A stretch of 64,000 bases of DNA. It comes from Candidatus Latescibacterota bacterium (GTDB taxonomy: Bacteria > Latescibacterota > UBA2968 > UBA8231). The DNA is taken from contig OZ244561.1 in the NCBI GenBank assembly GCA_965217585.1, positions 3,232,001-3,296,000 on the forward strand. The letters are read 5' to 3'. Of the stretch, positions 1 to 64,000 are shown piece after piece. A program made the position numbers and the translations under genes. The number at the start of each line of letters is the position of its first letter. Position 1 is the stretch's first letter. Under the pieces are notes generated by a model, which did no database searches, was not told the DNA's origin, and was given only the letters and a program-made list of their open reading frames with translations.

Positions 1-17
1 GCCACGCCGACTCGCTG

Positions 18-797
18 ATGTCCATTTCCCTCACTGACGGCACCCAACTCGAAGGCACCATCACTCAGGAAACCGAAACCCACATCCTCGTCGAGACGCT
101 GTCGGGCCTAGAAATAAAGGTGCCGAGAACGTCCATTGTTGCGATAAAAAAGCGCCACGCTGGTGCTTTCTCCCGTCCCGACCCCAACTACACCCGCCTG
201 ATGTTCGCACCTACTGGTAGGCCATTGCGCCGAGGAGATCGCTATTTCTTCAATCACTACGTATTCTTCCCCGGCATGGCCTACGGTTTCACCGACCGCT
301 TTGGCGTGGCAGGGGGCCTGTCCGTTATTCCGGGGTTGGGATTGGGCGAGCAAATTCTGTCGCTGGCCCCCAAGTTCGGCCTCTACGCTAGCGGCGATGT
401 CGCCCTTTCCATGGGCGTGCTCTATATGAATGTCGCCAACGAAGGGGCTGGAGGTATGGCCTTTGTGGTAGGGACCAAAGGCAGCCCCGACAAGAGCTTT
501 ACCTGTGGCATCGGGCTAGGCTACATCGCCGAGGAAGGCGAGGATGTGGATTTCGCCGAGCATCTAGTTCTCCTCCTTGGCGGCAATATCCGCCTCTCCG
601 AGAGCATGGCCTTGGTCTCGGAAAACTGGCTCATTGCCGGCGAAGATCTCGGGCTCGACCAACAGCCGTTGGGCCTCGCCCTCCGCTTTTTCGGCCCTAG
701 GATAGCTGTTGATGCCGGTGTCATTATCATCGGCGAGGTGATCGAAGAGGGGTTTCCCATCCCTTGGCTCTCCTTCGTCTATAACTTCGACGACTAA
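18..797 (+). CDS. Hypothetical protein (small N-terminal beta domain plus probable beta-barrel); paralog of 7458..8333; may be 5'-partial
   Basis: Shares the motifs PNYTRLM/LNTTRLF, AYGxTDxF, LGG..RL, SENW/AESW and C-terminal FVYNF/FVFNF with 7458..8333. Confidence 0.6.
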   Translation: MSISLTDGTQLEGTITQETETHILVETLSGLEIKVPRTSIVAIKKRHAGAFSRPDPNYTRLMFAPTGRPLRRGDRYFFNHYVFFPGMAYGFTDRFGVAGGLSVIPGLGLGEQILSLAPKFGLYASGDVALSMGVLYMNVANEGAGGMAFVVGTKGSPDKSFTCGIGLGYIAEEGEDVDFAEHLVLLLGGNIRLSESMALVSENWLIAGEDLGLDQQPLGLALRFFGPRIAVDAGVIIIGEVIEEGFPIPWLSFVYNFDD

Positions 798-800
798 TTC

Positions 801-3800
801 TTAGGAACTTTTAATACCCAATTTTCTCATTTTGTGGTACAGCGTAGAAGGCGGCACTCCCAGCAGAGCCGCCGCTCCTTTTGTCCCCTTGATCCGCCCG
901 TTAGTCGCATTGAGTACTTCGAGAATATAGCTGCGTTCAAGTTCAAGTAGAGGCATTATTTCGTGTTGGGGAGTTGATAATGCCTGTCCTTTAAGGCCGA
1001 GAACAGAGTTTACAATGTTAAAACCGTGTTGCATCAGATTGGCCACTTCGATTTGCTCACCCTTGCAGTCTATGACGGCCCGCTGTATAAGATGCTCCAG
1101 TTCTCGCGCATTCCCCGGCCAGTGATAGGCTTGCAGCATCTCCATAACCTCGGAACTCAAGGAGGCGGGTTGCCGGCCTAGGTGTGCTGCCATGCGATGC
1201 TGGAAAAACTCGACTAGGGCCGGGATGTCCTCCTTGTGCTCGCGCAGGGGTGGGATGTAGAGCGGAAACATCTGGAGACGCAAATACAGATCCTCGCGAA
1301 AGTCACCGGCCTGCACTATCGCCTTCAGGTCGCGGCTGGTCGCGGCGACCATGCGCGTCTGCGCTCTCAGCGTTTGGTTGCTTCCAACCCGTTCAAACGT
1401 GCGCTCTTCCAATAGGCGCAGGATCTTGGCCTGTGTGTCCAACGTCATATCGCCGATTTCATCCAAAAACAGAGTACCGTCTTTAGCCAGTTCTACCTTG
1501 CCTACCCTACGGGAATCGGCGCTGGTAGCCCCTTTTTCGTGACCAAAGAGTTCACTATCGATCGACGTCTGGGACAAGGTACCGCAGTTGACATGGATAA
1601 AAGGGCCGTTGCCATAGGCACTCAACGCGTGTAGTGCCCGCGCCGCCAACCCCTTGCCCACACCCGTTTCGCCTAGCAGTAGTACGGTCAGATCGGAGGG
1701 TGCCACCTCCATGAGCTTGGTTTGAAACTGACGCATGGTCTCGCTCTGGCCGATCAGTACGGTCAGATCGGAGGGTGCTACCTCCATGAGCTTGGTTTGA
1801 AACTGACGCAAGGCCCTGCTCTGGCCGACCCATTGATTGCCCCCACGGAGTGCGGCCGATAAAGTTTCGATATGCGAGTCGGGCTCTACCGCAAGCTGCG
1901 CCTGCGCCGTCTCCGAGTAATTGAGGTCTCGATCTATGGCTCGGACCTGAAAGGTGTAGTCTCCCGGCGGCAGGTTTTGATAACAGGCCCGCAACGCTCG
2001 GGTCGCGGGACACCAGTCGGGGTCGTATCCTTGCAAGCGGTACACATAGAGCATGTCGCGGGGATGGGTGGAAAAACTCATGCCCTTGTACTCGAAAACC
2101 ACCGGCTGTCCCACCGTGGAGGAGCAGACTTCCGCTAAGTTCTCATAGACCTGATCGGTGATAATCCGGCTTAGACGAATCAGGGGTGGATTTTGCTGCG
2201 GTCGGTAGCGTATAATGGAACCCATGACTGTGCCAAACCAGAAGGTTCCGTCGCGATCTTCGAGTATGCGGCAAACCGGTCCTATATCGGGTGATTTGAT
2301 AGTCTGGAAAAGCTGACCATCGTACTGGCCTACACCCTTGTCTGTACCGATCCAGAGGTGTCCGCACGCATCCTCAAATAAACAGTAGATGCGGTTGCTC
2401 GGTAGGCCGTCTTCGGTGGTGAAGGTGCGGAAGGTGCTGCCATCAAAGCAACTGATACCGCTCGGAGTAGCGATCCATAGGTTGCCATCGCGGTCTAATA
2501 GTAGGTCGTTGACATCGTTGTCTATGAGTCCATCTTCAACCCCATAAAATGTAAGACCCTCTTCAGGATGCCAGCAGGCGAAGCCGGTCCCACTAGCTAG
2601 GTTATCCCTACTGGTCAAGTGGAAATAGATTTCGTTGTTGCGCGTGGCAATCACCGTGCCAATGCGTCTGCGAGATGTTTTTTTGTGGTCCTCCACAAAA
2701 ATGGTTTGGAGCTGCTCGCCCCGCTGGTAAACGATCTTCAGTCGGCTGGTATAAAGCCTTTCTATTCTTGACTTATGGCCGTTTTCCCGATAGCCGAAAA
2801 GGAATTGTCCTTCCCGGTCTTGGGTGATTACGCTGACACTCTTTCCGCTTAAGCCTGCGATTTCTATTTTCTTTAGTTTCTGTCCGTCGTAGCGGAACAG
2901 GCCCCTGTAACCGCCAAGCCACAGGTCCCCGTCAAGGTCCTCGTAGATAGCGAAACAGTTGTCGATATCATTGCCATGCTCGGTCTCTACAAATACAAAG
3001 TGATCGCCCTTGAGGCGGCCGACGCTTTTGGGGTTGGGATAGAGACCGGGAGACACATACCCTATCCATATATCACCTTGCCGGTCTTGCACTATCTGTG
3101 AGACCTCGCCCGCGTTGTCGGGGAACTTCGCACTGAGGTCGAAAACGCTGATACTATGCGCATCGTAAACCCCGACACCGCCCCACGTGGCGAACCAAAA
3201 TCGATCCTCGCGATCGTGGAACACGGCTTTGACTATGGGATGTGGCAGGCCATCGGTAGGCATAAACCTGCTGAAGCCATCACCGTCCTGGTTCTGCACC
3301 CCTTGCGAGGTGCAGAACCACCTCCGTCCCTCCCGGTCGCATTGAATTTTGCGTAGACCGCCAACCAGATCTACCTGAATAGACTGAAAGGTACCATTAG
3401 CATAGCAGTGGCGAATCTCTCGATTGCGCGGCAGACCAATCCACACCTTGCCAGTATGATCCTGGCCCAAGACGTAGCTGATGTGGGCTTGGGGAAAACC
3501 CTCTTCCTCTTCGTAGCGGTGGAAGGACTCGCCGTCGAAGCGGATGAGATAGTCAAATCCAAACCACAGATGGCCGGCGGGATCCTGGGCAATGCCCCGA
3601 CATTGGTTGGGCCACTGAGGAGCAGGAGGCTGCTGGTAATGCTGCTGGTAGAGCGGAATCAGGTCGTGGAAAGCGGTGCCGTCGTAATACCCCAAGGTAC
3701 CGGTGCCCCCGAACCAGATACGACCCAGACGATCCTCGTAGATGAACTGCACGGCACGGCCTGCAATGCCGTCGTCCTCCAAGGGGTGGAAGTCTGCTCC

Positions 3801-4088
3801 GTCATACCAGCAGACCCCTTTTAACGTACCAAACCACAACCGCTCCTGACGATCCTTTTGCATAAAGAAAACTTGGTCGTGAGCGAGACCGTCCTGTGTC
3901 GTGAAATTTTGGAACTCATCCCCATCAAAGCGGCTGGCACCGTTATCCCAAGTGGCGAACCAGATATACCCCTCGCTGTCTTCGGCGATGTGTTCAATGC
4001 GCAGCGATGGAAGGCCATGGTCTATGGAATACGTCTTCCAGGTGCCCATGCGACTAAGTGGCTTGATCATAGAAAATACCCTTGTCAC
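801..4088 (-). CDS. Two-component-regulator beta-propeller + YYY domain + NtrC-type AAA+ + Fis-type HTH transcriptional regulator
   Basis: Repeated DxxGxxWFGT propeller motifs, [12 protein letters not shown] (YYY), Walker A GETGVGK, Walker [27 protein letters not shown]-terminal AAALLGV. Confidence 0.9.
1681..1830. repeat. 75-bp in-frame tandem duplication inside the regulator gene
   Basis: agtacggtcagatcggagggtgc... starts at 1681 and 1756; the protein carries [18 protein letters not shown] twice. Confidence 0.9.
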
Positions 4089-4430
4089 GCCCTTCGGGCG
4101 CGGTGAATCCGCTTCGATACTCCAAAAATACTCCTACCCACGCAGATATTCAACCTTACTCCCTATAGGCGTTTTGGAACCAGCTTTAGGGACGACGGTG
4201 TCTATGCTCGAAAAACGCTTGAGGCCAAGGCCGCGCGGCAGTTCCGCAAAGCGGCTCGATATGGATTTTGAGGCCGTTTCTTAGCAAAGATTTTAGACTC
4301 AAAAGATATATTAAAAATTATATGTTGAGTGTACTCAAAAAAATATGCGACATATTGGGTTAATATACAACATTGTCTGTCATCTAAGCGAATCAAGCAG
4401 AGTAGAGGATTTTGAGACTATTGTTACCAT

Positions 4431-4475
4431 AGGACCGTATACGGTCTCGTAAAATATGGAACCGTATACGGTCCT
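4431..4475. promoter_or_regulatory. Twin palindromic operator-like sites in an AT-rich divergent intergenic region
   Basis: Palindrome accgtatacggt at 4434-4445 and 4461-4472; related half-site gatacggtt near 4579. Confidence 0.55.
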
Positions 4476-4633
4476 GTATTTTAACTAAAAATATTCTAAT
4501 AAATAAAGGTACTGTATTTATAATATCTACAATATTTTCTATGCTATAATTTATCTTGACATCCTTGTACACTTTCGATACGGTTCTCAGCACTTTATTC
4601 ACGGAATTCTAGACAACAATAACCAGTTGTCGG

Positions 4634-5317
4634 ATGCAGCTAAAGGACGCCAAATCCTCCGTCATGGGGAATCTGGTGGCTATCCACGAACGCGGGCTGG
4701 TTATCGAAATGAACGACGGCGGCCAGGTGGGCGTGCCGCGCGCCAAGATCAAACGGATGTACCGCAGCGTAGGCACTCAGACAAGTGGCAAGAAAGGCGC
4801 GCTATTTGGAGTGGCAACCGGCATGGTCTTGGGGGTCATCGTACTAAAGAAAGGGGATGATGATGCCTGCGGTGTGGTCGCTTTAGTGGAGCTTCCATCT
4901 GTCCTAACCACAGGGTCGGAATTCAGCGATTGCAAAACCCCTTTGCCCGAGCTTGTTGCTAAGGGCGCGATGGTGGGAGCCATCTTCCCGGGGATTCCGC
5001 TGGCGGGCCTCGGCTGGCTTATCGGGGAAAAAATCAAAACCGACAAGTGGGAGCTGGTCAAGCTCGACGAGCAAGCCCAAGCGCAGATTGCGCCAATGTT
5101 CCGCCTGACCGCTCGGCAAGGCAGCCAGCAAGTTTACGCAAACGAGCCCCCTTTACGGCCAGAGTGCCGAGACCCCAGCCCCCAAGACCCCTCGGATCAC
5201 GCTCGGGGTTCGAGGGGCCCTGAGTTCGGCGACCTAGATTGGCTCCGAAAGCTTGGATCTGGGCTCGCGCATCAGCGTACAGAACGCCGGCGTTTCCGCG
5301 ACGTTGCCGCTGGTTGA
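4634..5317 (+). CDS. Hypothetical membrane protein; C-terminal tail probably read-through across a deletion junction
   Basis: Two Gly-rich hydrophobic segments; the tail overlaps the remnant of the next porin gene in another frame. Confidence 0.4.
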   Translation: MQLKDAKSSVMGNLVAIHERGLVIEMNDGGQVGVPRAKIKRMYRSVGTQTSGKKGALFGVATGMVLGVIVLKKGDDDACGVVALVELPSVLTTGSEFSDCKTPLPELVAKGAMVGAIFPGIPLAGLGWLIGEKIKTDKWELVKLDEQAQAQIAPMFRLTARQGSQQVYANEPPLRPECRDPSPQDPSDHARGSRGPEFGDLDWLRKLGSGLAHQRTERRRFRDVAAG

Positions 5318-5888
5318 CAAACTCGGCCTGCGCCTCGGCGGGGCCTACGTAAGCAAGGGGGCCACTCTTGATGCCGGCTTCCTCGGGCTCGGAGCCACTT
5401 TCAAACTCGATTACATCGAGTTGTCGGCCTTGGGCAAGGCCAGTAGCACCACCTTGGGGCGAGGCACAGGTTCGGTGTATGCGCTGGCCGGACCGACGCT
5501 GGGGTTCAAAGCCAAGTGCGAGACCGGGGTCTCCCTGTTAGGACTGGATGTCACCTTTGAGGACACGTCTGACGAGGAGGGAGGCATAACGGTAGAAAGC
5601 AGTGGATCGAATGACTGCGGCGAGGCTTTCAAGAGCACCGACTTGGGCGTTACCGGAGGGATCGGGTTTGAGTGGCAACCGGGAGGCGATCCAGACGATG
5701 ATACGAGTGAAGGGTTGAAGATGATAGGGGATGTATCGGGGCTGAAGGTCTCGCTGGAACTGCTGTACACCGTGGGCCTTCAGTCGATCGTCAGTGCCGA
5801 TTCCGGCAGCGATCTAGGTCTAGGCGATGACCTCAAGAACCGGGCGTTCTCCATCTGGCTGGGCGGCACTTTACCCATCGGAGGGTAG
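5148..5888 (+). pseudogene. Outer-membrane beta-barrel (PorT-like) pseudogene
   Basis: In-frame PLYGQS...ITLGVRGALSSAT*IGS aligns with paralog PLFGQS...LTIRGGASLATWGGS; TAG at 5235-5237; signal peptide missing. Confidence 0.7.
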
Positions 5889-5982
5889 GAATTGATGACG
5901 ACTGGGGCTGTCGAGAGCCGCCCTCTACATCCCCATACGGTAGAGACGCTATTACCAAATTCCTTCACAAGGAGTAGCAGAC

Positions 5983-6744
5983 ATGAAATATAGGCAGCGA
6001 TTCCTCCTCCTTATGAGCGTCATGGCCTTAACGGCTCTTGCGCTTCCCGTTCCTCTTTTCGGCCAGAGCGTCGGAGACACGCAGCTCACCAAGCAGACCA
6101 CGCTGACCATTCGGGGCGGCGCGAGTTTGGCGACATGGGGCGGGAGTGGTGTGGACCAACTAGGCGACGAAGCCGCAGTGGAGTCGCGCACCGGCTTCAA
6201 CGTCGGTGCTTCCGTGGCGTTCCCGCTAAGCGATAGATTTGGCCTACAACTCGGCGGTACCTACGTGCAGAAGGGTGCTCGCTTCGGTTTCGGTCCCGAT
6301 CCAGACTACTTCGGATTTGACTTAGGTAGCTTACAGGTCGAGACCAACGTCGATTATATCGAGTTATCGGCTCTGGGCAAGGCAAGCGTCCCCTTCGGGA
6401 GCCCGCCGAGTCGAACTTCCGTATATGTACTCGCCGGACCGGCGGTGGCATTTAAGGCAAATTGCAAGGTTAGGGCCTTTGGCATCTCGGCAGGCTGCGA
6501 CGAGGCCGAGGAAGAGCAGTTCAAGACCATCGACTTCGGCGTTGCCGGAGGGATCGGTGCCGAGATGGCGATCGCCGAAAAGCTGACGGTTTCGCTAGAC
6601 CTGCTGTACACCTTGGGGCTCCAGTCGATTAATCATTCCGGCGAGGGCAGTGATGCCAGCGACGATTTTGACGACGATTTTGATGAGGTTAAGAACCGAG
6701 CCTTTACCATTCAGGTTGGGCTCGGCTTCCCATTCGGGCGGTAA
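5983..6744 (+). CDS. Outer-membrane beta-barrel (PorT-like) protein
   Basis: RBS aggag, signal peptide, YVQKG, DYIEL, AGP, DFGVAGGIG, KNRAF motifs, aromatic C-terminal strand. Confidence 0.8.
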   Translation: MKYRQRFLLLMSVMALTALALPVPLFGQSVGDTQLTKQTTLTIRGGASLATWGGSGVDQLGDEAAVESRTGFNVGASVAFPLSDRFGLQLGGTYVQKGARFGFGPDPDYFGFDLGSLQVETNVDYIELSALGKASVPFGSPPSRTSVYVLAGPAVAFKANCKVRAFGISAGCDEAEEEQFKTIDFGVAGGIGAEMAIAEKLTVSLDLLYTLGLQSINHSGEGSDASDDFDDDFDEVKNRAFTIQVGLGFPFGR

Positions 6745-6800
6745 GGGCTGGGATTAGGACACATGCTCCCCGTTCTTCACCTAGAAATCTTTCCAGGTGC

Positions 6801-7058
6801 TTGGTGGATTCCATGCTCAGATTTACCTGCTTGTTCTTTTTTTTTGTGATTTTTGCCCATTCGGGCTGCCGACCGGCGACACCCGACAGACAGATCCAGG
6901 ACGCATTTGAAATATCCGTTGCAACATACCAGCCATGCTTGGTCTTGGTCGAATGCGAGCGATGCGCCACCGGAACTGAAGGAATGGTACGGCAAGGTGA
7001 GGCGGTTCTACAGGGAGTTGAGCAAAAAGCGGCGACAATAAAGGGGGGATCATTATGA
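6801..7058 (+). CDS. Small hypothetical lipoprotein-like ORF or remnant
   Basis: Hydrophobic N-terminus ending in HSGC (lipobox-like). Confidence 0.25.
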   Translation: MVDSMLRFTCLFFFFVIFAHSGCRPATPDRQIQDAFEISVATYQPCLVLVECERCATGTEGMVRQGEAVLQGVEQKAATIKGGSL

Positions 7059-7457
7059 AAACCAAATCTCACCAGTATTGGGGACGCGTCGCCATCGATG
7101 GCCTTCTGGTTCTACTCGCGACTTGCCCCGACGCGGGGGCGCGGCCCCAGGGCAAAGTCGCCAAACCGCCACGGGGCGCGCCGCCTCCACAGACCGTACG
7201 CTGACGATGCCGAATGCCTACGCGGCGAAAGCGGTAGTGTCGAGTCGTGCACAACGGGGATTGGCCGCGAGCAAGATGCTCTTGTTGCGCTGAATGCGAA
7301 CCCTTTTGGGGGGAAAAGCAGCGCTCGTTTTGCCGATTCTTAACCGGCGAGCGGCCGGGCCTGCAGAGCAGATTCAGGCTGTGTGGCCCAAGCCGCGGCA
7401 AGTCTTTCGCAAAGGTCGAACACTTTCTTCGTCAAATTAAAAACAAAGGGGACAAAA

Positions 7458-8333
7458 ATGCTCGCCATTCGAGTTCTATCGCTTTGCCTTGCTATCACTT
7501 TCTTACCAGAAGTCGAAGCCCAAGCGGGATCCATGATAGACGGCTTGAAAATTCCCGAGTCTGGGTATATGCAAGTTGTCGAAACCAAAGATGGGGGGAT
7601 GCTCATTGGTCGCATTATCTCAATTGACGTCGATGTCGTCCAATTCGAGACCCGCTTCAGCAAGACGGAAATCCCCATCCGGGCAATAAAGAAAATCAGG
7701 AAAATCCCAGATTCCTCCATGCGGAACGAGGAATACTATCCCGATCTCAATACCACGCGGCTGTTTATAACCACAACGGCCCAGATAATGGAACGTGGGC
7801 AAGGCTATTATTCAAATCGCTACCTTTTCTTTAGCATGCTCGCATACGGAGTCACGGATAATTTCACTATTGGAGCGGGTGGTCTCACTCTACCTATCCC
7901 TCTTGCGGATATGCCCTTCTACATTACGCCCAAAGTAGGTCTGTTGAACAAAGAGTCGTTGGATCTGGCCTTGGGAGCGCTCATCTTGAGGGTGCCTGAT
8001 CCTGGTTTCTCGACGGGTATTCTATATGGAGTAGGGACTTTCGGCGGTCCCGAAGGCCTCACAGCGGGTTTGGGCTGGGGGTTTGTGAACGACAAAATAG
8101 AGAATACCCCCGCGATTGTGTTGGGAGGAAAAAGAAGGTGGACGCGAAGACTGTCAGCCGTCGCGGAGAGTTGGTTTTTCCCCAATTTCTACGACCAGCC
8201 CATGGTTATATATGGAATCCGCTTTTTGGGTTTAAGAATGACCGTGGATGTGGGTATGATCGCTGTGCCTTCCGAAGAGATAGTATTCCCGGGGTATCCC
8301 TACTTAGACTTTGTCTTCAACTTTGGCTATTAG
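7458..8333 (+). CDS. Secreted hypothetical protein, paralog of 18..797
   Basis: Signal peptide ending VEA-Q, purine-rich RBS, motifs shared with 18..797. Confidence 0.7.
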   Translation: MLAIRVLSLCLAITFLPEVEAQAGSMIDGLKIPESGYMQVVETKDGGMLIGRIISIDVDVVQFETRFSKTEIPIRAIKKIRKIPDSSMRNEEYYPDLNTTRLFITTTAQIMERGQGYYSNRYLFFSMLAYGVTDNFTIGAGGLTLPIPLADMPFYITPKVGLLNKESLDLALGALILRVPDPGFSTGILYGVGTFGGPEGLTAGLGWGFVNDKIENTPAIVLGGKRRWTRRLSAVAESWFFPNFYDQPMVIYGIRFLGLRMTVDVGMIAVPSEEIVFPGYPYLDFVFNFGY

Positions 8334-8377
8334 CTTCATCAAGTACGAGTTGGGCACTCAGTCAGGTTAAGAATAGT

Positions 8378-8983
8378 ATGATTTCAGTGTACCAAATAAA
8401 ACCGAAGTTTCAGCAGTTGCTGAAACCACTACTAGGCATATTCCATAAAGTCGGTATTACGGCCAATGGCATTACATGGATGGCTATACTGTTGTCAACT
8501 GTGATCGGCGTACTGTTTTGGTTTTTTCCTAATGGTCATATGCTCTGGATCTTTGCGATTGGTTTACTAGTAAGAATGGCATTGAATGCCCTCGATGGGA
8601 TGATGGCCAAAACATATAGCATGACCAGCGTTTCGGGAGAAATATTGAATGAGCTAGGCGACGTTTTTTCTGACGCAGTACTGTTTTTTCCTCTGATAAA
8701 GCTGACAGGTGTGAATTCCTGGTGGGTGTTGTTGTTCATTTTTCTTTCTATGCTGAATGAGTTTATCGGGGTATTAGCAAAAGCGGCAACAGGAACGAGA
8801 AGATATGACGGCCCGATGGGAAAGAGTGATAGAGCATTAATTTTAGGGGTGACTTGTTTGCTGTTTTTCTTTTGGCCCGAAGTGATGGTAGCCTTCAATT
8901 ATATCTTTGCAGGAATGAGCGTTCTACTGTTGTTAAGTTCAATAATTCGAATAAAAAATGGATTGGCTCAAGTCGAGGGTTAA
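8378..8983 (+). CDS. CDP-alcohol phosphatidyltransferase (YnbA-like)
   Basis: SVYQIKPKFQ start, LNALDGMMA..G..LNELGD..SD signature, RRYDGPMGKSDRA. Confidence 0.9.
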   Translation: MISVYQIKPKFQQLLKPLLGIFHKVGITANGITWMAILLSTVIGVLFWFFPNGHMLWIFAIGLLVRMALNALDGMMAKTYSMTSVSGEILNELGDVFSDAVLFFPLIKLTGVNSWWVLLFIFLSMLNEFIGVLAKAATGTRRYDGPMGKSDRALILGVTCLLFFFWPEVMVAFNYIFAGMSVLLLLSSIIRIKNGLAQVEG

Positions 8984-8984
8984 T

Positions 8985-9932
8985 ATGAATGTATTTATAG
9001 AACAATGGGAAATGGCCTTGGTTATTGGGCTTATTTTCGGTCTTCTGGTTTTTGCGACGATCCTCTTTTGGATAATGGGAAAGGTAAAGCCGCAAGGCGA
9101 CTTTTCGGAATTAAAAATGAGGACCAGATCTTGGTGGCTAATGGCTACTATCTTTGTTTTGGCAACCATTTTACATCCTATCATTACCTTTGTTTCATTG
9201 GGATTGCTTTCCTTTTTTGCGTTGAGGGAATTATCCTCGATCAGTAAAAATGTAAGAGAAGCCGATCGTAGAGTATTGATCTGGTGTTTTTTGAGCATTC
9301 CAATCCAGTATTATTTAGCTTACATCGGTCACTATGGTCTGTTTCTTATCTTCATTCCTGTGTTTATGTATTTATGGATTCCTTTTATGTTGGTGATCAT
9401 TGGTGAAACAGAAGATATCAGTCGATCAATGAGCGTCCTGCCGACCCAATTGATGCTCACAGTATTTGGCGTTAGTCATTTGGCTTTTCTGGTTTCACTA
9501 CCGGATATTGATGGGTTTGATGCAGGAGGAAGAGCACTATTGTTATTCATTGTATTTATTACGGAGATGAACGACATTTTCCAGTTTACTTGGGGGAAGT
9601 TGCTGGGAAGATATAAGATTCTTCCCAAGGTGAGTCCAAATAAGACTTGGGAAGGACTGATAGGCGGAGTAATTACTACCGTGATTGTTGGATACTTTTT
9701 ACGCTTTTTGACCCCATTTTCTGAAATGGAGGTTCTAATCATTTGTGGCGTTATTGCTATTACCGGTTTCATTGGCGATGTGGTTGTTTCCGCTATTAAG
9801 AGAGATATCGGCCTTAAGGATACAGGGAGTACAATTCCCGGACATGGAGGGATTTTAGACAGAATAGATTCACTGGCGCTTACCGGACCCGTTTTCTTCC
9901 ACATTGTATACAATATGTATTACGTGTTATGA
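8985..9932 (+). CDS. Phosphatidate cytidylyltransferase (YnbB/CdsA family)
   Basis: SPNKTWEG, SAIKRDIGLKD.G..IPGHGGILDRIDSL. Confidence 0.92.
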   Translation: MNVFIEQWEMALVIGLIFGLLVFATILFWIMGKVKPQGDFSELKMRTRSWWLMATIFVLATILHPIITFVSLGLLSFFALRELSSISKNVREADRRVLIWCFLSIPIQYYLAYIGHYGLFLIFIPVFMYLWIPFMLVIIGETEDISRSMSVLPTQLMLTVFGVSHLAFLVSLPDIDGFDAGGRALLLFIVFITEMNDIFQFTWGKLLGRYKILPKVSPNKTWEGLIGGVITTVIVGYFLRFLTPFSEMEVLIICGVIAITGFIGDVVVSAIKRDIGLKDTGSTIPGHGGILDRIDSLALTGPVFFHIVYNMYYVL

Positions 9933-9983
9933 CCAGCGAGCAGTGGATGATCTCGCAAATTTGAAACGTACCGGAGTTCTCTA

Positions 9984-12686
9984 ATGATATTTTCCAAGCA
10001 GAACGCTGTTTTACTCTCGTTGGTGCTCGCTCTTTCTGTTTCGACAGAATCGATACCTCAAGAGGAATTACCTCCTCCAGGTCACAGGATTCACCGATCT
10101 ATTCCTCCACAGGGTGCCAAGACCCACGTGGTGATTCCAGGGGAACGGTTTCGCGCCAGCGGGTTTAAACGCTGGCTCTACGGCAGCGATTACCGGGACC
10201 TCTGGACCACCCCTATCGAGGTTGCGGTCCTCGACCTCGGCCGTGTAGGAGGTGGCTTGACCCCGCTTCGCACCGGCGGGTTTGGACAGTCCATCTCTCT
10301 GCACTTTACGGGGGAAGATGGCCGCCGCTATACGGTTCGCTCCTTGGATAAAGATCCTACCAAAAGGATATGGGACGAACTTAAGAATACGGTCGTGGAC
10401 GACGTCCTGCAGGACATGATCAGCGCACTTCTACCCACAGCGGGGCTCGTGGTCGATCCGCTGATGGAAGCTACTGGTATCCTCCATGCCAAGCATACAC
10501 TCGTAGTTATTCCAGACGATCCCAGGCTGAAGGATTACCGCGAGGAATTTGCCGGTCTTATAGGCATGCTGCAGGAACATTCTTCTGAAGGGCCGGACGA
10601 TACGCCCGGCTTTGCCGGTTCCCGTAAGATCAGCGGGACGGAGAAGCTGTGGGAGCACTTAGAAAAAACGCCCTGCAACCGCGTCGATGCCCGTGCCTAT
10701 CTAAAGGCGAGACTGATGGATTTTCTCATCAACGACAAGGATCGCCATTACGGCCAGTGGCGATGGGCGCGGTTCCCCGCTGGCGATTGTCATACCTGGG
10801 TTCCAATACCAGAGGATCGCGACCAAGCCTTTATCGACTTCGACGGGTTTGCCATGGCCGTGGCGCGTAGAGGGCTCCCTAGGCAAATCGAGTTCAACGA
10901 CGCGTATCCGAGTCTGGTGGGCCTTTCGATTACGGGTTGGGAGATGGATCGCGAGTTCCTAGTCGAACTGGATAAGACGGTATGGGATTCGGTCGTAACG
11001 GAATTTCACCGGGATCTACCAGACCCGGTCATTGAGGATGCCGTGCGGAAGCTCCCACCGCCGTATTACAAGATCGTTGGGGAAGCGCTTGCCAAGGCAC
11101 TCAAAGCAAGGCGGGACGCATTGCCTAAGTTTGTCAGCCGATACTATGCGTTGATCACCCGCGAGGCCGAAATCCAAGCGACCGATCAGGACGAGTACGC
11201 CCACTGTGAACACCTGCCGAGTGGCGATCTCTTGGTCCGCATCGGTCTAATGGAAGGTCCTGATGGTGGAGCGAGGGAGACGCCCTATTTTCAGCGGACG
11301 TTCCACCCCCAAGAAACCCGGGAAGTCCGCCTATACCTCCGGGGGGGAGCCGACCATGCGGAGATATCAGGGGCCAAGGGACGGATTGCCGTCCGCATCG
11401 ACGGCGGCGGTGGGGACGACACATTCACAAACACATCCCAAGCTAGTGCCGTAAAGACCCGGTTTTATGATTATCGTGGGGAAAATCGGTTCGCCAAAGG
11501 CCAGGGAGCGAAAATCGACGAGCGCCCCTACAAGCGTCCCCCCGCACCCATTCTCCGCGCACGGTATGCACTGGACTGGGGCCTACAGACGATGACTTTC
11601 CCGATTCTTATGGCCAATCCAGATCTGGGTCTGTTCGTAGGCGGTTTCGGTAGCCGGCAGTATTTCGGCTATCGAAAAAACCCTTTCTCTTCGCGTCATT
11701 CCTTCAACGCTGGGCTGGCGAGCCATCGTCTCAAGGCATCTGTTTCCTATACCGGGACCTTCCGCCAACTGCTGCTCGATCTCGACGCGAGAATCCATCT
11801 CAAATACTCCGGCATCCAAGTGATCCGGTTCAACGGGTTCGGTAACACGACGGAGATTCTGGGTCCATCTTCTTTCTATGAGGTGGAGCAAAATCACTTC
11901 GCTTTCGCCCCATCCTTTGAGTTTCGAGCGGAAGAAAATGAAGGACATACGGAAGGTATGGGATCGCTGCGCTCGGCATTAACCATTGGCTTGGGGCCGA
12001 TCATCAAGTATTCAGACACGCCGCTAGGTTCCAATAAGGACAAGTTTATCGGCCATCACCCAGAGTACTACTACGGCACGGATTCCTTCGGCCAAGTAGG
12101 AGCACAGGGCGAAATCGCGTACGACACGCGTAACAATTCAGGATATGCCACTCGGGGAGTTTTAGTCAGGATTGCCGGAGCCGTCTATCCGGGCGTTTGG
12201 GATGTGGAGTCGGCCTTTGGCACCATAGATGGAGAAGCACGCACTTATATGACGGCGCGTATTCCAACTAGCCCGACCCTTGCCTTGCGAGCGGGCGGCA
12301 AGAAAGTGTGGGGAACCTTTCCCTTTCACGAGAGCGCCTTTCTGGGAGGGCCTGGCTTAACCGGCAGCGATGTATCCAACGGCAGTTTACGCGGTTTTCG
12401 GAAAAACCGGTTCGCCGGAGATACCGCACTGTATGGCAATTCCGAACTGCGGCTGGTGCTGGCGAAAATCAAGCTTTTGGTGCCGGGAGAGTTGGGCTTG
12501 TTCAGTGCGGCTGACGCCGGCCGAGTGATTTTTGCCGAAGATCCAGACGATGCCGATACATGGCACACCGGGGTTGGAGGTGGATTGTGGCTGTCTTTTC
12601 TCCAGCGTCGGCAGACCTTGAGCATAGCAGTCGTACAAGGCGATGACTTGACGGGAGTGTATCTGCGCGCTGGTCTCACGTTCTAG
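9984..12686 (+). CDS. Omp85/BamA-TamA-family outer-membrane protein with N-terminal kinase-like domain
   Basis: Signal peptide; GGFGQS loop; D..I.D.DRH..QWRW and DRDQAF; barrel motif LRGFRKNRFAG; terminal Phe. Confidence 0.75.
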   Translation: MIFSKQNAVLLSLVLALSVSTESIPQEELPPPGHRIHRSIPPQGAKTHVVIPGERFRASGFKRWLYGSDYRDLWTTPIEVAVLDLGRVGGGLTPLRTGGFGQSISLHFTGEDGRRYTVRSLDKDPTKRIWDELKNTVVDDVLQDMISALLPTAGLVVDPLMEATGILHAKHTLVVIPDDPRLKDYREEFAGLIGMLQEHSSEGPDDTPGFAGSRKISGTEKLWEHLEKTPCNRVDARAYLKARLMDFLINDKDRHYGQWRWARFPAGDCHTWVPIPEDRDQAFIDFDGFAMAVARRGLPRQIEFNDAYPSLVGLSITGWEMDREFLVELDKTVWDSVVTEFHRDLPDPVIEDAVRKLPPPYYKIVGEALAKALKARRDALPKFVSRYYALITREAEIQATDQDEYAHCEHLPSGDLLVRIGLMEGPDGGARETPYFQRTFHPQETREVRLYLRGGADHAEISGAKGRIAVRIDGGGGDDTFTNTSQASAVKTRFYDYRGENRFAKGQGAKIDERPYKRPPAPILRARYALDWGLQTMTFPILMANPDLGLFVGGFGSRQYFGYRKNPFSSRHSFNAGLASHRLKASVSYTGTFRQLLLDLDARIHLKYSGIQVIRFNGFGNTTEILGPSSFYEVEQNHFAFAPSFEFRAEENEGHTEGMGSLRSALTIGLGPIIKYSDTPLGSNKDKFIGHHPEYYYGTDSFGQVGAQGEIAYDTRNNSGYATRGVLVRIAGAVYPGVWDVESAFGTIDGEARTYMTARIPTSPTLALRAGGKKVWGTFPFHESAFLGGPGLTGSDVSNGSLRGFRKNRFAGDTALYGNSELRLVLAKIKLLVPGELGLFSAADAGRVIFAEDPDDADTWHTGVGGGLWLSFLQRRQTLSIAVVQGDDLTGVYLRAGLTF

Positions 12687-12706
12687 CCAATGAAGGAGGA
12701 TACATA

Positions 12707-13642
12707 ATGCTCAACAACATCATCATACGTCTCGTCATGTACTATGCCGCATGGCTTTTAGCGCTCAGCGGGACTTTTCACCTCTTTCCCCAAATTCTCT
12801 ATCACGTCGCCCAAGAGCGCGAACGCATCGCCGTAGGGAAATCTTTGGAAACCGGGGCTGATGCGGCCATTCCACTTGGGAATATCGAAGAAGGAGTGTT
12901 CCGGCTTGCCGATCCGTCGCACACCATTCCAGTCATACTCGCTTTAGTGCTGGCCTTCGGAGTTACGCTCCCCATTACTTGGGTCTATCGCTGGACGCGG
13001 CCGCGCAAGAAATACAGTCAATCCTTTGCCCATACGTTGCTCGTGATACCTATCTCCATAGCGCTAGTTGTTTTTTTAGTCAAAGGTAGTCTTGCCCTTG
13101 CGTTCAGCTTGGCAGGCATTGTGGCCGCTGTGCGCTTTCGCACCTCACTCGAAGAGACGATGGATGCCGTGTACATGTTTATGGCCATCGGCATAGGGCT
13201 GGCGGCTGGCACCCAGCTTACTACAGTGGCGTACCTCGCATCGTTGATTTTCGTCATCATATCGCTGGGCGTGTGGAAAAGCAATTTTGGCGCGCAGCCG
13301 GCCGTGCTATCCGGCTGGAGCATTGTTAATCCTGAAAAATCGACTCAAGCCTCTGAAGAAAAGGCCGTTGCCACCGAAAAACCCTATAATGCCCAGATCG
13401 AAGTGCATACTACTAAGGCCGATGCGGCTCAAAAAGCAACAGCTCCGATCCTGAAATCCAGTACCAAACGGTGGCAGGTGGCAAATGTGATCAAGAATGC
13501 GGATGGAACGGCCGTCGTCGTGTTTGATGTTTGGTTGAAAAAATCGGTCGATTCGCCCTCCTTAGTACGGGATATTGAAGCAAGCGGAAAAGGCCATATC
13601 AGTAGCGTAATAGTGAAAAAGCAAGACCTCGTAACGGCATAA
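12707..13642 (+). CDS. DUF4956-family membrane protein
   Basis: SLALAFSLAGIVAAVRFR, IGIGLAAG. Confidence 0.85.
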   Translation: MLNNIIIRLVMYYAAWLLALSGTFHLFPQILYHVAQERERIAVGKSLETGADAAIPLGNIEEGVFRLADPSHTIPVILALVLAFGVTLPITWVYRWTRPRKKYSQSFAHTLLVIPISIALVVFLVKGSLALAFSLAGIVAAVRFRTSLEETMDAVYMFMAIGIGLAAGTQLTTVAYLASLIFVIISLGVWKSNFGAQPAVLSGWSIVNPEKSTQASEEKAVATEKPYNAQIEVHTTKADAAQKATAPILKSSTKRWQVANVIKNADGTAVVVFDVWLKKSVDSPSLVRDIEASGKGHISSVIVKKQDLVTA

Positions 13643-13648
13643 TTGCAC

Positions 13649-14620
13649 ATGCAGAATCGCGGCAATAAAGTCCTGCTGGGATTCCTTGGTTTGGGCCTGT
13701 TTGTCTATCTGTTGTCGATGAGCTATGAAGAGAACGCATCGGCGGATTTAGGGGAAGATTCGTCAAACATAGCCCCAGATACGTCGATCGTCCGCCCTTT
13801 GCCAGACACGATGGCGGTAGTACAAAGGAACATATCGCTCGCAAGCTATAGCCTAGCAGCAGAGACGGCGACGCACTGGAAGCTGCCCAGACGTCTTGCG
13901 GAGATTTCTGGTTTGGCCATGACCACGGACAATCGACTCCTAGCGCACAATGATGAAAAAGGAGTCGTTTATGAGATCGATTATCGGAGTGGGTCCATCG
14001 TAAAAGCATTCCAACTAGCGGATATGGCAGCTCCGGTAGCCGATGATTTCGAGGGCATTGCGACCGTTGACGATCAGATCTATTTGGTCACAAGTGCGGG
14101 GAGACTGTACGAGTGCGGTGAAGGTGCTGATGGCGAGTCCGTTCTTTTTAACACCTATGCTACCGGCGTCGGCAGAGAGTGCGAAATAGAGGGTCTAGCG
14201 TATGACGAGAGCCAGCGGGCACTCGTACTGATGTGCAAGAACCCTCGAAGGGCAGATCTAGAAGAACAGTTGGGAATATATCATTGGTCGATTGACGAGA
14301 AGCAGCTAATCGAAGATGCACATACCGTAATACCTGTCATTGAATTCTCGCGGCACATCGGAGGAAAGAAATTCCAGCCCTCTGGCATCGAGCGACATCC
14401 GGTGTCGGGAAACTACTTTGTCGTAGCGGCTCGTCAGGGGGCCATCGCGGAGCTTACGCCGGGCGGTCAGGTCGTTGCCGCCAAGCTGTTTCCTGCCCAG
14501 TGGCATCGTCAGGCGGAAGGGATCACCTTCGCTGCGGACGGCGCGCTGATCGTTGCCGATGAGGGAGCAGGGGGGAAAGCAAGACTAACCCTCTACCCGG
14601 TCTCGGGCAGTCGGCAATAG
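13649..14620 (+). CDS. SdiA-regulated/YjiK-like beta-propeller protein
   Basis: EISGL, HNDE, DFEGIA, IEGLAYD, PSGI, QAEGITF, ADEG repeats. Confidence 0.8.
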   Translation: MQNRGNKVLLGFLGLGLFVYLLSMSYEENASADLGEDSSNIAPDTSIVRPLPDTMAVVQRNISLASYSLAAETATHWKLPRRLAEISGLAMTTDNRLLAHNDEKGVVYEIDYRSGSIVKAFQLADMAAPVADDFEGIATVDDQIYLVTSAGRLYECGEGADGESVLFNTYATGVGRECEIEGLAYDESQRALVLMCKNPRRADLEEQLGIYHWSIDEKQLIEDAHTVIPVIEFSRHIGGKKFQPSGIERHPVSGNYFVVAARQGAIAELTPGGQVVAAKLFPAQWHRQAEGITFAADGALIVADEGAGGKARLTLYPVSGSRQ

Positions 14621-14719
14621 CAACAACTCTACCTTTGCCGCTAGCACCCTTGCGGCAGGCACCGCCCGATCCTACCATACTCTCTATCTAACTTTAACCG
14701 TACTCCCAGATCAGCGACT

Positions 14720-15997
14720 ATGCCCCCAGGCGAAGCCAACTACGACGAAACCAAAGTCCCTCCGTACGCGCTGCCCGACCCGTTGACTCTGGCCAGCGGC
14801 GAACCCGTGGCCGACGCGGCTACTTGGACCGAGGTGCGCCGCCCGGAAATTCTTCAACTCTTCAAAACGCATGTCTTCGGCGAGATGCTCGGTTCCCTAC
14901 CCGCTACCCGTTTCGTCACCACCGAAGAGGGCGAGGCTCTTTCCGGCCGGGCCCTGAGACGCCAAGTCCGCGCGTGCTTCACCGATGACCATAACGGCCC
15001 GAACATGGATATCCTGCTCTATCGCCCCGCCGATGCTGCTGGCCCGGTGCCGGTCTTCTTGGGCCTCAACTTCTTTGGCAATCACTCCATCCAACGCGAT
15101 TTTGCGATCCACCTCAACACCCGCTGGATGCGCGCCGAGGCGCAAAACGGCATCGTCGATCACCGCGCCACCTTCAACTCGCGCGGCTGCCTAGAAAGAC
15201 GCTGGCCCGTCGCCAAAATCATCGCGCGCGGCTACGGCTTGGCCACCATGTACTGCGGCGACCTCGACCCCGACTACGACGACGGCTACCACAACGGCGT
15301 CCACCCGCTCTTCTACCAAGAGGGGCAAAAACGGCCCGTTCCCGACGAATGGGGGGCTATTGGCGCTTGGGCGTGGGGCTTGAGCCGCGCCGTGGATTAT
15401 CTGCAAGCTGATCCGGACTGCGACCACGAGAAGGTCGCCGTGCTCGGCCACTCGCGGCTGGGCAAGACCGCGCTATGGGCCGGGGCCTGCGACCTGCGCT
15501 TTGCCTTGGTCATTTCCAATGATTCCGGCTGCGGTGGGGCGGCCCTCTCGCGGCGGCGCTACGGCGAGACTGTCGCGCATATCAACCGCGCGTTCCCGCA
15601 CTGGTTCTGCGACAATTTCAGACGCTATAACGATGCCGAAGACGAGTTGCCCGTAGATCAGCATCAACTCTTGGCACTTTGCGCGCCGCGTCCTCTCTAC
15701 GTAGCCAGTGCCGTCGAGGACCGCTGGGCCGACCCGCGCGGCGAATTCCTCGCTGCCCTCGCCGCCGATCCCGTCTATCGCCTGCTTGGAACCGACGGCT
15801 TGCCGGCCACGCAGATGCCTGCCGTCGATCAGCCGGTCATGGGCCAGATTGGCTACCACATCCGTAGCGGCGGCCACGACCTCGCCGAGTGCGATTGGGA
15901 GCAGTACTTGGACTTTGCCGACCGCCACTTGGGGAGCCCACGAGGGGTGCCCCTACGTAGCGAAAAACGCTCAATGCAGGTTTTGAGAAAGTTTTAG
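14720..15997 (+). CDS. CE15-family (glucuronoyl/acetylxylan-type) esterase
   Basis: [28 protein letters not shown] nucleophile motif, SGCGGA, LPVDQH, WADPRGE. Confidence 0.88.
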
Positions 15998-16104
15998 ATG
16001 TGCAAATAATCTATCCGCGTAGTTGACCTCCGTATCTCGTACAATCCTCCCAAAACCGCGGCCCGCCACCCCTTTTGGAACCAGAGTGCGCCGCGCTCGT
16101 TGCC
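15948..16104 (+). repeat. Degenerate copy of the upstream region and 5' end of the enolase-superfamily gene at 25761-25918
   Basis: tgcccctacgtag...tttgagaa...gtgcaaata...atccgcgtagttgacctccg...ccaaaaccgcg...cagag.gcgccgcg.tcgttgcc present at both places. Confidence 0.85.
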
Positions 16105-16174
16105 ATAGATGAGACGGCATATACTACATTTACTATATTCACCCCATATTCACCCTCCACTATGAGGAGATTCG

Positions 16175-16381
16175 ATGATGCAATCGAAGGAATTTGGAAG
16201 ACCGAGTTCGCGTGACCAGCGGGTGCGAGGACTGCGGCGAATTCAGGTATGGGTCCCCGAAACCCGGAGCGAGAAGTTCCGGGCTGAGGCCCATTGCCAG
16301 TCGCTCGCAGTGGCGCAAAGCGAGGGCGAACGCGAGGATCAGACCTTCATCGAAGAGATCTCAGACCACGACCTAACATGA
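16175..16381 (+). CDS. MazE-like antitoxin (DUF3018 type)
   Basis: RGLRRIQVWVPETRS..FRAEAH.QS..VA; overlaps toxin start (ATGA). Confidence 0.8.
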   Translation: MMQSKEFGRPSSRDQRVRGLRRIQVWVPETRSEKFRAEAHCQSLAVAQSEGEREDQTFIEEISDHDLT

Positions 16382-16737
16382 AGCGCGGCGAAATTTGGAC
16401 GGTTTCAGCTACCGGCTACGCTGGTAAACCGCGTCCTGCCGTCGTCGTCCAAAGCGATCATTTCGACGCCACCGCGTCGGTGACGATCTGCGTTTTCACT
16501 ACCAACGAAACAGAAGCTCCTCTATTCCGCCTGCCGATCGGCCCAAGCGAGCGCAACGGCCTGCGCTCTGTCTCGCGGCTAATGGTAGATAAGATGACCA
16601 CGGTGTCCAGAGAACGGTTGGGGAGGCGGATCGGCTATCTCGAAGACGCCGATATCGTCCGCTTAAATCGGGCACTCTTGGTATTTCTCGGCTTGATCGC
16701 CGATGACGCGGAGGAAGATGGCACCGACAATAGTTAG
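16378..16737 (+). CDS. mazF: PemK/MazF-family toxin
   Basis: MKRGEIW, GKPRPAVVVQSD, NGL..S.LMVDK. Confidence 0.9.
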   Translation: MKRGEIWTVSATGYAGKPRPAVVVQSDHFDATASVTICVFTTNETEAPLFRLPIGPSERNGLRSVSRLMVDKMTTVSRERLGRRIGYLEDADIVRLNRALLVFLGLIADDAEEDGTDNS

Positions 16738-16790
16738 GTACCGATGGCTTGCCACCGCGCAAATGCCCGCGGTTGAGCAGCCGGAAAATT

Positions 16791-17485
16791 TCACCCGCCG
16801 CCTTCACGGCCTTCATGACTTTCACCGCTTTCGCCGCCTTCACCGCCTTCACCGCCTTCACCCCTGCCTTCGCCACTTGGGCAGTTGCAGTCAAACACCT
16901 CCGGATGGATCTCCCAGGCGTCGAAAGCTACTCCCGCCGCCAGCGGCTCGTCGTCGACCAACAGTTCAGTGATCGCACTGGCACCCGGTGCTAAATCGCC
17001 GACTGGGAACGGTCCCAACTCGACGACCGTGCGCGTGCCCTGCTTGAGGTTGAGTTCGATCTGGACGGAGCAGGCGGTCAGCGCCATCGCGTTCTCGACG
17101 ATGCCCGAGAACGAGCGCCTGACCGGGTCATAGGACATGGCCACGCGCAGGCCGTTGACGACGCCGTCAAACGACTCGTCGAGCGCGAGGATCGGACTCG
17201 ATGGATCGCCTTCACCGCCTTCACCGCCTTCGGCATGGCCGCTAGTCTCATTACCCTCGCCTTCACCACCTTCGCCACCCTCACCACCTTCACCGCCTCC
17301 GTGTTCGCCAGCGCCGACCTCCGCATGGGGTGACCAGCCAGCAAAAGCCTGACCACCGACAGGCAGGGAAACGTATAGCTTCTCACCTGGCGTGAGGCTC
17401 CTCGGCCAAGTGGGTCCCAACTCCGCGATGATCGCGCCGGACTCGTCGGACAGATGCACTTCCACCCGCACCCGGAGTAAAGTTT
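16791..17485 (-). pseudogene. Truncated repeat protein with Gly/Glu-rich (EGG)n linkers, FxLYD-like Ig domains; cut by the IS1595 left end
   Basis: RVRVEVHLS..ELGP..L.PGE..WSPHAEVG and a second similar domain; apparent N-terminus is contributed by the IS end. Confidence 0.6.
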
Positions 17486-17598
17486 GGGAATTATATACCT
17501 GAGTAACCAAAACACCTCCTTTTGTGGTATAACCGCGAGATGGAGTCATCTAGGCTTCACTCTCTTCGCGGCTTATCCCACGTACAGGAGGTGTTTTT

Positions 17599-18543
17599 AT
17601 GACCACGAAGAAAGGGCCGGGCCAGTCCTTTCGCAAGGGGCTTTCCCTGCCCGAATTAGTCCGCATGTTCCCCGACGACGCCACGGCGGAGGCGTGGTTT
17701 GCCGATACGAGATGGCCTAATGGCGTCTTGTGTCCGTACTGCCAGTCTGAGCGCGTGCAGTCTGGCAGTACGCATCCGACTATGCCGTATCGTTGCCGCG
17801 ACTGCCGTAAGTTTTTCAGCGTCCGCACGGGCACCGTCATGGCCGATACCAAGCTAGGGTATCAGACTTGGATATTGGCGATCTACTTATTGACAACGAG
17901 CCTCAAGGGCACGTCGTCGATGAAGCTGCACCGCGACCTAGGTGTCACGCAGAAAACCGCATGGCATCTGGCGCACCGTATTCGCGCTATGTGGCAGAAG
18001 GACGTCGAAGCGCTCCTAGCGGGTCCTGTCGAGGCCGACGAGACCTATATAGGCGGCAAGGAGGCCAACAAGCACGAAAGCAAGAAGCTGCACGCCGGGC
18101 GCGGCACCGTAGGCAAGATCCCTGTAACAGGTCTCAAGGATCGAGTCACTAAGGAAGTACGAGCACAAGTAACCCAGCCCGTCAACCGCGCTAACGTCAA
18201 AGGCTTTGTGGAAGAGAATATGACCTTAGAGTCTATGCTGTACACAGACGAAAGCAGCATCTACGAGGGGTTCCCCAACCATGAAGCCGTCCAGCATAGC
18301 GTCGGCGAATACGTGCGCGATCAAGCCCATACCAACGGCATTGAGTCGTTTTGGGCTTTGCTCAAGCGTGGCTATTACGGCACGTACCACAAGATGAGCG
18401 AGAAGCACCTAGCCCGATATATAGGCGAGTTCGCCGGGCGGCATAATGCACGCGCCGTCGATACCATTCAGCAGATGGCGTTGATGGCGCAAGGGATGCT
18501 GGGAAAGCGGGTGCTCTATCGGGAACTCATAGCGGACGCATAG
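17599..18543 (+). CDS. IS1595-family transposase
   Basis: CPYC...CRDC zinc ribbon, VEADETYIGG, YTDE, HTNGIESFWALLKR. Confidence 0.95.
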   Translation: MTTKKGPGQSFRKGLSLPELVRMFPDDATAEAWFADTRWPNGVLCPYCQSERVQSGSTHPTMPYRCRDCRKFFSVRTGTVMADTKLGYQTWILAIYLLTTSLKGTSSMKLHRDLGVTQKTAWHLAHRIRAMWQKDVEALLAGPVEADETYIGGKEANKHESKKLHAGRGTVGKIPVTGLKDRVTKEVRAQVTQPVNRANVKGFVEENMTLESMLYTDESSIYEGFPNHEAVQHSVGEYVRDQAHTNGIESFWALLKRGYYGTYHKMSEKHLARYIGEFAGRHNARAVDTIQQMALMAQGMLGKRVLYRELIADA

Positions 18544-18545
18544 CG

Positions 18546-18588
18546 AGAAGTGTCCAAGGCTGTTTCAAGTCTTGGACACTTCTTTTTT
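18546..18588 (+). terminator. Intrinsic terminator after transposase
   Basis: agaagtgtccaag / cttggacacttct stem followed by a T run. Confidence 0.7.
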
Positions 18589-18603
18589 AGCTCGCAAAGG
18601 TAG

Positions 18604-18647
18604 GGTTCTGATTTTGTCTTGATCCTAATCTCAGAACCGGGTATACT
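18604..18647 (+). promoter_or_regulatory. Sigma70-like promoter with overlapping inverted repeat
   Basis: TTGATC (18619-24) - 17 bp - TATACT (18642-47); ggttctga...tcagaacc inverted repeat around the -35. Confidence 0.6.
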
Positions 18648-18771
18648 GGCATAGACAGCAGCAACTAATAGGCCCCGCTAGCTCTCCGTTAAGAGAATCA
18701 GCGGGGCACCCCTTTGCCTTAGCGTCTGGCAGGACGCGAAAGGGCTTAGCCATAGAAGAAAGGACCTTCTA

Positions 18772-19068
18772 ATGACTAGTAGTACCTCTAAGTATAACCA
18801 ATCCCTGCAAAAAGAACAGTCCCATTTATCAACAGCTCGGCCTCGGCATCCTTATGCCTTCTGTCAATGTGAAGGCGACGAGTGCGTCGAATGTACGCTA
18901 GAAGAAAGAGAGCAAATAGGCCGAGGTATTGTAGAGTTGGCTGCTTTGAATAAACAGATCCATGCCTATCGCCAATGCTCTCACATCAGGCTTGACAGTA
19001 TACCTGATGTATTTAGCTTGTTCTCCCGTCAACATCCAGACAGGCCCGCTTGTCGGGGGGCTTGCTGA
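18772..19068 (+). CDS. Small Cys-rich hypothetical passenger protein
   Basis: RBS aaagga, downstream of the promoter; CQCEGDECVEC. Confidence 0.4.
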   Translation: MTSSTSKYNQSLQKEQSHLSTARPRHPYAFCQCEGDECVECTLEEREQIGRGIVELAALNKQIHAYRQCSHIRLDSIPDVFSLFSRQHPDRPACRGAC

Positions 19069-19527
19069 ATACAACAGCCAGTAAACGGGCTGGGGTCGCT
19101 CCCCGGCCTAGGTGAATAGGCAAGGACCGTCCCGCAATATACCTGTGTGGATGTTGACAACCGCCCGGCTCCCTCGGCGGGAGGGAGCCAAAACAGTCAA
19201 CGCCTCACAAGGAGACAGCGGGATGGAAAACGCCGAAGAAAAAGGGCTAATCGAGAAGGGCAAAGAGACATCGGAAGAAGCACTGAGCGATGTTCTGGGA
19301 TGGGCACTAGATAAATCCGCGATGGAGCTTGGCCCTATTGATAGTGCCCAAGAAATAGCCGAAGACTTTATCGGTAAGCATAATACAACATATGAAGATG
19401 CCGAGGAGCTCATTAATTGGCAAATAGCAAAATCAGGGGGCATAGGCTTCTTGACTGGCTTACTCGGGCCTATATCCGCTATTGCCGGTATCCCAGCAAG
19501 CCTAGCGGCTGTGACCTTTGTTCAGTT

Positions 19528-20829
19528 AGTTGAATTCGACAGGTAGGTGTATTACGCGGCCTTTCTGTAGGTTCGTTTTTGGTTATGTTCAATCTGTTGT
19601 CGAGCACTCTGCCAAGCAAAATTTCGCTTGAGGGTAAACGCACTCCACGGTCCTTGGTGGGGAATCTCCCGATGCCGAAGATGGATCAAAACCAAGTAGG
19701 CCATAACAGACAACGCGACGGAGCGTTCGACTCGTTGGGTCTGCTTGGTCACCTGGGCTTGTCCTAATCCGGTGGCCCCTTTCAATTCTTTGATGAGCAG
19801 TTCTACGTGCCAGCGGCGGGTATACAGCACGACGAGTTGGCCTGCGGTCACGTCCGGTAGATTGGTCACCAGGATTTTGGTTTGTTTCGGCGAATCGTTG
19901 CGCCGTTTCTTGCTCAAGACCAACGTGACATCTCCGATGTGTCGCAGGCGTTTACGACCGCGGTAGACCCAATAGACCCGCCGACGGGAGCCGTGCGGAC
20001 GAAACCAGATTTTTCGATAACAGGTGTAGCGCGTGTGATTGACCCAATCTTTGAGCGTATGGCCGTCTTCAAACTTCCAGGTGCGGGGCAAACTCATGAC
20101 GAAAAAGAAGCCCCGTTGCTGGATCAAGTGCAGCGTTTCTTTAGCGGGAAACCCGGCATCGGCGACCACGATCACTTGCTGGGCCCAAGCCGGTGGCACC
20201 AAAGCGGCCAGCATCTGACGAAACAACACATTGGGTTTCTGATAGGCCGGGTCTTCTTTACGCCGAACCAACTCGAAATCGATAGGGATTCGATAATTGC
20301 CCCACTGCAGCATGACCAGGATCACTTCAAACCCCCACAGAAAGGGACTATAGCCATCGGCGCGGGCTTTGCGCACCAACGGATGTTTCTTGGCCACCTT
20401 GGCTTTGTAGGTCCCGTCGACGATCACTAACACCCGACCGTCTTCCGCCGGTGGCAGCCCGGCGATCACCGCATCGACCAAGTACCCCAACAGCAACCGC
20501 CAACTCCAGTAGGTCGCATACAGCAACCGACGTAAGTGCCATTCCGCTATATGGTTAGGACCCAGGCGGGCTAAACCACACAGCGTCGCTTTATCTTGAT
20601 AGATTAACAACAGCGTCATACTCCAACAGAACACCAGATGATGGCGATGACGAAAAAAATGTTGAGTCCCACGCAAAAAATAACGAAGGTTGACCGGCAA
20701 GCGAGTTAGTTGCAGCATCGGAGTTTCCCTGGGGTAGATGATCCATGGCGGTGAATCAAGCTATCCCAAAATAGGGAGACTCCGATGCCTGTTCGAGCCT
20801 AAATATCAACCTACCTGTCGAATTCAACT
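19528..20829 (-). mobile_element. IS4-superfamily (IS701-like) element nested in ecsC
   Basis: 21-bp IR agttgaattcgacaggtaggt / acctacctgtcgaattcaact; duplicated target cagtt (5-7 bp, boundary ambiguous). Confidence 0.88.
19552..20718 (-). CDS. DDE transposase (IS4 superfamily/IS701-like)
   Basis: IVDGT, VADAGF, YTRRWHVELLIKELK. Confidence 0.9.
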   Translation of the reverse strand: MLQLTRLPVNLRYFLRGTQHFFRHRHHLVFCWSMTLLLIYQDKATLCGLARLGPNHIAEWHLRRLLYATYWSWRLLLGYLVDAVIAGLPPAEDGRVLVIVDGTYKAKVAKKHPLVRKARADGYSPFLWGFEVILVMLQWGNYRIPIDFELVRRKEDPAYQKPNVLFRQMLAALVPPAWAQQVIVVADAGFPAKETLHLIQQRGFFFVMSLPRTWKFEDGHTLKDWVNHTRYTCYRKIWFRPHGSRRRVYWVYRGRKRLRHIGDVTLVLSKKRRNDSPKQTKILVTNLPDVTAGQLVVLYTRRWHVELLIKELKGATGLGQAQVTKQTQRVERSVALSVMAYLVLIHLRHREIPHQGPWSAFTLKRNFAWQSARQQIEHNQKRTYRKAA

Positions 20830-21331
20830 CAGTTACGTATGATTGCCGCTATCGCCCACATGGGGGGCTACAACATTAATGACGACCGTGTTAAAGCTCT
20901 ATGTCTCGCCTGTCTCTGTGGCAATGCTGCCAATAAGATCGTCAAGGAAGCAGGCGTAGAGGCCGGTAAAAGACTGCTTGTAGCTGTTGCTATGAAATTT
21001 CCCGGCAAGGCCGTCGATAAAGTCTGTAGAGCCGTTGCCGCCAAACTACTTGTTGGAGCTGGCGTAAAAACGGGAACGCAACTAAGCAAGTTTATACCCA
21101 TATTCGGAGGACTCGTCAATGGTGCGGTAGATGCCGCCTTCACCAAAGTCGTCGGCGTCGCTGCCGCTAAAGTCTTCATAGGTGAAAACGATAGCAAAGT
21201 CGCTAAAAGATCAAAAGCCATAAGCATCTAAAAGTGGTTCGGATAAGGCCACGTCGGGCATACTTGACCTAAAGGGCGTCGGGCAGTAGCTTGACGCCCT
21301 TCCCATGCCACCATCTTAAAGGAGACAGACG

Positions 21332-21583
21332 ATGGCCGATCAAGAAAAACCCTATCACATAGCTAGCATGGTTATAAACTGTAGTTTTCGCTCTGCTAGC
21401 GAAGGCCCGAGAAGAGGGCACGTAGCACGCACCACAATTTTTCTATCACGGCAGACGGACGACGACCTTGAGATACCTTTAAATCTTCCAGCCGCTGCCG
21501 CTGCTGCTCTATTGCGCGAATTGTCGCTTGACGAAGACGCTCATTATTCCCAACACCTCTTGCAAGAACTGGGTCCCACATAG
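21332..21583 (+). CDS. Small hypothetical passenger protein
   Basis: RBS aaaggag before ATG; upstream hairpin. Confidence 0.45.
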   Translation: MADQEKPYHIASMVINCSFRSASEGPRRGHVARTTIFLSRQTDDDLEIPLNLPAAAAAALLRELSLDEDAHYSQHLLQELGPT

Positions 21584-21626
21584 TTTCATCAGATTCAGAC
21601 TGTTTTTCTCTTAACGCTACAGTCAT
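21396..21626 (-). CDS. Small hypothetical ORF antisense to 21332..21583
   Basis: RBS aaaggag 6 nt before ATG on the minus strand. Confidence 0.35.
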   Translation of the reverse strand: MTVALREKQSESDETMWDPVLARGVGNNERLRQATIRAIEQQRQRLEDLKVSQGRRPSAVIEKLWCVLRALFSGLR

Positions 21627-21671
21627 AACTATTCTCCTTTTTGAATAGTCGTGAGGTTTTCTTGCGATGTA

Positions 21672-21702
21672 CGTAACCCGTTGTATTTCAGCGGGTTACT
21701 TC
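21672..21702. repeat. 31-bp imperfect palindrome, copy 1
   Basis: cgtaacccgttgtatttcagcgggttacttc, identical to 22107-22137. Confidence 0.9.
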
Positions 21703-21772
21703 GATTATAGGCATAGCAGAAAAGGCCATAGAGAAAAAATGGATACTACCGGACTTACCCTAGGACGATAAC

Positions 21773-22006
21773 ATGGCTAATGTCTACGAAAACATAGGCA
21801 AACTCTTTTCGCAGATTATCGGCGTTGTAGAAGTTCTATTCGCGGATGATCCACAGTTCACAAAAAAGTTTGACGAAGATGTCAACGGCCGTCTTGAAGA
21901 ACTTTCCCCGGAACAACTTGATGCCCTAATGGCTCGCTTGGCGTCTGCAAGTGGACAGGAGAGATTTTCTGCGCTACGCAAGACGATAGAAGACCTTTTT
22001 GCCTAG
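21773..22006 (+). CDS. Small helical hypothetical passenger protein
   Basis: RBS agga; amphipathic composition. Confidence 0.5.
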   Translation: MANVYENIGKLFSQIIGVVEVLFADDPQFTKKFDEDVNGRLEELSPEQLDALMARLASASGQERFSALRKTIEDLFA

Positions 22007-22106
22007 CACGCTCTTTCTTAAAGGCTTCCCTAACTACGTTACATTGATTTTCCGTCGTCATAATTATTCCCCTTTTTTACAGGTTTATGGGTTTTTACCC
22101 ATTTTG

Positions 22107-22137
22107 CGTAACCCGTTGTATTTCAGCGGGTTACTTC
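22107..22137. repeat. 31-bp imperfect palindrome, copy 2, abutting the right IR
   Basis: Exact match to 21672-21702. Confidence 0.9.
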
Positions 22138-22165
22138 TTTTTGGTTACTCAGGTATATAATTCCC

Positions 22166-22288
22166 TTTGAAAAGCAGCTCTTGTGGGATGCCTATCTAAA
22201 GGCAAACAAGGTCAAAGCCGACGCCGCGAAATTGCTCGGTATCGAACGAACCACTTTCCGCTACAAATTTGAAAAATATGAACTGTAG
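22166..22288 (+). pseudogene. C-terminal Fis-type HTH remnant of an NtrC-family regulator
   Basis: FEKQLLWDAYLKANKVKADAAKLLGIERTTFRYKFEKYEL* begins exactly at the IS end. Confidence 0.75.
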
Positions 22289-22311
22289 TCTCTCGGCGAG
22301 CGTTCAGGACT

Positions 22312-23205
22312 ATGCTTTTTAGCTGGCGGCGTCTCCTGTTATTTTTCGCCATCTCAATCGGGGCGGTGCCAGCGGCGTTCACGCAGGAACCGACCCTACA
22401 GAACCTGAGAATACAAATCGAACAACTCGCCGAACAGGTCGAAGGCATCTCGGCGGAGAGCAACAAACTGCTGCGCGAAAACGAGCAGTTGACCGATAGG
22501 ATCCGCACGGCCAAACAAGACCTGCAACAAGGCCGCGGCCGACTGCTTGAGCGACAGCTACAGGACGACCTGCAGGCGTCCCGGGAATTATCGGACCGGA
22601 TCCAGGCGCTCGACGACCGGATCTATGCACTTACCGAGGAATCGGTCGGCAAGCAACGTACGCTCGTGGGCATGCTGAACGCCGAAATCGAGCGGCTTTC
22701 TGGGGAAGCCCGCGTCGCCAAAGACGCCAAGTCCAAGGCCCGGATCCTTTCCAAGGTGCTGAAATTTCAGGAGGAAGTAGAAACCTACCGGGAGCAAATG
22801 GCCAGAGAGTCCAGCGAGTTGCTGTTGTCGTTGGATGTCGCCCCGGCGCAAACCGACGGCCCCGATGAGATCCAGCAGAAATTAGCCGTGCTCCAAGACC
22901 AGCAGGATATTATACGGACCAAAATCGGAGAGCTTGACCGGCAGATCCGCGAAACCAGTAAAGCACTCGATTTGCGGCGCAACATGCTGGAGTTGCTCCG
23001 CGACATTCGCCGCGGGGAAGAAGACGAATTCGATCTCGACCGCAACCTCGATATCGCCGAATTGGAAGGCGAGATTGCGGATGCGGAATCGGCGCTGGAA
23101 ATTTGGCGAGCCAAACGGGAGAGCTGGTACGCCAAAGAAAAAATCCACGGTGAGAAAGCGGTACATCTCGCCCGGGAACTCAAGAATATGCTCCAAGGAA
23201 AGTGA
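22312..23205 (+). CDS. Secreted coiled-coil protein
   Basis: Signal peptide followed by heptad-rich sequence. Confidence 0.7.
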   Translation: MLFSWRRLLLFFAISIGAVPAAFTQEPTLQNLRIQIEQLAEQVEGISAESNKLLRENEQLTDRIRTAKQDLQQGRGRLLERQLQDDLQASRELSDRIQALDDRIYALTEESVGKQRTLVGMLNAEIERLSGEARVAKDAKSKARILSKVLKFQEEVETYREQMARESSELLLSLDVAPAQTDGPDEIQQKLAVLQDQQDIIRTKIGELDRQIRETSKALDLRRNMLELLRDIRRGEEDEFDLDRNLDIAELEGEIADAESALEIWRAKRESWYAKEKIHGEKAVHLARELKNMLQGK

Positions 23206-23217
23206 CGGTAGCCCCAC

Positions 23218-24345
23218 GTGTCATTGAGAATTGCAGCTATGATATGGTCGCTCGCACTGAGCGTCCCGTGCCTAGTTCACGCCGATCCATCGTTGCGGAT
23301 CAAGCCCTTTTTTGACCTCCGCTATCAGTACGAAGACAATGTCTTTCAGGTGCCGACAGAACGGGGCGAACAACGGGATTTTGCCGCGTATATATGGGCA
23401 GGGGTCGATGTCAGGGCCATACCTGATCCTCGTACGCGCATCGCCGTACGCTATGAGATGGCCCCGCGTCGCTTCGCCGACGTAACCCGGAAGAATCGCT
23501 ACGATCACCTGCTGTCAGGTCTTTGGCACCGCAGGCTTTCCCGCGATGCCACGCTCCTGACCGTCGCCAACCTCGGCCTGCGGCACCAACCCAATGACCG
23601 CATCCATGAATACTTCAAGCAAGATATCAGCGGTCAACTCCAGATCCGGTGGAACCCGTCGTGGTCGTCCCGGTTCGGGGCTGAATTGCGGAACAAGTAC
23701 TTTCCCAACAGCAAAGGCAGCACATATAGCAGTGTCATGGTCAAAGGCGGGCTCAGACGGCGGCTCAGCGCGATTGCATATGTTTCCGCCGGCTATCAGG
23801 CTCGCGCGTACCGAGGCGTTATCGACCCAAGAATCATCATATCCGACCTCAATGAGTACGTGGGCGGGATCCGCCAGACCGCCAGCTTTGGGTTTGAGGG
23901 CATGGCCTTGGAGCGGGTGTTGCTGAATTTGAAATATCAGTTCGAAATTGATCTAGCCACCCGCGAACTCCCGCGCCACGAACCCTTCTCTCGCGAGCCT
24001 GAACAAGGGGGTGAATTCGGCCATCACAACGGCGACGCGGATGATGTCGATTTCAACTTCGCCAACCACCGTATAGGGTCTTTGTTCATCTGGCGATTCG
24101 CGCCGCGTTCCAGCGCGAGCCTTGCTGCGCGTCGTCATTTCAAGTTATACCAAGATTGGATCGTGTCCGGGACCGGCACCAAACGGCGCGACAACCTCAC
24201 CCTGTTGCGCTTCGGCTTTAAGCAGGACCTCCGCGACAACCTTGCGGCGCGGCTGGAATACGCGTTTGCGACCAACGACTCGAACGACTCCACCCGGAGC
24301 TACGCCGACAACGCCTACTCGATGCAACTGCAATACTCCTTTTAG
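23218..24345 (+). CDS. Outer-membrane beta-barrel protein
   Basis: Signal peptide, YEDNVF, amphipathic strands, C-terminal LQYSF. Confidence 0.7.
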   Translation: MSLRIAAMIWSLALSVPCLVHADPSLRIKPFFDLRYQYEDNVFQVPTERGEQRDFAAYIWAGVDVRAIPDPRTRIAVRYEMAPRRFADVTRKNRYDHLLSGLWHRRLSRDATLLTVANLGLRHQPNDRIHEYFKQDISGQLQIRWNPSWSSRFGAELRNKYFPNSKGSTYSSVMVKGGLRRRLSAIAYVSAGYQARAYRGVIDPRIIISDLNEYVGGIRQTASFGFEGMALERVLLNLKYQFEIDLATRELPRHEPFSREPEQGGEFGHHNGDADDVDFNFANHRIGSLFIWRFAPRSSASLAARRHFKLYQDWIVSGTGTKRRDNLTLLRFGFKQDLRDNLAARLEYAFATNDSNDSTRSYADNAYSMQLQYSF

Positions 24346-24500
24346 TCAACTACCGCCCCTAAAGGAGGCGGCTTGTCCCTAACCTACCCTGCCGCAGCGG
24401 AGGAGGCCGAAACTATAGGCGCGTTGACAAGTGCCTTTGCCCGGATGTTCCGGGCGGCGTTGTAATCAGCGTGAGCTTGATAGCCACACTGCTTACAACG
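24345..24500 (-). ncRNA. Predicted omega/reRNA and right-end hairpin of the tnpB element; 5' boundary uncertain
   Basis: Minus strand ends aagccgcctcctttaggggcggtagttgac, a typical IS605-group right end; RNA inferred from family knowledge. Confidence 0.55.
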
Positions 24501-25502
24501 AAACTTGGATTGGGAGGAGCGATTAGCCCGCTCGATATGCCCACATTGGGAGCACATCTGACTGGTATGTTTGGGATCAACCAACATCAATTTTACGCCT
24601 GCTTGTTGGGCTTTATAGGCGATGAACTGTCTGAGTTGATCGAACCCCCATCCAGCGATCCGGGCACGTTGCGGCTTGCGAAACCGTATCCACGAGCGGA
24701 TACCCTTGAGGTCTTCAAGAGCGATACCGCTAGCGGTGTCTTTGGCCTTCGCAACGAGTCGCTTGGAGATACAGTGGTTGGTATTGCGCCGAAACCGCGC
24801 TTCGCGGTCTCCTATACGTTTGAGCTTCTTGCGGATGCGCTTACGGCGTCGGTGATTCTTGGCCAAGTCCGCCGCCGACTGAAGAGCTTGCTTGAGCGTT
24901 TGGTTTTTGACACGCACCCGCTCCACGCCTTGGCCCGAATGCTGTTGGCCATCCGAGTCCACAGCAAGGTTCTCGACACCCAAGTCCACGCCGAGAAAAT
25001 CATCAGGATCACACGGCGGTTCCGTGTCGAACTCGACCGTTGCCATCAAAAACCACTGGCCGTCTTTGCGACGCACCAGTTCGGCAAACAGCTTGACGTT
25101 GCCAAATTGCTCCGCTTGGTAGTCGCCCATCACCATCGGGATGTTATGGCGTTGCCCATCCGCTGTCTTGATGTTGAGCCTCTCCAAGCCCTTGTAACGG
25201 AACGCTCCTTTGCGGTAAGGAATCGCCGCCAACGGACGAAACAATACCCGTTTGCTCTTGTCGCGCTTGTAGTTAGCCGCTACCTGAGCAAACGTCAGGA
25301 TAGCAATATCGGCAGGAAGGTCAAACTTCTCGCGGACTTCGTAGTAGTACAACTTGTGCAACGCATAACTGTTGGCCAACTGGCGCTCAAATGCACGCTC
25401 AGCAACCCAATTACACGCAGCATTAAAGCGGCGCATCGTCTGTTCCAACGCACCGGCTTGTTCAGCCGTAGGAAGGAGTTTGACCTGAATTATTCGCTTC
25501 AT
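24384..25502 (-). CDS. tnpB: RNA-guided endonuclease TnpB (IS200/IS605 family, no tnpA)
   Basis: Start MKRIIQVKLLP; RuvC GVDLG, ALEDL, ADYNAA; CSQC...CKQC zinc finger. Confidence 0.93.
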   Translation of the reverse strand: MKRIIQVKLLPTAEQAGALEQTMRRFNAACNWVAERAFERQLANSYALHKLYYYEVREKFDLPADIAILTFAQVAANYKRDKSKRVLFRPLAAIPYRKGAFRYKGLERLNIKTADGQRHNIPMVMGDYQAEQFGNVKLFAELVRRKDGQWFLMATVEFDTEPPCDPDDFLGVDLGVENLAVDSDGQQHSGQGVERVRVKNQTLKQALQSAADLAKNHRRRKRIRKKLKRIGDREARFRRNTNHCISKRLVAKAKDTASGIALEDLKGIRSWIRFRKPQRARIAGWGFDQLRQFIAYKAQQAGVKLMLVDPKHTSQMCSQCGHIERANRSSQSKFRCKQCGYQAHADYNAARNIRAKALVNAPIVSASSAAAG

Positions 25503-25811
25503 AATAGAAGCTATGGCTATAAGGCAGGACCGTGTCAAGCTATATCGTCCTTCACTCAGGGAACCTGCGGCCCCGTCGCTCAGGTCGCTCCCTTTGTCTC
25601 GTCTAAAGGCAGGTGAAGCCCCTGTCGCCTCGCTTTCCGTCGTCCGCATGGGCGACGCAAGACGACAGTCCCCAAGAGAGAACTTCTATGGCCTAACCGC
25701 GCTGCCCAACCTTGCTGCTACCAACGCCCGGCGATATAATGTATCCCCCTTGCGGCAAATTGCCCCTACGTAGTGCAAAACACCCGATGTAGATTTGAGA
25801 AGGCTTTAGAC

Positions 25812-26972
25812 GTGCAAATACAATCCATCCGCGTAGTTGACCTCCGGCTTCCACACAATCCGCCCAAAACCGCGCCTCGCCGCCCCTCTTGGAATCAGAG
25901 CGCGCCGCGTTCGTTGCCGATCAATAAGTATCCAGAATTCTCGCGCCTACCCGGCCAGATGCCGGGCATGGGCGGCGGGCCGGTATGGGTGCAGATCACC
26001 GCCGAAGACGGCACTTGGGGTTTGGGCGGCTGCTCCTTTGGCGCGCCGGTCGCCGCTATCGTCGAGCAGGTCTTCGCACCCCTGCTGACGGGCCGCGATT
26101 GTCTGGCCACGGAATTCCTCAACGACCTGATGTGGCGCGCCGCTCAGCGCCTCGGTCATGCTGGTAGCGCAGCCGTTGCCCAAAGCGGGATCGATTTGGC
26201 GCTCTGGGACCTCAAAGGCAAGCTGCTGGGCCAGCCCGTGTACCGCCTACTTGGCGGCCCCTGCCGCGACCATCTCGAACTCTACGCCACTGGCGACGAC
26301 CTCGACTGGGGCCTCGAACTGGGGTTTAATGCCTTCAAGGTCACCAATCCGGTCCACTACCGAGAGGGTCAGGAAGGACTCAACCGCCTCGAAGACAAAA
26401 TCGCCCAAGCGCGCGAAACCATCGGCCCGGACTGCGAGCTGATGCTCAACGCGGTCATGTCCTACAACGTCGAATACGCCGTTCAAGTCGCCGAACGGCT
26501 CAAGCCCTATCAGATGCGCTGGATTGAGGAGCCGCTGATTCCCACAGATCTCGAAGGCCACATCGCGCTCAAGCGGGCCGCTCCGTACGTGCCCATCGCT
26601 ACCGGTGAGGACCACCACGGTCGTCAAGCCTTCCGCCAGCTAGTCGAACACCGTTGCGTCGATGTGCTGCAACCGGATCTCAAGTGGTGCGGCGGGCTTT
26701 CCGAGGCGGTCAAGATCTACTACATCGCCGAAGCCGCCGGCCTTGTCACCATCCCCCACGGCGGCGCCAACAGTGCCTACGGACAACACTTCGCCTTTGC
26801 CTTTCCCGAGTCGCCGATGGCCGAGTTCTGGCTCGGCTCGCCCCCAGGCATTCCCTTGGATGAAGTTCCCACCATACCGGGCACAGCCGTGCCCCAAGAT
26901 GGGTGCTTGGTCCCTTCGGACGCGCCGGGCTTTGGCATGGAAATAGAAGACGATTGGATAGTGCCGCGCTGA
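25812..26972 (+). CDS. Enolase-superfamily sugar-acid dehydratase (L-rhamnonate dehydratase-like)
   Basis: SGIDLALWDLKGK..GQPVY.LLGG, WIEEPL, IATGE, QPDL.WCGG, IPHG. Confidence 0.85.
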   Translation: MQIQSIRVVDLRLPHNPPKTAPRRPSWNQSAPRSLPINKYPEFSRLPGQMPGMGGGPVWVQITAEDGTWGLGGCSFGAPVAAIVEQVFAPLLTGRDCLATEFLNDLMWRAAQRLGHAGSAAVAQSGIDLALWDLKGKLLGQPVYRLLGGPCRDHLELYATGDDLDWGLELGFNAFKVTNPVHYREGQEGLNRLEDKIAQARETIGPDCELMLNAVMSYNVEYAVQVAERLKPYQMRWIEEPLIPTDLEGHIALKRAAPYVPIATGEDHHGRQAFRQLVEHRCVDVLQPDLKWCGGLSEAVKIYYIAEAAGLVTIPHGGANSAYGQHFAFAFPESPMAEFWLGSPPGIPLDEVPTIPGTAVPQDGCLVPSDAPGFGMEIEDDWIVPR

Positions 26973-26985
26973 AGCATGGCTGAAC
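26964..26985 (+). repeat. 22-bp direct repeat, left boundary of the BREX island
   Basis: ccgcgctgaagcatggctgaac, identical at 39710-39731. Confidence 0.92.
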
Positions 26986-27497
26986 CGATTCAGGAGTAGA
27001 TAAAGCGAGCTCTCGAGGTCGCAGACAGCTTGTATCACCGCTTGGTGTTGCTGGTGGGCGAGAGTGGTTCCGGCAAGACCGGTATCCTGCGCGAGGTCGC
27101 CGATGCGTTCGGTACGCAAGTTATCAATGTCAATCGAGCACTCTCATACGAGATGCTCGAACTAACGGCTCGGCAGCGATCGCTACGGCTACCGCGTATT
27201 CTCGATCAACTTGCTACCCAAGCTCAGCCGCCGGTGGTGTTTGATAATCTCGAAATCCTCTTTGACAAGGACCTCAAGTAAGATCCGTTGGGTCTGCTAA
27301 GAGACATTTCGCGGAACCGCGTCGTGGTGGCTTCCTGGAGTGGGTGCTCTGCTGGCGGGAGGCTTTTATACGCAGAGCGGGAGCACCCGGAGTACCGAGA
27401 ATATGACTCGGTCAATGCACTCATCGTGAGTATGGATGGGACGACGACGGTCAATGGGGTGCCTATCGACGGAACAGCTAGTCCCCCCCTATATTAA
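26976..27497 (+). pseudogene. brxF: BREX-3 P-loop protein BrxF with two in-frame stops
   Basis: MAEPIQE*IKR...YHRLVLLVGESGSGKT...DNLEILFDKDLK*DPL...HPEYR in one frame; TAG 26997-99, TAA 27279-81. Confidence 0.85.
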
Positions 27498-27568
27498 TGA
27501 ATATGCGGAGCGGTTCGTTAAGATGGTTTGCGAACCACCAGTAAAGAGACAGGACCAGCAGGACCAAC

Positions 27569-30500
27569 ATGAAATACGGCGATCTTATTCAATTCGACCC
27601 TATTGAGTCGGTTATTCAGTTGCGCGACGCGGACGAGTCCAGTGCCGCGCACCATCTTGTGAATACCTACGTCATTTCCGAGGAGATGGCCGAACAGCTT
27701 ACTCGGCTTGTCATCCCGCAGATGCAGTTCGACCAACCTGTCGATAACAAAGGTATTTTAGTCGTCGGTAACTACGGAACCGGTAAATCGCACCTGATGT
27801 CGGTGATTTCAAGTCTTGCCGCAGACGCCTCCCTATTGGAAGAATTGAATCACTCCGCCGTCCGCGACTCAGCCGCACAAATCGCTGGGCGCTTCAAGGT
27901 CATCCGCACAGAGATCGGGGCCACCACTATGTCCCTGCGCGACATCTTGGTCTCTGAATTGGAAGAATATCTCGAAAAGCTCGGAGTGGAATACATATTC
28001 CCCGATGTGGGTGAAATTGCTAGCCACAAGCGGGCCTTTGAAGACCTGATGGACAAGTTCGGAGAGGCTTTCCCCGAACACGGTCTGCTACTGGTAGTTG
28101 ACGAGTTACTAGACTATCTCCGTAGCCGTAGGGATCAAGAGCTGATCCTCGACCTCAACTTCCTCCGCGAAATGGGCGAAGTGTGCAAAGACCTGCGTTT
28201 CCGCTTTATGGCCGGGGTGCAGGAAGCCATTTTCGACAGCCCCCGCTTCGGCTTTGTCTCTAATAGTATCCGTCGGGTAAAAGACCGTTTCGAGCAAATC
28301 CAGATCGCCCGTAATGACGTCAAGTTCGTAGTGGCCGAGCGTCTGCTCAAAAAGACCGTCGAGCAAAAGGCCCATATCCGCGATTACCTGATGCCCTTCG
28401 CCAAGTTCTATGGCCGGCTCAACGAGCGGATGGATGAATTCGTCCATCTCTTTCCCGTACATCCCGATTACATTGACACCTTCGAGCGGGTCACGGTGGT
28501 CGAAAAGCGCGAGGTGCTCAAGACCCTATCCATACGCATGAAAGGCAAGATGGACGAAGTGGTACCGCAGGACCAACCCGGCCTAATTGCCTTCGATAGC
28601 TACTGGAACACGCTCAGTAAGAACGCGGCCTTCCGCGCCATTCCCGAAATCAGGGAGGTCATTGATTGCAGCCAAGTGCTGGAATCCCGCATCGAAAACG
28701 CCATCGCCCGCGAGCAGTACAAGCCGATGGCCCTGCGCTTGATCCATGCGCTCTCTGTCCATCGCCTGACTACTGGTGACATCTATACGCCCATAGGTGC
28801 ATCCGCCGAGGAACTGCGAGACCGCCTCTGCCTTTTTGACCCCCTGATTGAGGAATTGGGCAGCGATGAACCCGACAAAGACCTGCAAACCCACGTGGAA
28901 ACAGTTCTGCGCGAAATCGACAGAGCGGTCAGTGGACAATTCATTTCATTCAACAGGGACAATCGCCAATACTATCTGGACCTAAAAAAGACCGAAGACT
29001 TCGACGCCATCATTGACAAGCGAACAGAGAGCCTCGATAACACTCGGCTCGACCGCTTCTACTATGAGGCCCTCAAACGGGTCATGGAATGCCAAGACTC
29101 TACCTACGTAACTGGCTACAAAATCTGGCAACACGAACTTACTTGGCAGGAGCACAACGCTGCCCGCACCGGGTATCTGTTTTTCGGAGCACCCAACGAG
29201 CGCTCCACCGCCGTACCTCAGCGGGACTTCTACCTTTACTTTATCCAGCCAAATGACCCGCCCCGCTTCAGGGATGACAAAGCAAGCGACGAGGTCTTCT
29301 TTCGCCTGAAAGACACCGACGAGGAATTTGAGATCGCGCTGAAAAGCTACGCGGCGGCTTTGGACCTCGCGGGTACTTCCTCGGCCCACGCCAAAGCTAC
29401 TTATGAGGCCAAGGCTAACGGCTTTTTGCGCCAGCTAGTCCGGTGGCTACAAACGCAGATGACCAGTGCCTTTGAGGTCACCTACCAAGGCCGCACGAAG
29501 TCCATCTCCGAGTGGGCCAAGGGCAAATCCATTCGTGACCTGTCGGGCCTGTTGCCCCACGAAACCATCAACTTCCGCGATCTGATCAATACCATCGCGG
29601 GCGTCTGCTTAGCCCCGAATTTTGAAAATCAGGCTCCCGACTACCCATCCTTTTCGGTGCTGATTACCGGCAACAACCGCGCCCAAGCCGCCCAAGATGC
29701 TCTGCGGGCTATCGCCGGACAGAACCTTACCAAGCAGGCCACTGCCGTGCTGGATGCACTGGAACTGCTAGATGGTGAGAGGATGGACCCCTACAAATCA
29801 AAGTACACCCAGTTCATTATCGATGCTGTAAAGGCTAAGGGTCAGGGCCAAGTGGTAAATCGCAGCGAGATCATTCAAGACGACCAGGGGTTAGAATTCA
29901 TGGACCCCAGCGGCTTTCGTCTCGAACCCGAATGGGTAGCAGTCATCTTGGCTGCGTTGGTGTACTCCGGCGACATTGTGCTTGCTATTCCGGGGAAAAA
30001 ATTCGACGCTACCGAGCTACCGCAGCTTGCGGCCACCAGCATGGACGAATTGATCCGCTTCAAGCATTTGGAGCAACCCAAGGAATGGAACCTGCCCGCT
30101 ATCAGGGTGCTGTTTGAACTGCTCGGATTGCCGCCAGGCATGGCCCAGCTTGTTGCCCAAGGCAACGACGAACCGGTCCAGAATCTGCAGGACACTATAG
30201 GCAAGATGGTTAAGCGTGTCGTCATGGCCCAACAGGATATGCAAAAAGGGCTTTCCTTCTGGGGACAGGACTTGCTCGCCAGCACCGCCCTCGCCAGCCA
30301 GGCCGGTGCTTTGGACAAAGCCAAGACCTTCTTTGAATCGCTTCAGGCATACTCTTCCCCCGGCAGGTTGAAAAACTTCGGCTACAGTGTGCCGGAAATC
30401 ATGGCGCACGAAGAAGCTCTAACTGCTATGGATGAGTTGGACTCTTTGCGCGAGTTCGTCATAGACCATGCACCGACAGCCTCCTATCTGGCCACGGCTG

Positions 30501-31303
30501 AAGCGGTACTGCCCACCGAACATGACTGGGTGAGCCGCATGAAGAAGACCCGGCAGAACGTCCTGAGCACCCTCAGCCAAGTGCCCCGGATCGAGGCCCA
30601 ACAGTCCCAAGCCATCGGCGTAGAAATACAAAAGCTCAAGAGGGACTACATGGTCGCTTATATTGACCTTCACACTAAGGCCCGCTTAGGCGCGAACGAT
30701 GATCGGCGCAAGGCGGCACTGCTCAGCGACTCGCGATTGCAAGCCTTAGTCAAATTAGCCGACGAGATTGATCTAATGCCTCGGCAACAGCTTACCGATT
30801 TTCAGGATCGCCTAATAGCTCTGAAAAGCTGCTTCGCTCTGACCGAGCAGGAGTTGGATTCAACGCCGACTTGTCTGCACTGCGGATTTAAGCCCTCTAC
30901 CGAAACCAGCACGGTTGCAAGCCCTCAGCAGATCGATGATATGGATGATCAACTCGATGAGATGACGGAAGACTGGACCTCCATCATCCTCAGCAACTTG
31001 GAGGACCCGACCACCCAGGACAACATGGATTTGCTGAAGACGGACGACCGCGAGCCGCTGGAGGCCTTCATTCAGTCGCGTGAGCTACCGGTACCCCTAA
31101 GCAGCAGCTTTGTACATGCCCTCAAAGAAGTGCTCTCCGGTCTGATCAAAGTCACCGTCCATGCACAGGACCTGCAAACTGCCCTGAAGGTGACCGATGG
31201 CCCGGCAACTCCAGCAGAGATGAAGAACCGATTTGACGAATACATCGATCAGCTCACTAGAGGCAAAGATCCGGCAAAGGTGCGGATCGTGGTGGAAAGA
31301 TAA
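27569..31303 (+). CDS. brxC: BREX-3 ATPase BrxC/PglY (DUF6079)
   Basis: [36 protein letters not shown]; context. Confidence 0.88.
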
Positions 31304-31356
31304 AACCAGAAATACCGTCTGGCCCGAAAAGGAAAACAGTTGATGGAAAACTTGAG

Positions 31357-34020
31357 ATGAACCAAGAACAGCAGGCCATAGAGTTTGGATCAGCAATCAG
31401 AGGTGCCCGGAATGACGGCCCGGTGACTTGCCTCGGCATAACCTTTGAAAACGACAAAGCCCGCCGCGCTCACTTTACCGAGGAACTCCGCCAGAAGCTA
31501 AAGGGCCCCGAGTTTCGCAAGATCGAGGGGATCCCGATTGGCAAGGACGAGGACATTCTGAACCTGAGTGATCCTCCGTATTATACCGCCTGCCCGAATC
31601 CTTTCATTGGGGATTTCATTAAGCACCATGGGAAGCAGTATGATCCGGAGACGGAGTATTCACGGATACTATTCTGCGGTGAGATGCGGGCTTCAACTAG
31701 GCACCCTGTATATTCGTTCCACCCGTATCACACAAAAGTTCCGCCGGATGTTATTAGACACCTCATTGAGCACTACACGATGCCGGGCGATTTAGTATTT
31801 GATGGCTTCTGCGGTACTGGCATGGCTGGTGTAGCCTCTAGGGAATCAAATCGGCACGCGATCATCGGTGATTTATGTCCAATCGCCACTTTTATTTCTA
31901 GTGTAAACAACAAAAGTCACGATTCGCAAGATGCAGTTTATTATCTAACAAATATCATCTGTGAATCAGAAAAACAGTGGGCCTACTTATACTACACAGT
32001 TGAAAGTGGTGTAAAAATACCAGTCAATTATTATGTATGGTCCGATGTTTTTACGTGTCCCGAGTGTGTTCTTGAATTCCCCTTTTTCCCTCATGGTATC
32101 ATCCACCACGGTAATAAAGTAGAGACTCGTAAGAGTTTTTCTTGTCCGTCATGCGGTGCAGAACTGAATGTCCGAAAAGTGGAAAGAGTAATTGTTTATG
32201 AGGGAAAGAAAAAACAGCTCGTTTGGGTGAATGCTGGTTCCGGTAGGAATCGAATAAGCAGAGCTCCTACAGAATACGATTTGTCTCTCGATAAGGAAAT
32301 TTTCAATATAACTAGTACAGAATGGTATCCAGTTGAAGAGATAGACCCAGAAGGCTACTCGGCAAAGCTCGCTCAACTTGGTGACAAGGCAATTACGGAT
32401 GTGTCTCGATTCTTGTCAAAGCGCAATCTCATTGTTTTCAGTGACTTATGGTCACGCATCAATGAGATTAAGGATGAATCACTCATGAATCTATGTAGAG
32501 CAACTCTATCCTCTATATTCACGGTTGTATCAGAAAGGCAGGGCTATTTTGGCGGTGGTGGTGGTATGTCCGGCAACCTATATATGCCAATAGTTCGAAT
32601 GGAGAAGAATATATTCGGTGTTTTGCGTAGAAAACTAAAAAAGCTTGAGGCTGCCGAGAAGAAAAAGCGAAATCAGGAAACGACTACTATCGTGACTACA
32701 CAATCCCTCACAACCCTTACCGCTTTGCCCAACAATTCGATTGACTACGTCTATACCGATCCACCATTTGGGGCGAACATTATTTATTCAGAGATGAATC
32801 TATTATTGGAAAGTTGGATTAAAGTGAAAACTAATAGATCCGATGAAGCAGTTATTGACGAAACTAGGAATAGAGAGTTTGAAGACTATGCATTATTAAT
32901 GGGAGCGTGCTTCAGAGAATGTCACCGTGTACTCAAACCTGGTCGTTGGATGACCGTAGAGTTCCACAATACAATGGCAAGCGTATGGAACTTGATACAA
33001 ACAGCTATAGGTGAGAGCGGATTCGTTATTGCTCAAGTTGACGTATTCGACAAAGGTTCAACAACCATATTGGCAGATATTCGTCCAGGTGCAGTGAAAC
33101 AGGATTTGATTATCTCAGCATATAAACCCAATGGAGGACTTGAGCGGAGGTTTGAACTAGAATCAGGAACTGAGGACGGCGTCTGGGATTTTGTACGTAC
33201 TCATCTAAAGCAACTACCAGTCTTTGTTTCTAACAATGGTCAAGCCGAGGTCATTGCCGAGCGCCAGGACTTCCTGCTCTTTGACCGCATGGTTGCCTTT
33301 CATGTCCAGCGAGGGGTGACGGTTCCTTTGTCCGCTGCTGAGTTTTACGTCGGTCTAGGACAGCGATTTCCTTCACGTGACGGTATGTATTTCCTGCCCA
33401 ACCAAGCTGCCGAGTACGATAAGAAGCGAATGACGGTCAAGGAGGTTCTCCAACTTCAGCTTTTCGTCTCCGACGAAGCCTCGGCTATCCAGTGGCTTAA
33501 GCAGCAGCTCACCAAGAAACCTCAGACTTTTCAGGACATCCATCCTCAATTCCTGAAAGAGATCGGCGGCTGGCAAAAGCACGAGAAGCTGCCAGAACTG
33601 TCCGAAATGTTGGAGCAGAACTTCCTATCCTATGACGGCAAGGGCGAAGTGCCCAATCAGATTCACAGCTATCTTTCGTCGAACTTCAAGGAGCTACGCA
33701 ATCTGGCCAAGGACAACCCATCGCTTAAGGACAAGGCCAAGGATCGCTGGTATGTGCCCGACCCAAATAAGGCAGACAACTTGGAGAAGCTGCGCGAGAA
33801 GGCGCTGCTCAAGGAGTTCGAGGAGTACAAGCAGGCCAAGAAGAAGCTCAGGGTCTTCCGGCTGGAAGCTGTCCGTGCAGGCTTCAAAAAAGCCTATCAG
33901 GAACGCGACTACGCCACGATTATAGCGTTGGCCGAGAAAATCCCCAACAACGTCCTCGAAGAAGACCCAAAGCTGCTTTTGTGGTACGACCAAGCAGTAA
34001 CAAGAATGGGAGGTGAATAG
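31357..34020 (+). CDS. pglXI: BREX-3 DNA methyltransferase PglXI
   Basis: LSDPPYYTACPNP, DGFCGTG, TDPPF, RWYVPDPNK. Confidence 0.88.
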   Translation: MNQEQQAIEFGSAIRGARNDGPVTCLGITFENDKARRAHFTEELRQKLKGPEFRKIEGIPIGKDEDILNLSDPPYYTACPNPFIGDFIKHHGKQYDPETEYSRILFCGEMRASTRHPVYSFHPYHTKVPPDVIRHLIEHYTMPGDLVFDGFCGTGMAGVASRESNRHAIIGDLCPIATFISSVNNKSHDSQDAVYYLTNIICESEKQWAYLYYTVESGVKIPVNYYVWSDVFTCPECVLEFPFFPHGIIHHGNKVETRKSFSCPSCGAELNVRKVERVIVYEGKKKQLVWVNAGSGRNRISRAPTEYDLSLDKEIFNITSTEWYPVEEIDPEGYSAKLAQLGDKAITDVSRFLSKRNLIVFSDLWSRINEIKDESLMNLCRATLSSIFTVVSERQGYFGGGGGMSGNLYMPIVRMEKNIFGVLRRKLKKLEAAEKKKRNQETTTIVTTQSLTTLTALPNNSIDYVYTDPPFGANIIYSEMNLLLESWIKVKTNRSDEAVIDETRNREFEDYALLMGACFRECHRVLKPGRWMTVEFHNTMASVWNLIQTAIGESGFVIAQVDVFDKGSTTILADIRPGAVKQDLIISAYKPNGGLERRFELESGTEDGVWDFVRTHLKQLPVFVSNNGQAEVIAERQDFLLFDRMVAFHVQRGVTVPLSAAEFYVGLGQRFPSRDGMYFLPNQAAEYDKKRMTVKEVLQLQLFVSDEASAIQWLKQQLTKKPQTFQDIHPQFLKEIGGWQKHEKLPELSEMLEQNFLSYDGKGEVPNQIHSYLSSNFKELRNLAKDNPSLKDKAKDRWYVPDPNKADNLEKLREKALLKEFEEYKQAKKKLRVFRLEAVRAGFKKAYQERDYATIIALAEKIPNNVLEEDPKLLLWYDQAVTRMGGE

Positions 34021-34023
34021 CTA

Positions 34024-35931
34024 ATGATTACCAAATGGAATGTATCTAATTTCAAGTCGATTTGCGAGGAGACCGAATTAGCTCTTGGACCGCTAACAAT
34101 TTTCGCCGGTGCGAATAGTAGCGGCAAGAGTACGTTTATTCAATCCATTCTACTCATTGCTCAAACGCTAGCACATAAAGTTGATTCCAGATCGGTTGTT
34201 TTGAACGGTGCATTGATTAGCCTCGGTCAGTTTGACGATATGAAATCGAACGGCAGTGAATCGGATCAGATAACCATCAAATGCACTTGCCGTCCTATAT
34301 CTGAGCAGTACAGGCCATTAGCGAGCATGCCTCATCGTACCAGCTACTACGATCCGTGGCTCTCTCAGTTTCAGGAGATCGCTTGCGAGCTATCTTTTGA
34401 CGCCGATCCTGCAAGTTCCCAGCGGGATATATTTCAGATACGACCGCGACTTTTTGCAACGCAGTTATCCTGTACAGTCAGAGATGAAGATAATGTGGAC
34501 CAAAAGGCTGAAATCTTTATTCGCCATTCCGACAAGACGATCTCTGAAATCGATGGGATAGGTGCTGTCAATGAACTTGATGAGTCAGTACGCGCCAGCA
34601 TGGCGTACGAGGTCCGTTTTGATGATAGTTCTATGGAAGAGATGGAAGAGCAATACATGTCGGCAAAGCCTATAGGATGTGCTCTGCGTCATTTTCTTCC
34701 TGAGCAAATTACTTGCGGAATTGACACGATCAAAGAGGATGCTAATAGAATAGTTCATGTTCTGACGAGCAGTGGCCGAAAAACTGTTGGGTTTCAGCGT
34801 GTCATGAAGAGAAATATTTTTCTCTCCAAGGAAATAATTGCCATCTTGCGTCGTGTTCTCGGGAACACTATCGATTTTGATGGGACTTTCAATAATGAAC
34901 CCCAACAAGGGCTGTTACCGGGTATGGGTTTAGAGGGAATGAGAATCCGTACTTGGCATAAGAATTTTCTCAAACTGTCCGATAAAGACCGAGTGAAAGT
35001 TCAACGAGCACTGAGAGAACAGGATGATCTTTCCGAATTAATTTATGAGGCAATGAGAGCTTCCAATGTTTCGTCGTCTGAGTCCCACAGATTCATCCAA
35101 GTCAGTCCGCCTTACTTGATTGCTGAGGCCACAAATTACTTAGATGACTTTTTTTCCTCATCGTTAAAATACCTCGGACCTTTACGAGATGCTCCAAAGC
35201 CTTTATATCCTCTTACTCCAGCAGCCAATCCGTATGATGTCGGTCTGCGTGGGGAGCACACGGCCTCAATCCTTGATCGACATAAAAACAAAAAAATCGA
35301 GTATATACCTTCAGCCAATTTCGAATCCTCGCTCATAAATCGTAAAATGGTCACCAGAAGCCTTGAAGTCGCAGTGGTTGACTGGCTTCAATATCTTGGT
35401 GTCGCCAAGTCTGTAAATAGTCGAGACCGAGGCAAGCTAGGGCATGAATTGAAAGTGGCACTTTCCGACTCAGATGGCACTCACGACCTTACGCATGTCG
35501 GCGTTGGTGTAAGCCAGGTTCTTCCTATCTTGGTTATGGGCCTCTTGGCTGATACCGACACAACCCTAGTGTTTGAGCAGCCAGAACTACATCTACATCC
35601 AAAGGTTCAGACCTTGCTAGGAGATTTCTTTCTCTCTATGGCATTATGTAATAAACAATGTATCGTCGAAACCCACAGTGAGTACCTTATTGACCGACTA
35701 AGATTCCGAATTGCTGCGGCATATCCAGAAAGCGAATTGAACAACTTGGCAAAAATCTACTTTGTCGAAAAGCCAGCTCAAAACTCATCCTTCCGGGAAG
35801 TAGTGATTAACGAATATGGTGCTATTTCCGACTGGCCCGAAGGCTTTTTTGACCAATCACAGAAGCAGGCGGAGGAAATTCTTCGTGCTGCTGCTAAAAA
35901 GAGAAAAGCCAGTCGGAAGGGAGACCGATGA
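34024..35931 (+). CDS. ABC-type ATPase (AAA_15/21) with C-terminal DUF3696
   Basis: NFKS, GANSSGKS, YLGPLR, GVGVSQVLP, EQPELHLHP, ETHSE, WPEGFFDQ. Confidence 0.88.
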   Translation: MITKWNVSNFKSICEETELALGPLTIFAGANSSGKSTFIQSILLIAQTLAHKVDSRSVVLNGALISLGQFDDMKSNGSESDQITIKCTCRPISEQYRPLASMPHRTSYYDPWLSQFQEIACELSFDADPASSQRDIFQIRPRLFATQLSCTVRDEDNVDQKAEIFIRHSDKTISEIDGIGAVNELDESVRASMAYEVRFDDSSMEEMEEQYMSAKPIGCALRHFLPEQITCGIDTIKEDANRIVHVLTSSGRKTVGFQRVMKRNIFLSKEIIAILRRVLGNTIDFDGTFNNEPQQGLLPGMGLEGMRIRTWHKNFLKLSDKDRVKVQRALREQDDLSELIYEAMRASNVSSSESHRFIQVSPPYLIAEATNYLDDFFSSSLKYLGPLRDAPKPLYPLTPAANPYDVGLRGEHTASILDRHKNKKIEYIPSANFESSLINRKMVTRSLEVAVVDWLQYLGVAKSVNSRDRGKLGHELKVALSDSDGTHDLTHVGVGVSQVLPILVMGLLADTDTTLVFEQPELHLHPKVQTLLGDFFLSMALCNKQCIVETHSEYLIDRLRFRIAAAYPESELNNLAKIYFVEKPAQNSSFREVVINEYGAISDWPEGFFDQSQKQAEEILRAAAKKRKASRKGDR

Positions 35932-36956
35932 GTAGTTTGCCTGGTGTGACAATCGATGCAAGCGTCCTTGCCGTCCCTCATTTCTCCTGTACCAAAGATG
36001 ATGCGTTCCAGTATGTGGATACCTTACTGGACTGGAGCAAGCTACTTGATGAGACGTGGGTAGTCACCTACATGAGTGAAAGGGTTTCAGAGGTTCTTGA
36101 CAATGATGGACTTTATCCACTTCGAGGTCATCTTAGAGAACTCTTTAATACACACGGAATCGTCGAGTACGACGTAAATACTGTCGCCACAATTACAGAG
36201 AGATTGCTGACGCTCACTCCATCTTTTGAAGCCCGTTATCAAGTCGAAGACGTTTTATCTGACAACCTTGAAACGGAGCCAGATATTATTGGTCTCACAA
36301 CACATGATGGTCTTCGGTCCGTGATTGCAGTTTTGAGAAAGTATTGTTCGCAGCCTCTGGGGGGACATTCCCTCGTACTAAGAAAAGCCCCAAAACAAGT
36401 CGTTCAAGTCAGAACACAAATTCACGATCTTGAACATGATAGAGATGATCTTCCAGATCTACCCTGTCCTCCTGAATTTTTTGAAGGCGATGTACTGGTA
36501 TGCGACGATTTTAGAGGCTTGATAGAGTGTCTCGACGAATCGGTAATACTTGTTGATGCCTCCGACGATTTTGGAATTGAACTTTCAATCCGAATCGCCT
36601 TGTTCAAACAGGCTCTTTCCCAAAGTAAGGATCCAGACTGGGAAACCATCCAAGTCCCAAGTATCGGTTCTAAATTTCGTAAAACTTGCCAACAATTGTG
36701 CAATAATACGGGGAATTCTTTGCCACCAAAAATACTCCGCTCCATAGTCGAAACAATTAAAGGACTGAACAAGGACGCTGTTCACGCACTCAGGACTGGG
36801 CGGGGTGGCAATGATCCACAGCGTACACGCGGTTTTGATAAAGCTCAGCGACGTGATATAGATCAAGAATTTCATCTCCACTATTGGGACTGTGCCGACG
36901 GCCGTATCGAGTTAGCATCTGTCGTTTATCACAATGATTTTTCGATACCGGAATAA
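35928..36956 (+). CDS. Hypothetical protein translationally coupled to the ATPase
   Basis: ATGA overlap; C-terminal RRDID.EFHLHYW...H. Confidence 0.75.
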   Translation: MSSLPGVTIDASVLAVPHFSCTKDDAFQYVDTLLDWSKLLDETWVVTYMSERVSEVLDNDGLYPLRGHLRELFNTHGIVEYDVNTVATITERLLTLTPSFEARYQVEDVLSDNLETEPDIIGLTTHDGLRSVIAVLRKYCSQPLGGHSLVLRKAPKQVVQVRTQIHDLEHDRDDLPDLPCPPEFFEGDVLVCDDFRGLIECLDESVILVDASDDFGIELSIRIALFKQALSQSKDPDWETIQVPSIGSKFRKTCQQLCNNTGNSLPPKILRSIVETIKGLNKDAVHALRTGRGGNDPQRTRGFDKAQRRDIDQEFHLHYWDCADGRIELASVVYHNDFSIPE

Positions 36957-36967
36957 GACACGAATCA

Positions 36968-38962
36968 ATGGATAGCTGGCGAGACGCCATCCTGAACGAA
37001 TTTGTTCCCAAGGTCAGCAGGCTCACCTTAGTCGCCGACCCAGACGGCCTGTTGGCCGAAGAGAAACTGGCACTGGAGTTGCGTAGGCGCGGGTTTGATC
37101 TCATCGAATTCAAAGATCCGGTCGAGTTCAGATATGTTTATGAATCGAAATATCGTTCGCTCTGGGATCGCGGCGAGTATACGGATCTGGTGGTCATTCT
37201 TCGCCTGCAAGATACCGAACTAACATCGTTGCCCTACGACCTCCTGAAAGCCGGAAGGAAACTATCCTTCAATCTTGGCAAGCTCTTCCCCAACCTGAGC
37301 TATCCAGTCGTCCAGAAGTTGGACCTAAGACTCCTTGACTCTCTGTTTGCTGCAAAGCGCAGATTGCCGCCAGACCGCCTAGGCGATAACACCACCAAGG
37401 ACTTCATTCTTAGCCAAGTATTCGGCATCACCGCAGAGCAGATTAACAACGAGGTGGAACTTCTAAGCACCTTGCTCCGCCTGCATTACGGCAAAATCCA
37501 AGTTCCTCACGAACTGGTTGATCGGCTTGTGCAGGTACTTCGGCGGCAATATGCGTTTCATTCATGGCCTTTAGATGAAATCGTGCCAGACGGCGAAGAG
37601 TTCTTTGCCTTCTTGCAGGAGCGCTGGCCGGTGTTCCTAAACAGACTTGGCAAAGCCGAGCGGATCGGAGAAGGTCAGCGTGAACATAAACTCAAGTATG
37701 GGGGGCCTGCCCTTCTGCCATTCGACCACCAAAATATCAAAATCTACATCGACAATCTGTTCGTCGAAGGAATACTTTTTCCTGTTCAAGCAGCTAACCT
37801 TGATGTGGATGCAAGTTCGTGGATTCGTTGCGGAGTTGTCGAAGCCGATGCAGACGATGACGAGGTACGTATTTCCCGTCTGTTTGAACTCATTGAGCAA
37901 AAGCTACCGACAGTAGAATCTCGCTATGAGGACTGGACGGACCTTGCGCTAAAATGGGCCGAACTCTCTGCCTTGATCCATTATGGAAGCAGCAGTACAC
38001 ACCGATCCCAATGGCGAGAGATAGGCGATGCGTTGAACGAGACCTTTGCCACCTGGCTGAGGGAGCACTACGCCAGCCTTATTACTCTGCCACCAATCCG
38101 TCCCGCGATGGGACATCACCTAGCACGACGGTTGGCTCGCGATATGGAAGACTCCGGCGGAAAGCGCATTGCATTGATTGTGGTCGATGGCCTTTCCCTC
38201 GATCAGTGGGTGACTGTACGCCAGATTCTACACTGGCAAAACAGTGATCTCATAATTCGGGAGTCCGCGACTTTTACTTGGATTCCGACGCTAACTTCCG
38301 TATCCCGGCAGGCGATCTTTTTCGGCAAATCGCCGCAGTTTTTTCCTGCATCCATTAACTCGACCGACAGCGAAGAAAAGCTCTGGCAGCAATTCTGGAC
38401 GGATAACGGTCTTTCTCGTCCTGAGATCGCCTATAAGCGCGGATTAGGCAGTGGTGACATAAGTAAGGATCTCGATGAGACGGTTAATCCCGGCCAGACC
38501 AAGGCCGTGGGCTTGGTTGTGGATATGGTCGATAAGATAATGCACGGTATGCAGCTAGGGGCAGTGGGTATGCACGGTCAGGTCGCGCAGTGGTGCCAAG
38601 GCGGATATCTTGGGAAGCTCATCGACTATCTATTGGATCACGACTATGATGTATGGCTGACATCCGATCACGGCAACATCGAATGCGAGGGCAAAGGGCG
38701 GCCTACTGAGGGAGTCCTCGCGGAAATACGCGGTGCGAGAGCTCGTGTGTACCAAACGCCCGAACTCCGCTCACAAGTAGCATCCGCCTTTACATCGGCC
38801 CGCGAGTGGGAGCCGGTCGGCCTACCCGACAATTACTTTCCCCTGTTAGCTGGCGGCCGAGATGCGTTTGTGAATCCCGGCAATTCAATAGTTGGTCATA
38901 GCGGAATCACCCTTGAGGAAGTCATCGTGCCCTTAGTGAGATTTGAAAGGAGAACGCGGTGA
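36968..38962 (+). CDS. pglZ: BREX-3 phosphatase PglZ
   Basis: VADPDGLL, IVVDGL, PTLTSVSRQ, DKIMHG, TSDHG, H.GI.LEEVIVP. Confidence 0.92.
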   Translation: MDSWRDAILNEFVPKVSRLTLVADPDGLLAEEKLALELRRRGFDLIEFKDPVEFRYVYESKYRSLWDRGEYTDLVVILRLQDTELTSLPYDLLKAGRKLSFNLGKLFPNLSYPVVQKLDLRLLDSLFAAKRRLPPDRLGDNTTKDFILSQVFGITAEQINNEVELLSTLLRLHYGKIQVPHELVDRLVQVLRRQYAFHSWPLDEIVPDGEEFFAFLQERWPVFLNRLGKAERIGEGQREHKLKYGGPALLPFDHQNIKIYIDNLFVEGILFPVQAANLDVDASSWIRCGVVEADADDDEVRISRLFELIEQKLPTVESRYEDWTDLALKWAELSALIHYGSSSTHRSQWREIGDALNETFATWLREHYASLITLPPIRPAMGHHLARRLARDMEDSGGKRIALIVVDGLSLDQWVTVRQILHWQNSDLIIRESATFTWIPTLTSVSRQAIFFGKSPQFFPASINSTDSEEKLWQQFWTDNGLSRPEIAYKRGLGSGDISKDLDETVNPGQTKAVGLVVDMVDKIMHGMQLGAVGMHGQVAQWCQGGYLGKLIDYLLDHDYDVWLTSDHGNIECEGKGRPTEGVLAEIRGARARVYQTPELRSQVASAFTSAREWEPVGLPDNYFPLLAGGRDAFVNPGNSIVGHSGITLEEVIVPLVRFERRTR

Positions 38963-39729
38963 TAGGCAAGCGACATCAAGCCATTGGAGTCAAGCAAGTC
39001 ATCCGCTACGAGTGGATGCAAAAGGCTGCTCAACTACAGCTCGCCGGACTTGACGCTAAGTCAATCCGCCAAGAACTGCACGAATTTCTAACTGATCGAA
39101 AAGGCAGCGGATCTAACGAGGAGCGCAGTAAGTATACTCGGAGCTTCGTCGTTAATAACCTGATGAATATTTGGGTCTCTCCAGTCCCCGAATTAGTTGC
39201 TTTTAGAGACTCAGCTTTAGTCCTTCTCCGCACACATCTGTCAATAGAAGTGGCCGTTCACTGGGGAATGATCTCGGCAGTCTATCCTTTCTGGTTCAAC
39301 GTAGCGTGGCAGACAGGACGCCTATTGACACTGCAAGACCAAGTCACCCAAACGCAAATCGTCCATCGCCTCAAAGAGCAGTATGGCGACCGGGCCACCG
39401 TAAGCCGGTATGCGCGTTACGTCATTCGCTCCTTCGTTGCTTGGGGAATCCTAAGAGAAGCCGCGGCTAAAGGTTGCTACGAAAAATCAGCACCGATGAA
39501 CGTGGTCGATCAGGATCTGGTCATGCTGATGTTTGAGGCCGCTTTGCACACGACCCCCGAAGGCCAAGGAGAGCTGAGCTTATTGCTGAAGCATCCAGCG
39601 TTTTTTCCGTTCCAGCTTTCGGTAATAACAGGTGCCTTCATTGCTCAGCACAGCGACCGAATCGATGTGATCCGATATGGACTAGACGATGAGATGCTGA
39701 AGATGTGTACCGCGCTGAAGCATGGCTGA
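38959..39729 (+). CDS. BREX-3 terminal gene, BrxA-like
   Basis: Coupled to pglZ; HWGM..AVYPF, YGDR.TV.R, HPAFFPF; canonical position. Confidence 0.7.
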   Translation: MIGKRHQAIGVKQVIRYEWMQKAAQLQLAGLDAKSIRQELHEFLTDRKGSGSNEERSKYTRSFVVNNLMNIWVSPVPELVAFRDSALVLLRTHLSIEVAVHWGMISAVYPFWFNVAWQTGRLLTLQDQVTQTQIVHRLKEQYGDRATVSRYARYVIRSFVAWGILREAAAKGCYEKSAPMNVVDQDLVMLMFEAALHTTPEGQGELSLLLKHPAFFPFQLSVITGAFIAQHSDRIDVIRYGLDDEMLKMCTALKHG

Positions 39730-39731
39730 AC
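39710..39731 (+). repeat. 22-bp direct repeat, right boundary of the BREX island
   Basis: Identical to 26964-26985. Confidence 0.92.
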
Positions 39732-40150
39732 AGTTCGACCTATCCACTAGCCCCAGCCCCAGCCAGCGCCTAATTTTTGCCCTATTGGGCATTGGCCAGT
39801 TGGTGTTGGGTACCATTGCTTTCCAGCGCGGCGGCTTCGCGTATGGACTCGCGGTGCTCGCCGGCGGGATCGCGGTGTTCTGCGCGGCGGCCTTCTTCGT
39901 TCACCGCCTCCACCGGCGCTTGGTCTGGCTAGGACCGGAGGGCGTGACCGTCGAAGAGGGCCTGTTTGGCCGGCAGACCTTGGCGTGGGCCGAGGTCAAA
40001 AAGGTGAGTGTGTCGCCGGCCGCGACGGTGTTCCACGCGGCGACGGGCGAAGATATTGTCCTCCCCAACACGGCCGGCCAATCGCCGGATATCGCCCCGT
40101 TTTTAGCGCGGTTGCGCGCCTTGGTAGACGAGCACGAGCTGCGCGGTTAG
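39722..40150 (+). CDS. Small membrane protein with possible bacterial PH-like domain
   Basis: Two TM segments, then GV.V...LAWAEV..V. Confidence 0.6.
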   Translation: MAEQFDLSTSPSPSQRLIFALLGIGQLVLGTIAFQRGGFAYGLAVLAGGIAVFCAAAFFVHRLHRRLVWLGPEGVTVEEGLFGRQTLAWAEVKKVSVSPAATVFHAATGEDIVLPNTAGQSPDIAPFLARLRALVDEHELRG

Positions 40151-40161
40151 AGTTGTTTGCC

Positions 40162-40611
40162 CTATTCGGGTGCAGACCCGTTCTGCTTAGGTTGGGCGGC
40201 GGCGAGGTGGGTTTCGATTTTGCCGACGATCTCAGCGGCGGAGTTTTGCTTGGTCACCGTTTCCAGCAGAGTGTGGTCTTGGGCGTTGATGAGTAGGACG
40301 AGGCCGGTTTTGTTGTTGGCCTTGAAGTGGTCTTCTACGTCGAGGGCCGCGGCAAGTAGGCGGGCTTGGGATGTCAACGTTGAGTCGGTGACGTCCAATT
40401 GGACGAAGAGGACGGGTTGATCGGCCACCCCGGCTTGGACTTCTTCGAGGATTGGTACGAGGGCCGTGCAGGAGCCACACCAATCGGCGTGGACTTTGAT
40501 CACGTACAGGGCCGGATCGCCTTCGCCTTCTACCTGGACGGTGCCAGCGAGGGTGGGGGCCGGAGCTAGTAAAAAAGCTAGGGCGGTGAGCGTGAGGACG
40601 TATTTCAGCAT
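40162..40611 (-). CDS. Exported thioredoxin-like protein
   Basis: RBS aggag, signal peptide, HADWCGSC. Confidence 0.8.
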   Translation of the reverse strand: MLKYVLTLTALAFLLAPAPTLAGTVQVEGEGDPALYVIKVHADWCGSCTALVPILEEVQAGVADQPVLFVQLDVTDSTLTSQARLLAAALDVEDHFKANNKTGLVLLINAQDHTLLETVTKQNSAAEIVGKIETHLAAAQPKQNGSAPE

Positions 40612-40828
40612 GATTTGCTCCTATTTAGAAAGGTTGTGGTGTGGTCGGGTCAAAGTCAGTCCGTCGAAAGACGTCCTGACTCGTCGGAAGGTTCCTCGAT
40701 CTTGGGGTAATTCTCCATTGCATTCAACCGCGGCTAGGCTATGAGCGCCAACACTTGCTCGTGTGGCAGGATGGGAAAGGTAAAGTCAGCGCACGCTAGT
40801 TTGAGCTGCATAAATCCTCCATTCTTTG

Positions 40829-42355
40829 TCAAGGCGCGTACAGATTGTGCGAACGGTATTGAAAAAAGATCATCCGCCGATTCTGTTCTCCCGTCCACGG
40901 ATAAGCCCCGTGCGCCTGCGCCGACCCCAAGAACAGCAGCACGTCGCCCGCCTTCATAGCCACGTGTTTAACTAGCCCCATTTCGTTATCGCAGGTGCGA
41001 ATGCCGTCGGGCATGGGGTAAGCGGTTTTGTGCGAGCCGGGCACGCAGACAAAGCCCCCGTCGGCCGGCGTCACATCGCGCAATTGCCAAGCCACGTTGA
41101 GGTATTCGGCGTACACGCGGCCATTCTGTTGGCGGTAGTGATTGCCCACCTTGGCTGGCGTGGCGGCCGAGTGCAGAGAGTGCCCGGACGACCCTTTTCC
41201 GGACAGGAAGCCGCTGCACATCATGCATTCGAAGCCGCTGCCCATGATCCAGTTCAGGCGCTGGACTAGCGCCGGATCGGCGATCATGCGCTGGAACGGC
41301 TCGCCGTATGGCGCGGGCAACGCCCACGGGTTGCCCATGGACGAGCGGCCGACTCCGGTGCCGGCCAGCGGCGTTGAATCGCCGGCAGCCGACCCGCCGT
41401 GGCTAATTCGGTCGGGATTTTGGTCGATGGCTTCGTTGGCCGCTGCCAGCCATTCCTCGTCCATCACGCCCCGCAAAACGAGGTGGCCGCACAGGTCCCA
41501 GTGGAAAAATTCCTTTTCGTCAATCTCGGAATCTGGGTCGCGGATGTAGATCGAGGGATGGAAAGTTCCCGGCTCCTCCGCCAGCCAAACCTTTTCGCCA
41601 TCCGAATGCACCACCGGCGACGGGTACGGGCGGTTGGGATTGTGCAAGACGGCGCGCTGGATATCGGTCAGATCGTCGGCCCACTCGGGCGGCGCGCTGT
41701 CGTCGCCGCGGATTTCGGACGCTGCCCCTGGCCGTACGCCAGTGCTGATGTACTCGCATTCGAGCAGGCGTTGCGGCCCCGCGCCCTGCCAAGGCCGCAA
41801 GCCCCGCATCAGCGACTCGGTGCAGAGCAGGAGATCGCCCGCCTGCAAGACCGGCTGCTCGACGAGTTCCATAGGATCGGTTCCGTCAATTAGGTCTTGC
41901 GGGGCCGGGACCGTGTTGTTGTGGCTGGCCGGTACTACGACCAAACCCCCATCCTCTGCGCCCACGTCTGCCAGCGCCCAGAAGGCCCGCACTCCTTGGC
42001 AGAAGCGATTCCCATTGTACTGCCGATACGCCCGCGACCAATCCACCCACTCGTCGCCACCCGACAGGTCCGTCGTTTCGGCGCATGACTCGACGAGTCG
42101 CGGCGATTCGTCGAGCCGGAAGCCCTCGCCGCAAATCTGCTCCAGATACTGCATTAGCACTGGATGCTCGCGCAGGGCGCGCAGGGGATTGCAAGCGGGC
42201 GACGTCCAGCGCAGCGGGCCGTTGTCAGACGCTAGCTGGTCCAGGGCCTGATTGCAGGCGTTCAGTTCGGCTGCCGTCAGGACGCCGGGGACGATCATGT
42301 ACCCCGCCACGTCGAAGCGGTAGTTTTCTTCATTGGTCATCATCTTGTCGTCCAT
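40829..42355 (-). CDS. Tandem-domain phytanoyl-CoA dioxygenase (PhyH) family protein
   Basis: Two domains each with (F/W)D..G..., GG..(V/C)VP(A/G)SH and AGD.LL; RBS gaggagg. Confidence 0.85.
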   Translation of the reverse strand: MDDKMMTNEENYRFDVAGYMIVPGVLTAAELNACNQALDQLASDNGPLRWTSPACNPLRALREHPVLMQYLEQICGEGFRLDESPRLVESCAETTDLSGGDEWVDWSRAYRQYNGNRFCQGVRAFWALADVGAEDGGLVVVPASHNNTVPAPQDLIDGTDPMELVEQPVLQAGDLLLCTESLMRGLRPWQGAGPQRLLECEYISTGVRPGAASEIRGDDSAPPEWADDLTDIQRAVLHNPNRPYPSPVVHSDGEKVWLAEEPGTFHPSIYIRDPDSEIDEKEFFHWDLCGHLVLRGVMDEEWLAAANEAIDQNPDRISHGGSAAGDSTPLAGTGVGRSSMGNPWALPAPYGEPFQRMIADPALVQRLNWIMGSGFECMMCSGFLSGKGSSGHSLHSAATPAKVGNHYRQQNGRVYAEYLNVAWQLRDVTPADGGFVCVPGSHKTAYPMPDGIRTCDNEMGLVKHVAMKAGDVLLFLGSAQAHGAYPWTGEQNRRMIFFQYRSHNLYAP

Positions 42356-42480
42356 GAGGTCCTCCTCGCGGTTCTCAGTGGAATCGACGGATCCCTTTGT
42401 GATCCCTCGCCAATTTGGTATCATAGTAGCCCGTAAAAAAATGACGCGCAACTAACGCCTTATGGCAGAGGAGGTTCGCC

Positions 42481-43485
42481 GTGAAGATCACCCAAGTAGA
42501 GCTGTACGAAGTCGAAATCCCGCCGATCCCGGCAATCGCCCGCTACTATCCCAAGATCTACGACATCACCCTCTGCCGCGTGCAGACGGACGAGGGCTTG
42601 GAGGGCTGGGGCGAGTTCATCGACAAAAAGTCTGTCGGTCAGGAGCAAGTCGACGCTCTCGTGGGCCAAGACCCGCTGGCCTTGGACCCGTACGACCGTC
42701 CAGACGCGTTCACCTGCGCGCTGCTCGACATTGCGGGCCAAGCCTACGGCATCCCGCTGCACCGCTTCTTTGGGGCGCAGGTGCGCGACAAGGTGCCGGT
42801 GTCGTACTGGTCGTGCCCCATGACGCCAGAAGAGACCGCGGCCGAGGCGGAAATAGGGGCCGAGCAGGGCTTTAGCAACCACAAGCTCAAGGCGCGCTCG
42901 TGGAATATTGTCGAGACGGTGCGGCTGATGAAAGAAGCGGCAGGGGCCGACTACACGGTCGGCATCGATCCCAATACTGAATTCGCCCTGCTGCCGACTG
43001 GCGCGCGCTTGGCGAGCGAATTGGAGCCTTTTGGCACGGTATCGGTCTTTGAAGATCCCATCCTCAAAAACAATCTCGAATGGTATCGCATCCTGCGCGA
43101 GAAGACCCACATTCCCATCGCCCTGCACTTGGGGGCACCGTCCGGCGTGCTGGCGGCGCTCAAGGCTGAGTGTATTGACTACGTGAACTTGGGCGGCTCG
43201 GCGCTGCAAGTGCGGAAGGCGGCGGCGCTGGCGGAGGCTGCGGACGTGCCCTGCTGGGTTCAGATGGGCGGGTTGTGTACCGGGGTGATGGCGGCCTACT
43301 CGGTGCATCTACAGGCGACGTTGCCCAATGCTACGCTGCCGTGCGACGAGTTGCCCTTTACGCGGGAGGCCGATGTTGTGGCCGAGGGGCTGGCGCTGGA
43401 GAAGGGGCACTTTACCGTGCCCACAGGGTCGGGGTTGGGGATTAAGGTCGATATGGAGGTGGTGGAGCGCTATCGCGTCGCTTGA
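42481..43485 (+). CDS. Mandelate racemase/muconate lactonizing enzyme family protein
   Basis: MKIT.VE, TDEGLEGWGE, ALLDIAG, HKLK, DPN, FEDP, PTGSGLGI. Confidence 0.88.
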   Translation: MKITQVELYEVEIPPIPAIARYYPKIYDITLCRVQTDEGLEGWGEFIDKKSVGQEQVDALVGQDPLALDPYDRPDAFTCALLDIAGQAYGIPLHRFFGAQVRDKVPVSYWSCPMTPEETAAEAEIGAEQGFSNHKLKARSWNIVETVRLMKEAAGADYTVGIDPNTEFALLPTGARLASELEPFGTVSVFEDPILKNNLEWYRILREKTHIPIALHLGAPSGVLAALKAECIDYVNLGGSALQVRKAAALAEAADVPCWVQMGGLCTGVMAAYSVHLQATLPNATLPCDELPFTREADVVAEGLALEKGHFTVPTGSGLGIKVDMEVVERYRVA

Positions 43486-43498
43486 GAAAGAAAGACTC

Positions 43499-43744
43499 AT
43501 GAAGCCGTTCGAGAAATGCCCAGTATGCAGCGGGGAGTTGGTGAGAAAGGACGTTGAAAAACTTCTCCATGGCGGAAAGCATACTGCCGTGATTAGCGTT
43601 TCTGCAGAAGTATGCCTTCATTGCGGAGAAAGATTGTATTCAGAGGGTACAATCAAACGTTTTGAAGAAATCCGTGTAAAACTAGCCCAGGAACAGACCA
43701 CGGATTTTCAGCCGATGGGACAAGCCTTTCAAGTCAATAGCTGA
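43499..43744 (+). CDS. YgiT/MqsA-type zinc-finger protein (orphan antitoxin-like cassette remnant)
   Basis: CPVC...AEVCLHCGERLYS; followed by attC. Confidence 0.8.
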   Translation: MKPFEKCPVCSGELVRKDVEKLLHGGKHTAVISVSAEVCLHCGERLYSEGTIKRFEEIRVKLAQEQTTDFQPMGQAFQVNS

Positions 43745-43756
43745 TTCTCTGCCAGC

Positions 43757-43841
43757 GTATAACAACGGCCACACGACAACGGGGCATTCTCCCCTACGTC
43801 TAACTCGCTACGCGAGTTCGTGTGGCCGTAACTCGTTAAAG
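43757..43841 (+). other. attC site
   Basis: gtataac ... ggccacacga / tcgtgtggcc ... gttaaag. Confidence 0.75.
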
Positions 43842-44128
43842 GAACATGGGATGAGGCTGCATATTCACAGTGTATATTCACTATTGAGACAGAGCAGCTG
43901 CGGGTAGTTCTGGAGCGGCTGCCCCTGAAGTTACTCGGTTGGCAAGATACGTATGGGGCTGCCTCCAACGTGAAAGCCGAGAAGCTCGCTGCTGGTCCGC
44001 AGGACGGAAAGATCGTTGTGCCTGACTGAGTGCTAGCGCGACTCAAACCAAGACTGTCGTAATGTATCGCAGAGTATACCACGTTCTCTAAAATTCCGTT
44101 GATGCTACGTGCCGTTTGGCGCTTAGGG

Positions 44129-44340
44129 CACATCCTCATCGCCCTGCACCTGGGATCGCCGCCCGACGTGCTGGCGGCGCTCAAGGCTGGGTGCATTGAC
44201 TACGTGAACTTGAGTGGCTCGGCGATGCAAGTGCGGCAGGTGGCGGCGCTGGCGGATGCTGCGGACGTGCCGTGCTGGATCCAAATGGGTGGGTTGTGTA
44301 CCGGGGTGATGGCGGCCTACTCAGCGCATCTACAGGCGAC
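44129..44340 (+). pseudogene. Duplicated internal fragment of the enolase-family gene (43108-43319)
   Basis: IALHLG.P..VLAALKA.CIDYVNL...QMGGLCTGVMAAYS.HLQAT. Confidence 0.9.
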
Positions 44341-44400
44341 CATAGGGAAATGCCCGGCCCATTATGGGCTGGGCATTATGGCCTTCGCGTCGTCGCGCTA

Positions 44401-44566
44401 CCGGAAATTCAAGAATCATCTATCTCAATATATTACAATAGGTTATGTGTAATATATCAGCTTCGCAGTGTTGGTTTGCGGCTGTTTACACGAATACGTA
44501 CCTTCGGGTCAGATAAGTAGCACTTGGCGGCGATTACCCAAACCAATTGTTCGGGTACAAATAGAT
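44401..44566 (+). repeat. attI-like platform, copy 1 (core interrupted by IS)
   Basis: Homologous to 52446-52587 and 58316-58476; cgtaccttcgggt.agata, cggcgattaccc.aaccaattgttcgggtacaa. Confidence 0.75.
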
Positions 44567-45637
44567 TAGGACTTACGCAGTTGGATAGTTTAGGATAAGA
44601 TAGAAGCTACTCCCCCTCCGCCGCGAGCCAGTCCGATGAACCCAGCCAAGTGTGCAGACCACGACTACATCCACTTCCTGATCGCCGCTCAGTGCGCCTT
44701 CAGTTGTACTGAGGCCGCCCGCTGTCATCCTGAAGGGGGCCCTACGCCATCCCATGACGCCTTCACGCGCCTGCTCACAAGACAGCCTCCCGATACCGAG
44801 GCGTTGTGGCGAGAGACGCAGGGACTGGTCACCCTTCAGGGCGGCGTGTTGGCTCTGGACGATTCCACCTTGGACAAGCCCTATGCCAAGCGGATCGAAC
44901 TGGTGACGCGCCATTGGAGCGGCAAACATCACCGGGTGGTCTTGGGCATCAATCTCATAAGTATGGTCTGGTCGGACGGCCTCGCTTGCATTCCCTGCGA
45001 CTTCCGCGTCTATGACAAGCCGATCGGGGGCCACAACAAGAACGAGCACTTCCGGGCGATGCTGGCCAGTGCCCAAGCGCGCGGCTTTCAGCCCGAGTGC
45101 GTGGTGTTCGATAGCTGGTATGCTTCCCTCGACAACCTCAAGCGGATTCGCGCCTACGATTGGTCTTGGCTGACGCGCCTCAAGGCCAACAGACAGGTCA
45201 ACCCCGATGGGAGCGGCAACGTGGCGATCGGCTCTGTTGCCATCGAACCGGAAGGCCGGCGGGTGCATCTCAAGGGCTATGGGTTCATCCAGGTGTTTCG
45301 GACGGTCTCGGCAAACGGAGACGCGCAATACTGGGCAACCAACGACCTGGAGATGGCTGTCAGCCAGTTTGAGGCGTGGTCCAAGCGGGCGTGGTCCATT
45401 GAGACCTACCACCGAGGCCTCAAGCAGTGTTGCGGCGTCGAGCAGGCGCAGGTTCGGTCGGCACGGGCGCAGATGAACCATATCGCGTTGTCGATTCGCG
45501 CCTTCGTGCGGTTGGAGGTGCATAGACTCCAAACCGGTGTCAGTTGGTATGAAGCCAAAAGGAACATCATCCGAGAGGCTGTCCGGCTGTATCTGCAACG
45601 ACCACTGCACAGGCTCAACTCAACTGCGTAAGTCCTA
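44567..45637 (+). mobile_element. IS701-family element
   Basis: IR taggacttacgcagttg / caactgcgtaagtccta; target duplication tagat (44562-66, 45638-42). Confidence 0.9.
44636..45631 (+). CDS. IS701-family transposase
   Basis: SHDAFTR, LDDSTLDK, FDSWY, WSIETYHRGLKQ. Confidence 0.93.
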   Translation: MNPAKCADHDYIHFLIAAQCAFSCTEAARCHPEGGPTPSHDAFTRLLTRQPPDTEALWRETQGLVTLQGGVLALDDSTLDKPYAKRIELVTRHWSGKHHRVVLGINLISMVWSDGLACIPCDFRVYDKPIGGHNKNEHFRAMLASAQARGFQPECVVFDSWYASLDNLKRIRAYDWSWLTRLKANRQVNPDGSGNVAIGSVAIEPEGRRVHLKGYGFIQVFRTVSANGDAQYWATNDLEMAVSQFEAWSKRAWSIETYHRGLKQCCGVEQAQVRSARAQMNHIALSIRAFVRLEVHRLQTGVSWYEAKRNIIREAVRLYLQRPLHRLNSTA

Positions 45638-45733
45638 TAGATATGAAAATTCAGCATTTTGCAGTATATCTACAGAATAAAGGACGATATACCGCATATC
45701 CGCCGTTCAATCACTAGTTAAGTATCCGAAGCC

Positions 45734-47068
45734 ATGAATAGAGAGCATTTCTTGGACGATCTTGAGAAGTATCCGGTTGAGGGTGGAGATATTCCACCGA
45801 TCCTAGATCGAAGCGACGGGGGCTATGCATCTTGGCACATCAGGCTCCTTGCATGTCTTCAACGCGAACAGATGATATGGAGAAGCCAACCGGAGTACCC
45901 CTACCTTTCCGTCGACGCTGAAGCACTGAACCGGTGCCACTCAACCATCGGCAGGGCCGTTCTACTCGCTCATGAGTTCTTGTTGCAGAACCTAAGCCGA
46001 AAAGAACTAGGCCGGATTATGGCCGCTGGCATAGTCGGTGGCGGGGTATATGCAGGCATTACACCGACATCAGACTTCTTACCGGAAGGGGCAGCCAACC
46101 CCAATGCCCACTGCCTCTGCGCCTTCAACCATCCTCTATACATCAGATCTACACCGTTCATGGCAGAGGGTATCTGGCTCCTCGTCCTAGACGAAGACCA
46201 ACCTTATCAGTACGCTGTAGCGGATATAGATAGCTCTGAGTCGCACTCATTCCCTCTGTTGAACTCCCTGCCGTTGGGACCATATAGGGAGCTCCAGTCT
46301 CACTTTCGTGAGCGGTATAGACAGAGCCGAAAACCACTCAATGCAGATGAGCTTGCAGAGTTGGATGAATTCATCAGTACTGTTTTCGAGGCTAACCAAA
46401 AGGTCTTGAAAGAGGCTGAGCACTACCACCTGCGTCACAAGGACAAAAAGTCCCGGTACACCCATCCAGCGCCATGGCTCACACCGTTTGGTAGGCTGGT
46501 GCATGACGAGGAAGGTGAGCCCAGCATCGAGCACAACCTCGCACTCCTTCACTGCACGAAGGCTATCGAGGAGTTCAACTGTGCCAAGAACGCGGAGGAC
46601 AGCGGGAACGATGGGCGAAAAGTGATTCATGGAGCATACTGCATAATCGCCTTGGCAGCTTTTATTGAGGCGGCTGCTAACCGAGCGTACTTCGTTTCAA
46701 AGGGTTCACATGTCGTCTCGACTGATAACCAGACTTCGACCGCCCGCCTTCTCTCTGAAGCCGAGCAAATAGCACATAGACGGGACGATGCCCCACAGCG
46801 ACGGTTTAAACGGTTGAAACAGAGTTCCGAAGAATACAGAGCACTAGAGGAAGTGCGTCAGATTCGGAATAAGCTGATTCATGCAACTGAAGCTGCTGTC
46901 CCGATCGATCAAGGAGTGGGAGCATCAGAGCTTGTCGCCTGTCTCACGGTTGAGAATTGCAGGCGTCTGCTGTCTCTTGTGAGGAAGGCCCTAGTTCACA
47001 TTGTTGAACAGGTTCCTGAGATCGGTTTGCAGGTCCGACTCGACGAACAAGGTGAGATGGCTAGGTGA
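45734..47068 (+). CDS. Hypothetical cassette protein with C-terminal HEPN-like domain
   Basis: AAFIEAAAN helix and RNKLIH (Rx4H) motif. Confidence 0.65.
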   Translation: MNREHFLDDLEKYPVEGGDIPPILDRSDGGYASWHIRLLACLQREQMIWRSQPEYPYLSVDAEALNRCHSTIGRAVLLAHEFLLQNLSRKELGRIMAAGIVGGGVYAGITPTSDFLPEGAANPNAHCLCAFNHPLYIRSTPFMAEGIWLLVLDEDQPYQYAVADIDSSESHSFPLLNSLPLGPYRELQSHFRERYRQSRKPLNADELAELDEFISTVFEANQKVLKEAEHYHLRHKDKKSRYTHPAPWLTPFGRLVHDEEGEPSIEHNLALLHCTKAIEEFNCAKNAEDSGNDGRKVIHGAYCIIALAAFIEAAANRAYFVSKGSHVVSTDNQTSTARLLSEAEQIAHRRDDAPQRRFKRLKQSSEEYRALEEVRQIRNKLIHATEAAVPIDQGVGASELVACLTVENCRRLLSLVRKALVHIVEQVPEIGLQVRLDEQGEMAR

Positions 47069-47177
47069 GTGGGAGGTCCCGTGAGAGCATCAAGTGGGTG
47101 ACCTCATATGCAATTGAACGCGACGGACTTATGGGAATACAGAGTTGACCGTGTTCGCCTTTCTGGTTCAATTGGTT

Positions 47178-47269
47178 CAAAAACGTGGAAGAATCCCGTC
47201 TGTGGGCATTCGCCTCTTGGCCTTTGGCACCCCGCATACGCGGGGTCGTAAATGGTGAGAGCGTTAGGC
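47178..47269 (+). other. attC site with degenerate left end
   Basis: Internal sequence homologous to the sites at 50775 and 62349; ends in gttaggc. Confidence 0.65.
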
Positions 47270-47297
47270 GACATCGACATCTTCGGGGAGAAGTGAC

Positions 47298-47729
47298 ATG
47301 GAGCGAGTCTTCAGAGCGCTCGGTACGGTCCTCGTGGCGGTCGTTCTCTTGGCGATAATTGGCCTGGGGATCGGGACGACGCAGCCGATGCCCGATAACG
47401 CCGTGGTCCTGCTTGATCAGTTGGAAGAGACCTACATCGCACCGCCTTGTCTTGAGTTCTCCGCAGAGCAGGAGGCCGAGTTTTCAAGACTCATGGGGGA
47501 CGTCTTCACCTTCGAGGATTCCATCGGCGTCTTCGAGGATATGACGGGGCTTCGTTACGCGGATGCGGCTAGGGCACGTCGCCTTAAGTTTCGTCCTGAT
47601 CCAGACTGCCGTGATCAAGGTGCTTTCACCAGCGATGGACGCAGCTTGACAGGGCTCGTCCTTCAGAACTTGGGAGTTCTCCCGGAGAAGCCCCGACGGT
47701 GGACCGACGACGGAGGCTGGAACTGGTAG
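47298..47729 (+). CDS. Hypothetical membrane-anchored cassette protein
   Basis: RBS ggag; N-terminal TM; bounded by gttaggcgac / gtcgcctaac. Confidence 0.7.
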   Translation: MERVFRALGTVLVAVVLLAIIGLGIGTTQPMPDNAVVLLDQLEETYIAPPCLEFSAEQEAEFSRLMGDVFTFEDSIGVFEDMTGLRYADAARARRLKFRPDPDCRDQGAFTSDGRSLTGLVLQNLGVLPEKPRRWTDDGGWNW

Positions 47730-47751
47730 TGCGGGGTGCCTCGGCCACGTC

Positions 47752-47842
47752 GCCTAACAGGTCCACTAGCGACTTCGGCCACTGCGTGGCCTCCACGAAC
47801 ACCTGCTTACGGCGGGCGTCACTAGTGGCCAAGGCTTTAGGT
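47752..47842 (+). other. attC site
   Basis: gcctaac ... ccactag / ctagtgg ... tttaggt (G of GTT altered). Confidence 0.8.
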
Positions 47843-47873
47843 GTAATCAAAATTCTGTATTGGGAGCGAATTA

Positions 47874-49559
47874 ATGCATCTGAAATCAATAATGCTCAGG
47901 AACTTTGGTCCTTTTCGAAAGTACGAGATACAGTTTCCGGAAGAAGACCAAGTGTGTGCTCTACTTACAGGAAAGAACAATGAAGGAAAGTCCTGCATCA
48001 TACGAGCACTTAAGCTGTTAAACGCTGCAACAAAGGTAGTTGGTCAGAATCGCCAAATAATCAATATCAATGGTGATGAGAGATATCGACTGTTACAGGT
48101 AGATTTAGATGGTGTTGTAGTTGGACGATTGGTACATAATTATCAGGAGACTATTGCAGAAATCAGAGGGACATTCAGCAATGGGATTAGGATAGAAGTG
48201 TTTCTTGATCCGATGCAAGACATTGTATATGCCGATCATATTGGTCAAGTGCCCAAAGAATTACGTGAAAGCATCGGCTTTATCCCTCCTCTCGGCCCAG
48301 TTGCAGAAGTTGAAGAACCGCTTACAGAACGCTACCTCCGATCTGTCGTTGATACTTCTCTTGCCCCGAGACACATAAGGAATCACTTCCGATTTATCTT
48401 AAGTAAAGATGAATTTGAACTTGTCCAAGACATTGTATCCAATACTTGGTCCGATGTAACCCTTCTTCGATGCGAACACGATGTGACTCAGAATCAGCTA
48501 AACACCTTTTACAAAGAAGGTCGTTGGGAACGAGAAATTGCGTGGGCAGGGCAAGGTCTTCAAGTTTGGTTTCAGATAGTTTCACACTTAGTTCGACTAC
48601 GGGACAAGCTACTAATAGTCTTTGATGAACCAGAAGTCAATTTACATCCGGAAAAACAGAATGATCTTGTTAGGTTAGCCCACGAGTATTGCCTAGGAAG
48701 TGCAATTATCGCTACACATTCTGTTGAGCTTATGAACAATGTCAGCGTTAGTCACATAGTTCATGTAGAGAAATCCAAAAGTAAACCAAAACCAAAGTCA
48801 ACTGATGATAGAACCCATCTTGAAATAGTGCGGTCTAGTATTGGTAGCAATTTCAACCTGATTGCCTCGCAATTTGATGACGTTGATGCTCTTGTATTTA
48901 CTGAAGATACTCAAGACTTCAAGACGGTAATAGCATTCGCGTCTCGACTCCGTATCAACGCTCGGTTATTCAATATTCCTTTGCATGGTTTTTCTGGGTA
49001 TAAAAAAGTAATCTATTACAAAGATGCCTATAATCTGCTAATTGGCAGAGAAATTGACTGTAGAGTTTTGTTGGATAGAGATTTTTACCCTGTTGACTAT
49101 TTAGAATCAGTGCGAAATGAGATGGAGAAACAAAGTATTCAGGTATTGTTTACTCCAGGAAAAGAAATAGAAAACTGTTTCTTGAGTCCCAAAATAATAG
49201 ATAAAATTATACCCAGAAATGAACGTAGTAGATTCGACACATTCTGGAACGAAGTCTACGAAGATCTTTACTATGATTGCTACGGGAGTTTTCTGAAACT
49301 ACATGAGGATTTTTTACCTTCGGGATTGGATACAAAGACTATAACTACTAAATATGGTCCTCAATTCAATAAAAAGTGGCAATCGCATGAATATCGACAT
49401 TTGTTAGTGTCAGGAAAAGTAGCTTTGAAAAAATTGCGAAAGTTCTATCGGGATACTACAGGAGACAACCTATCTCTCAAGCTTCTCCTTGATAGAGTTA
49501 AGCAATCGGGAGATTCAGATCTATCTCTAATAACTAAATCAATCTTTGGAAATGGATAG
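47874..49559 (+). CDS. ABC ATPase + TOPRIM-like fusion (OLD/PARIS-like nuclease), AT-rich cassette
   Basis: LRNFGPF, GKNNEGKS, GQGLQ, DEPEVNLHP, ATHS, FTED..D, LLDRD, KEIEN. Confidence 0.8.
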   Translation: MHLKSIMLRNFGPFRKYEIQFPEEDQVCALLTGKNNEGKSCIIRALKLLNAATKVVGQNRQIININGDERYRLLQVDLDGVVVGRLVHNYQETIAEIRGTFSNGIRIEVFLDPMQDIVYADHIGQVPKELRESIGFIPPLGPVAEVEEPLTERYLRSVVDTSLAPRHIRNHFRFILSKDEFELVQDIVSNTWSDVTLLRCEHDVTQNQLNTFYKEGRWEREIAWAGQGLQVWFQIVSHLVRLRDKLLIVFDEPEVNLHPEKQNDLVRLAHEYCLGSAIIATHSVELMNNVSVSHIVHVEKSKSKPKPKSTDDRTHLEIVRSSIGSNFNLIASQFDDVDALVFTEDTQDFKTVIAFASRLRINARLFNIPLHGFSGYKKVIYYKDAYNLLIGREIDCRVLLDRDFYPVDYLESVRNEMEKQSIQVLFTPGKEIENCFLSPKIIDKIIPRNERSRFDTFWNEVYEDLYYDCYGSFLKLHEDFLPSGLDTKTITTKYGPQFNKKWQSHEYRHLLVSGKVALKKLRKFYRDTTGDNLSLKLLLDRVKQSGDSDLSLITKSIFGNG

Positions 49560-50733
49560 GGCTTTGGTGCATGAATCGGTGTTTTTTCGGTTGCTCGTTT
49601 GAATAAAAACAGGCTCCTCAGTAGATTGAGCACGACTCTCGCTAAAAAACCCATGCCTTCTCTTCCAAGGAACCTGTCATGTCCAACGTATCGTCTTGCC
49701 CGTCTTCGGTCAAGCCCTGTCGCCGTCGCTCGAAGGTCGGGTATCGGGTGCGTAATTGGCCGGACTACGATGCGGGGCTACAACAGCGCGGTAGCTTGAC
49801 CGTGTGGTTCACGCCCCAAGCGGTCGAAGCGTGGTATTATCAAGGGCCGCCCCAACGGGGGGCCCAATATACCTTTTCGGATGGTGCCATCCAAACGGCG
49901 TTGACGCTGCGGCTTTTGTATCACTTGCCGCTGCGCCAAACCGAGGGGTTCGTCGCTTCGGTGTTGGCCTTGATGGGCTTGGCGGTACGGGTGCCGGATC
50001 ACACGACCCTATCGCGGCGTCAGGCCGACTTGGCGGTGGCGATGCCTACACAGCCCAAGGATCAACCCCTGCACTTGGTCGTCGACGCGACGGGGTTGAA
50101 GGTGTATGGCGAAGGCGAGTGGAAGGTGCGTCAGCACGGCTGGAACAAGCGGCGCACGTGGCGCAAATTGCACCTCGGCGTGGATGAAGCCACCGGCGAG
50201 ATCGTTGCACAGACCTTGACGACGAATAGCCAAGATGATGCGGGGCAGGTCGAGCCGTTGCTGGATCAAGTCGAAGCCCCCATCGGAGCGGTGGGCGGGG
50301 ATGGAGCCTATGATCGGCGCAAGGTGTTTGAGGCGTTGGCCGCGCCAGACCGGGGCCCGCCGATGCGTCCGATCATTCCGCCGCGCAAAGACGCCAAGAT
50401 TGAGCAACATGGCAACCGCAAAGCCGAGCCGTTGCCGCGCGATGAGACGATCCGAACCATCCGTAAACGGGGCCGTCGAACGTGGAAAAAAACCAGCGGC
50501 TATCATCGCCGCTCCATCGTCGAAACCCAGATCGGCCGCTACAAACAGATCCTCGGCGACACCTTGCGTGCCCGAACCCTACCCCACCAACAGACCGAAA
50601 CACGGGTGGGCTGTGCCGTGCTCAACCGGATGCGGGCGTTGGCCAAACCCGAGTCCTATCCGATAACCAAAAAAGCATAAATCACACGAGACAGGGGGCA
50701 ACACGGCCCCGCCGGTTTTCATGCAACAAAGCC
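49560..50733 (+). mobile_element. IS5-family (IS903-like) element
   Basis: IR ggctttggtgcatgaa / ttcatgcaacaaagcc; 9-bp target duplication aatggatag. Confidence 0.92.
49679..50680 (+). CDS. IS5-family transposase
   Basis: NWPDY..L.QRGSLTVW, VDATGLK..GEGEW, WRKLHL, GDGAYD, GYHRRS.VET. Confidence 0.93.
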   Translation: MSNVSSCPSSVKPCRRRSKVGYRVRNWPDYDAGLQQRGSLTVWFTPQAVEAWYYQGPPQRGAQYTFSDGAIQTALTLRLLYHLPLRQTEGFVASVLALMGLAVRVPDHTTLSRRQADLAVAMPTQPKDQPLHLVVDATGLKVYGEGEWKVRQHGWNKRRTWRKLHLGVDEATGEIVAQTLTTNSQDDAGQVEPLLDQVEAPIGAVGGDGAYDRRKVFEALAAPDRGPPMRPIIPPRKDAKIEQHGNRKAEPLPRDETIRTIRKRGRRTWKKTSGYHRRSIVETQIGRYKQILGDTLRARTLPHQQTETRVGCAVLNRMRALAKPESYPITKKA

Positions 50734-50774
50734 AATGGATAGTCGAGTTATATCAATGTTGATGATTTAATTAC

Positions 50775-50863
50775 ACCTAACACATCCATTTTCGCTACGA
50801 GGTATTCGCCCCTTGTCTTTGGCACCCAACATAAGCGGGGTTGTAGATAGCGAAACGTCATAT
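50775..50863 (+). other. attC site
   Basis: attacacctaac complements ttaggtgtaat (47837); ttcgcta / tagcgaa stem; right end gtcatat is degenerate. Confidence 0.75.
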
Positions 50864-50954
50864 GCCATGCATACAAACCATAGGCAGTTCACATCGACAC
50901 ATCGATACGGACCATCGCTGTTTGCAGCCAAGAGTTTTGTAGGATCTAAGAGAT

Positions 50955-51230
50955 ATGAAGCTGTTGACTAGTGACTCATTCAAGAAAGCAAAGACTTTCG
51001 TGAGGGATCAGGGCCGGGAATTAGAAAGACGGCTTCTATCGTATTATTTCGATGATGGAGCTCCAGTCGCGGTTCTAGACGAACTTGCTAGCTATCAGAA
51101 TCAGGATGGCGGTTTCGGCAATGGCCTTGAACCCGATCTCCAATTGCCCGATTCATCCGTTATCACGACGACCATTGCGCTACGCATTCTCAAAGAGGTC
51201 AAAGCGACTAGTAATGACGAGATTGTCCAG
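50955..51230 (+). pseudogene. Truncated 5' duplicate of the gene at 53378
   Basis: MKLLT.DSFKKA.TFV..QGRELERR... near-identical, including upstream 50914/53336. Confidence 0.85.
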
Positions 51231-51325
51231 AAAGGCCTCGATATCACAACGCCGCTCCCAGCACACTCGCCGTCGCCGGAACAGATGCAACCACGCCAGC
51301 GTCCGTTCCACCACCCACCGATATT
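51227..51325 (-). pseudogene. IS5-family transposase C-terminal remnant
   Basis: Minus strand reads RWVVERTLAWLHLFRR.RV.WERR.DIEAFL. Confidence 0.65.
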
Positions 51326-51366
51326 TTGCACTTTCATGTCACGGGTTTACCTCTGGAGTGTTGACA

Positions 51367-52365
51367 GTGAATAAATCAGAAAGTCACGGGCCCGGCCCCA
51401 AGCCGAGCATGCTGCTGTCCCCGGCGCAGTTGGACGAGTTCAAAGCAGAGGGGGTGCTCGCGATTCCGGGATTGATACCTCCTGATGTGCTTGAGGGGTG
51501 GCAGGACCAGATGCGCGCCGCTTGCTCTGGCGGCGTCGACCTCGACGACCCCAACACCTGGCCTGCCGGGCGGTACGCACCCGAGGGTGGTTGGCCCGAG
51601 CTCAGCCCCAACCTGTACGAGTTACCGAGCCTGCGGTCCATCGTCGAGCAGATCGGTGGCGGCGCTTTTGCCCCCTCCCACCCAGCGGGACAGCCGTGGA
51701 CTCCGCAGGTGCCAATGACCCGGGTGATCCTGCCGAGCGCTCCGGGCACGGAGTGGGCTCCCCCTGACGACGGTCACCTCGATGGGTATGCGACAGGCTG
51801 GGGCGGTGGGTTCATGGCGTTTTTCGCCGTGTTGCTCTGGGACGTCAGCAGCCCTACGGGAGGAGGCACGGCCTACTGGCCAAGGTCGCACCTGGCGAAC
51901 CACCGATACTTCCTCGAACATCCCGAGCAATTCGACGGCTCGTACCTCTTCACAGAGCCCGTGAAGAGCGGCGGACACCGGGCGCTCCTCGAGGGGGATT
52001 CCAGTGTGGGCGAGGTGGTATGTATGACGGGGCGAGCTGGCGACGCCATGCTGCTCCACGGCCTCACTACGCACGTCGGCTCGGCTAACGCGGCGGGGTC
52101 AAGGCAACCGCGGGTGGCGCAGTTTGCCCGGTACTCCCACAGGGAAATGCGCGAGCAGGCACCCATGGTCATGTTTCCTGACAAGGATGGCACGCCATGG
52201 TCGCCCCCGGTGCCGTCACCGCACGTTGGTAACACCCCGGTGGAGCGTGACGAGCAAGCGGCGGCGACCGGTTTTCTACCGCCGGGGCACCCAGGCCGGA
52301 GGCTCAAGCGATACGACGTAGCGCGGAACCTCTGGAAATATTGGGCCCCTGCTCTCAACACCTAA
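51367..52365 (+). CDS. PhyH-family dioxygenase (start uncertain, 51367 or 51409)
   Basis: LS..QLDEFKAEG, GHLDG, GGGT.YWPRSH, AGDAMLLH..T.H. Confidence 0.75.
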   Translation: MNKSESHGPGPKPSMLLSPAQLDEFKAEGVLAIPGLIPPDVLEGWQDQMRAACSGGVDLDDPNTWPAGRYAPEGGWPELSPNLYELPSLRSIVEQIGGGAFAPSHPAGQPWTPQVPMTRVILPSAPGTEWAPPDDGHLDGYATGWGGGFMAFFAVLLWDVSSPTGGGTAYWPRSHLANHRYFLEHPEQFDGSYLFTEPVKSGGHRALLEGDSSVGEVVCMTGRAGDAMLLHGLTTHVGSANAAGSRQPRVAQFARYSHREMREQAPMVMFPDKDGTPWSPPVPSPHVGNTPVERDEQAAATGFLPPGHPGRRLKRYDVARNLWKYWAPALNT

Positions 52366-52366
52366 T

Positions 52367-52443
52367 TCGCCCTGCACTTGGGGTCGCCGTCTGGCGTGCT
52401 AGCGGCGCTAGCGGAGGCTGCGGACGTGCCCTGCTGGATCCAA
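52367..52443 (+). repeat. Second, internally deleted fragment of the enolase-family gene
   Basis: tcgccctgcacttgggg...gcggaggctgcggacgtgccctgctgg; deletion at gcggcgct microhomology. Confidence 0.8.
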
Positions 52444-52445
52444 TC

Positions 52446-52587
52446 GGAAATTTTAGAATCGTTCTATCTTAACAAATTACAATAGGTTATGTATGATATC
52501 TCGACCTCGCGATATTTGGTTGCGACTGTTTATAAAGGCACGTACCTTCGGGTTAGATAGTAGCATCTAGCGGCGATTATCCGAATC
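52446..52587 (+). repeat. attI-like platform, copy 2 (truncated before core)
   Basis: attacaataggttatgt, ctgttta, cgtaccttcgggttagata, cggcgatta. Confidence 0.7.
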
Positions 52588-52619
52588 ACATGAATTGGAT
52601 ACCCCAATGGAGCACATAG

Positions 52620-53324
52620 ATGCATAGGCCACAGGCTATTCTCTTCGATTTCATAAATACCCTCGTAAGCAATTTGAAGTTCGATCCCCTCGCAGGTAAC
52701 ACTCGCCTTCTCGAATATGTAGTGGATCGAAAAGGTATATCACCTGAAGAGGTAACGACTGAGGCAAAAAGGCTCGATAGTGAGGTTTCTGTTGAGGGTA
52801 ATTCAATCATCGAATTCACTAATCATCAGTTTAATCGACTACTCTTTGATCGACTCGGCATCACCTTTCGTGAACCCATGGAGGTAATCGAACTGGAATT
52901 CTGGAAAGAATGTATGCTTTTCTCTCCTGAGCCCGACATTGCCGATGTATTGACCGCCTTATCTGCACATAATTTGAGAATGGGGGTAGTAAGCAACCAT
53001 CCAGGATCTGGAACGGTCCTCTCCTGGGAACTTCAACGTCATGAACTGCTCAACTATTTTGAATTTGTTATCTCTAGCGCCGATTATGGGATAAGAAAGC
53101 CCCATTCCGTGATTTTCACCTCAGCGGCCACCCGATTGGGCATGGCACCTTCAGAGATATGGTATGTAGGCGACACGTTGGAGACCGATATGGTGGGGGC
53201 GAAGCAGTGCCACATGAGTGCAATCTGGTATAACAGGCGACAACAAGAGCCTGCGGATATCCCTGTTGATGCAGAGGTTAGGAGCTGGGAGGAATTCCTG
53301 GAGTTGGCTCAAACGTATTTGTAG
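52620..53324 (+). CDS. HAD-family hydrolase
   Basis: ILFDFINTL, VVSN, RKP, YVGDTLETD..GA. Confidence 0.88.
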   Translation: MHRPQAILFDFINTLVSNLKFDPLAGNTRLLEYVVDRKGISPEEVTTEAKRLDSEVSVEGNSIIEFTNHQFNRLLFDRLGITFREPMEVIELEFWKECMLFSPEPDIADVLTALSAHNLRMGVVSNHPGSGTVLSWELQRHELLNYFEFVISSADYGIRKPHSVIFTSAATRLGMAPSEIWYVGDTLETDMVGAKQCHMSAIWYNRRQQEPADIPVDAEVRSWEEFLELAQTYL

Positions 53325-54097
53325 GAATAACCGTAATCGCTGTTTGCAGCCAAGAATTTTGTAGGAGTTAAGAGATTATGAAGCTGTTGACTAGGGACTC
53401 ATTCAAGAAAGCAAGGACTTTCGTGATGGAGCAGGGCCGGGAATTAGAAAGACGGCTTCTATCGTATTATTTCGATGATGGAACTCCAACCGCGATCCTG
53501 GACGAACTTGCTATCTATCAGAATCAGGATGGCGGTTTCGGCAATGGCCTTGAACCCGATCTCCAAATGCCCAATTCATCCGTTATCACGACGACCATTG
53601 CGCTGCGCATTCTCAGAGAGATCAAAGCGACTAGTGATGATGAGATTGCCCGCAAGGCAATCCAGTATTTGATAGCCGAATACGATTCGACTCAGAGCAG
53701 ATGGCCTATCGTCCTACAAGCGGTGGATGAATACCCCCATGCGCCGTGGTGGAATTTTGAGAATACGGCGGATACTTTTGGCAATTTCCTGGCCAACCCT
53801 CGTGCGGAGGTCGTGGGCTATCTACATGAATATCACGAGTTGGTACCTACAGACCTGACTAAACAGCTCACGGTAGAGGTTATAGAGCATATAAAAACAT
53901 TACCAGATGAGATGAACATGTACGATTTTATCTGCTGTGTTCATCTGGTTGAGACGGCTGCCCTGCCCCGATCCTCGAAAGATACGTTGGCGGAAATACT
54001 AATTCAGAGAGCACACTACGTCGTCGTTCATACGCCGGAAGAATTGATGGGGCCCTCTGCCAGACCGCTCTGGTTAGCTTCTACACCCACCTCGTTG

Positions 54098-55584
54098 CAC
54101 CCCTTTGAAGGTGGCCTGAGATTTGTCTAAACGATTTATTTACTTCAGTTACTCTTCTCGACTGGAGGTATGTCTGATGCTGGATGCCGTGTTCCATCGT
54201 TTTGTCGACCAAAGCCCGGTCACCGTGATGGTGGGGGGCTTGCTGGAACGGGTGCTGACCCCGGATAAACTCGATGCCTGGTTTGAGCAGACGACGGAGA
54301 AGCAATATACCCGTGAGTTGTTATTTTCCACCGTCTTCGATCTGATGAGTCAGGTGGTCTGTGGCATCCGCCCGTCGATGCATGCGGCCTATCAGGCGAA
54401 GGCCGACGAGGTGGGCGTTTCGATCAAGTCGGTCTACAACAAACTCAATGGGATCGAAGCGCCCACTTCGTCGGCCTTGGTCGGCTACAGTGCCACCTGT
54501 CTGGATCCGATTATTACGCAGTTGGGCGGCATGCGACCGCCGGCTATTCCGAAATACCGGCTCAAGATCGTCGATGGCACCTGTCTGTCGGCGACACAGC
54601 ATCGTCTGTCTGAACTGCGGGTGCTGTCGGCGGGTGCGCTGCCGGGCAAATCGCTGGTGGTCTATGATCCGGCGCGACAGATGGCCCTTGATGCCATCTG
54701 CTGTGAAGATGGCCATGTCCAAGAACGGGCGCTGTTGGATCACCTGTTGGAGTTGGTCGAAGCCGATGATGTGTGGATGGGCGATCGGAACTTCTGTACG
54801 CGGGCGTTTCTGTGTGGCATCGAAGCCCGATCGGCCTATTTCATTATGCGGCATCACCAAAATCTGGCCTGGGAAGAAGTCAGTTTTCGCATCGAACAAG
54901 GGCGCATTGAGACCGGCGTCGTCTATGAGCAAACGGTTCGTATCTGTGATGAAGACGGGGCCCGCCATACGTGGCGCCGCATTGTCCTCCGACTGGATCA
55001 ACCCACCCGCGATGGTGCCACCGAGATCGTCATCCTGAGCAATTTGCCCAAGGGCACGACTACGGCCAAACAGATCGCCCGGTTGTATCGCCAGCGCTGG
55101 AGTATCGAACATGCCTTTCAAGAATTGGCCCAACATCTCAACGCCGAGATCAACACCTTGGGCTATCCGCCCGCGGCGCTGTTTGCCTTTGCCCTGGCGC
55201 TGGTAGCCTACAATATCCTCGCCGTGGTTAAAGCCGCCTTGCGCAAGGTGCATGGCGTCGAGACGATCGAGGAGGAGTTTTCCGGGTACTACTTGGCCGA
55301 CGAGATCGCCACTACCTATCGCGGCATGATGATTGCCATCCCGCCCCAGCAGTGGGTCCTCTTTCGTCAGTGGTCGATTCCCCAGTTGGTCTCGATGCTA
55401 TGCCAGCTAGCCGGTAAGGTCAATCTCCGACGCTTCAAAAAGCATCCGCGGGGACCTAAAAAAACACGTCCCAAACGGCAAAAGGAGGAGACCCAACCCC
55501 ATGTCTCTACAGCACGGCTCCTGGCGAAGCGAAAAATAGAAAAGAAGAAACTGTAAAACTCTTGATGTCACCTTCAAAGGGGTG
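54098..55584 (+). mobile_element. IS4-family element
   Basis: IR cacccctttgaaggtg / caccttcaaaggggtg; 12-bp target duplication cccacctcgttg. Confidence 0.93.
54177..55556 (+). CDS. IS4-family transposase
   Basis: IVDGT, GDRNF, YRQRWSIEHAFQEL. Confidence 0.93.
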   Translation: MLDAVFHRFVDQSPVTVMVGGLLERVLTPDKLDAWFEQTTEKQYTRELLFSTVFDLMSQVVCGIRPSMHAAYQAKADEVGVSIKSVYNKLNGIEAPTSSALVGYSATCLDPIITQLGGMRPPAIPKYRLKIVDGTCLSATQHRLSELRVLSAGALPGKSLVVYDPARQMALDAICCEDGHVQERALLDHLLELVEADDVWMGDRNFCTRAFLCGIEARSAYFIMRHHQNLAWEEVSFRIEQGRIETGVVYEQTVRICDEDGARHTWRRIVLRLDQPTRDGATEIVILSNLPKGTTTAKQIARLYRQRWSIEHAFQELAQHLNAEINTLGYPPAALFAFALALVAYNILAVVKAALRKVHGVETIEEEFSGYYLADEIATTYRGMMIAIPPQQWVLFRQWSIPQLVSMLCQLAGKVNLRRFKKHPRGPKKTRPKRQKEETQPHVSTARLLAKRKIEKKKL

Positions 55585-55837
55585 CCCACCTCGTTGCTAG
55601 CAGAGACACTGAAGAGCGAAGTAGATATGAATTTGGATTTCGATATTGAGCATCAAAATCCAGATGGCTCTTGGTCTCCTACTTGGACCTGGTATGGCCA
55701 GTATCCAGAAGCCTGGGAGCAAGCCGAACAGCATTGGAAGAGTTGTTTGACCGTTGAGATACTAAAGGCGTTAAAAGAATTTGGGCGGATTGAGGGTCTT
55801 TAGAGGCGATACTTTCAATATCACTTCAGATCGTCTT

Positions 55838-57250
55838 ATGAAACGAGAAGACTACTTTCGCTGGGCTGAGCGAGCTGCCCGATGGGGTGCCGAGTACCTG
55901 GCCACGCTTGATGAGCGGCCCGTTCGGGCGCAGACCGCACCGGGTGAGATCGCTGCGCTGCTGCCTTTAGCGCCACCGGAAGAGCCGGTAGATATGGAGA
56001 CGATCTTCGCCGACTTTGAGCGCATCGTACCCGACGGCATGACGCACTGGCAACACCGGCGCTTCTTTGCGTACTTCAGCGCCAACGCCGCTCCGGTTTC
56101 GATGATCGCCGAAAATTTGACGGCGGTCATGGCGGCCCAGTGCATGCTCTGGCAGACCTCACCGGCAGCTACGGAGATTGAGACCCGGATGGTCGATTGG
56201 ATGCGCCAGGCCCTTGGGCTACCGGAAGGGTTCCAGGGGGTTATCCAGGACTCGGGAACGTCGGCAAATGTCTGCGCCGTACTAACGATGCGCGAGCGCG
56301 CGCTAGGCTGGCGAGGGATCGATTCTGGAATGGTGGGGGAGCAACAGGTCCGGGTCTATGCCTCACCGGAGACCCACTCGTCGGTTGACAAGGCGATCCG
56401 CATCGCCGGTATCGGCCAACAGCATCTCGTCAAAGTCCCGACCGATGGTTCCTGGGCGCTCGATTCAGAGGCGCTGCGCCGGGCGATTGACGCTGATCGC
56501 GCAGCGGGTTTTCTCCCGGCCGGTGTCGTCCTTTGTGTTGGGGGCACGTCGATCGGCGCGTCCGACCGCGTGCACCAGACCATTGAAGTGGCACGAGAGC
56601 ACGATCTCTACGTCCACGTCGACGCCGCGTGGGCTGGTTCCGCGATGATCTGTCCTGAGCTACGGGAGTTGTGGGAGGGCGTCGAGGGAGCCGACAGCAT
56701 CGCCTTCAATCCCCACAAGTGGCTCGGTGCGCAGTTCGACTGCTCGATCCAGTTTCTTGCGGACCCAGAACCGCAGGTTCGCACCCTCGGCGTCCGTCCA
56801 GATTACCTCCAAACCCTCGGCCAAACCGAGATCACCAATTACAGCGAGTGGACGATCCCCTTGGGGCGTCGGTTCCGCGCCCTCAAGCTCTGGTTCCTGC
56901 TGCGCGCGCACGGTCTCGAAGACCTCCGCCAGCGCATCCGGAACCATATTGCCTGGGCTGAGGAGGCCGCCGCGGCGATCGCATTGCTGGACGGCTTTCG
57001 CCTGACGACGGACTGCCACCTTTCGCTCTTCACGTTCCAGTATGCCCCCGACGGCGAGAATGCCAACGACGCCACCGAGCGCCTGCTCCGCGCGGTCAAC
57101 GATGACGGCCGGATCTACCTGACGCAGACAATCCACGAGGGACAATTCGTCATCCGCTTCCAAGTCGGGCAGTTCGACTGTAGAAGGGAGGATGTGCTTA
57201 TGGCGGTCGATGTGCTGCGGGAACTGGCCCACGCGATCCATTTGGAATAA
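55838..57250 (+). CDS. PLP-dependent group II (aromatic-L-amino-acid-type) decarboxylase
   Basis: THWQH..FFAYF, SPAATE.E, HVDAAWAG, NPHKWL, LGRRFRALKLW. Confidence 0.92.
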   Translation: MKREDYFRWAERAARWGAEYLATLDERPVRAQTAPGEIAALLPLAPPEEPVDMETIFADFERIVPDGMTHWQHRRFFAYFSANAAPVSMIAENLTAVMAAQCMLWQTSPAATEIETRMVDWMRQALGLPEGFQGVIQDSGTSANVCAVLTMRERALGWRGIDSGMVGEQQVRVYASPETHSSVDKAIRIAGIGQQHLVKVPTDGSWALDSEALRRAIDADRAAGFLPAGVVLCVGGTSIGASDRVHQTIEVAREHDLYVHVDAAWAGSAMICPELRELWEGVEGADSIAFNPHKWLGAQFDCSIQFLADPEPQVRTLGVRPDYLQTLGQTEITNYSEWTIPLGRRFRALKLWFLLRAHGLEDLRQRIRNHIAWAEEAAAAIALLDGFRLTTDCHLSLFTFQYAPDGENANDATERLLRAVNDDGRIYLTQTIHEGQFVIRFQVGQFDCRREDVLMAVDVLRELAHAIHLE

Positions 57251-57251
57251 C

Positions 57252-57758
57252 ATGACAGAAATAGATGCATCCTGGTATCAACGGCCAACCGATATCCCAG
57301 AGCGTGTAGCCAGTGGCGGTGTAGTCGTTCGACTTCATGACGAGCAAATCTTCGTTGCTCTGACACGTGAGGGCGATATGGAAGAGTATGTCTTACCCAA
57401 AGGCGGTGTCGAATCGGGTGAAGACCTGCTAAAAGCCGCGTACCGCGAAATAAAAGAGGAAACGGGCCTGACGGATTTGACCTTGGTCAACAAACTCGAA
57501 GTCGTCGAACGCTTAACCTATGATAAAGACTTTTGGGCCGTGATCCATCTCTACTTGTTTCAGACCAAACAGATTGAAGCTACACCAACCGATACAGTCT
57601 ATCACTATGAGATGAAATGGTTCCCGATTGATCGGCTTCCCGGCTTTTTATGGCCTGAGCAGAAAGCATTATTGGAGCGTCATCAAGAGGACATTGTTCG
57701 CGAGATTAAAGCGATATCTGACATGAATAGAAGAAAATCTACACCTCTAACAGAGTAG
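57252..57758 (+). CDS. NUDIX hydrolase
   Basis: LPKGGVESGE....AYREIKEETGL. Confidence 0.9.
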   Translation: MTEIDASWYQRPTDIPERVASGGVVVRLHDEQIFVALTREGDMEEYVLPKGGVESGEDLLKAAYREIKEETGLTDLTLVNKLEVVERLTYDKDFWAVIHLYLFQTKQIEATPTDTVYHYEMKWFPIDRLPGFLWPEQKALLERHQEDIVREIKAISDMNRRKSTPLTE

Positions 57759-57771
57759 GAGAAACGCAGGC

Positions 57772-58134
57772 ATGGAACGCGCGTACCCCATCCTCCGGAT
57801 TGACGATTACGAAGAGGCAAAGAGCTACTACATCGAGTTCTTGGGGTTCAAAATCGACTTTGAGTGGCGTCATGCCGAGGATTTCCCCGTCTATATGGGC
57901 GTTTCGCGAGGCGGCTTAGCACTTCACTTATCGGAGCATCTCGGCGAACCGGCCGGCCGGCCTGGCGCAGTCCAACTTCAAGTCGAGAACGTCCTCGATA
58001 TCTATGAAGAGCTAAAGAGTAAGAAGGGCGACATGACGGAAGAGCCCATCGACCAGGCATGGGGCTCGACGGAGCTAAAGCTTATGGATCCATTTGAAAA
58101 TCAGCTAACCTTCACGAGCCCCACCCCCAAGTAG
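57772..58134 (+). CDS. VOC/glyoxalase-bleomycin-resistance family protein
   Basis: PILRI..., LGFKIDFE, LHLSEH, WG....DPF.N.L.F. Confidence 0.88.
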   Translation: MERAYPILRIDDYEEAKSYYIEFLGFKIDFEWRHAEDFPVYMGVSRGGLALHLSEHLGEPAGRPGAVQLQVENVLDIYEELKSKKGDMTEEPIDQAWGSTELKLMDPFENQLTFTSPTPK

Positions 58135-58173
58135 GCTTGACTATCATCCGCAACTCCCAAGCTGGCACTGCAA

Positions 58174-58260
58174 CCATAACACGTCCACTTGCGCTGCGGC
58201 GCATCGTAGCCACACATAGGTCTTAGCAGGGGCTCGTTTATGCGCCATCAACATCACGAC
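58174..58260 (+). other. Decayed attC-like site
   Basis: ccataac after the VOC gene, inner ggcgcat / atgcgcc stem; no intact GTT end. Confidence 0.4.
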
Positions 58261-58315
58261 GAAATCGCCGCTGAACTACCGCGTCGCCTGAAACAGCCTA
58301 TCCCTGGGGGAGGGC

Positions 58316-58476
58316 ACCGAATGTGCTATCTCAAGCTATCACAAGGGGTTACGTAGAGTACCCCAGCCTCGCGGGTGTTGGTTGAGACTGTTTACAAGAA
58401 GACGTACCTTCGGGTTAGATAAGCAGCACCTAACGGCGATTACCCTAACCAATTGTTCGGGTACAAGCAGTTATCG
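58316..58476 (+). repeat. attI-like platform, copy 3 (intact, first cassette inserted at G/TT 58470)
   Basis: taccctaac-caatt-gttcgggta-caagca-gttatcggca; last 10 nt complement tgccgataac at 59118-59127. Confidence 0.8.
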
Positions 58477-58526
58477 GCAAATCGCCCGAACCCTACGGAG
58501 CATGCCATTTCCAAAGAGGGCAATGG

Positions 58527-59039
58527 ATGTCTGAGGCATCAGGGCCAGCAAGGAAATACGAAGCATTTCTGGTAGAAACGGGAGGACAGGATGTTCTCGT
58601 CACCTGGTTTCCTTCTCACGATGTGCCGGAAGGGCAACGCCACGGCTCTGGTGGTATTTGCTTGACAGACAACGGCGAGGTTGTGTTGGCTACGCAAGAT
58701 GGGGAAACGTGGGGATTCCCGGCAGGCAGACCGGAAGGAAGTGAGTCGTGGGAGGAAACCCTGCGGCGGGAGATGAGAGAGGAAGCATGCGTTGAGGTCA
58801 GAGAGGCAAAGCTTCTGGGATTCTCACGCGGAGAGTGCATCAGGGGGCACGAAAAGGGTCTGGTGCTCGTGCGCTCGATCTGGCTAGCGAGAGTCGAGCT
58901 CAATGAGTGGGCGCACGAACACGAGACGCTGGCGCGCAAACTGGTTCAACCTGAAGGAGTCCTTGGGGAGCTGGCGCTGGACGTTTTTCTACCACTGCAC
59001 TATCGCGCTCTCATTGCTGCTGGCCTATTGAAGGAGTAA
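58527..59039 (+). CDS. NUDIX hydrolase (cassette)
   Basis: PAGRPEG.E...TLRREMREEA. Confidence 0.85.
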   Translation: MSEASGPARKYEAFLVETGGQDVLVTWFPSHDVPEGQRHGSGGICLTDNGEVVLATQDGETWGFPAGRPEGSESWEETLRREMREEACVEVREAKLLGFSRGECIRGHEKGLVLVRSIWLARVELNEWAHEHETLARKLVQPEGVLGELALDVFLPLHYRALIAAGLLKE

Positions 59040-59120
59040 GCAACCGAGGCCACACTCGGTTTGCGAGTTCTCGTTTGCACCCCACGCCTCGTCTCAAAGA
59101 CGGGCTGCGAAGGCGACTGC

Positions 59121-59212
59121 CGATAACAGCACGTTTTGCGCTGCGCCGCCCTTCAGGCGGCTTGGCCTTCGGCAACGCCTAGTCGGCGTTCGCAAACCGG
59201 AAAACGTTATAG
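59121..59212 (+). other. attC site
   Basis: cgataac ... tttgcg / cgcaaa ... gttatag. Confidence 0.85.
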
Positions 59213-59247
59213 GAAGTCGGCCCCGCAAAGCTCACCAAGAGGGAACT

Positions 59248-60129
59248 ATGCCATATGCTTCTATAAACGGCTTCCGGATGTTCTACGATGTCCGCGGGGA
59301 GGGCGAGGTCGTCGTGTTCATACACGGAGGATTTCCTTCCCTTGACATGCATCTCCGTGCGCAATCGAGTGGTAAGTGGGGATGGGAGATGGATTTCACA
59401 TCAGATTTCCGATTTGTGATGTATGATCGACGGGGCTGCTGGCTGTCTTCTCGTCCGGAGTCTGACTATGACATTGAGAATCAGGCACGGGATTTGTCTG
59501 AGTTGCTAGACCACCTTGAAGTGGAAAAAGCACACGTGATTGGTTCCTCTGCAGGGGGTCCAATTGCAATGCTGTTTGCAACTATCTACCCGGAGAGAGT
59601 TAAAACACTCGTATTGGCTGGTACCGCTGCGAATCTTTGGCCAGAGGAAGACCCGGTTACCCAAATTGTCAAAGAACAGTTGGGAATCCTTGAGAAACAG
59701 GATGCGGCGGCAGCTTGGGAGAACCGACCAAAGAGTGTTGAGCTTTCTCTAGATGTCCTGTGGGAATGCGAAGAGATGAAGGAAATAGGAGCCCTAGCAG
59801 AATACGAAGAGCGAATAGAGAAACTTGTAGCGAGGTCCAGTTTACCAGAACGTGTGCAATGGTATGGAATTCAGTTGCAAGCGATTGGCGCGTACCTTGA
59901 CAGAGATATAACTGTCGAATGCGGTCAAATAGGGGCTCCTACACTTGTGGTTCACGGGGCTAAAGACAGAGAAGTGCCCGTGGATTGGGGCCAGGATCTC
60001 GCAACGAAGATTCCCAGAGCCGCATTCCGGATGTATCCGGATGAGCCACACAGCCTTGTCCACAGAAGTGGTGGGGTGCGTGAGAATCTGATGGCGTTTT
60101 TCCGAAAAAGAGGGGATAGAGAGTCATAG
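59248..60129 (+). CDS. Alpha/beta hydrolase (cassette)
   Basis: HGG, YDRRG, GSSAGG nucleophile, PTLVVHG.KD, H. Confidence 0.9.
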   Translation: MPYASINGFRMFYDVRGEGEVVVFIHGGFPSLDMHLRAQSSGKWGWEMDFTSDFRFVMYDRRGCWLSSRPESDYDIENQARDLSELLDHLEVEKAHVIGSSAGGPIAMLFATIYPERVKTLVLAGTAANLWPEEDPVTQIVKEQLGILEKQDAAAAWENRPKSVELSLDVLWECEEMKEIGALAEYEERIEKLVARSSLPERVQWYGIQLQAIGAYLDRDITVECGQIGAPTLVVHGAKDREVPVDWGQDLATKIPRAAFRMYPDEPHSLVHRSGGVRENLMAFFRKRGDRES

Positions 60130-60173
60130 AAATCCCAGAGAAGGCGAAGTCGACATCGTATAACACGGTGCCC

Positions 60174-61439
60174 CAGGGCAATCGCATTATAACTGTCCAT
60201 GTGCCAATAGGTTCGCCAAATATTTGTGGTCCCACCCGGCCTTGAGCCGTTTGGTTTGCATGCCGGCTTTGGTCGTTTTGTCTTGCTGGAGTAGATTGAG
60301 CGCGATGTGGCGTATAACGGCCATATTTTCGGGGCCATGCCCCCGGCGTATGCGGGACTGATCTTCGTTGAAGACGACATCGAGGATCCAGTGTAATGAA
60401 TTTTCAATGGCCCAAGGACCGCGCACGGCCTGTCCCAATCGTTGGGCGTTGTTGTCCAGGGTGGAGATATAGTAGCGTCGTTCGACCGAAACGCTATCGC
60501 CGCGGTGCCGGGTGGCCTCGACCATACCGAACAGGCGTAAGCCCGGCCAGTGAGCATGATCGGCAAAAGCCTCAATCTGGTTGGTGGTCCAGTACTGCCG
60601 CGTTTCTCGACGCCCGTGGTTTTCGTCCTGAGTAAACCAATAATCTACGGTGGGGTCGGCGTGGAGTTTGGAGTCGGAACGGTCAAAGAGTTGTTGAAGA
60701 TGGGCGTGGAGTTGGGGTTGATTCTCCTTGACGGCCAGCACGTAGTCGGCCTCTTGTTCGACGACCTGTTCGGCCGTGCTTTTATGACACCCCAAGGCAT
60801 CGGGGGTGACCAGGCAGCCTTTGAGGTCTAAAACACGTAATAATTCGGGGATGAGCGCAATTTCTTCGAGGGCTTCTTCACCATGGAATTGCCCCAAGAC
60901 CAGCCGATTTTTTACCGCCCAAGCATGCACCCTGTGGATGGCGGCTTGGCCCGAGTCTGTATCGTAGGAGCGGCGCAGTGTCTTGCCATCCAGCGGCACG
61001 ATCTCGCCCTCGTCGGCCAACAGGGGCGTCAGCGATTGCACCCAAGCGGTAAAACAGTCTTGGAAATGCCAAGGCGAAATACGGGCCAACACACGACCGA
61101 AGGTATCATGCGAGGGGATGCCGTTCGGCACGGCTAGAAAGGTCTTAAGCCAGTCGGCTTTAGCCCGGCCAAATTCGGCGATCGCCACCCAGTTGTCGGC
61201 CCCACAAATGGAGCCGCACACCGCAATCATGAGAATATCAATCAAGCGATGCGCCCGACAACGCTCCATACGCGGGTCGGGGATATCGGCCAAATAATCC
61301 AGCAACCCCGAAGACGATGAGGACATGAAGAAACACTCCAGGCAAGAGGGAAATGGGAGGACATGAACCTAAGCTCCATAGAACGGCCAAAAGTAACATA
61401 ACCGCATGGTAAAAATTAACTTATAATGCGATTGCCCTG
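60174..61439 (-). mobile_element. ISAs1-family element
   Basis: IR cagggcaatcgcattataa / ttataatgcgattgccctg; 10-bp target duplication cacggtgccc. Confidence 0.94.
60187..61326 (-). CDS. ISAs1-family transposase
   Basis: DPR, PSHDTF, DGKTLR, VKENQ, HGRRE, WAIENSLHW.LDV.F.ED. Confidence 0.95.
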   Translation of the reverse strand: MSSSSSGLLDYLADIPDPRMERCRAHRLIDILMIAVCGSICGADNWVAIAEFGRAKADWLKTFLAVPNGIPSHDTFGRVLARISPWHFQDCFTAWVQSLTPLLADEGEIVPLDGKTLRRSYDTDSGQAAIHRVHAWAVKNRLVLGQFHGEEALEEIALIPELLRVLDLKGCLVTPDALGCHKSTAEQVVEQEADYVLAVKENQPQLHAHLQQLFDRSDSKLHADPTVDYWFTQDENHGRRETRQYWTTNQIEAFADHAHWPGLRLFGMVEATRHRGDSVSVERRYYISTLDNNAQRLGQAVRGPWAIENSLHWILDVVFNEDQSRIRRGHGPENMAVIRHIALNLLQQDKTTKAGMQTKRLKAGWDHKYLANLLAHGQL

Positions 61440-61565
61440 CACGGTGCCCTTGGCTTAGATCCCTTCGGGCCTTCGCCCAACCGTTGCGCGGTTCGGGGGC
61501 ACTGAAACGTTATACGAATGACAGAGTTAGAGGGATCAAGAGGCAATCAGGTAAGCCGATGTCGG

Positions 61566-62354
61566 ATGGGACGCACGGATTCGTACTTGATATGCTCCAC
61601 CCCACGCACAGGCAGTACTTTGTTATGTGGATTGCTGGAGTCCACGGAAGTCGCAGGTCGTCCTGAGTCATACTTCCGCCAGCCCGACGAGCAATCGTGG
61701 GCCGTCCGGTGGGGCATCGTCCGCTCGCCCGATGGGGTCTTTGAATATGCCGAATACGTGCGAGCGGCCCTTGCCTCAGGTAGGACCGAAAACGGAGTGT
61801 TTGCCGCAAGGATTATGTGGGGAACTTTGGACCATGTGGCCGACAAGTTAGGCGCGATCTATCCAACTCTCACTGGTGCCGATACCGAGCTATTGAACCA
61901 AGCGTTCGGCCATACGCGCTTTGTCTACCTGAAGCGCGACGATGTTCTGGCGCAGGCCGTGTCCTGGCACCGCGCCGAGCAAACCAACGTTTGGTTCGAG
62001 ACCGATCAGTCGGAATCGAAACAGCCCGAACAAGAACCCTGGTTCGACTTCGACCAGATCTGCAAGTTGGTTCAGGTGATCAATGAGCACAATGAGGCAT
62101 GGCGGGCGTGGTTTGCTTCGGTTGGTATTCAGCCACACCTAGTGCGGTACGAAGACCTTGCCGCTGACCCCGTCGGTGTGACTTGCGGCATTCTTGACTT
62201 CCTTAAGCTGGAGTTACCACCTGGGCGCAAGATTCAGACACGCCACAAGCGTCTAGCTGACGAACTCAACGCCCAATGGATCGACCGCTACCGAGCTGAG
62301 CAAGCAGAACGCTTGAGTGTGTCCTCGGAGTCCGAAAGGGACAAATTCGTATAA
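61566..62354 (+). CDS. Stf0-family sulfotransferase (cassette; start may be 61518)
   Basis: YLICSTPRTGSTLL, P.SYF, QAVSW.RAEQT, YEDL; bounded by gttatacgaat / attcgtataac with the stop codon inside the attC left end. Confidence 0.88.
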   Translation: MGRTDSYLICSTPRTGSTLLCGLLESTEVAGRPESYFRQPDEQSWAVRWGIVRSPDGVFEYAEYVRAALASGRTENGVFAARIMWGTLDHVADKLGAIYPTLTGADTELLNQAFGHTRFVYLKRDDVLAQAVSWHRAEQTNVWFETDQSESKQPEQEPWFDFDQICKLVQVINEHNEAWRAWFASVGIQPHLVRYEDLAADPVGVTCGILDFLKLELPPGRKIQTRHKRLADELNAQWIDRYRAEQAERLSVSSESERDKFV

Positions 62355-62437
62355 CACGACCATACCCGGCTACGGCCATTCGCGCCTTGGCCTTCAGCAA
62401 CCTGCTGCGCGGGGTCGCAAACCGAAAAACGTTAACG
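62349..62437 (+). other. attC site
   Basis: gtataac ... gttaacg; homologous to the sites at 59121, 50775 and 47178. Confidence 0.8.
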
Positions 62438-62472
62438 GAAATTTCAAAAATAGGAGGTTCAAGATCAGCTCT

Positions 62473-63630
62473 ATGAGCCTTTCACAAGATATTCAGGACT
62501 TAGCGCAAGAGGGTGCTGATTCTGTATTCGAGTATATCAATCGGACCGCCGAAATGACTCCTGAAGGGGCTAGATGGAAGACCCTTAGTATGCAGGACGA
62601 CTACTACTACGATATCAGCGTCTATAACGGAGTTGCAGGTATCAGCCTATTTCTCTCAGACTTCTTTCGCGTCACTGGCACTGCTAAGGCGCGCGATTTA
62701 GCCCTTGGAGCCAATCAGTGGTGTACGGCCAATGAACATACAGTTATTGGCAAGCGAAGGGGCTTGTGCGATGGTTGGACCGGTATTGGTATGGCTTGGC
62801 TTCACGCGTATACAGCGATTAATGAGTCACCTTTACTGACTGGAGCATATACCGCAGCGGATCGACTCACTCAAATGGATGCAGGCCCGGCGACGGAATT
62901 TCTGATTGGGGCGGCTGGTGAAGGGATATTCCTTATTCGGCTGTGGGAAGCCACCCGCAAAGACGCCTATCTCGAGGGTGCCCTTAAACAGGCGCAATGG
63001 TTAGAAAGCGTCGCTAGGCGAAATGAATTCGGCATACACTGGCCATTGATAGTCAATGATGCAACGCATGAACCCTTTCTTGGGTTTGTGCATGGTCCTG
63101 CTGGCATCGGGTATTTCTTCTTATTGCTGTACGAGGCAACAGGAGAACCACGCTGGTCGGAGCTCTGCCGTGAAATCGCGGATATGTTATTAAGGCGTGC
63201 GATCCCGGATCGAGGGGGTCTTAACTGGCCACAATTTGTACATGAAACAGAGGCTACGCGCTGCCAATGGTGCCACGGATCTCCGGGGGTAGGTCTTTTC
63301 TTTTCAAAAGCCTATGCGGTGTTAGAGGAAGAAGCGTACCTACAGACGGCAAAGGCCGCGGGTGAAACCACCTATGCTTATGGCGATGTACGAGCTAACC
63401 CCAGCCAATGTCATGGCTTGGCTGGCAATGCCGAGCTGTTTATTGAGTTGGCTAAGATTACAGACGATAAAATTTGGTCAGAACGAGCGTTTGAATTTGC
63501 GCAGAAAGCATTTAGTTACGAGAAGAGGGTGCCTGAAGGACCGATATGGCTTGCATCCGAATCTAGGTATGGATCTCCAGATTTCTTGACCGGTGCCGCA
63601 GGCGTTGGACACTTTTTTCTTAGGTTGTGA
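62473..63630 (+). CDS. LanC-like (lanthionine synthetase C) protein, cassette; 3' end may be clipped by IS
   Basis: YNGVAG, HGPAG, WCHGSPG, QCHGLAG, TGAAG. Confidence 0.88.
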   Translation: MSLSQDIQDLAQEGADSVFEYINRTAEMTPEGARWKTLSMQDDYYYDISVYNGVAGISLFLSDFFRVTGTAKARDLALGANQWCTANEHTVIGKRRGLCDGWTGIGMAWLHAYTAINESPLLTGAYTAADRLTQMDAGPATEFLIGAAGEGIFLIRLWEATRKDAYLEGALKQAQWLESVARRNEFGIHWPLIVNDATHEPFLGFVHGPAGIGYFFLLLYEATGEPRWSELCREIADMLLRRAIPDRGGLNWPQFVHETEATRCQWCHGSPGVGLFFSKAYAVLEEEAYLQTAKAAGETTYAYGDVRANPSQCHGLAGNAELFIELAKITDDKIWSERAFEFAQKAFSYEKRVPEGPIWLASESRYGSPDFLTGAAGVGHFFLRL

Positions 63631-64000
63631 TGTTACGCAGCCTTTAGCTGCTGTAATTCGTCAAAGGCGTGTCGAATGGCCTTGAGATAGAGTTTTGATC
63701 GGAGGGCAAACGGATTCATCCGATGCTTGATGCGCAGCCACTCTAGCGAGAAGGCCGCATAGATGGCCATAAAGACGTGATTGCTTTGGGTACGGACCCG
63801 TTTGGTCGGCGACTTGGCCAACGCGGCATGGGACTTGAGCGTTTTGTGAAAGACTTCGACTTTCCATCTTTTTTGATAGATCATCTCAAGGGCGTCTCCG
63901 TGTGGGTCGAGATCACTACAGGCCAGATACAAAAGGCCGGTGGAATCGTCTTTGTTTGTAAAGACTCGCCGATGCAGCAAGACTGGAAAAGGGAGTCCTT
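63628..64000 (-). mobile_element. IS701-like element, partial (runs off the window)
   Basis: YQKRWKVEVFHKTLK...SPTKRVRTQSNH; end tgatgttacgcag. Confidence 0.8.

What the first reader, a model, noticed from the sequence alone, without database searches (positions are those of the whole stretch)
43499..63630. Integrase-less, multi-platform integron: a 20-kb cassette array organised by three attI-like sites
Seen: all cargo genes co-oriented; attC-like stems at 43757, 47178, 47752, 50775, 58174, 59121, 60158 and 62349. Cassette ends are complementary (gttaggcgac/gtcgcctaac; ttaggtgtaat/attacacctaac; gttatcggca/tgccgataac; gttatacgaat/attcgtataac). A ~150-bp non-coding element recurs three times, and its intact copy supplies the GTT of the first downstream cassette. 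No intI lies next to any copy. Known: integrons normally have one attI beside intI, and CALINs are attC clusters without intI. Inference: serial stand-alone attI/promoter platforms loaded in trans, an unusual distributed integron architecture.
Basis: partly seen in the sequence, partly recalled or inferred. Interest (0 to 1): 0.85.

Follow-up and report, generated by a model that had tools for sequence, protein, structure and literature searches.

The report
Integrase-less integron arrays, repeated head element
An uncultured Latescibacterota bacterium carries integron-style gene-cassette arrays but no integron integrase anywhere in its genome, and a conserved short element ending in a hairpin and a GTT joining point heads several of these arrays, as a portable docking site would.

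Summary
The region has a genome-specific attC family: 6 full sites, one 5' half, and one site split by an IS. Cassette ends are complementary far beyond chance, and the ~150-nt element recurs three times. No intI exists in the window or in the 7.3-Mb genome, and 0 of 31 genomes of the genus score over the IntI cut-off. Sister genera of the same family do have IntI.

The element is specific to the genus (17 of 24 relatives) and has at least 6 copies per genome. It ends in a conserved 36-nt core: a hairpin, then ACAAGCA, then G|TTA. Cassettes with a cognate R'' box are joined exactly at that G|TT in three independent places. In relatives the element sits directly after the stop codon of the flanking enolase-family gene, at the head of the array. 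It therefore behaves as an attI-like site that is not tied to an integrase.

Only one of the three window copies is intact. One has GAT instead of GTT and abuts an IS; one has lost the core. Both of these carry duplicated fragments of the enolase gene, so they are rearrangement products. The 51-58 kb stretch holds genes conserved across the genus with no attC sites, so it is not cassette array. Four IS elements and hybrid or half attC sites point to decay.

Verdict: a CALIN-type integron relic with a new, dispersed attI-like head module. Promoter function is not shown.

The parts
42481..43485 (+). Enolase-superfamily gene (MR_MLE_C). It is the conserved left flank of the variable locus.
   Evidence: Pfam hit PF13378, E 4.7e-32. 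The gene plus its PhyH neighbour are found in 31 of 31 genomes of the genus.
43499..43744 (+). 81-aa zinc-ribbon ORF resembling the MqsA N-terminal domain. It is the first cassette-like unit.
   Evidence: Pfam PF15731, 25.9 bits, below the cut-off of 30. Its first ~200 nt follow the enolase stop codon in 5 relatives as well.
43757..43841 (+). attC site with a canonical fold.
   Evidence: HMM hit. Bottom strand folds at -23.6 kcal/mol, z -6.2, with 0 of 200 shuffles as good.
44129..44340 (+). Duplicated internal fragment of the enolase gene.
   Evidence: 89% identical to 43108-43319 (family D3).
44396..44568 (+). Element copy w44. The hairpin is intact (44536-44556), but the crossover box reads GAT (44564-44566) and an IS follows directly.
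44569..45638 (+). IS with 15-nt terminal inverted repeats (GGACTTACGCAGTTG). Transposase at 44636-45631.
   Evidence: Pfam DDE_5 and DDE_Tnp_1. Ends read. Separate public contigs span 44567-45639.
45734..47068 (+). 444-aa ORF with no family match.
   Evidence: 0 Pfam families and 0 PADLOC families.
47178..47269 (+). attC with a family-typical 3' half. Its 5' half does not pair with the 3' half (hybrid or degenerate site).
47264..47842 (+). Complete cassette: starts G|TTAGGCGAC, holds a 143-aa ORF (47298-47729), and ends with attC 47752-47842 whose R'' is GTCGCCTAAC.
   Evidence: 6 of 7 complementary bases beyond GTTA. Sequence read. Fold z -2.1.
47837..50863 (+). Cassette holding an OLD/ABC-type ATPase (47874-49559). 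It is interrupted by an IS5-like element (49560-50733, 16-nt inverted repeats, transposase 49679-50680) and ends with attC 50775-50863, whose R' reads GTC.
   Evidence: Ends TTTAGGTGTAA and TTACACCTAAC match 7 of 7. Pfam and PADLOC hits. IS inverted repeats.
50914..51236 (+). Partial duplicate of the 5' region of the 250-aa ORF gene.
   Evidence: 93% identical to 53336-53651 (families D1 and D6).
51346..52365 (+). PhyH-like dioxygenase gene, conserved across the genus. Its native 5' end has been replaced.
   Evidence: Pfam PhyH. 85-94% identity in the loci of relatives, from about 51346-51368 onward. The 330-aa form in G001 lies just after the zinc-ribbon ORF.
52367..52443 (+). Two short fragments of the enolase gene.
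   Evidence: families D4 and D5 (91% and 93%).
52446..52610 (+). Element copy w52. Only the 5' part is present; the hairpin-GTT core is missing.
52620..58134 (+). Genes conserved across the genus, with no attC between them: HAD hydrolase (52620-53324); a 250-aa ORF (53378-54130) cut by an IS4-like element (54097-55585, 17-nt perfect inverted repeats); PLP-dependent decarboxylase (55781-57250); NUDIX (57192-57758); glyoxalase (57772-58134).
   Evidence: Pfam. Synteny at 92-97% identity in relatives. IS inverted repeats. Public contigs, including two from RNA libraries, lack the IS (joint 54084->55584).
58175..58223 (+). The 5' half of an attC (R'' CCATAAC, L'', first hairpin). The 3' half is missing.
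   Evidence: Half-site HMM, E 0.062. A public contig from another strain has a complete attC here, joined to 62420.
58319..58472 (+). Element copy w58, intact. Hairpin arms at 58442-58449 and 58455-58462, spacer ACAAGCA, crossover G|TT at 58470|58471.
58471..59212 (+). NUDIX cassette (ORF 58527-59039) joined at the element's G|TT. Ends with attC 59121-59212, R'' TGCCGATAAC.
   Evidence: 6 of 7 complementary bases. Fold z -2.8, 0 of 200 shuffles as good. The gene sits in other sequence contexts in G021, G022 and G012.
59207..61514 (+). Alpha/beta-hydrolase cassette (ORF 59248-60129). Its attC (60154-60173 plus 61441-61514) is split by an ISAs1-type IS at 60174-61440, whose transposase (60187-61326) is on the minus strand.
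   Evidence: Pfam. IS ends and target duplication. A public contig without the IS has 0 differences. Cassette ends match 5 of 7.
61509..62437 (+). Sulfotransferase cassette (ORF 61518-62354). Ends with attC 62349-62437, R'' ATTCGTATAAC.
   Evidence: Pfam Stf0, E 3.9e-65. Ends match 7 of 7. The attC halves do not pair.
62473..63630 (+). LanC-like gene, the last co-oriented unit. No attC was found after it.
   Evidence: Pfam LANC_like, E 1.9e-48. No HMM hit lies beyond 62437 in the window or in the next 20 kb.

Best explanation
This is a decaying, IS-riddled integron relic of the CALIN type in an uncultured Latescibacterota genome. It sits at a chromosomal hotspot downstream of an enolase-family gene, and that hotspot is conserved across the genus.

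The cassettes were built by IntI-type recombination at G|TT. They carry ~90-nt attC sites of one genome-specific family, and each cassette's first bases complement its own R'' box.

The repeated element is the head module of such arrays. It has two parts. The first is a variable ~130-nt 5' region, possibly a promoter or leader. The second is a conserved 36-nt core, ACCCGAAC-CAATT-GTTCGGGT-ACAAGCA-G|TTA, which acts as an attI-like acceptor site. New cassettes are joined at its G|TT.

The module is not tied to an integrase gene. It occurs at several loci and several times within arrays. No genome of the genus searched has an intact intI, while sister genera do.

In the window one copy (w58) is a working-type head with four attC-bounded or terminal cassettes behind it. 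The other two copies are damaged duplicates created when the array head, with pieces of the enolase gene, was copied and rearranged.

Shown: the sites, the joints, the absence of intI, and the distribution. Inferred: that the core is bound and cut by an IntI-type enzyme, either lost or supplied in trans. Also inferred: that the 5' part drives expression.
For: The attC family and cassette joints are real.

The genome has no IntI. The best TIGR02249 hit is 84 bits against a cut-off of 265 in a six-frame search that reads through stops. The five tyrosine recombinases are XerD, a XerC-like protein and three others, none IntI. In the genus, 0 of 31 genomes score over the cut-off. In the phylum, 17 of 168 do, and 9 of 45 genomes from other genera of the same family match at E<=1e-45.

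The element is found in 17 of 24 relatives of the genus and in 0 of 16 genomes from other genera searched. The genome holds 6 full and 4 partial copies.

Sequence downstream of the core is unrelated between copies: 29% mean identity, against 86% for the core (n=28). Divergence begins right after GTTA.

Cognate cassettes are joined at the core's G|TT in three places:
- w58: GTTATCGGCA against TGCCGATAAC.
- The 620-kb array: GTTATAGGACA against the reverse complement of its R'', GTTATAGGACG, 10 of 11.
- G001: GTTAGATGACA against CGTCATCTAAC, 10 of 11.

The element or core lies 3-15 nt after the enolase stop codon in G005 and G020. In G012 it follows a duplicated enolase 3' end.

The 620-kb array starts at the core, behind a FAD monooxygenase gene. 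It runs through NUDIX, GNAT, APH-like and methyltransferase cassettes with attCs.

Three of the four multi-attC clusters in the genome hold the element.
Against: - No recombinase for the site is known in this genus, so 'attI-like' rests on anatomy alone.
- In sister genera that have intI, neither the element, the core nor this attC family lies within the 11 intI loci fetched. Descent from a classical attI is therefore not shown.
- The element is often fused behind only the 5' half of an attC, at 3 or more different junction positions. Canonical G|TT exchange does not produce this.
- In G005 and G001 the bare core follows a stop codon like an attC would. Copy w58 can pair an upstream TAAC with its GTTA like a mini-attC, though at z -1.3.
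- Core conservation is inflated by ascertainment. 19 loci were found with an exact core pattern.
- Promoter evidence is weak. Only w52 matches a sigma-70 pattern, and the region has fewer such matches (9) than shuffles give (13.2 +/- 3.5).
- The arrays show decay: 4 IS elements, half and hybrid attCs, and indel joints inside attCs.
Confidence: 0.55

Rival explanations
1. The element is not an attI. It is the 3' part of a second, long class of attC (about 215 nt: R''-L''-first hairpin, then element, then hairpin-R'). It travels with a cassette and brings a promoter for the next cassette. The bare 36-nt core would be a mini-attC.
For: At least 4 different upstream genes end in an attC 5' half fused to the element (g2187, g2189, g2167, and the L010 group). 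The R'' in front of g2187 is cognate to the start of its cassette, 5 of 7 beyond GTTA. The core follows stop codons directly in G005 and G001. Copy w58 folds with TAAC paired to GTTA.
Against: The long units do not fold end to end. No L' complementary to L'' exists near the 3' end in the 4 units folded. The AAC of the putative mini-R'' is not conserved among copies. The junction between the attC half and the element varies. In G020, G012 and at 620 kb the element follows an ordinary, non-cassette gene at the head of the array.
Confidence: 0.15
2. One reading: three functional stand-alone attI/promoter platforms in this window, each currently loaded in trans by an integrase from elsewhere.
For: Cassettes have been joined at different core copies: w58, the 620-kb copy and G001's copy. 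Cassette content at the enolase locus differs between species. IntI exists in sister genera, and one split copy exists in G015.
Against: Two of the three window copies lack a usable crossover box and carry duplicated enolase fragments. The indel joints seen in public contigs lie inside attCs or genes, not at G|TT. No integrase was found in 31 genomes of the genus.
Confidence: 0.12
3. The element is a different kind of thing, either a small mobile element or a small-RNA gene, which homes to or is retained at attC hairpins. Its link with cassette starts would be secondary.
For: It is multi-copy and specific to the genus. It is fused into attC sites. Four contigs from RNA library X17 stop at about 44510, inside the element, followed by letters I recognise from memory as Illumina adapter sequence. 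Contigs from RNA libraries also cover the element.
Against: The aligned copies show no terminal inverted repeats or target duplications, and the 5' boundary varies. No transposase is linked to it, and the two IS110-family copies in the genome lie elsewhere. It matches no Rfam family. RNAalifold finds only the 3' hairpin and one short stem in 16 copies. The G|TT joints with cognate R'' boxes need an integron-type exchange at its end.
Confidence: 0.1
4. An ordinary integron rearranged by IS elements, with its intI just outside the window or elsewhere in the genome.
For: Four IS elements and several duplications lie in the region.
Against: The whole-genome six-frame search finds no IntI or IntI pseudogene. 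The nearest tyrosine recombinase, at genome position 3,359,213-3,360,226, is 63 kb past the window end. It is sporadic in the genus (4 of 31 including G000) and is not IntI.
Confidence: 0.02

Closest known systems
[quoted passage not shown] 2016, PMC4889954; passages read)
   Same: Two or more co-oriented attC sites within 4 kb, with no intI or intI pseudogene nearby. The cargo is mostly unknown or non-resistance genes. IS elements are present. The genome lacks any IntI, a situation the paper calls surprisingly frequent.
   Different: Here the arrays share a conserved, multi-copy head module with its own G|TT acceptor site. The passages I read do not describe such a feature for CALINs. IntegronFinder itself was not run.
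Sedentary chromosomal integrons at a fixed locus, such as the Xanthomonas integron beside a conserved gene with intI often inactivated (10.1101/2025.06.18.660453, search listing only; details recalled) and Vibrio superintegrons (recalled)
   Same: A species- or genus-specific homogeneous attC family. The array sits at a conserved chromosomal position next to a core gene. Cargo varies between relatives.
   Different: No intI or remnant lies beside the array. The head site is repeated inside arrays and at other loci.
attI sites of classical integrons, such as attI1 with R and L boxes plus direct repeats (recalled, not from a call)
   Same: A crossover at G|TT in a GTTRRRY-type box where incoming cassettes are joined. 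An inverted-repeat element lies just upstream. The position is at the array head.
   Different: It is not adjacent to intI. There are many copies per genome. The core is a perfect 8-bp hairpin, and binding by an integrase is untested.
attG secondary genomic insertion sites for cassettes (Loot et al., 10.1101/2022.09.11.507474; abstract and outline read)
   Same: Cassettes are inserted by integrase outside attI and attC, next to ordinary genes, and depend on local promoters.
   Different: By the abstract, attG sites are very diverse in sequence. Here one conserved 36-nt sequence recurs and is kept across genomes.
IS insertion into attC sites, such as the IS1111-attC group (recalled)
   Same: One IS sits inside an attC with a target duplication, and a strain without it exists.
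   Different: By Pfam the IS here is an ISAs1-type DDE element, not IS110/IS1111.

Membership tests
Complete integron | intI gene (a tyrosine recombinase with the IntI-specific domain) next to the array | tested here: not met
   TIGR02249 best 84 bits against a cut-off of 265 in the whole genome. The five PF00589 genes are XerD, a XerC-like protein and three non-IntI proteins.
Complete integron | attC sites flanking co-oriented cassettes | tested here: met
   Family HMM hits. R''/R' boxes and cassette-end complementarity. 3 of 6 sites give canonical folds.
CALIN | At least two attC sites less than 4 kb apart on one strand | tested here: met
   Sites 47178 and 47752; sites 59121, 60158 and 62349. 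The sites were defined with my own HMM.
CALIN | attC sites accepted by IntegronFinder's covariance model | not testable with these tools
   The model is neither in Rfam nor in the script box.
CALIN | No intI or intI pseudogene nearby | tested here: met
   The six-frame search reading through stops found none in the genome.
attI site (for the element's core) | GTTRRRY-type box at which the first cassette is joined at G|TT | tested here: met
   w58, the 620-kb copy and the G001 copy, each with a cognate R'' matching 10 of 11.
attI site (for the element's core) | Lies directly beside intI, one per integron | tested here: not met
   No intI. 6 full and 4 partial copies in the genome.
attI site (for the element's core) | Bound and cleaved by an integron integrase | not testable with these tools
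   Needs a recombination or binding assay.
attC site (for the element's core) | Imperfect palindrome with R''/R' and L''/L' boxes that folds as a single strand | tested here: inconclusive
   Copy w58 pairs TAAC with GTTA around the hairpin, but at z -1.28 with 23 of 200 shuffles as good. Most copies lack the AAC.
Known RNA family (Rfam 15) | Covariance-model match | tested here: not met
   0 matches at gathering scores over the window. Only a chance miRNA hit at E 6.1 on 58150-58560.
Transposable element or MITE (for the element) | Terminal inverted repeats and target-site duplication at fixed ends | tested here: inconclusive
   No formal search was made. Alignments of 15-16 copies show a variable 5' boundary and no repeated flank.

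The most novel reading that the evidence does not exclude
This Latescibacterota genus may run a distributed integron without a resident IntI. A portable 36-nt hairpin-G|TTA core would serve as an attI that can be seeded at many loci and inside arrays, often together with a ~130-nt leader that may give a promoter or a small RNA. Deep cassettes would then get their own entry and expression point. Recombination would be done by a transient integrase or by a non-IntI enzyme. One untested lead for the latter is the third tyrosine recombinase conserved across the genus (29 of 31 genomes).
Probability: 0.2. Interest if true: 0.8.

Novelty: new variant of a known kind. Interest (0 to 1): 0.55.

Why it matters
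CALINs in genomes without any integrase are common but unexplained. It is not known how their cassettes got there, whether they still move, or how they are expressed (PMC4889954, passages read).

Here a whole genus shows cassette arrays headed by one conserved, multi-copy acceptor module. Cassettes are joined exactly at its G|TT, and close sister genera still carry IntI. That gives a concrete, testable pair: the core sequence and a sister-genus integrase. It can test whether attI function can be uncoupled from intI and spread through a genome.

It also extends integron-type arrays to Latescibacterota. A full-text search for integron together with Latescibacter* returned 7 papers, none about integrons of this phylum by title or abstract start.

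Tried and rejected
- **Energy scan for attCs.** A generic scan of AAC...GTT hairpins over the window did not separate attCs from GC-rich background. I dropped it in favour of family HMMs.
- **Consensus structure of the attCs.** RNAalifold on 12 attCs predicted only 3 pairs. The pairing registers differ between sites, so I built no covariance model.
- **Long units as one hairpin.** Four units of attC half plus element, folded as one strand, showed no end-to-end pairing.
- **Cognate start for g2189's R''.** The best match lay inside a coding region, so I treated it as chance.
- **IS110/bridge-RNA idea.** The two IS110-family copies are at 0.42 and 5.84 Mb, far from any element copy. Dropped.
- **Accessory recombinases as partner.** L066 and L067 are paralogues found in 4 of 31 genomes, which does not match the element's spread.
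- **Loci thought orthologous to the 620-kb head.** Four loci of relatives share only the module, so they gave no comparison of cassette order there.
- **intI loci of sister genera.** No enolase or PhyH gene, no element, no core and no attC of this family in the 11 loci. A repeat search on one of them found nothing useful.
- **Flanks of the intI-like contigs of G015-G017.** BLAST against G000 gave only weak or unrelated synteny.
- **Co-oriented ORFs after the core.** One starts within 150 nt in 29 of 30 regex matches, but the test is permissive and two matches are doubtful. Not used as evidence.
- **Parts of the stretch without RNA-contig cover** are not interpreted.
- **Habitat.** Tool labels show sponge and marine metagenomes for some runs that hold only small shares of the stretch. 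I make no claim beyond those labels.

Full report
**Setting.** The window is positions 3,232,001-3,296,000 of a single-contig 7.32-Mb genome. Records holding the same core sequence are titled as MAGs of Candidatus Latescibacterota; 3 of the 19 stretches are labelled Gemmatimonadetes. Upstream in the window lies a BREX-like defence cluster, so the neighbourhood is a variable island.

**Are the attC sites and cassettes real?** Yes.
- An HMM built from six window candidates recovers them at E 8e-21 to 1.5e-11. It also finds the same ~90-nt family in other clusters of the genome, at about 611-620 kb, 2.16-2.19 Mb and 4.30-4.31 Mb. A 12-sequence HMM and half-site HMMs confirm this.
- Three of the six fold as bottom-strand DNA into the canonical end-to-end hairpin (z -6.2, -2.8, -2.1). 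One keeps only the inner stem. Two have halves that do not pair.
- The site at 58174 is only a 5' half.
- The site at 60158 is a good attC split by an ISAs1-type IS with a 9-bp target duplication. A public contig with no differences carries the unsplit attC.
- The strongest signature is that each cassette's first bases complement its own R'' box. Over the 7 bases beyond GTTA, nine cognate pairs score 6, 7, 6, 5, 7, 6, 4, 5 and 3. The 72 non-cognate pairs average 2.7 and none reaches 6. That is the footprint of exchange at G|TT between a circular cassette and a resident site.

**Is there an integrase?** No.
- A six-frame search of the whole genome with the integron-integrase model gives at best 84 bits against a cut-off of 265.
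- The genome has five tyrosine recombinases. One is XerD (347 bits, over its cut-off), one is XerC-like, and three fit neither IntI nor Xer. None lies in the window.
- Two of the three others are sporadic paralogues (4 of 31 genomes). The third is a core gene of the genus (29 of 31).
- Across the genus, 0 of 31 genomes pass the IntI cut-off. One draft genome (G015) has a two-frame intI on a 2.4-kb contig (251 + 161 bits).
- In the phylum, 17 of 168 genomes pass, and 9 of 45 genomes from other genera of the same family match at E<=1e-45.
- The lineage therefore knew integrons, and this genus lacks the enzyme.

**What is the repeated element?**
- The three window copies belong to a family with 6 full and 4 partial copies in this genome.
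- Copies occur in 17 of 24 relatives of the genus and in 0 of 16 genomes from other genera. They are often clustered: G021 contig C26 has 4 full copies plus a 5' piece within 16 kb, interleaved with attCs.
- Alignment shows two parts. The 5' part is ~130 nt and diverges (63% mean identity, n=16). The 3' core is 36 nt, ACCCGAAC-CAATT-GTTCGGGT-ACAAGCA-GTTA (86%, n=28).
- After the core, copies are unrelated (29%). Part of the core's conservation is ascertainment, because 19 loci were found with an exact core pattern.
- Sequence after the core begins GTTAxxx like any cassette start.
- In three independent places the cassette behind the core ends in a cognate R'': w58 (GTTATCGGCA against TGCCGATAAC), the copy at 620 kb (10 of 11), and the copy after the PLP-decarboxylase gene in G001 (10 of 11).
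- The core's G|TT has therefore served as an acceptor site.
- No Rfam family matches. A consensus fold of 16 copies finds only the core hairpin and one short stem.

**Where does the element belong?**
- The enolase-family gene and its PhyH neighbour are present in all 31 genomes at 66-95% identity.
- The full element starts 15 nt after the enolase stop in G020. The bare core starts 3 nt after it in G005. In G012 a duplicated enolase 3' end, including the stop codon, runs into the element. In G001, G002 and G003 the element lies 1-2.5 kb downstream.
- The ancestral layout is therefore enolase gene, then element, then cassettes, which makes the element the array head.
- The same holds at a second locus in this genome. 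A FAD-monooxygenase gene is followed by the core, then by NUDIX, GNAT, APH-like, methyltransferase, GH5 and further cassettes with attCs.
- Three of the four multi-attC clusters in the genome hold the element.

**The window in detail.**
- Only w58 is intact. It is followed by the NUDIX, hydrolase and sulfotransferase cassettes and the LanC-like unit.
- Copy w44 keeps the hairpin but reads GAT for GTT, and an IS with 15-nt inverted repeats starts 2-3 bases later. Copy w52 has lost the core.
- Both are preceded by fragments of the enolase gene (89-93% identical to 43108-43319). A further 275-nt duplication links 50954 and 53377.
- The stretch 51.3-58.1 kb (PhyH-like, HAD, 250-aa ORF, PLP decarboxylase, NUDIX, glyoxalase) is found in the same order at 85-97% identity at the enolase locus of six relatives. 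It has no attC.
- Four IS elements are present.
- Public contigs show strains that lack the 7.7-kb block 43.5/43.7-51.3 kb, the IS elements, the NUDIX gene at 57.2-57.7 kb, and the 4.2-kb block 58204-62420. In the last case a complete attC joins the glyoxalase gene to the LanC-like gene, and both breakpoints lie inside attCs.
- Recent change here therefore looks like IS movement and recombination between repeats, not exchange at G|TT.

**What remains odd.** The element is repeatedly fused behind only the 5' half of an attC, with at least three different junctions and at least four different upstream genes. The R'' in front of copy g2187 is cognate to the start of its cassette. These long units do not fold end to end. 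Three readings remain open: a second, promoter-bearing attC class; deletions stimulated by the attC palindrome; or homologous exchange between arrays.

**Expression.** This is inference. Only w52 has a sigma-70-like match, and the region has fewer such matches than shuffles give. Contigs from two RNA libraries cover the element, and one runs from the core into the NUDIX cassette. Four contigs stop at about 44510, followed by letters I recognise from memory as adapter sequence. DNA carry-over cannot be excluded.

**Comparison and verdict.**
- By definition this is a CALIN (PMC4889954), and it resembles sedentary integrons fixed beside a core gene.
- The new feature is a conserved, multi-copy, integrase-independent head module with a working-type G|TT acceptor. 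It is unlike the diverse attG sites (abstract) and unlike a single attI beside intI.
- I file it as a new variant of a known kind.

Noticed in passing
window 27569-38962 (+): A BREX-like defence cluster. It comprises a DUF6079 protein (1244 aa, 1865 bits), an N6/N4 DNA methylase, an AAA_15/AAA_21/DUF3696 ATPase, an ORF with no family match, and a PglZ-domain protein.
   Followed up: no
window 47874-49559 (+): The cassette-borne 561-aa ATPase matches the AriA, GajA, PtuA and Old defence ATPase models (best E 9.9e-19). It may be a defence gene carried as an integron cassette, and an IS5-like element is now inserted behind it.
   Followed up: partly
G000 genome 611,000-621,600, minus strand (locus L023): A second, cleaner array: a FAD-monooxygenase gene, then the core module, then NUDIX, GNAT, APH-like kinase, two methyltransferases, GH5 and another APH-like gene, with attCs between them.
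   Followed up: partly
window ~44510 (inside element copy w44): Four contigs from a size-fractionated metatranscriptome library stop here, followed by letters I recognise from memory as Illumina adapter sequence. This is a possible discrete RNA 3' end just after ACCTTCGGGTC (table 7).
   Followed up: no
G000 genome 6,415,858-6,416,829, minus strand (locus L005): A third tyrosine recombinase (324 aa, only 129 bits to XerC). It is conserved in 29 of 31 genomes of the genus at 79-97% identity. Its role is unknown.
   Followed up: partly
window 17599-18543 (+) and 19552-20718 (-); locus L028 1446-2612: Further IS elements: an IS1595-type transposase and an IS4-like 388-aa transposase. A transposase of the same length and Pfam domains lies just past the window end. 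The genome is rich in IS elements.
   Followed up: no
window 44341-44395, and relatives L040 and L038 ~9580: A palindromic module (AATGCCCGGCC...GGCTGGGCATT) precedes some element copies. In G001 it is fused directly to the bare core without the 130-nt part.
   Followed up: no
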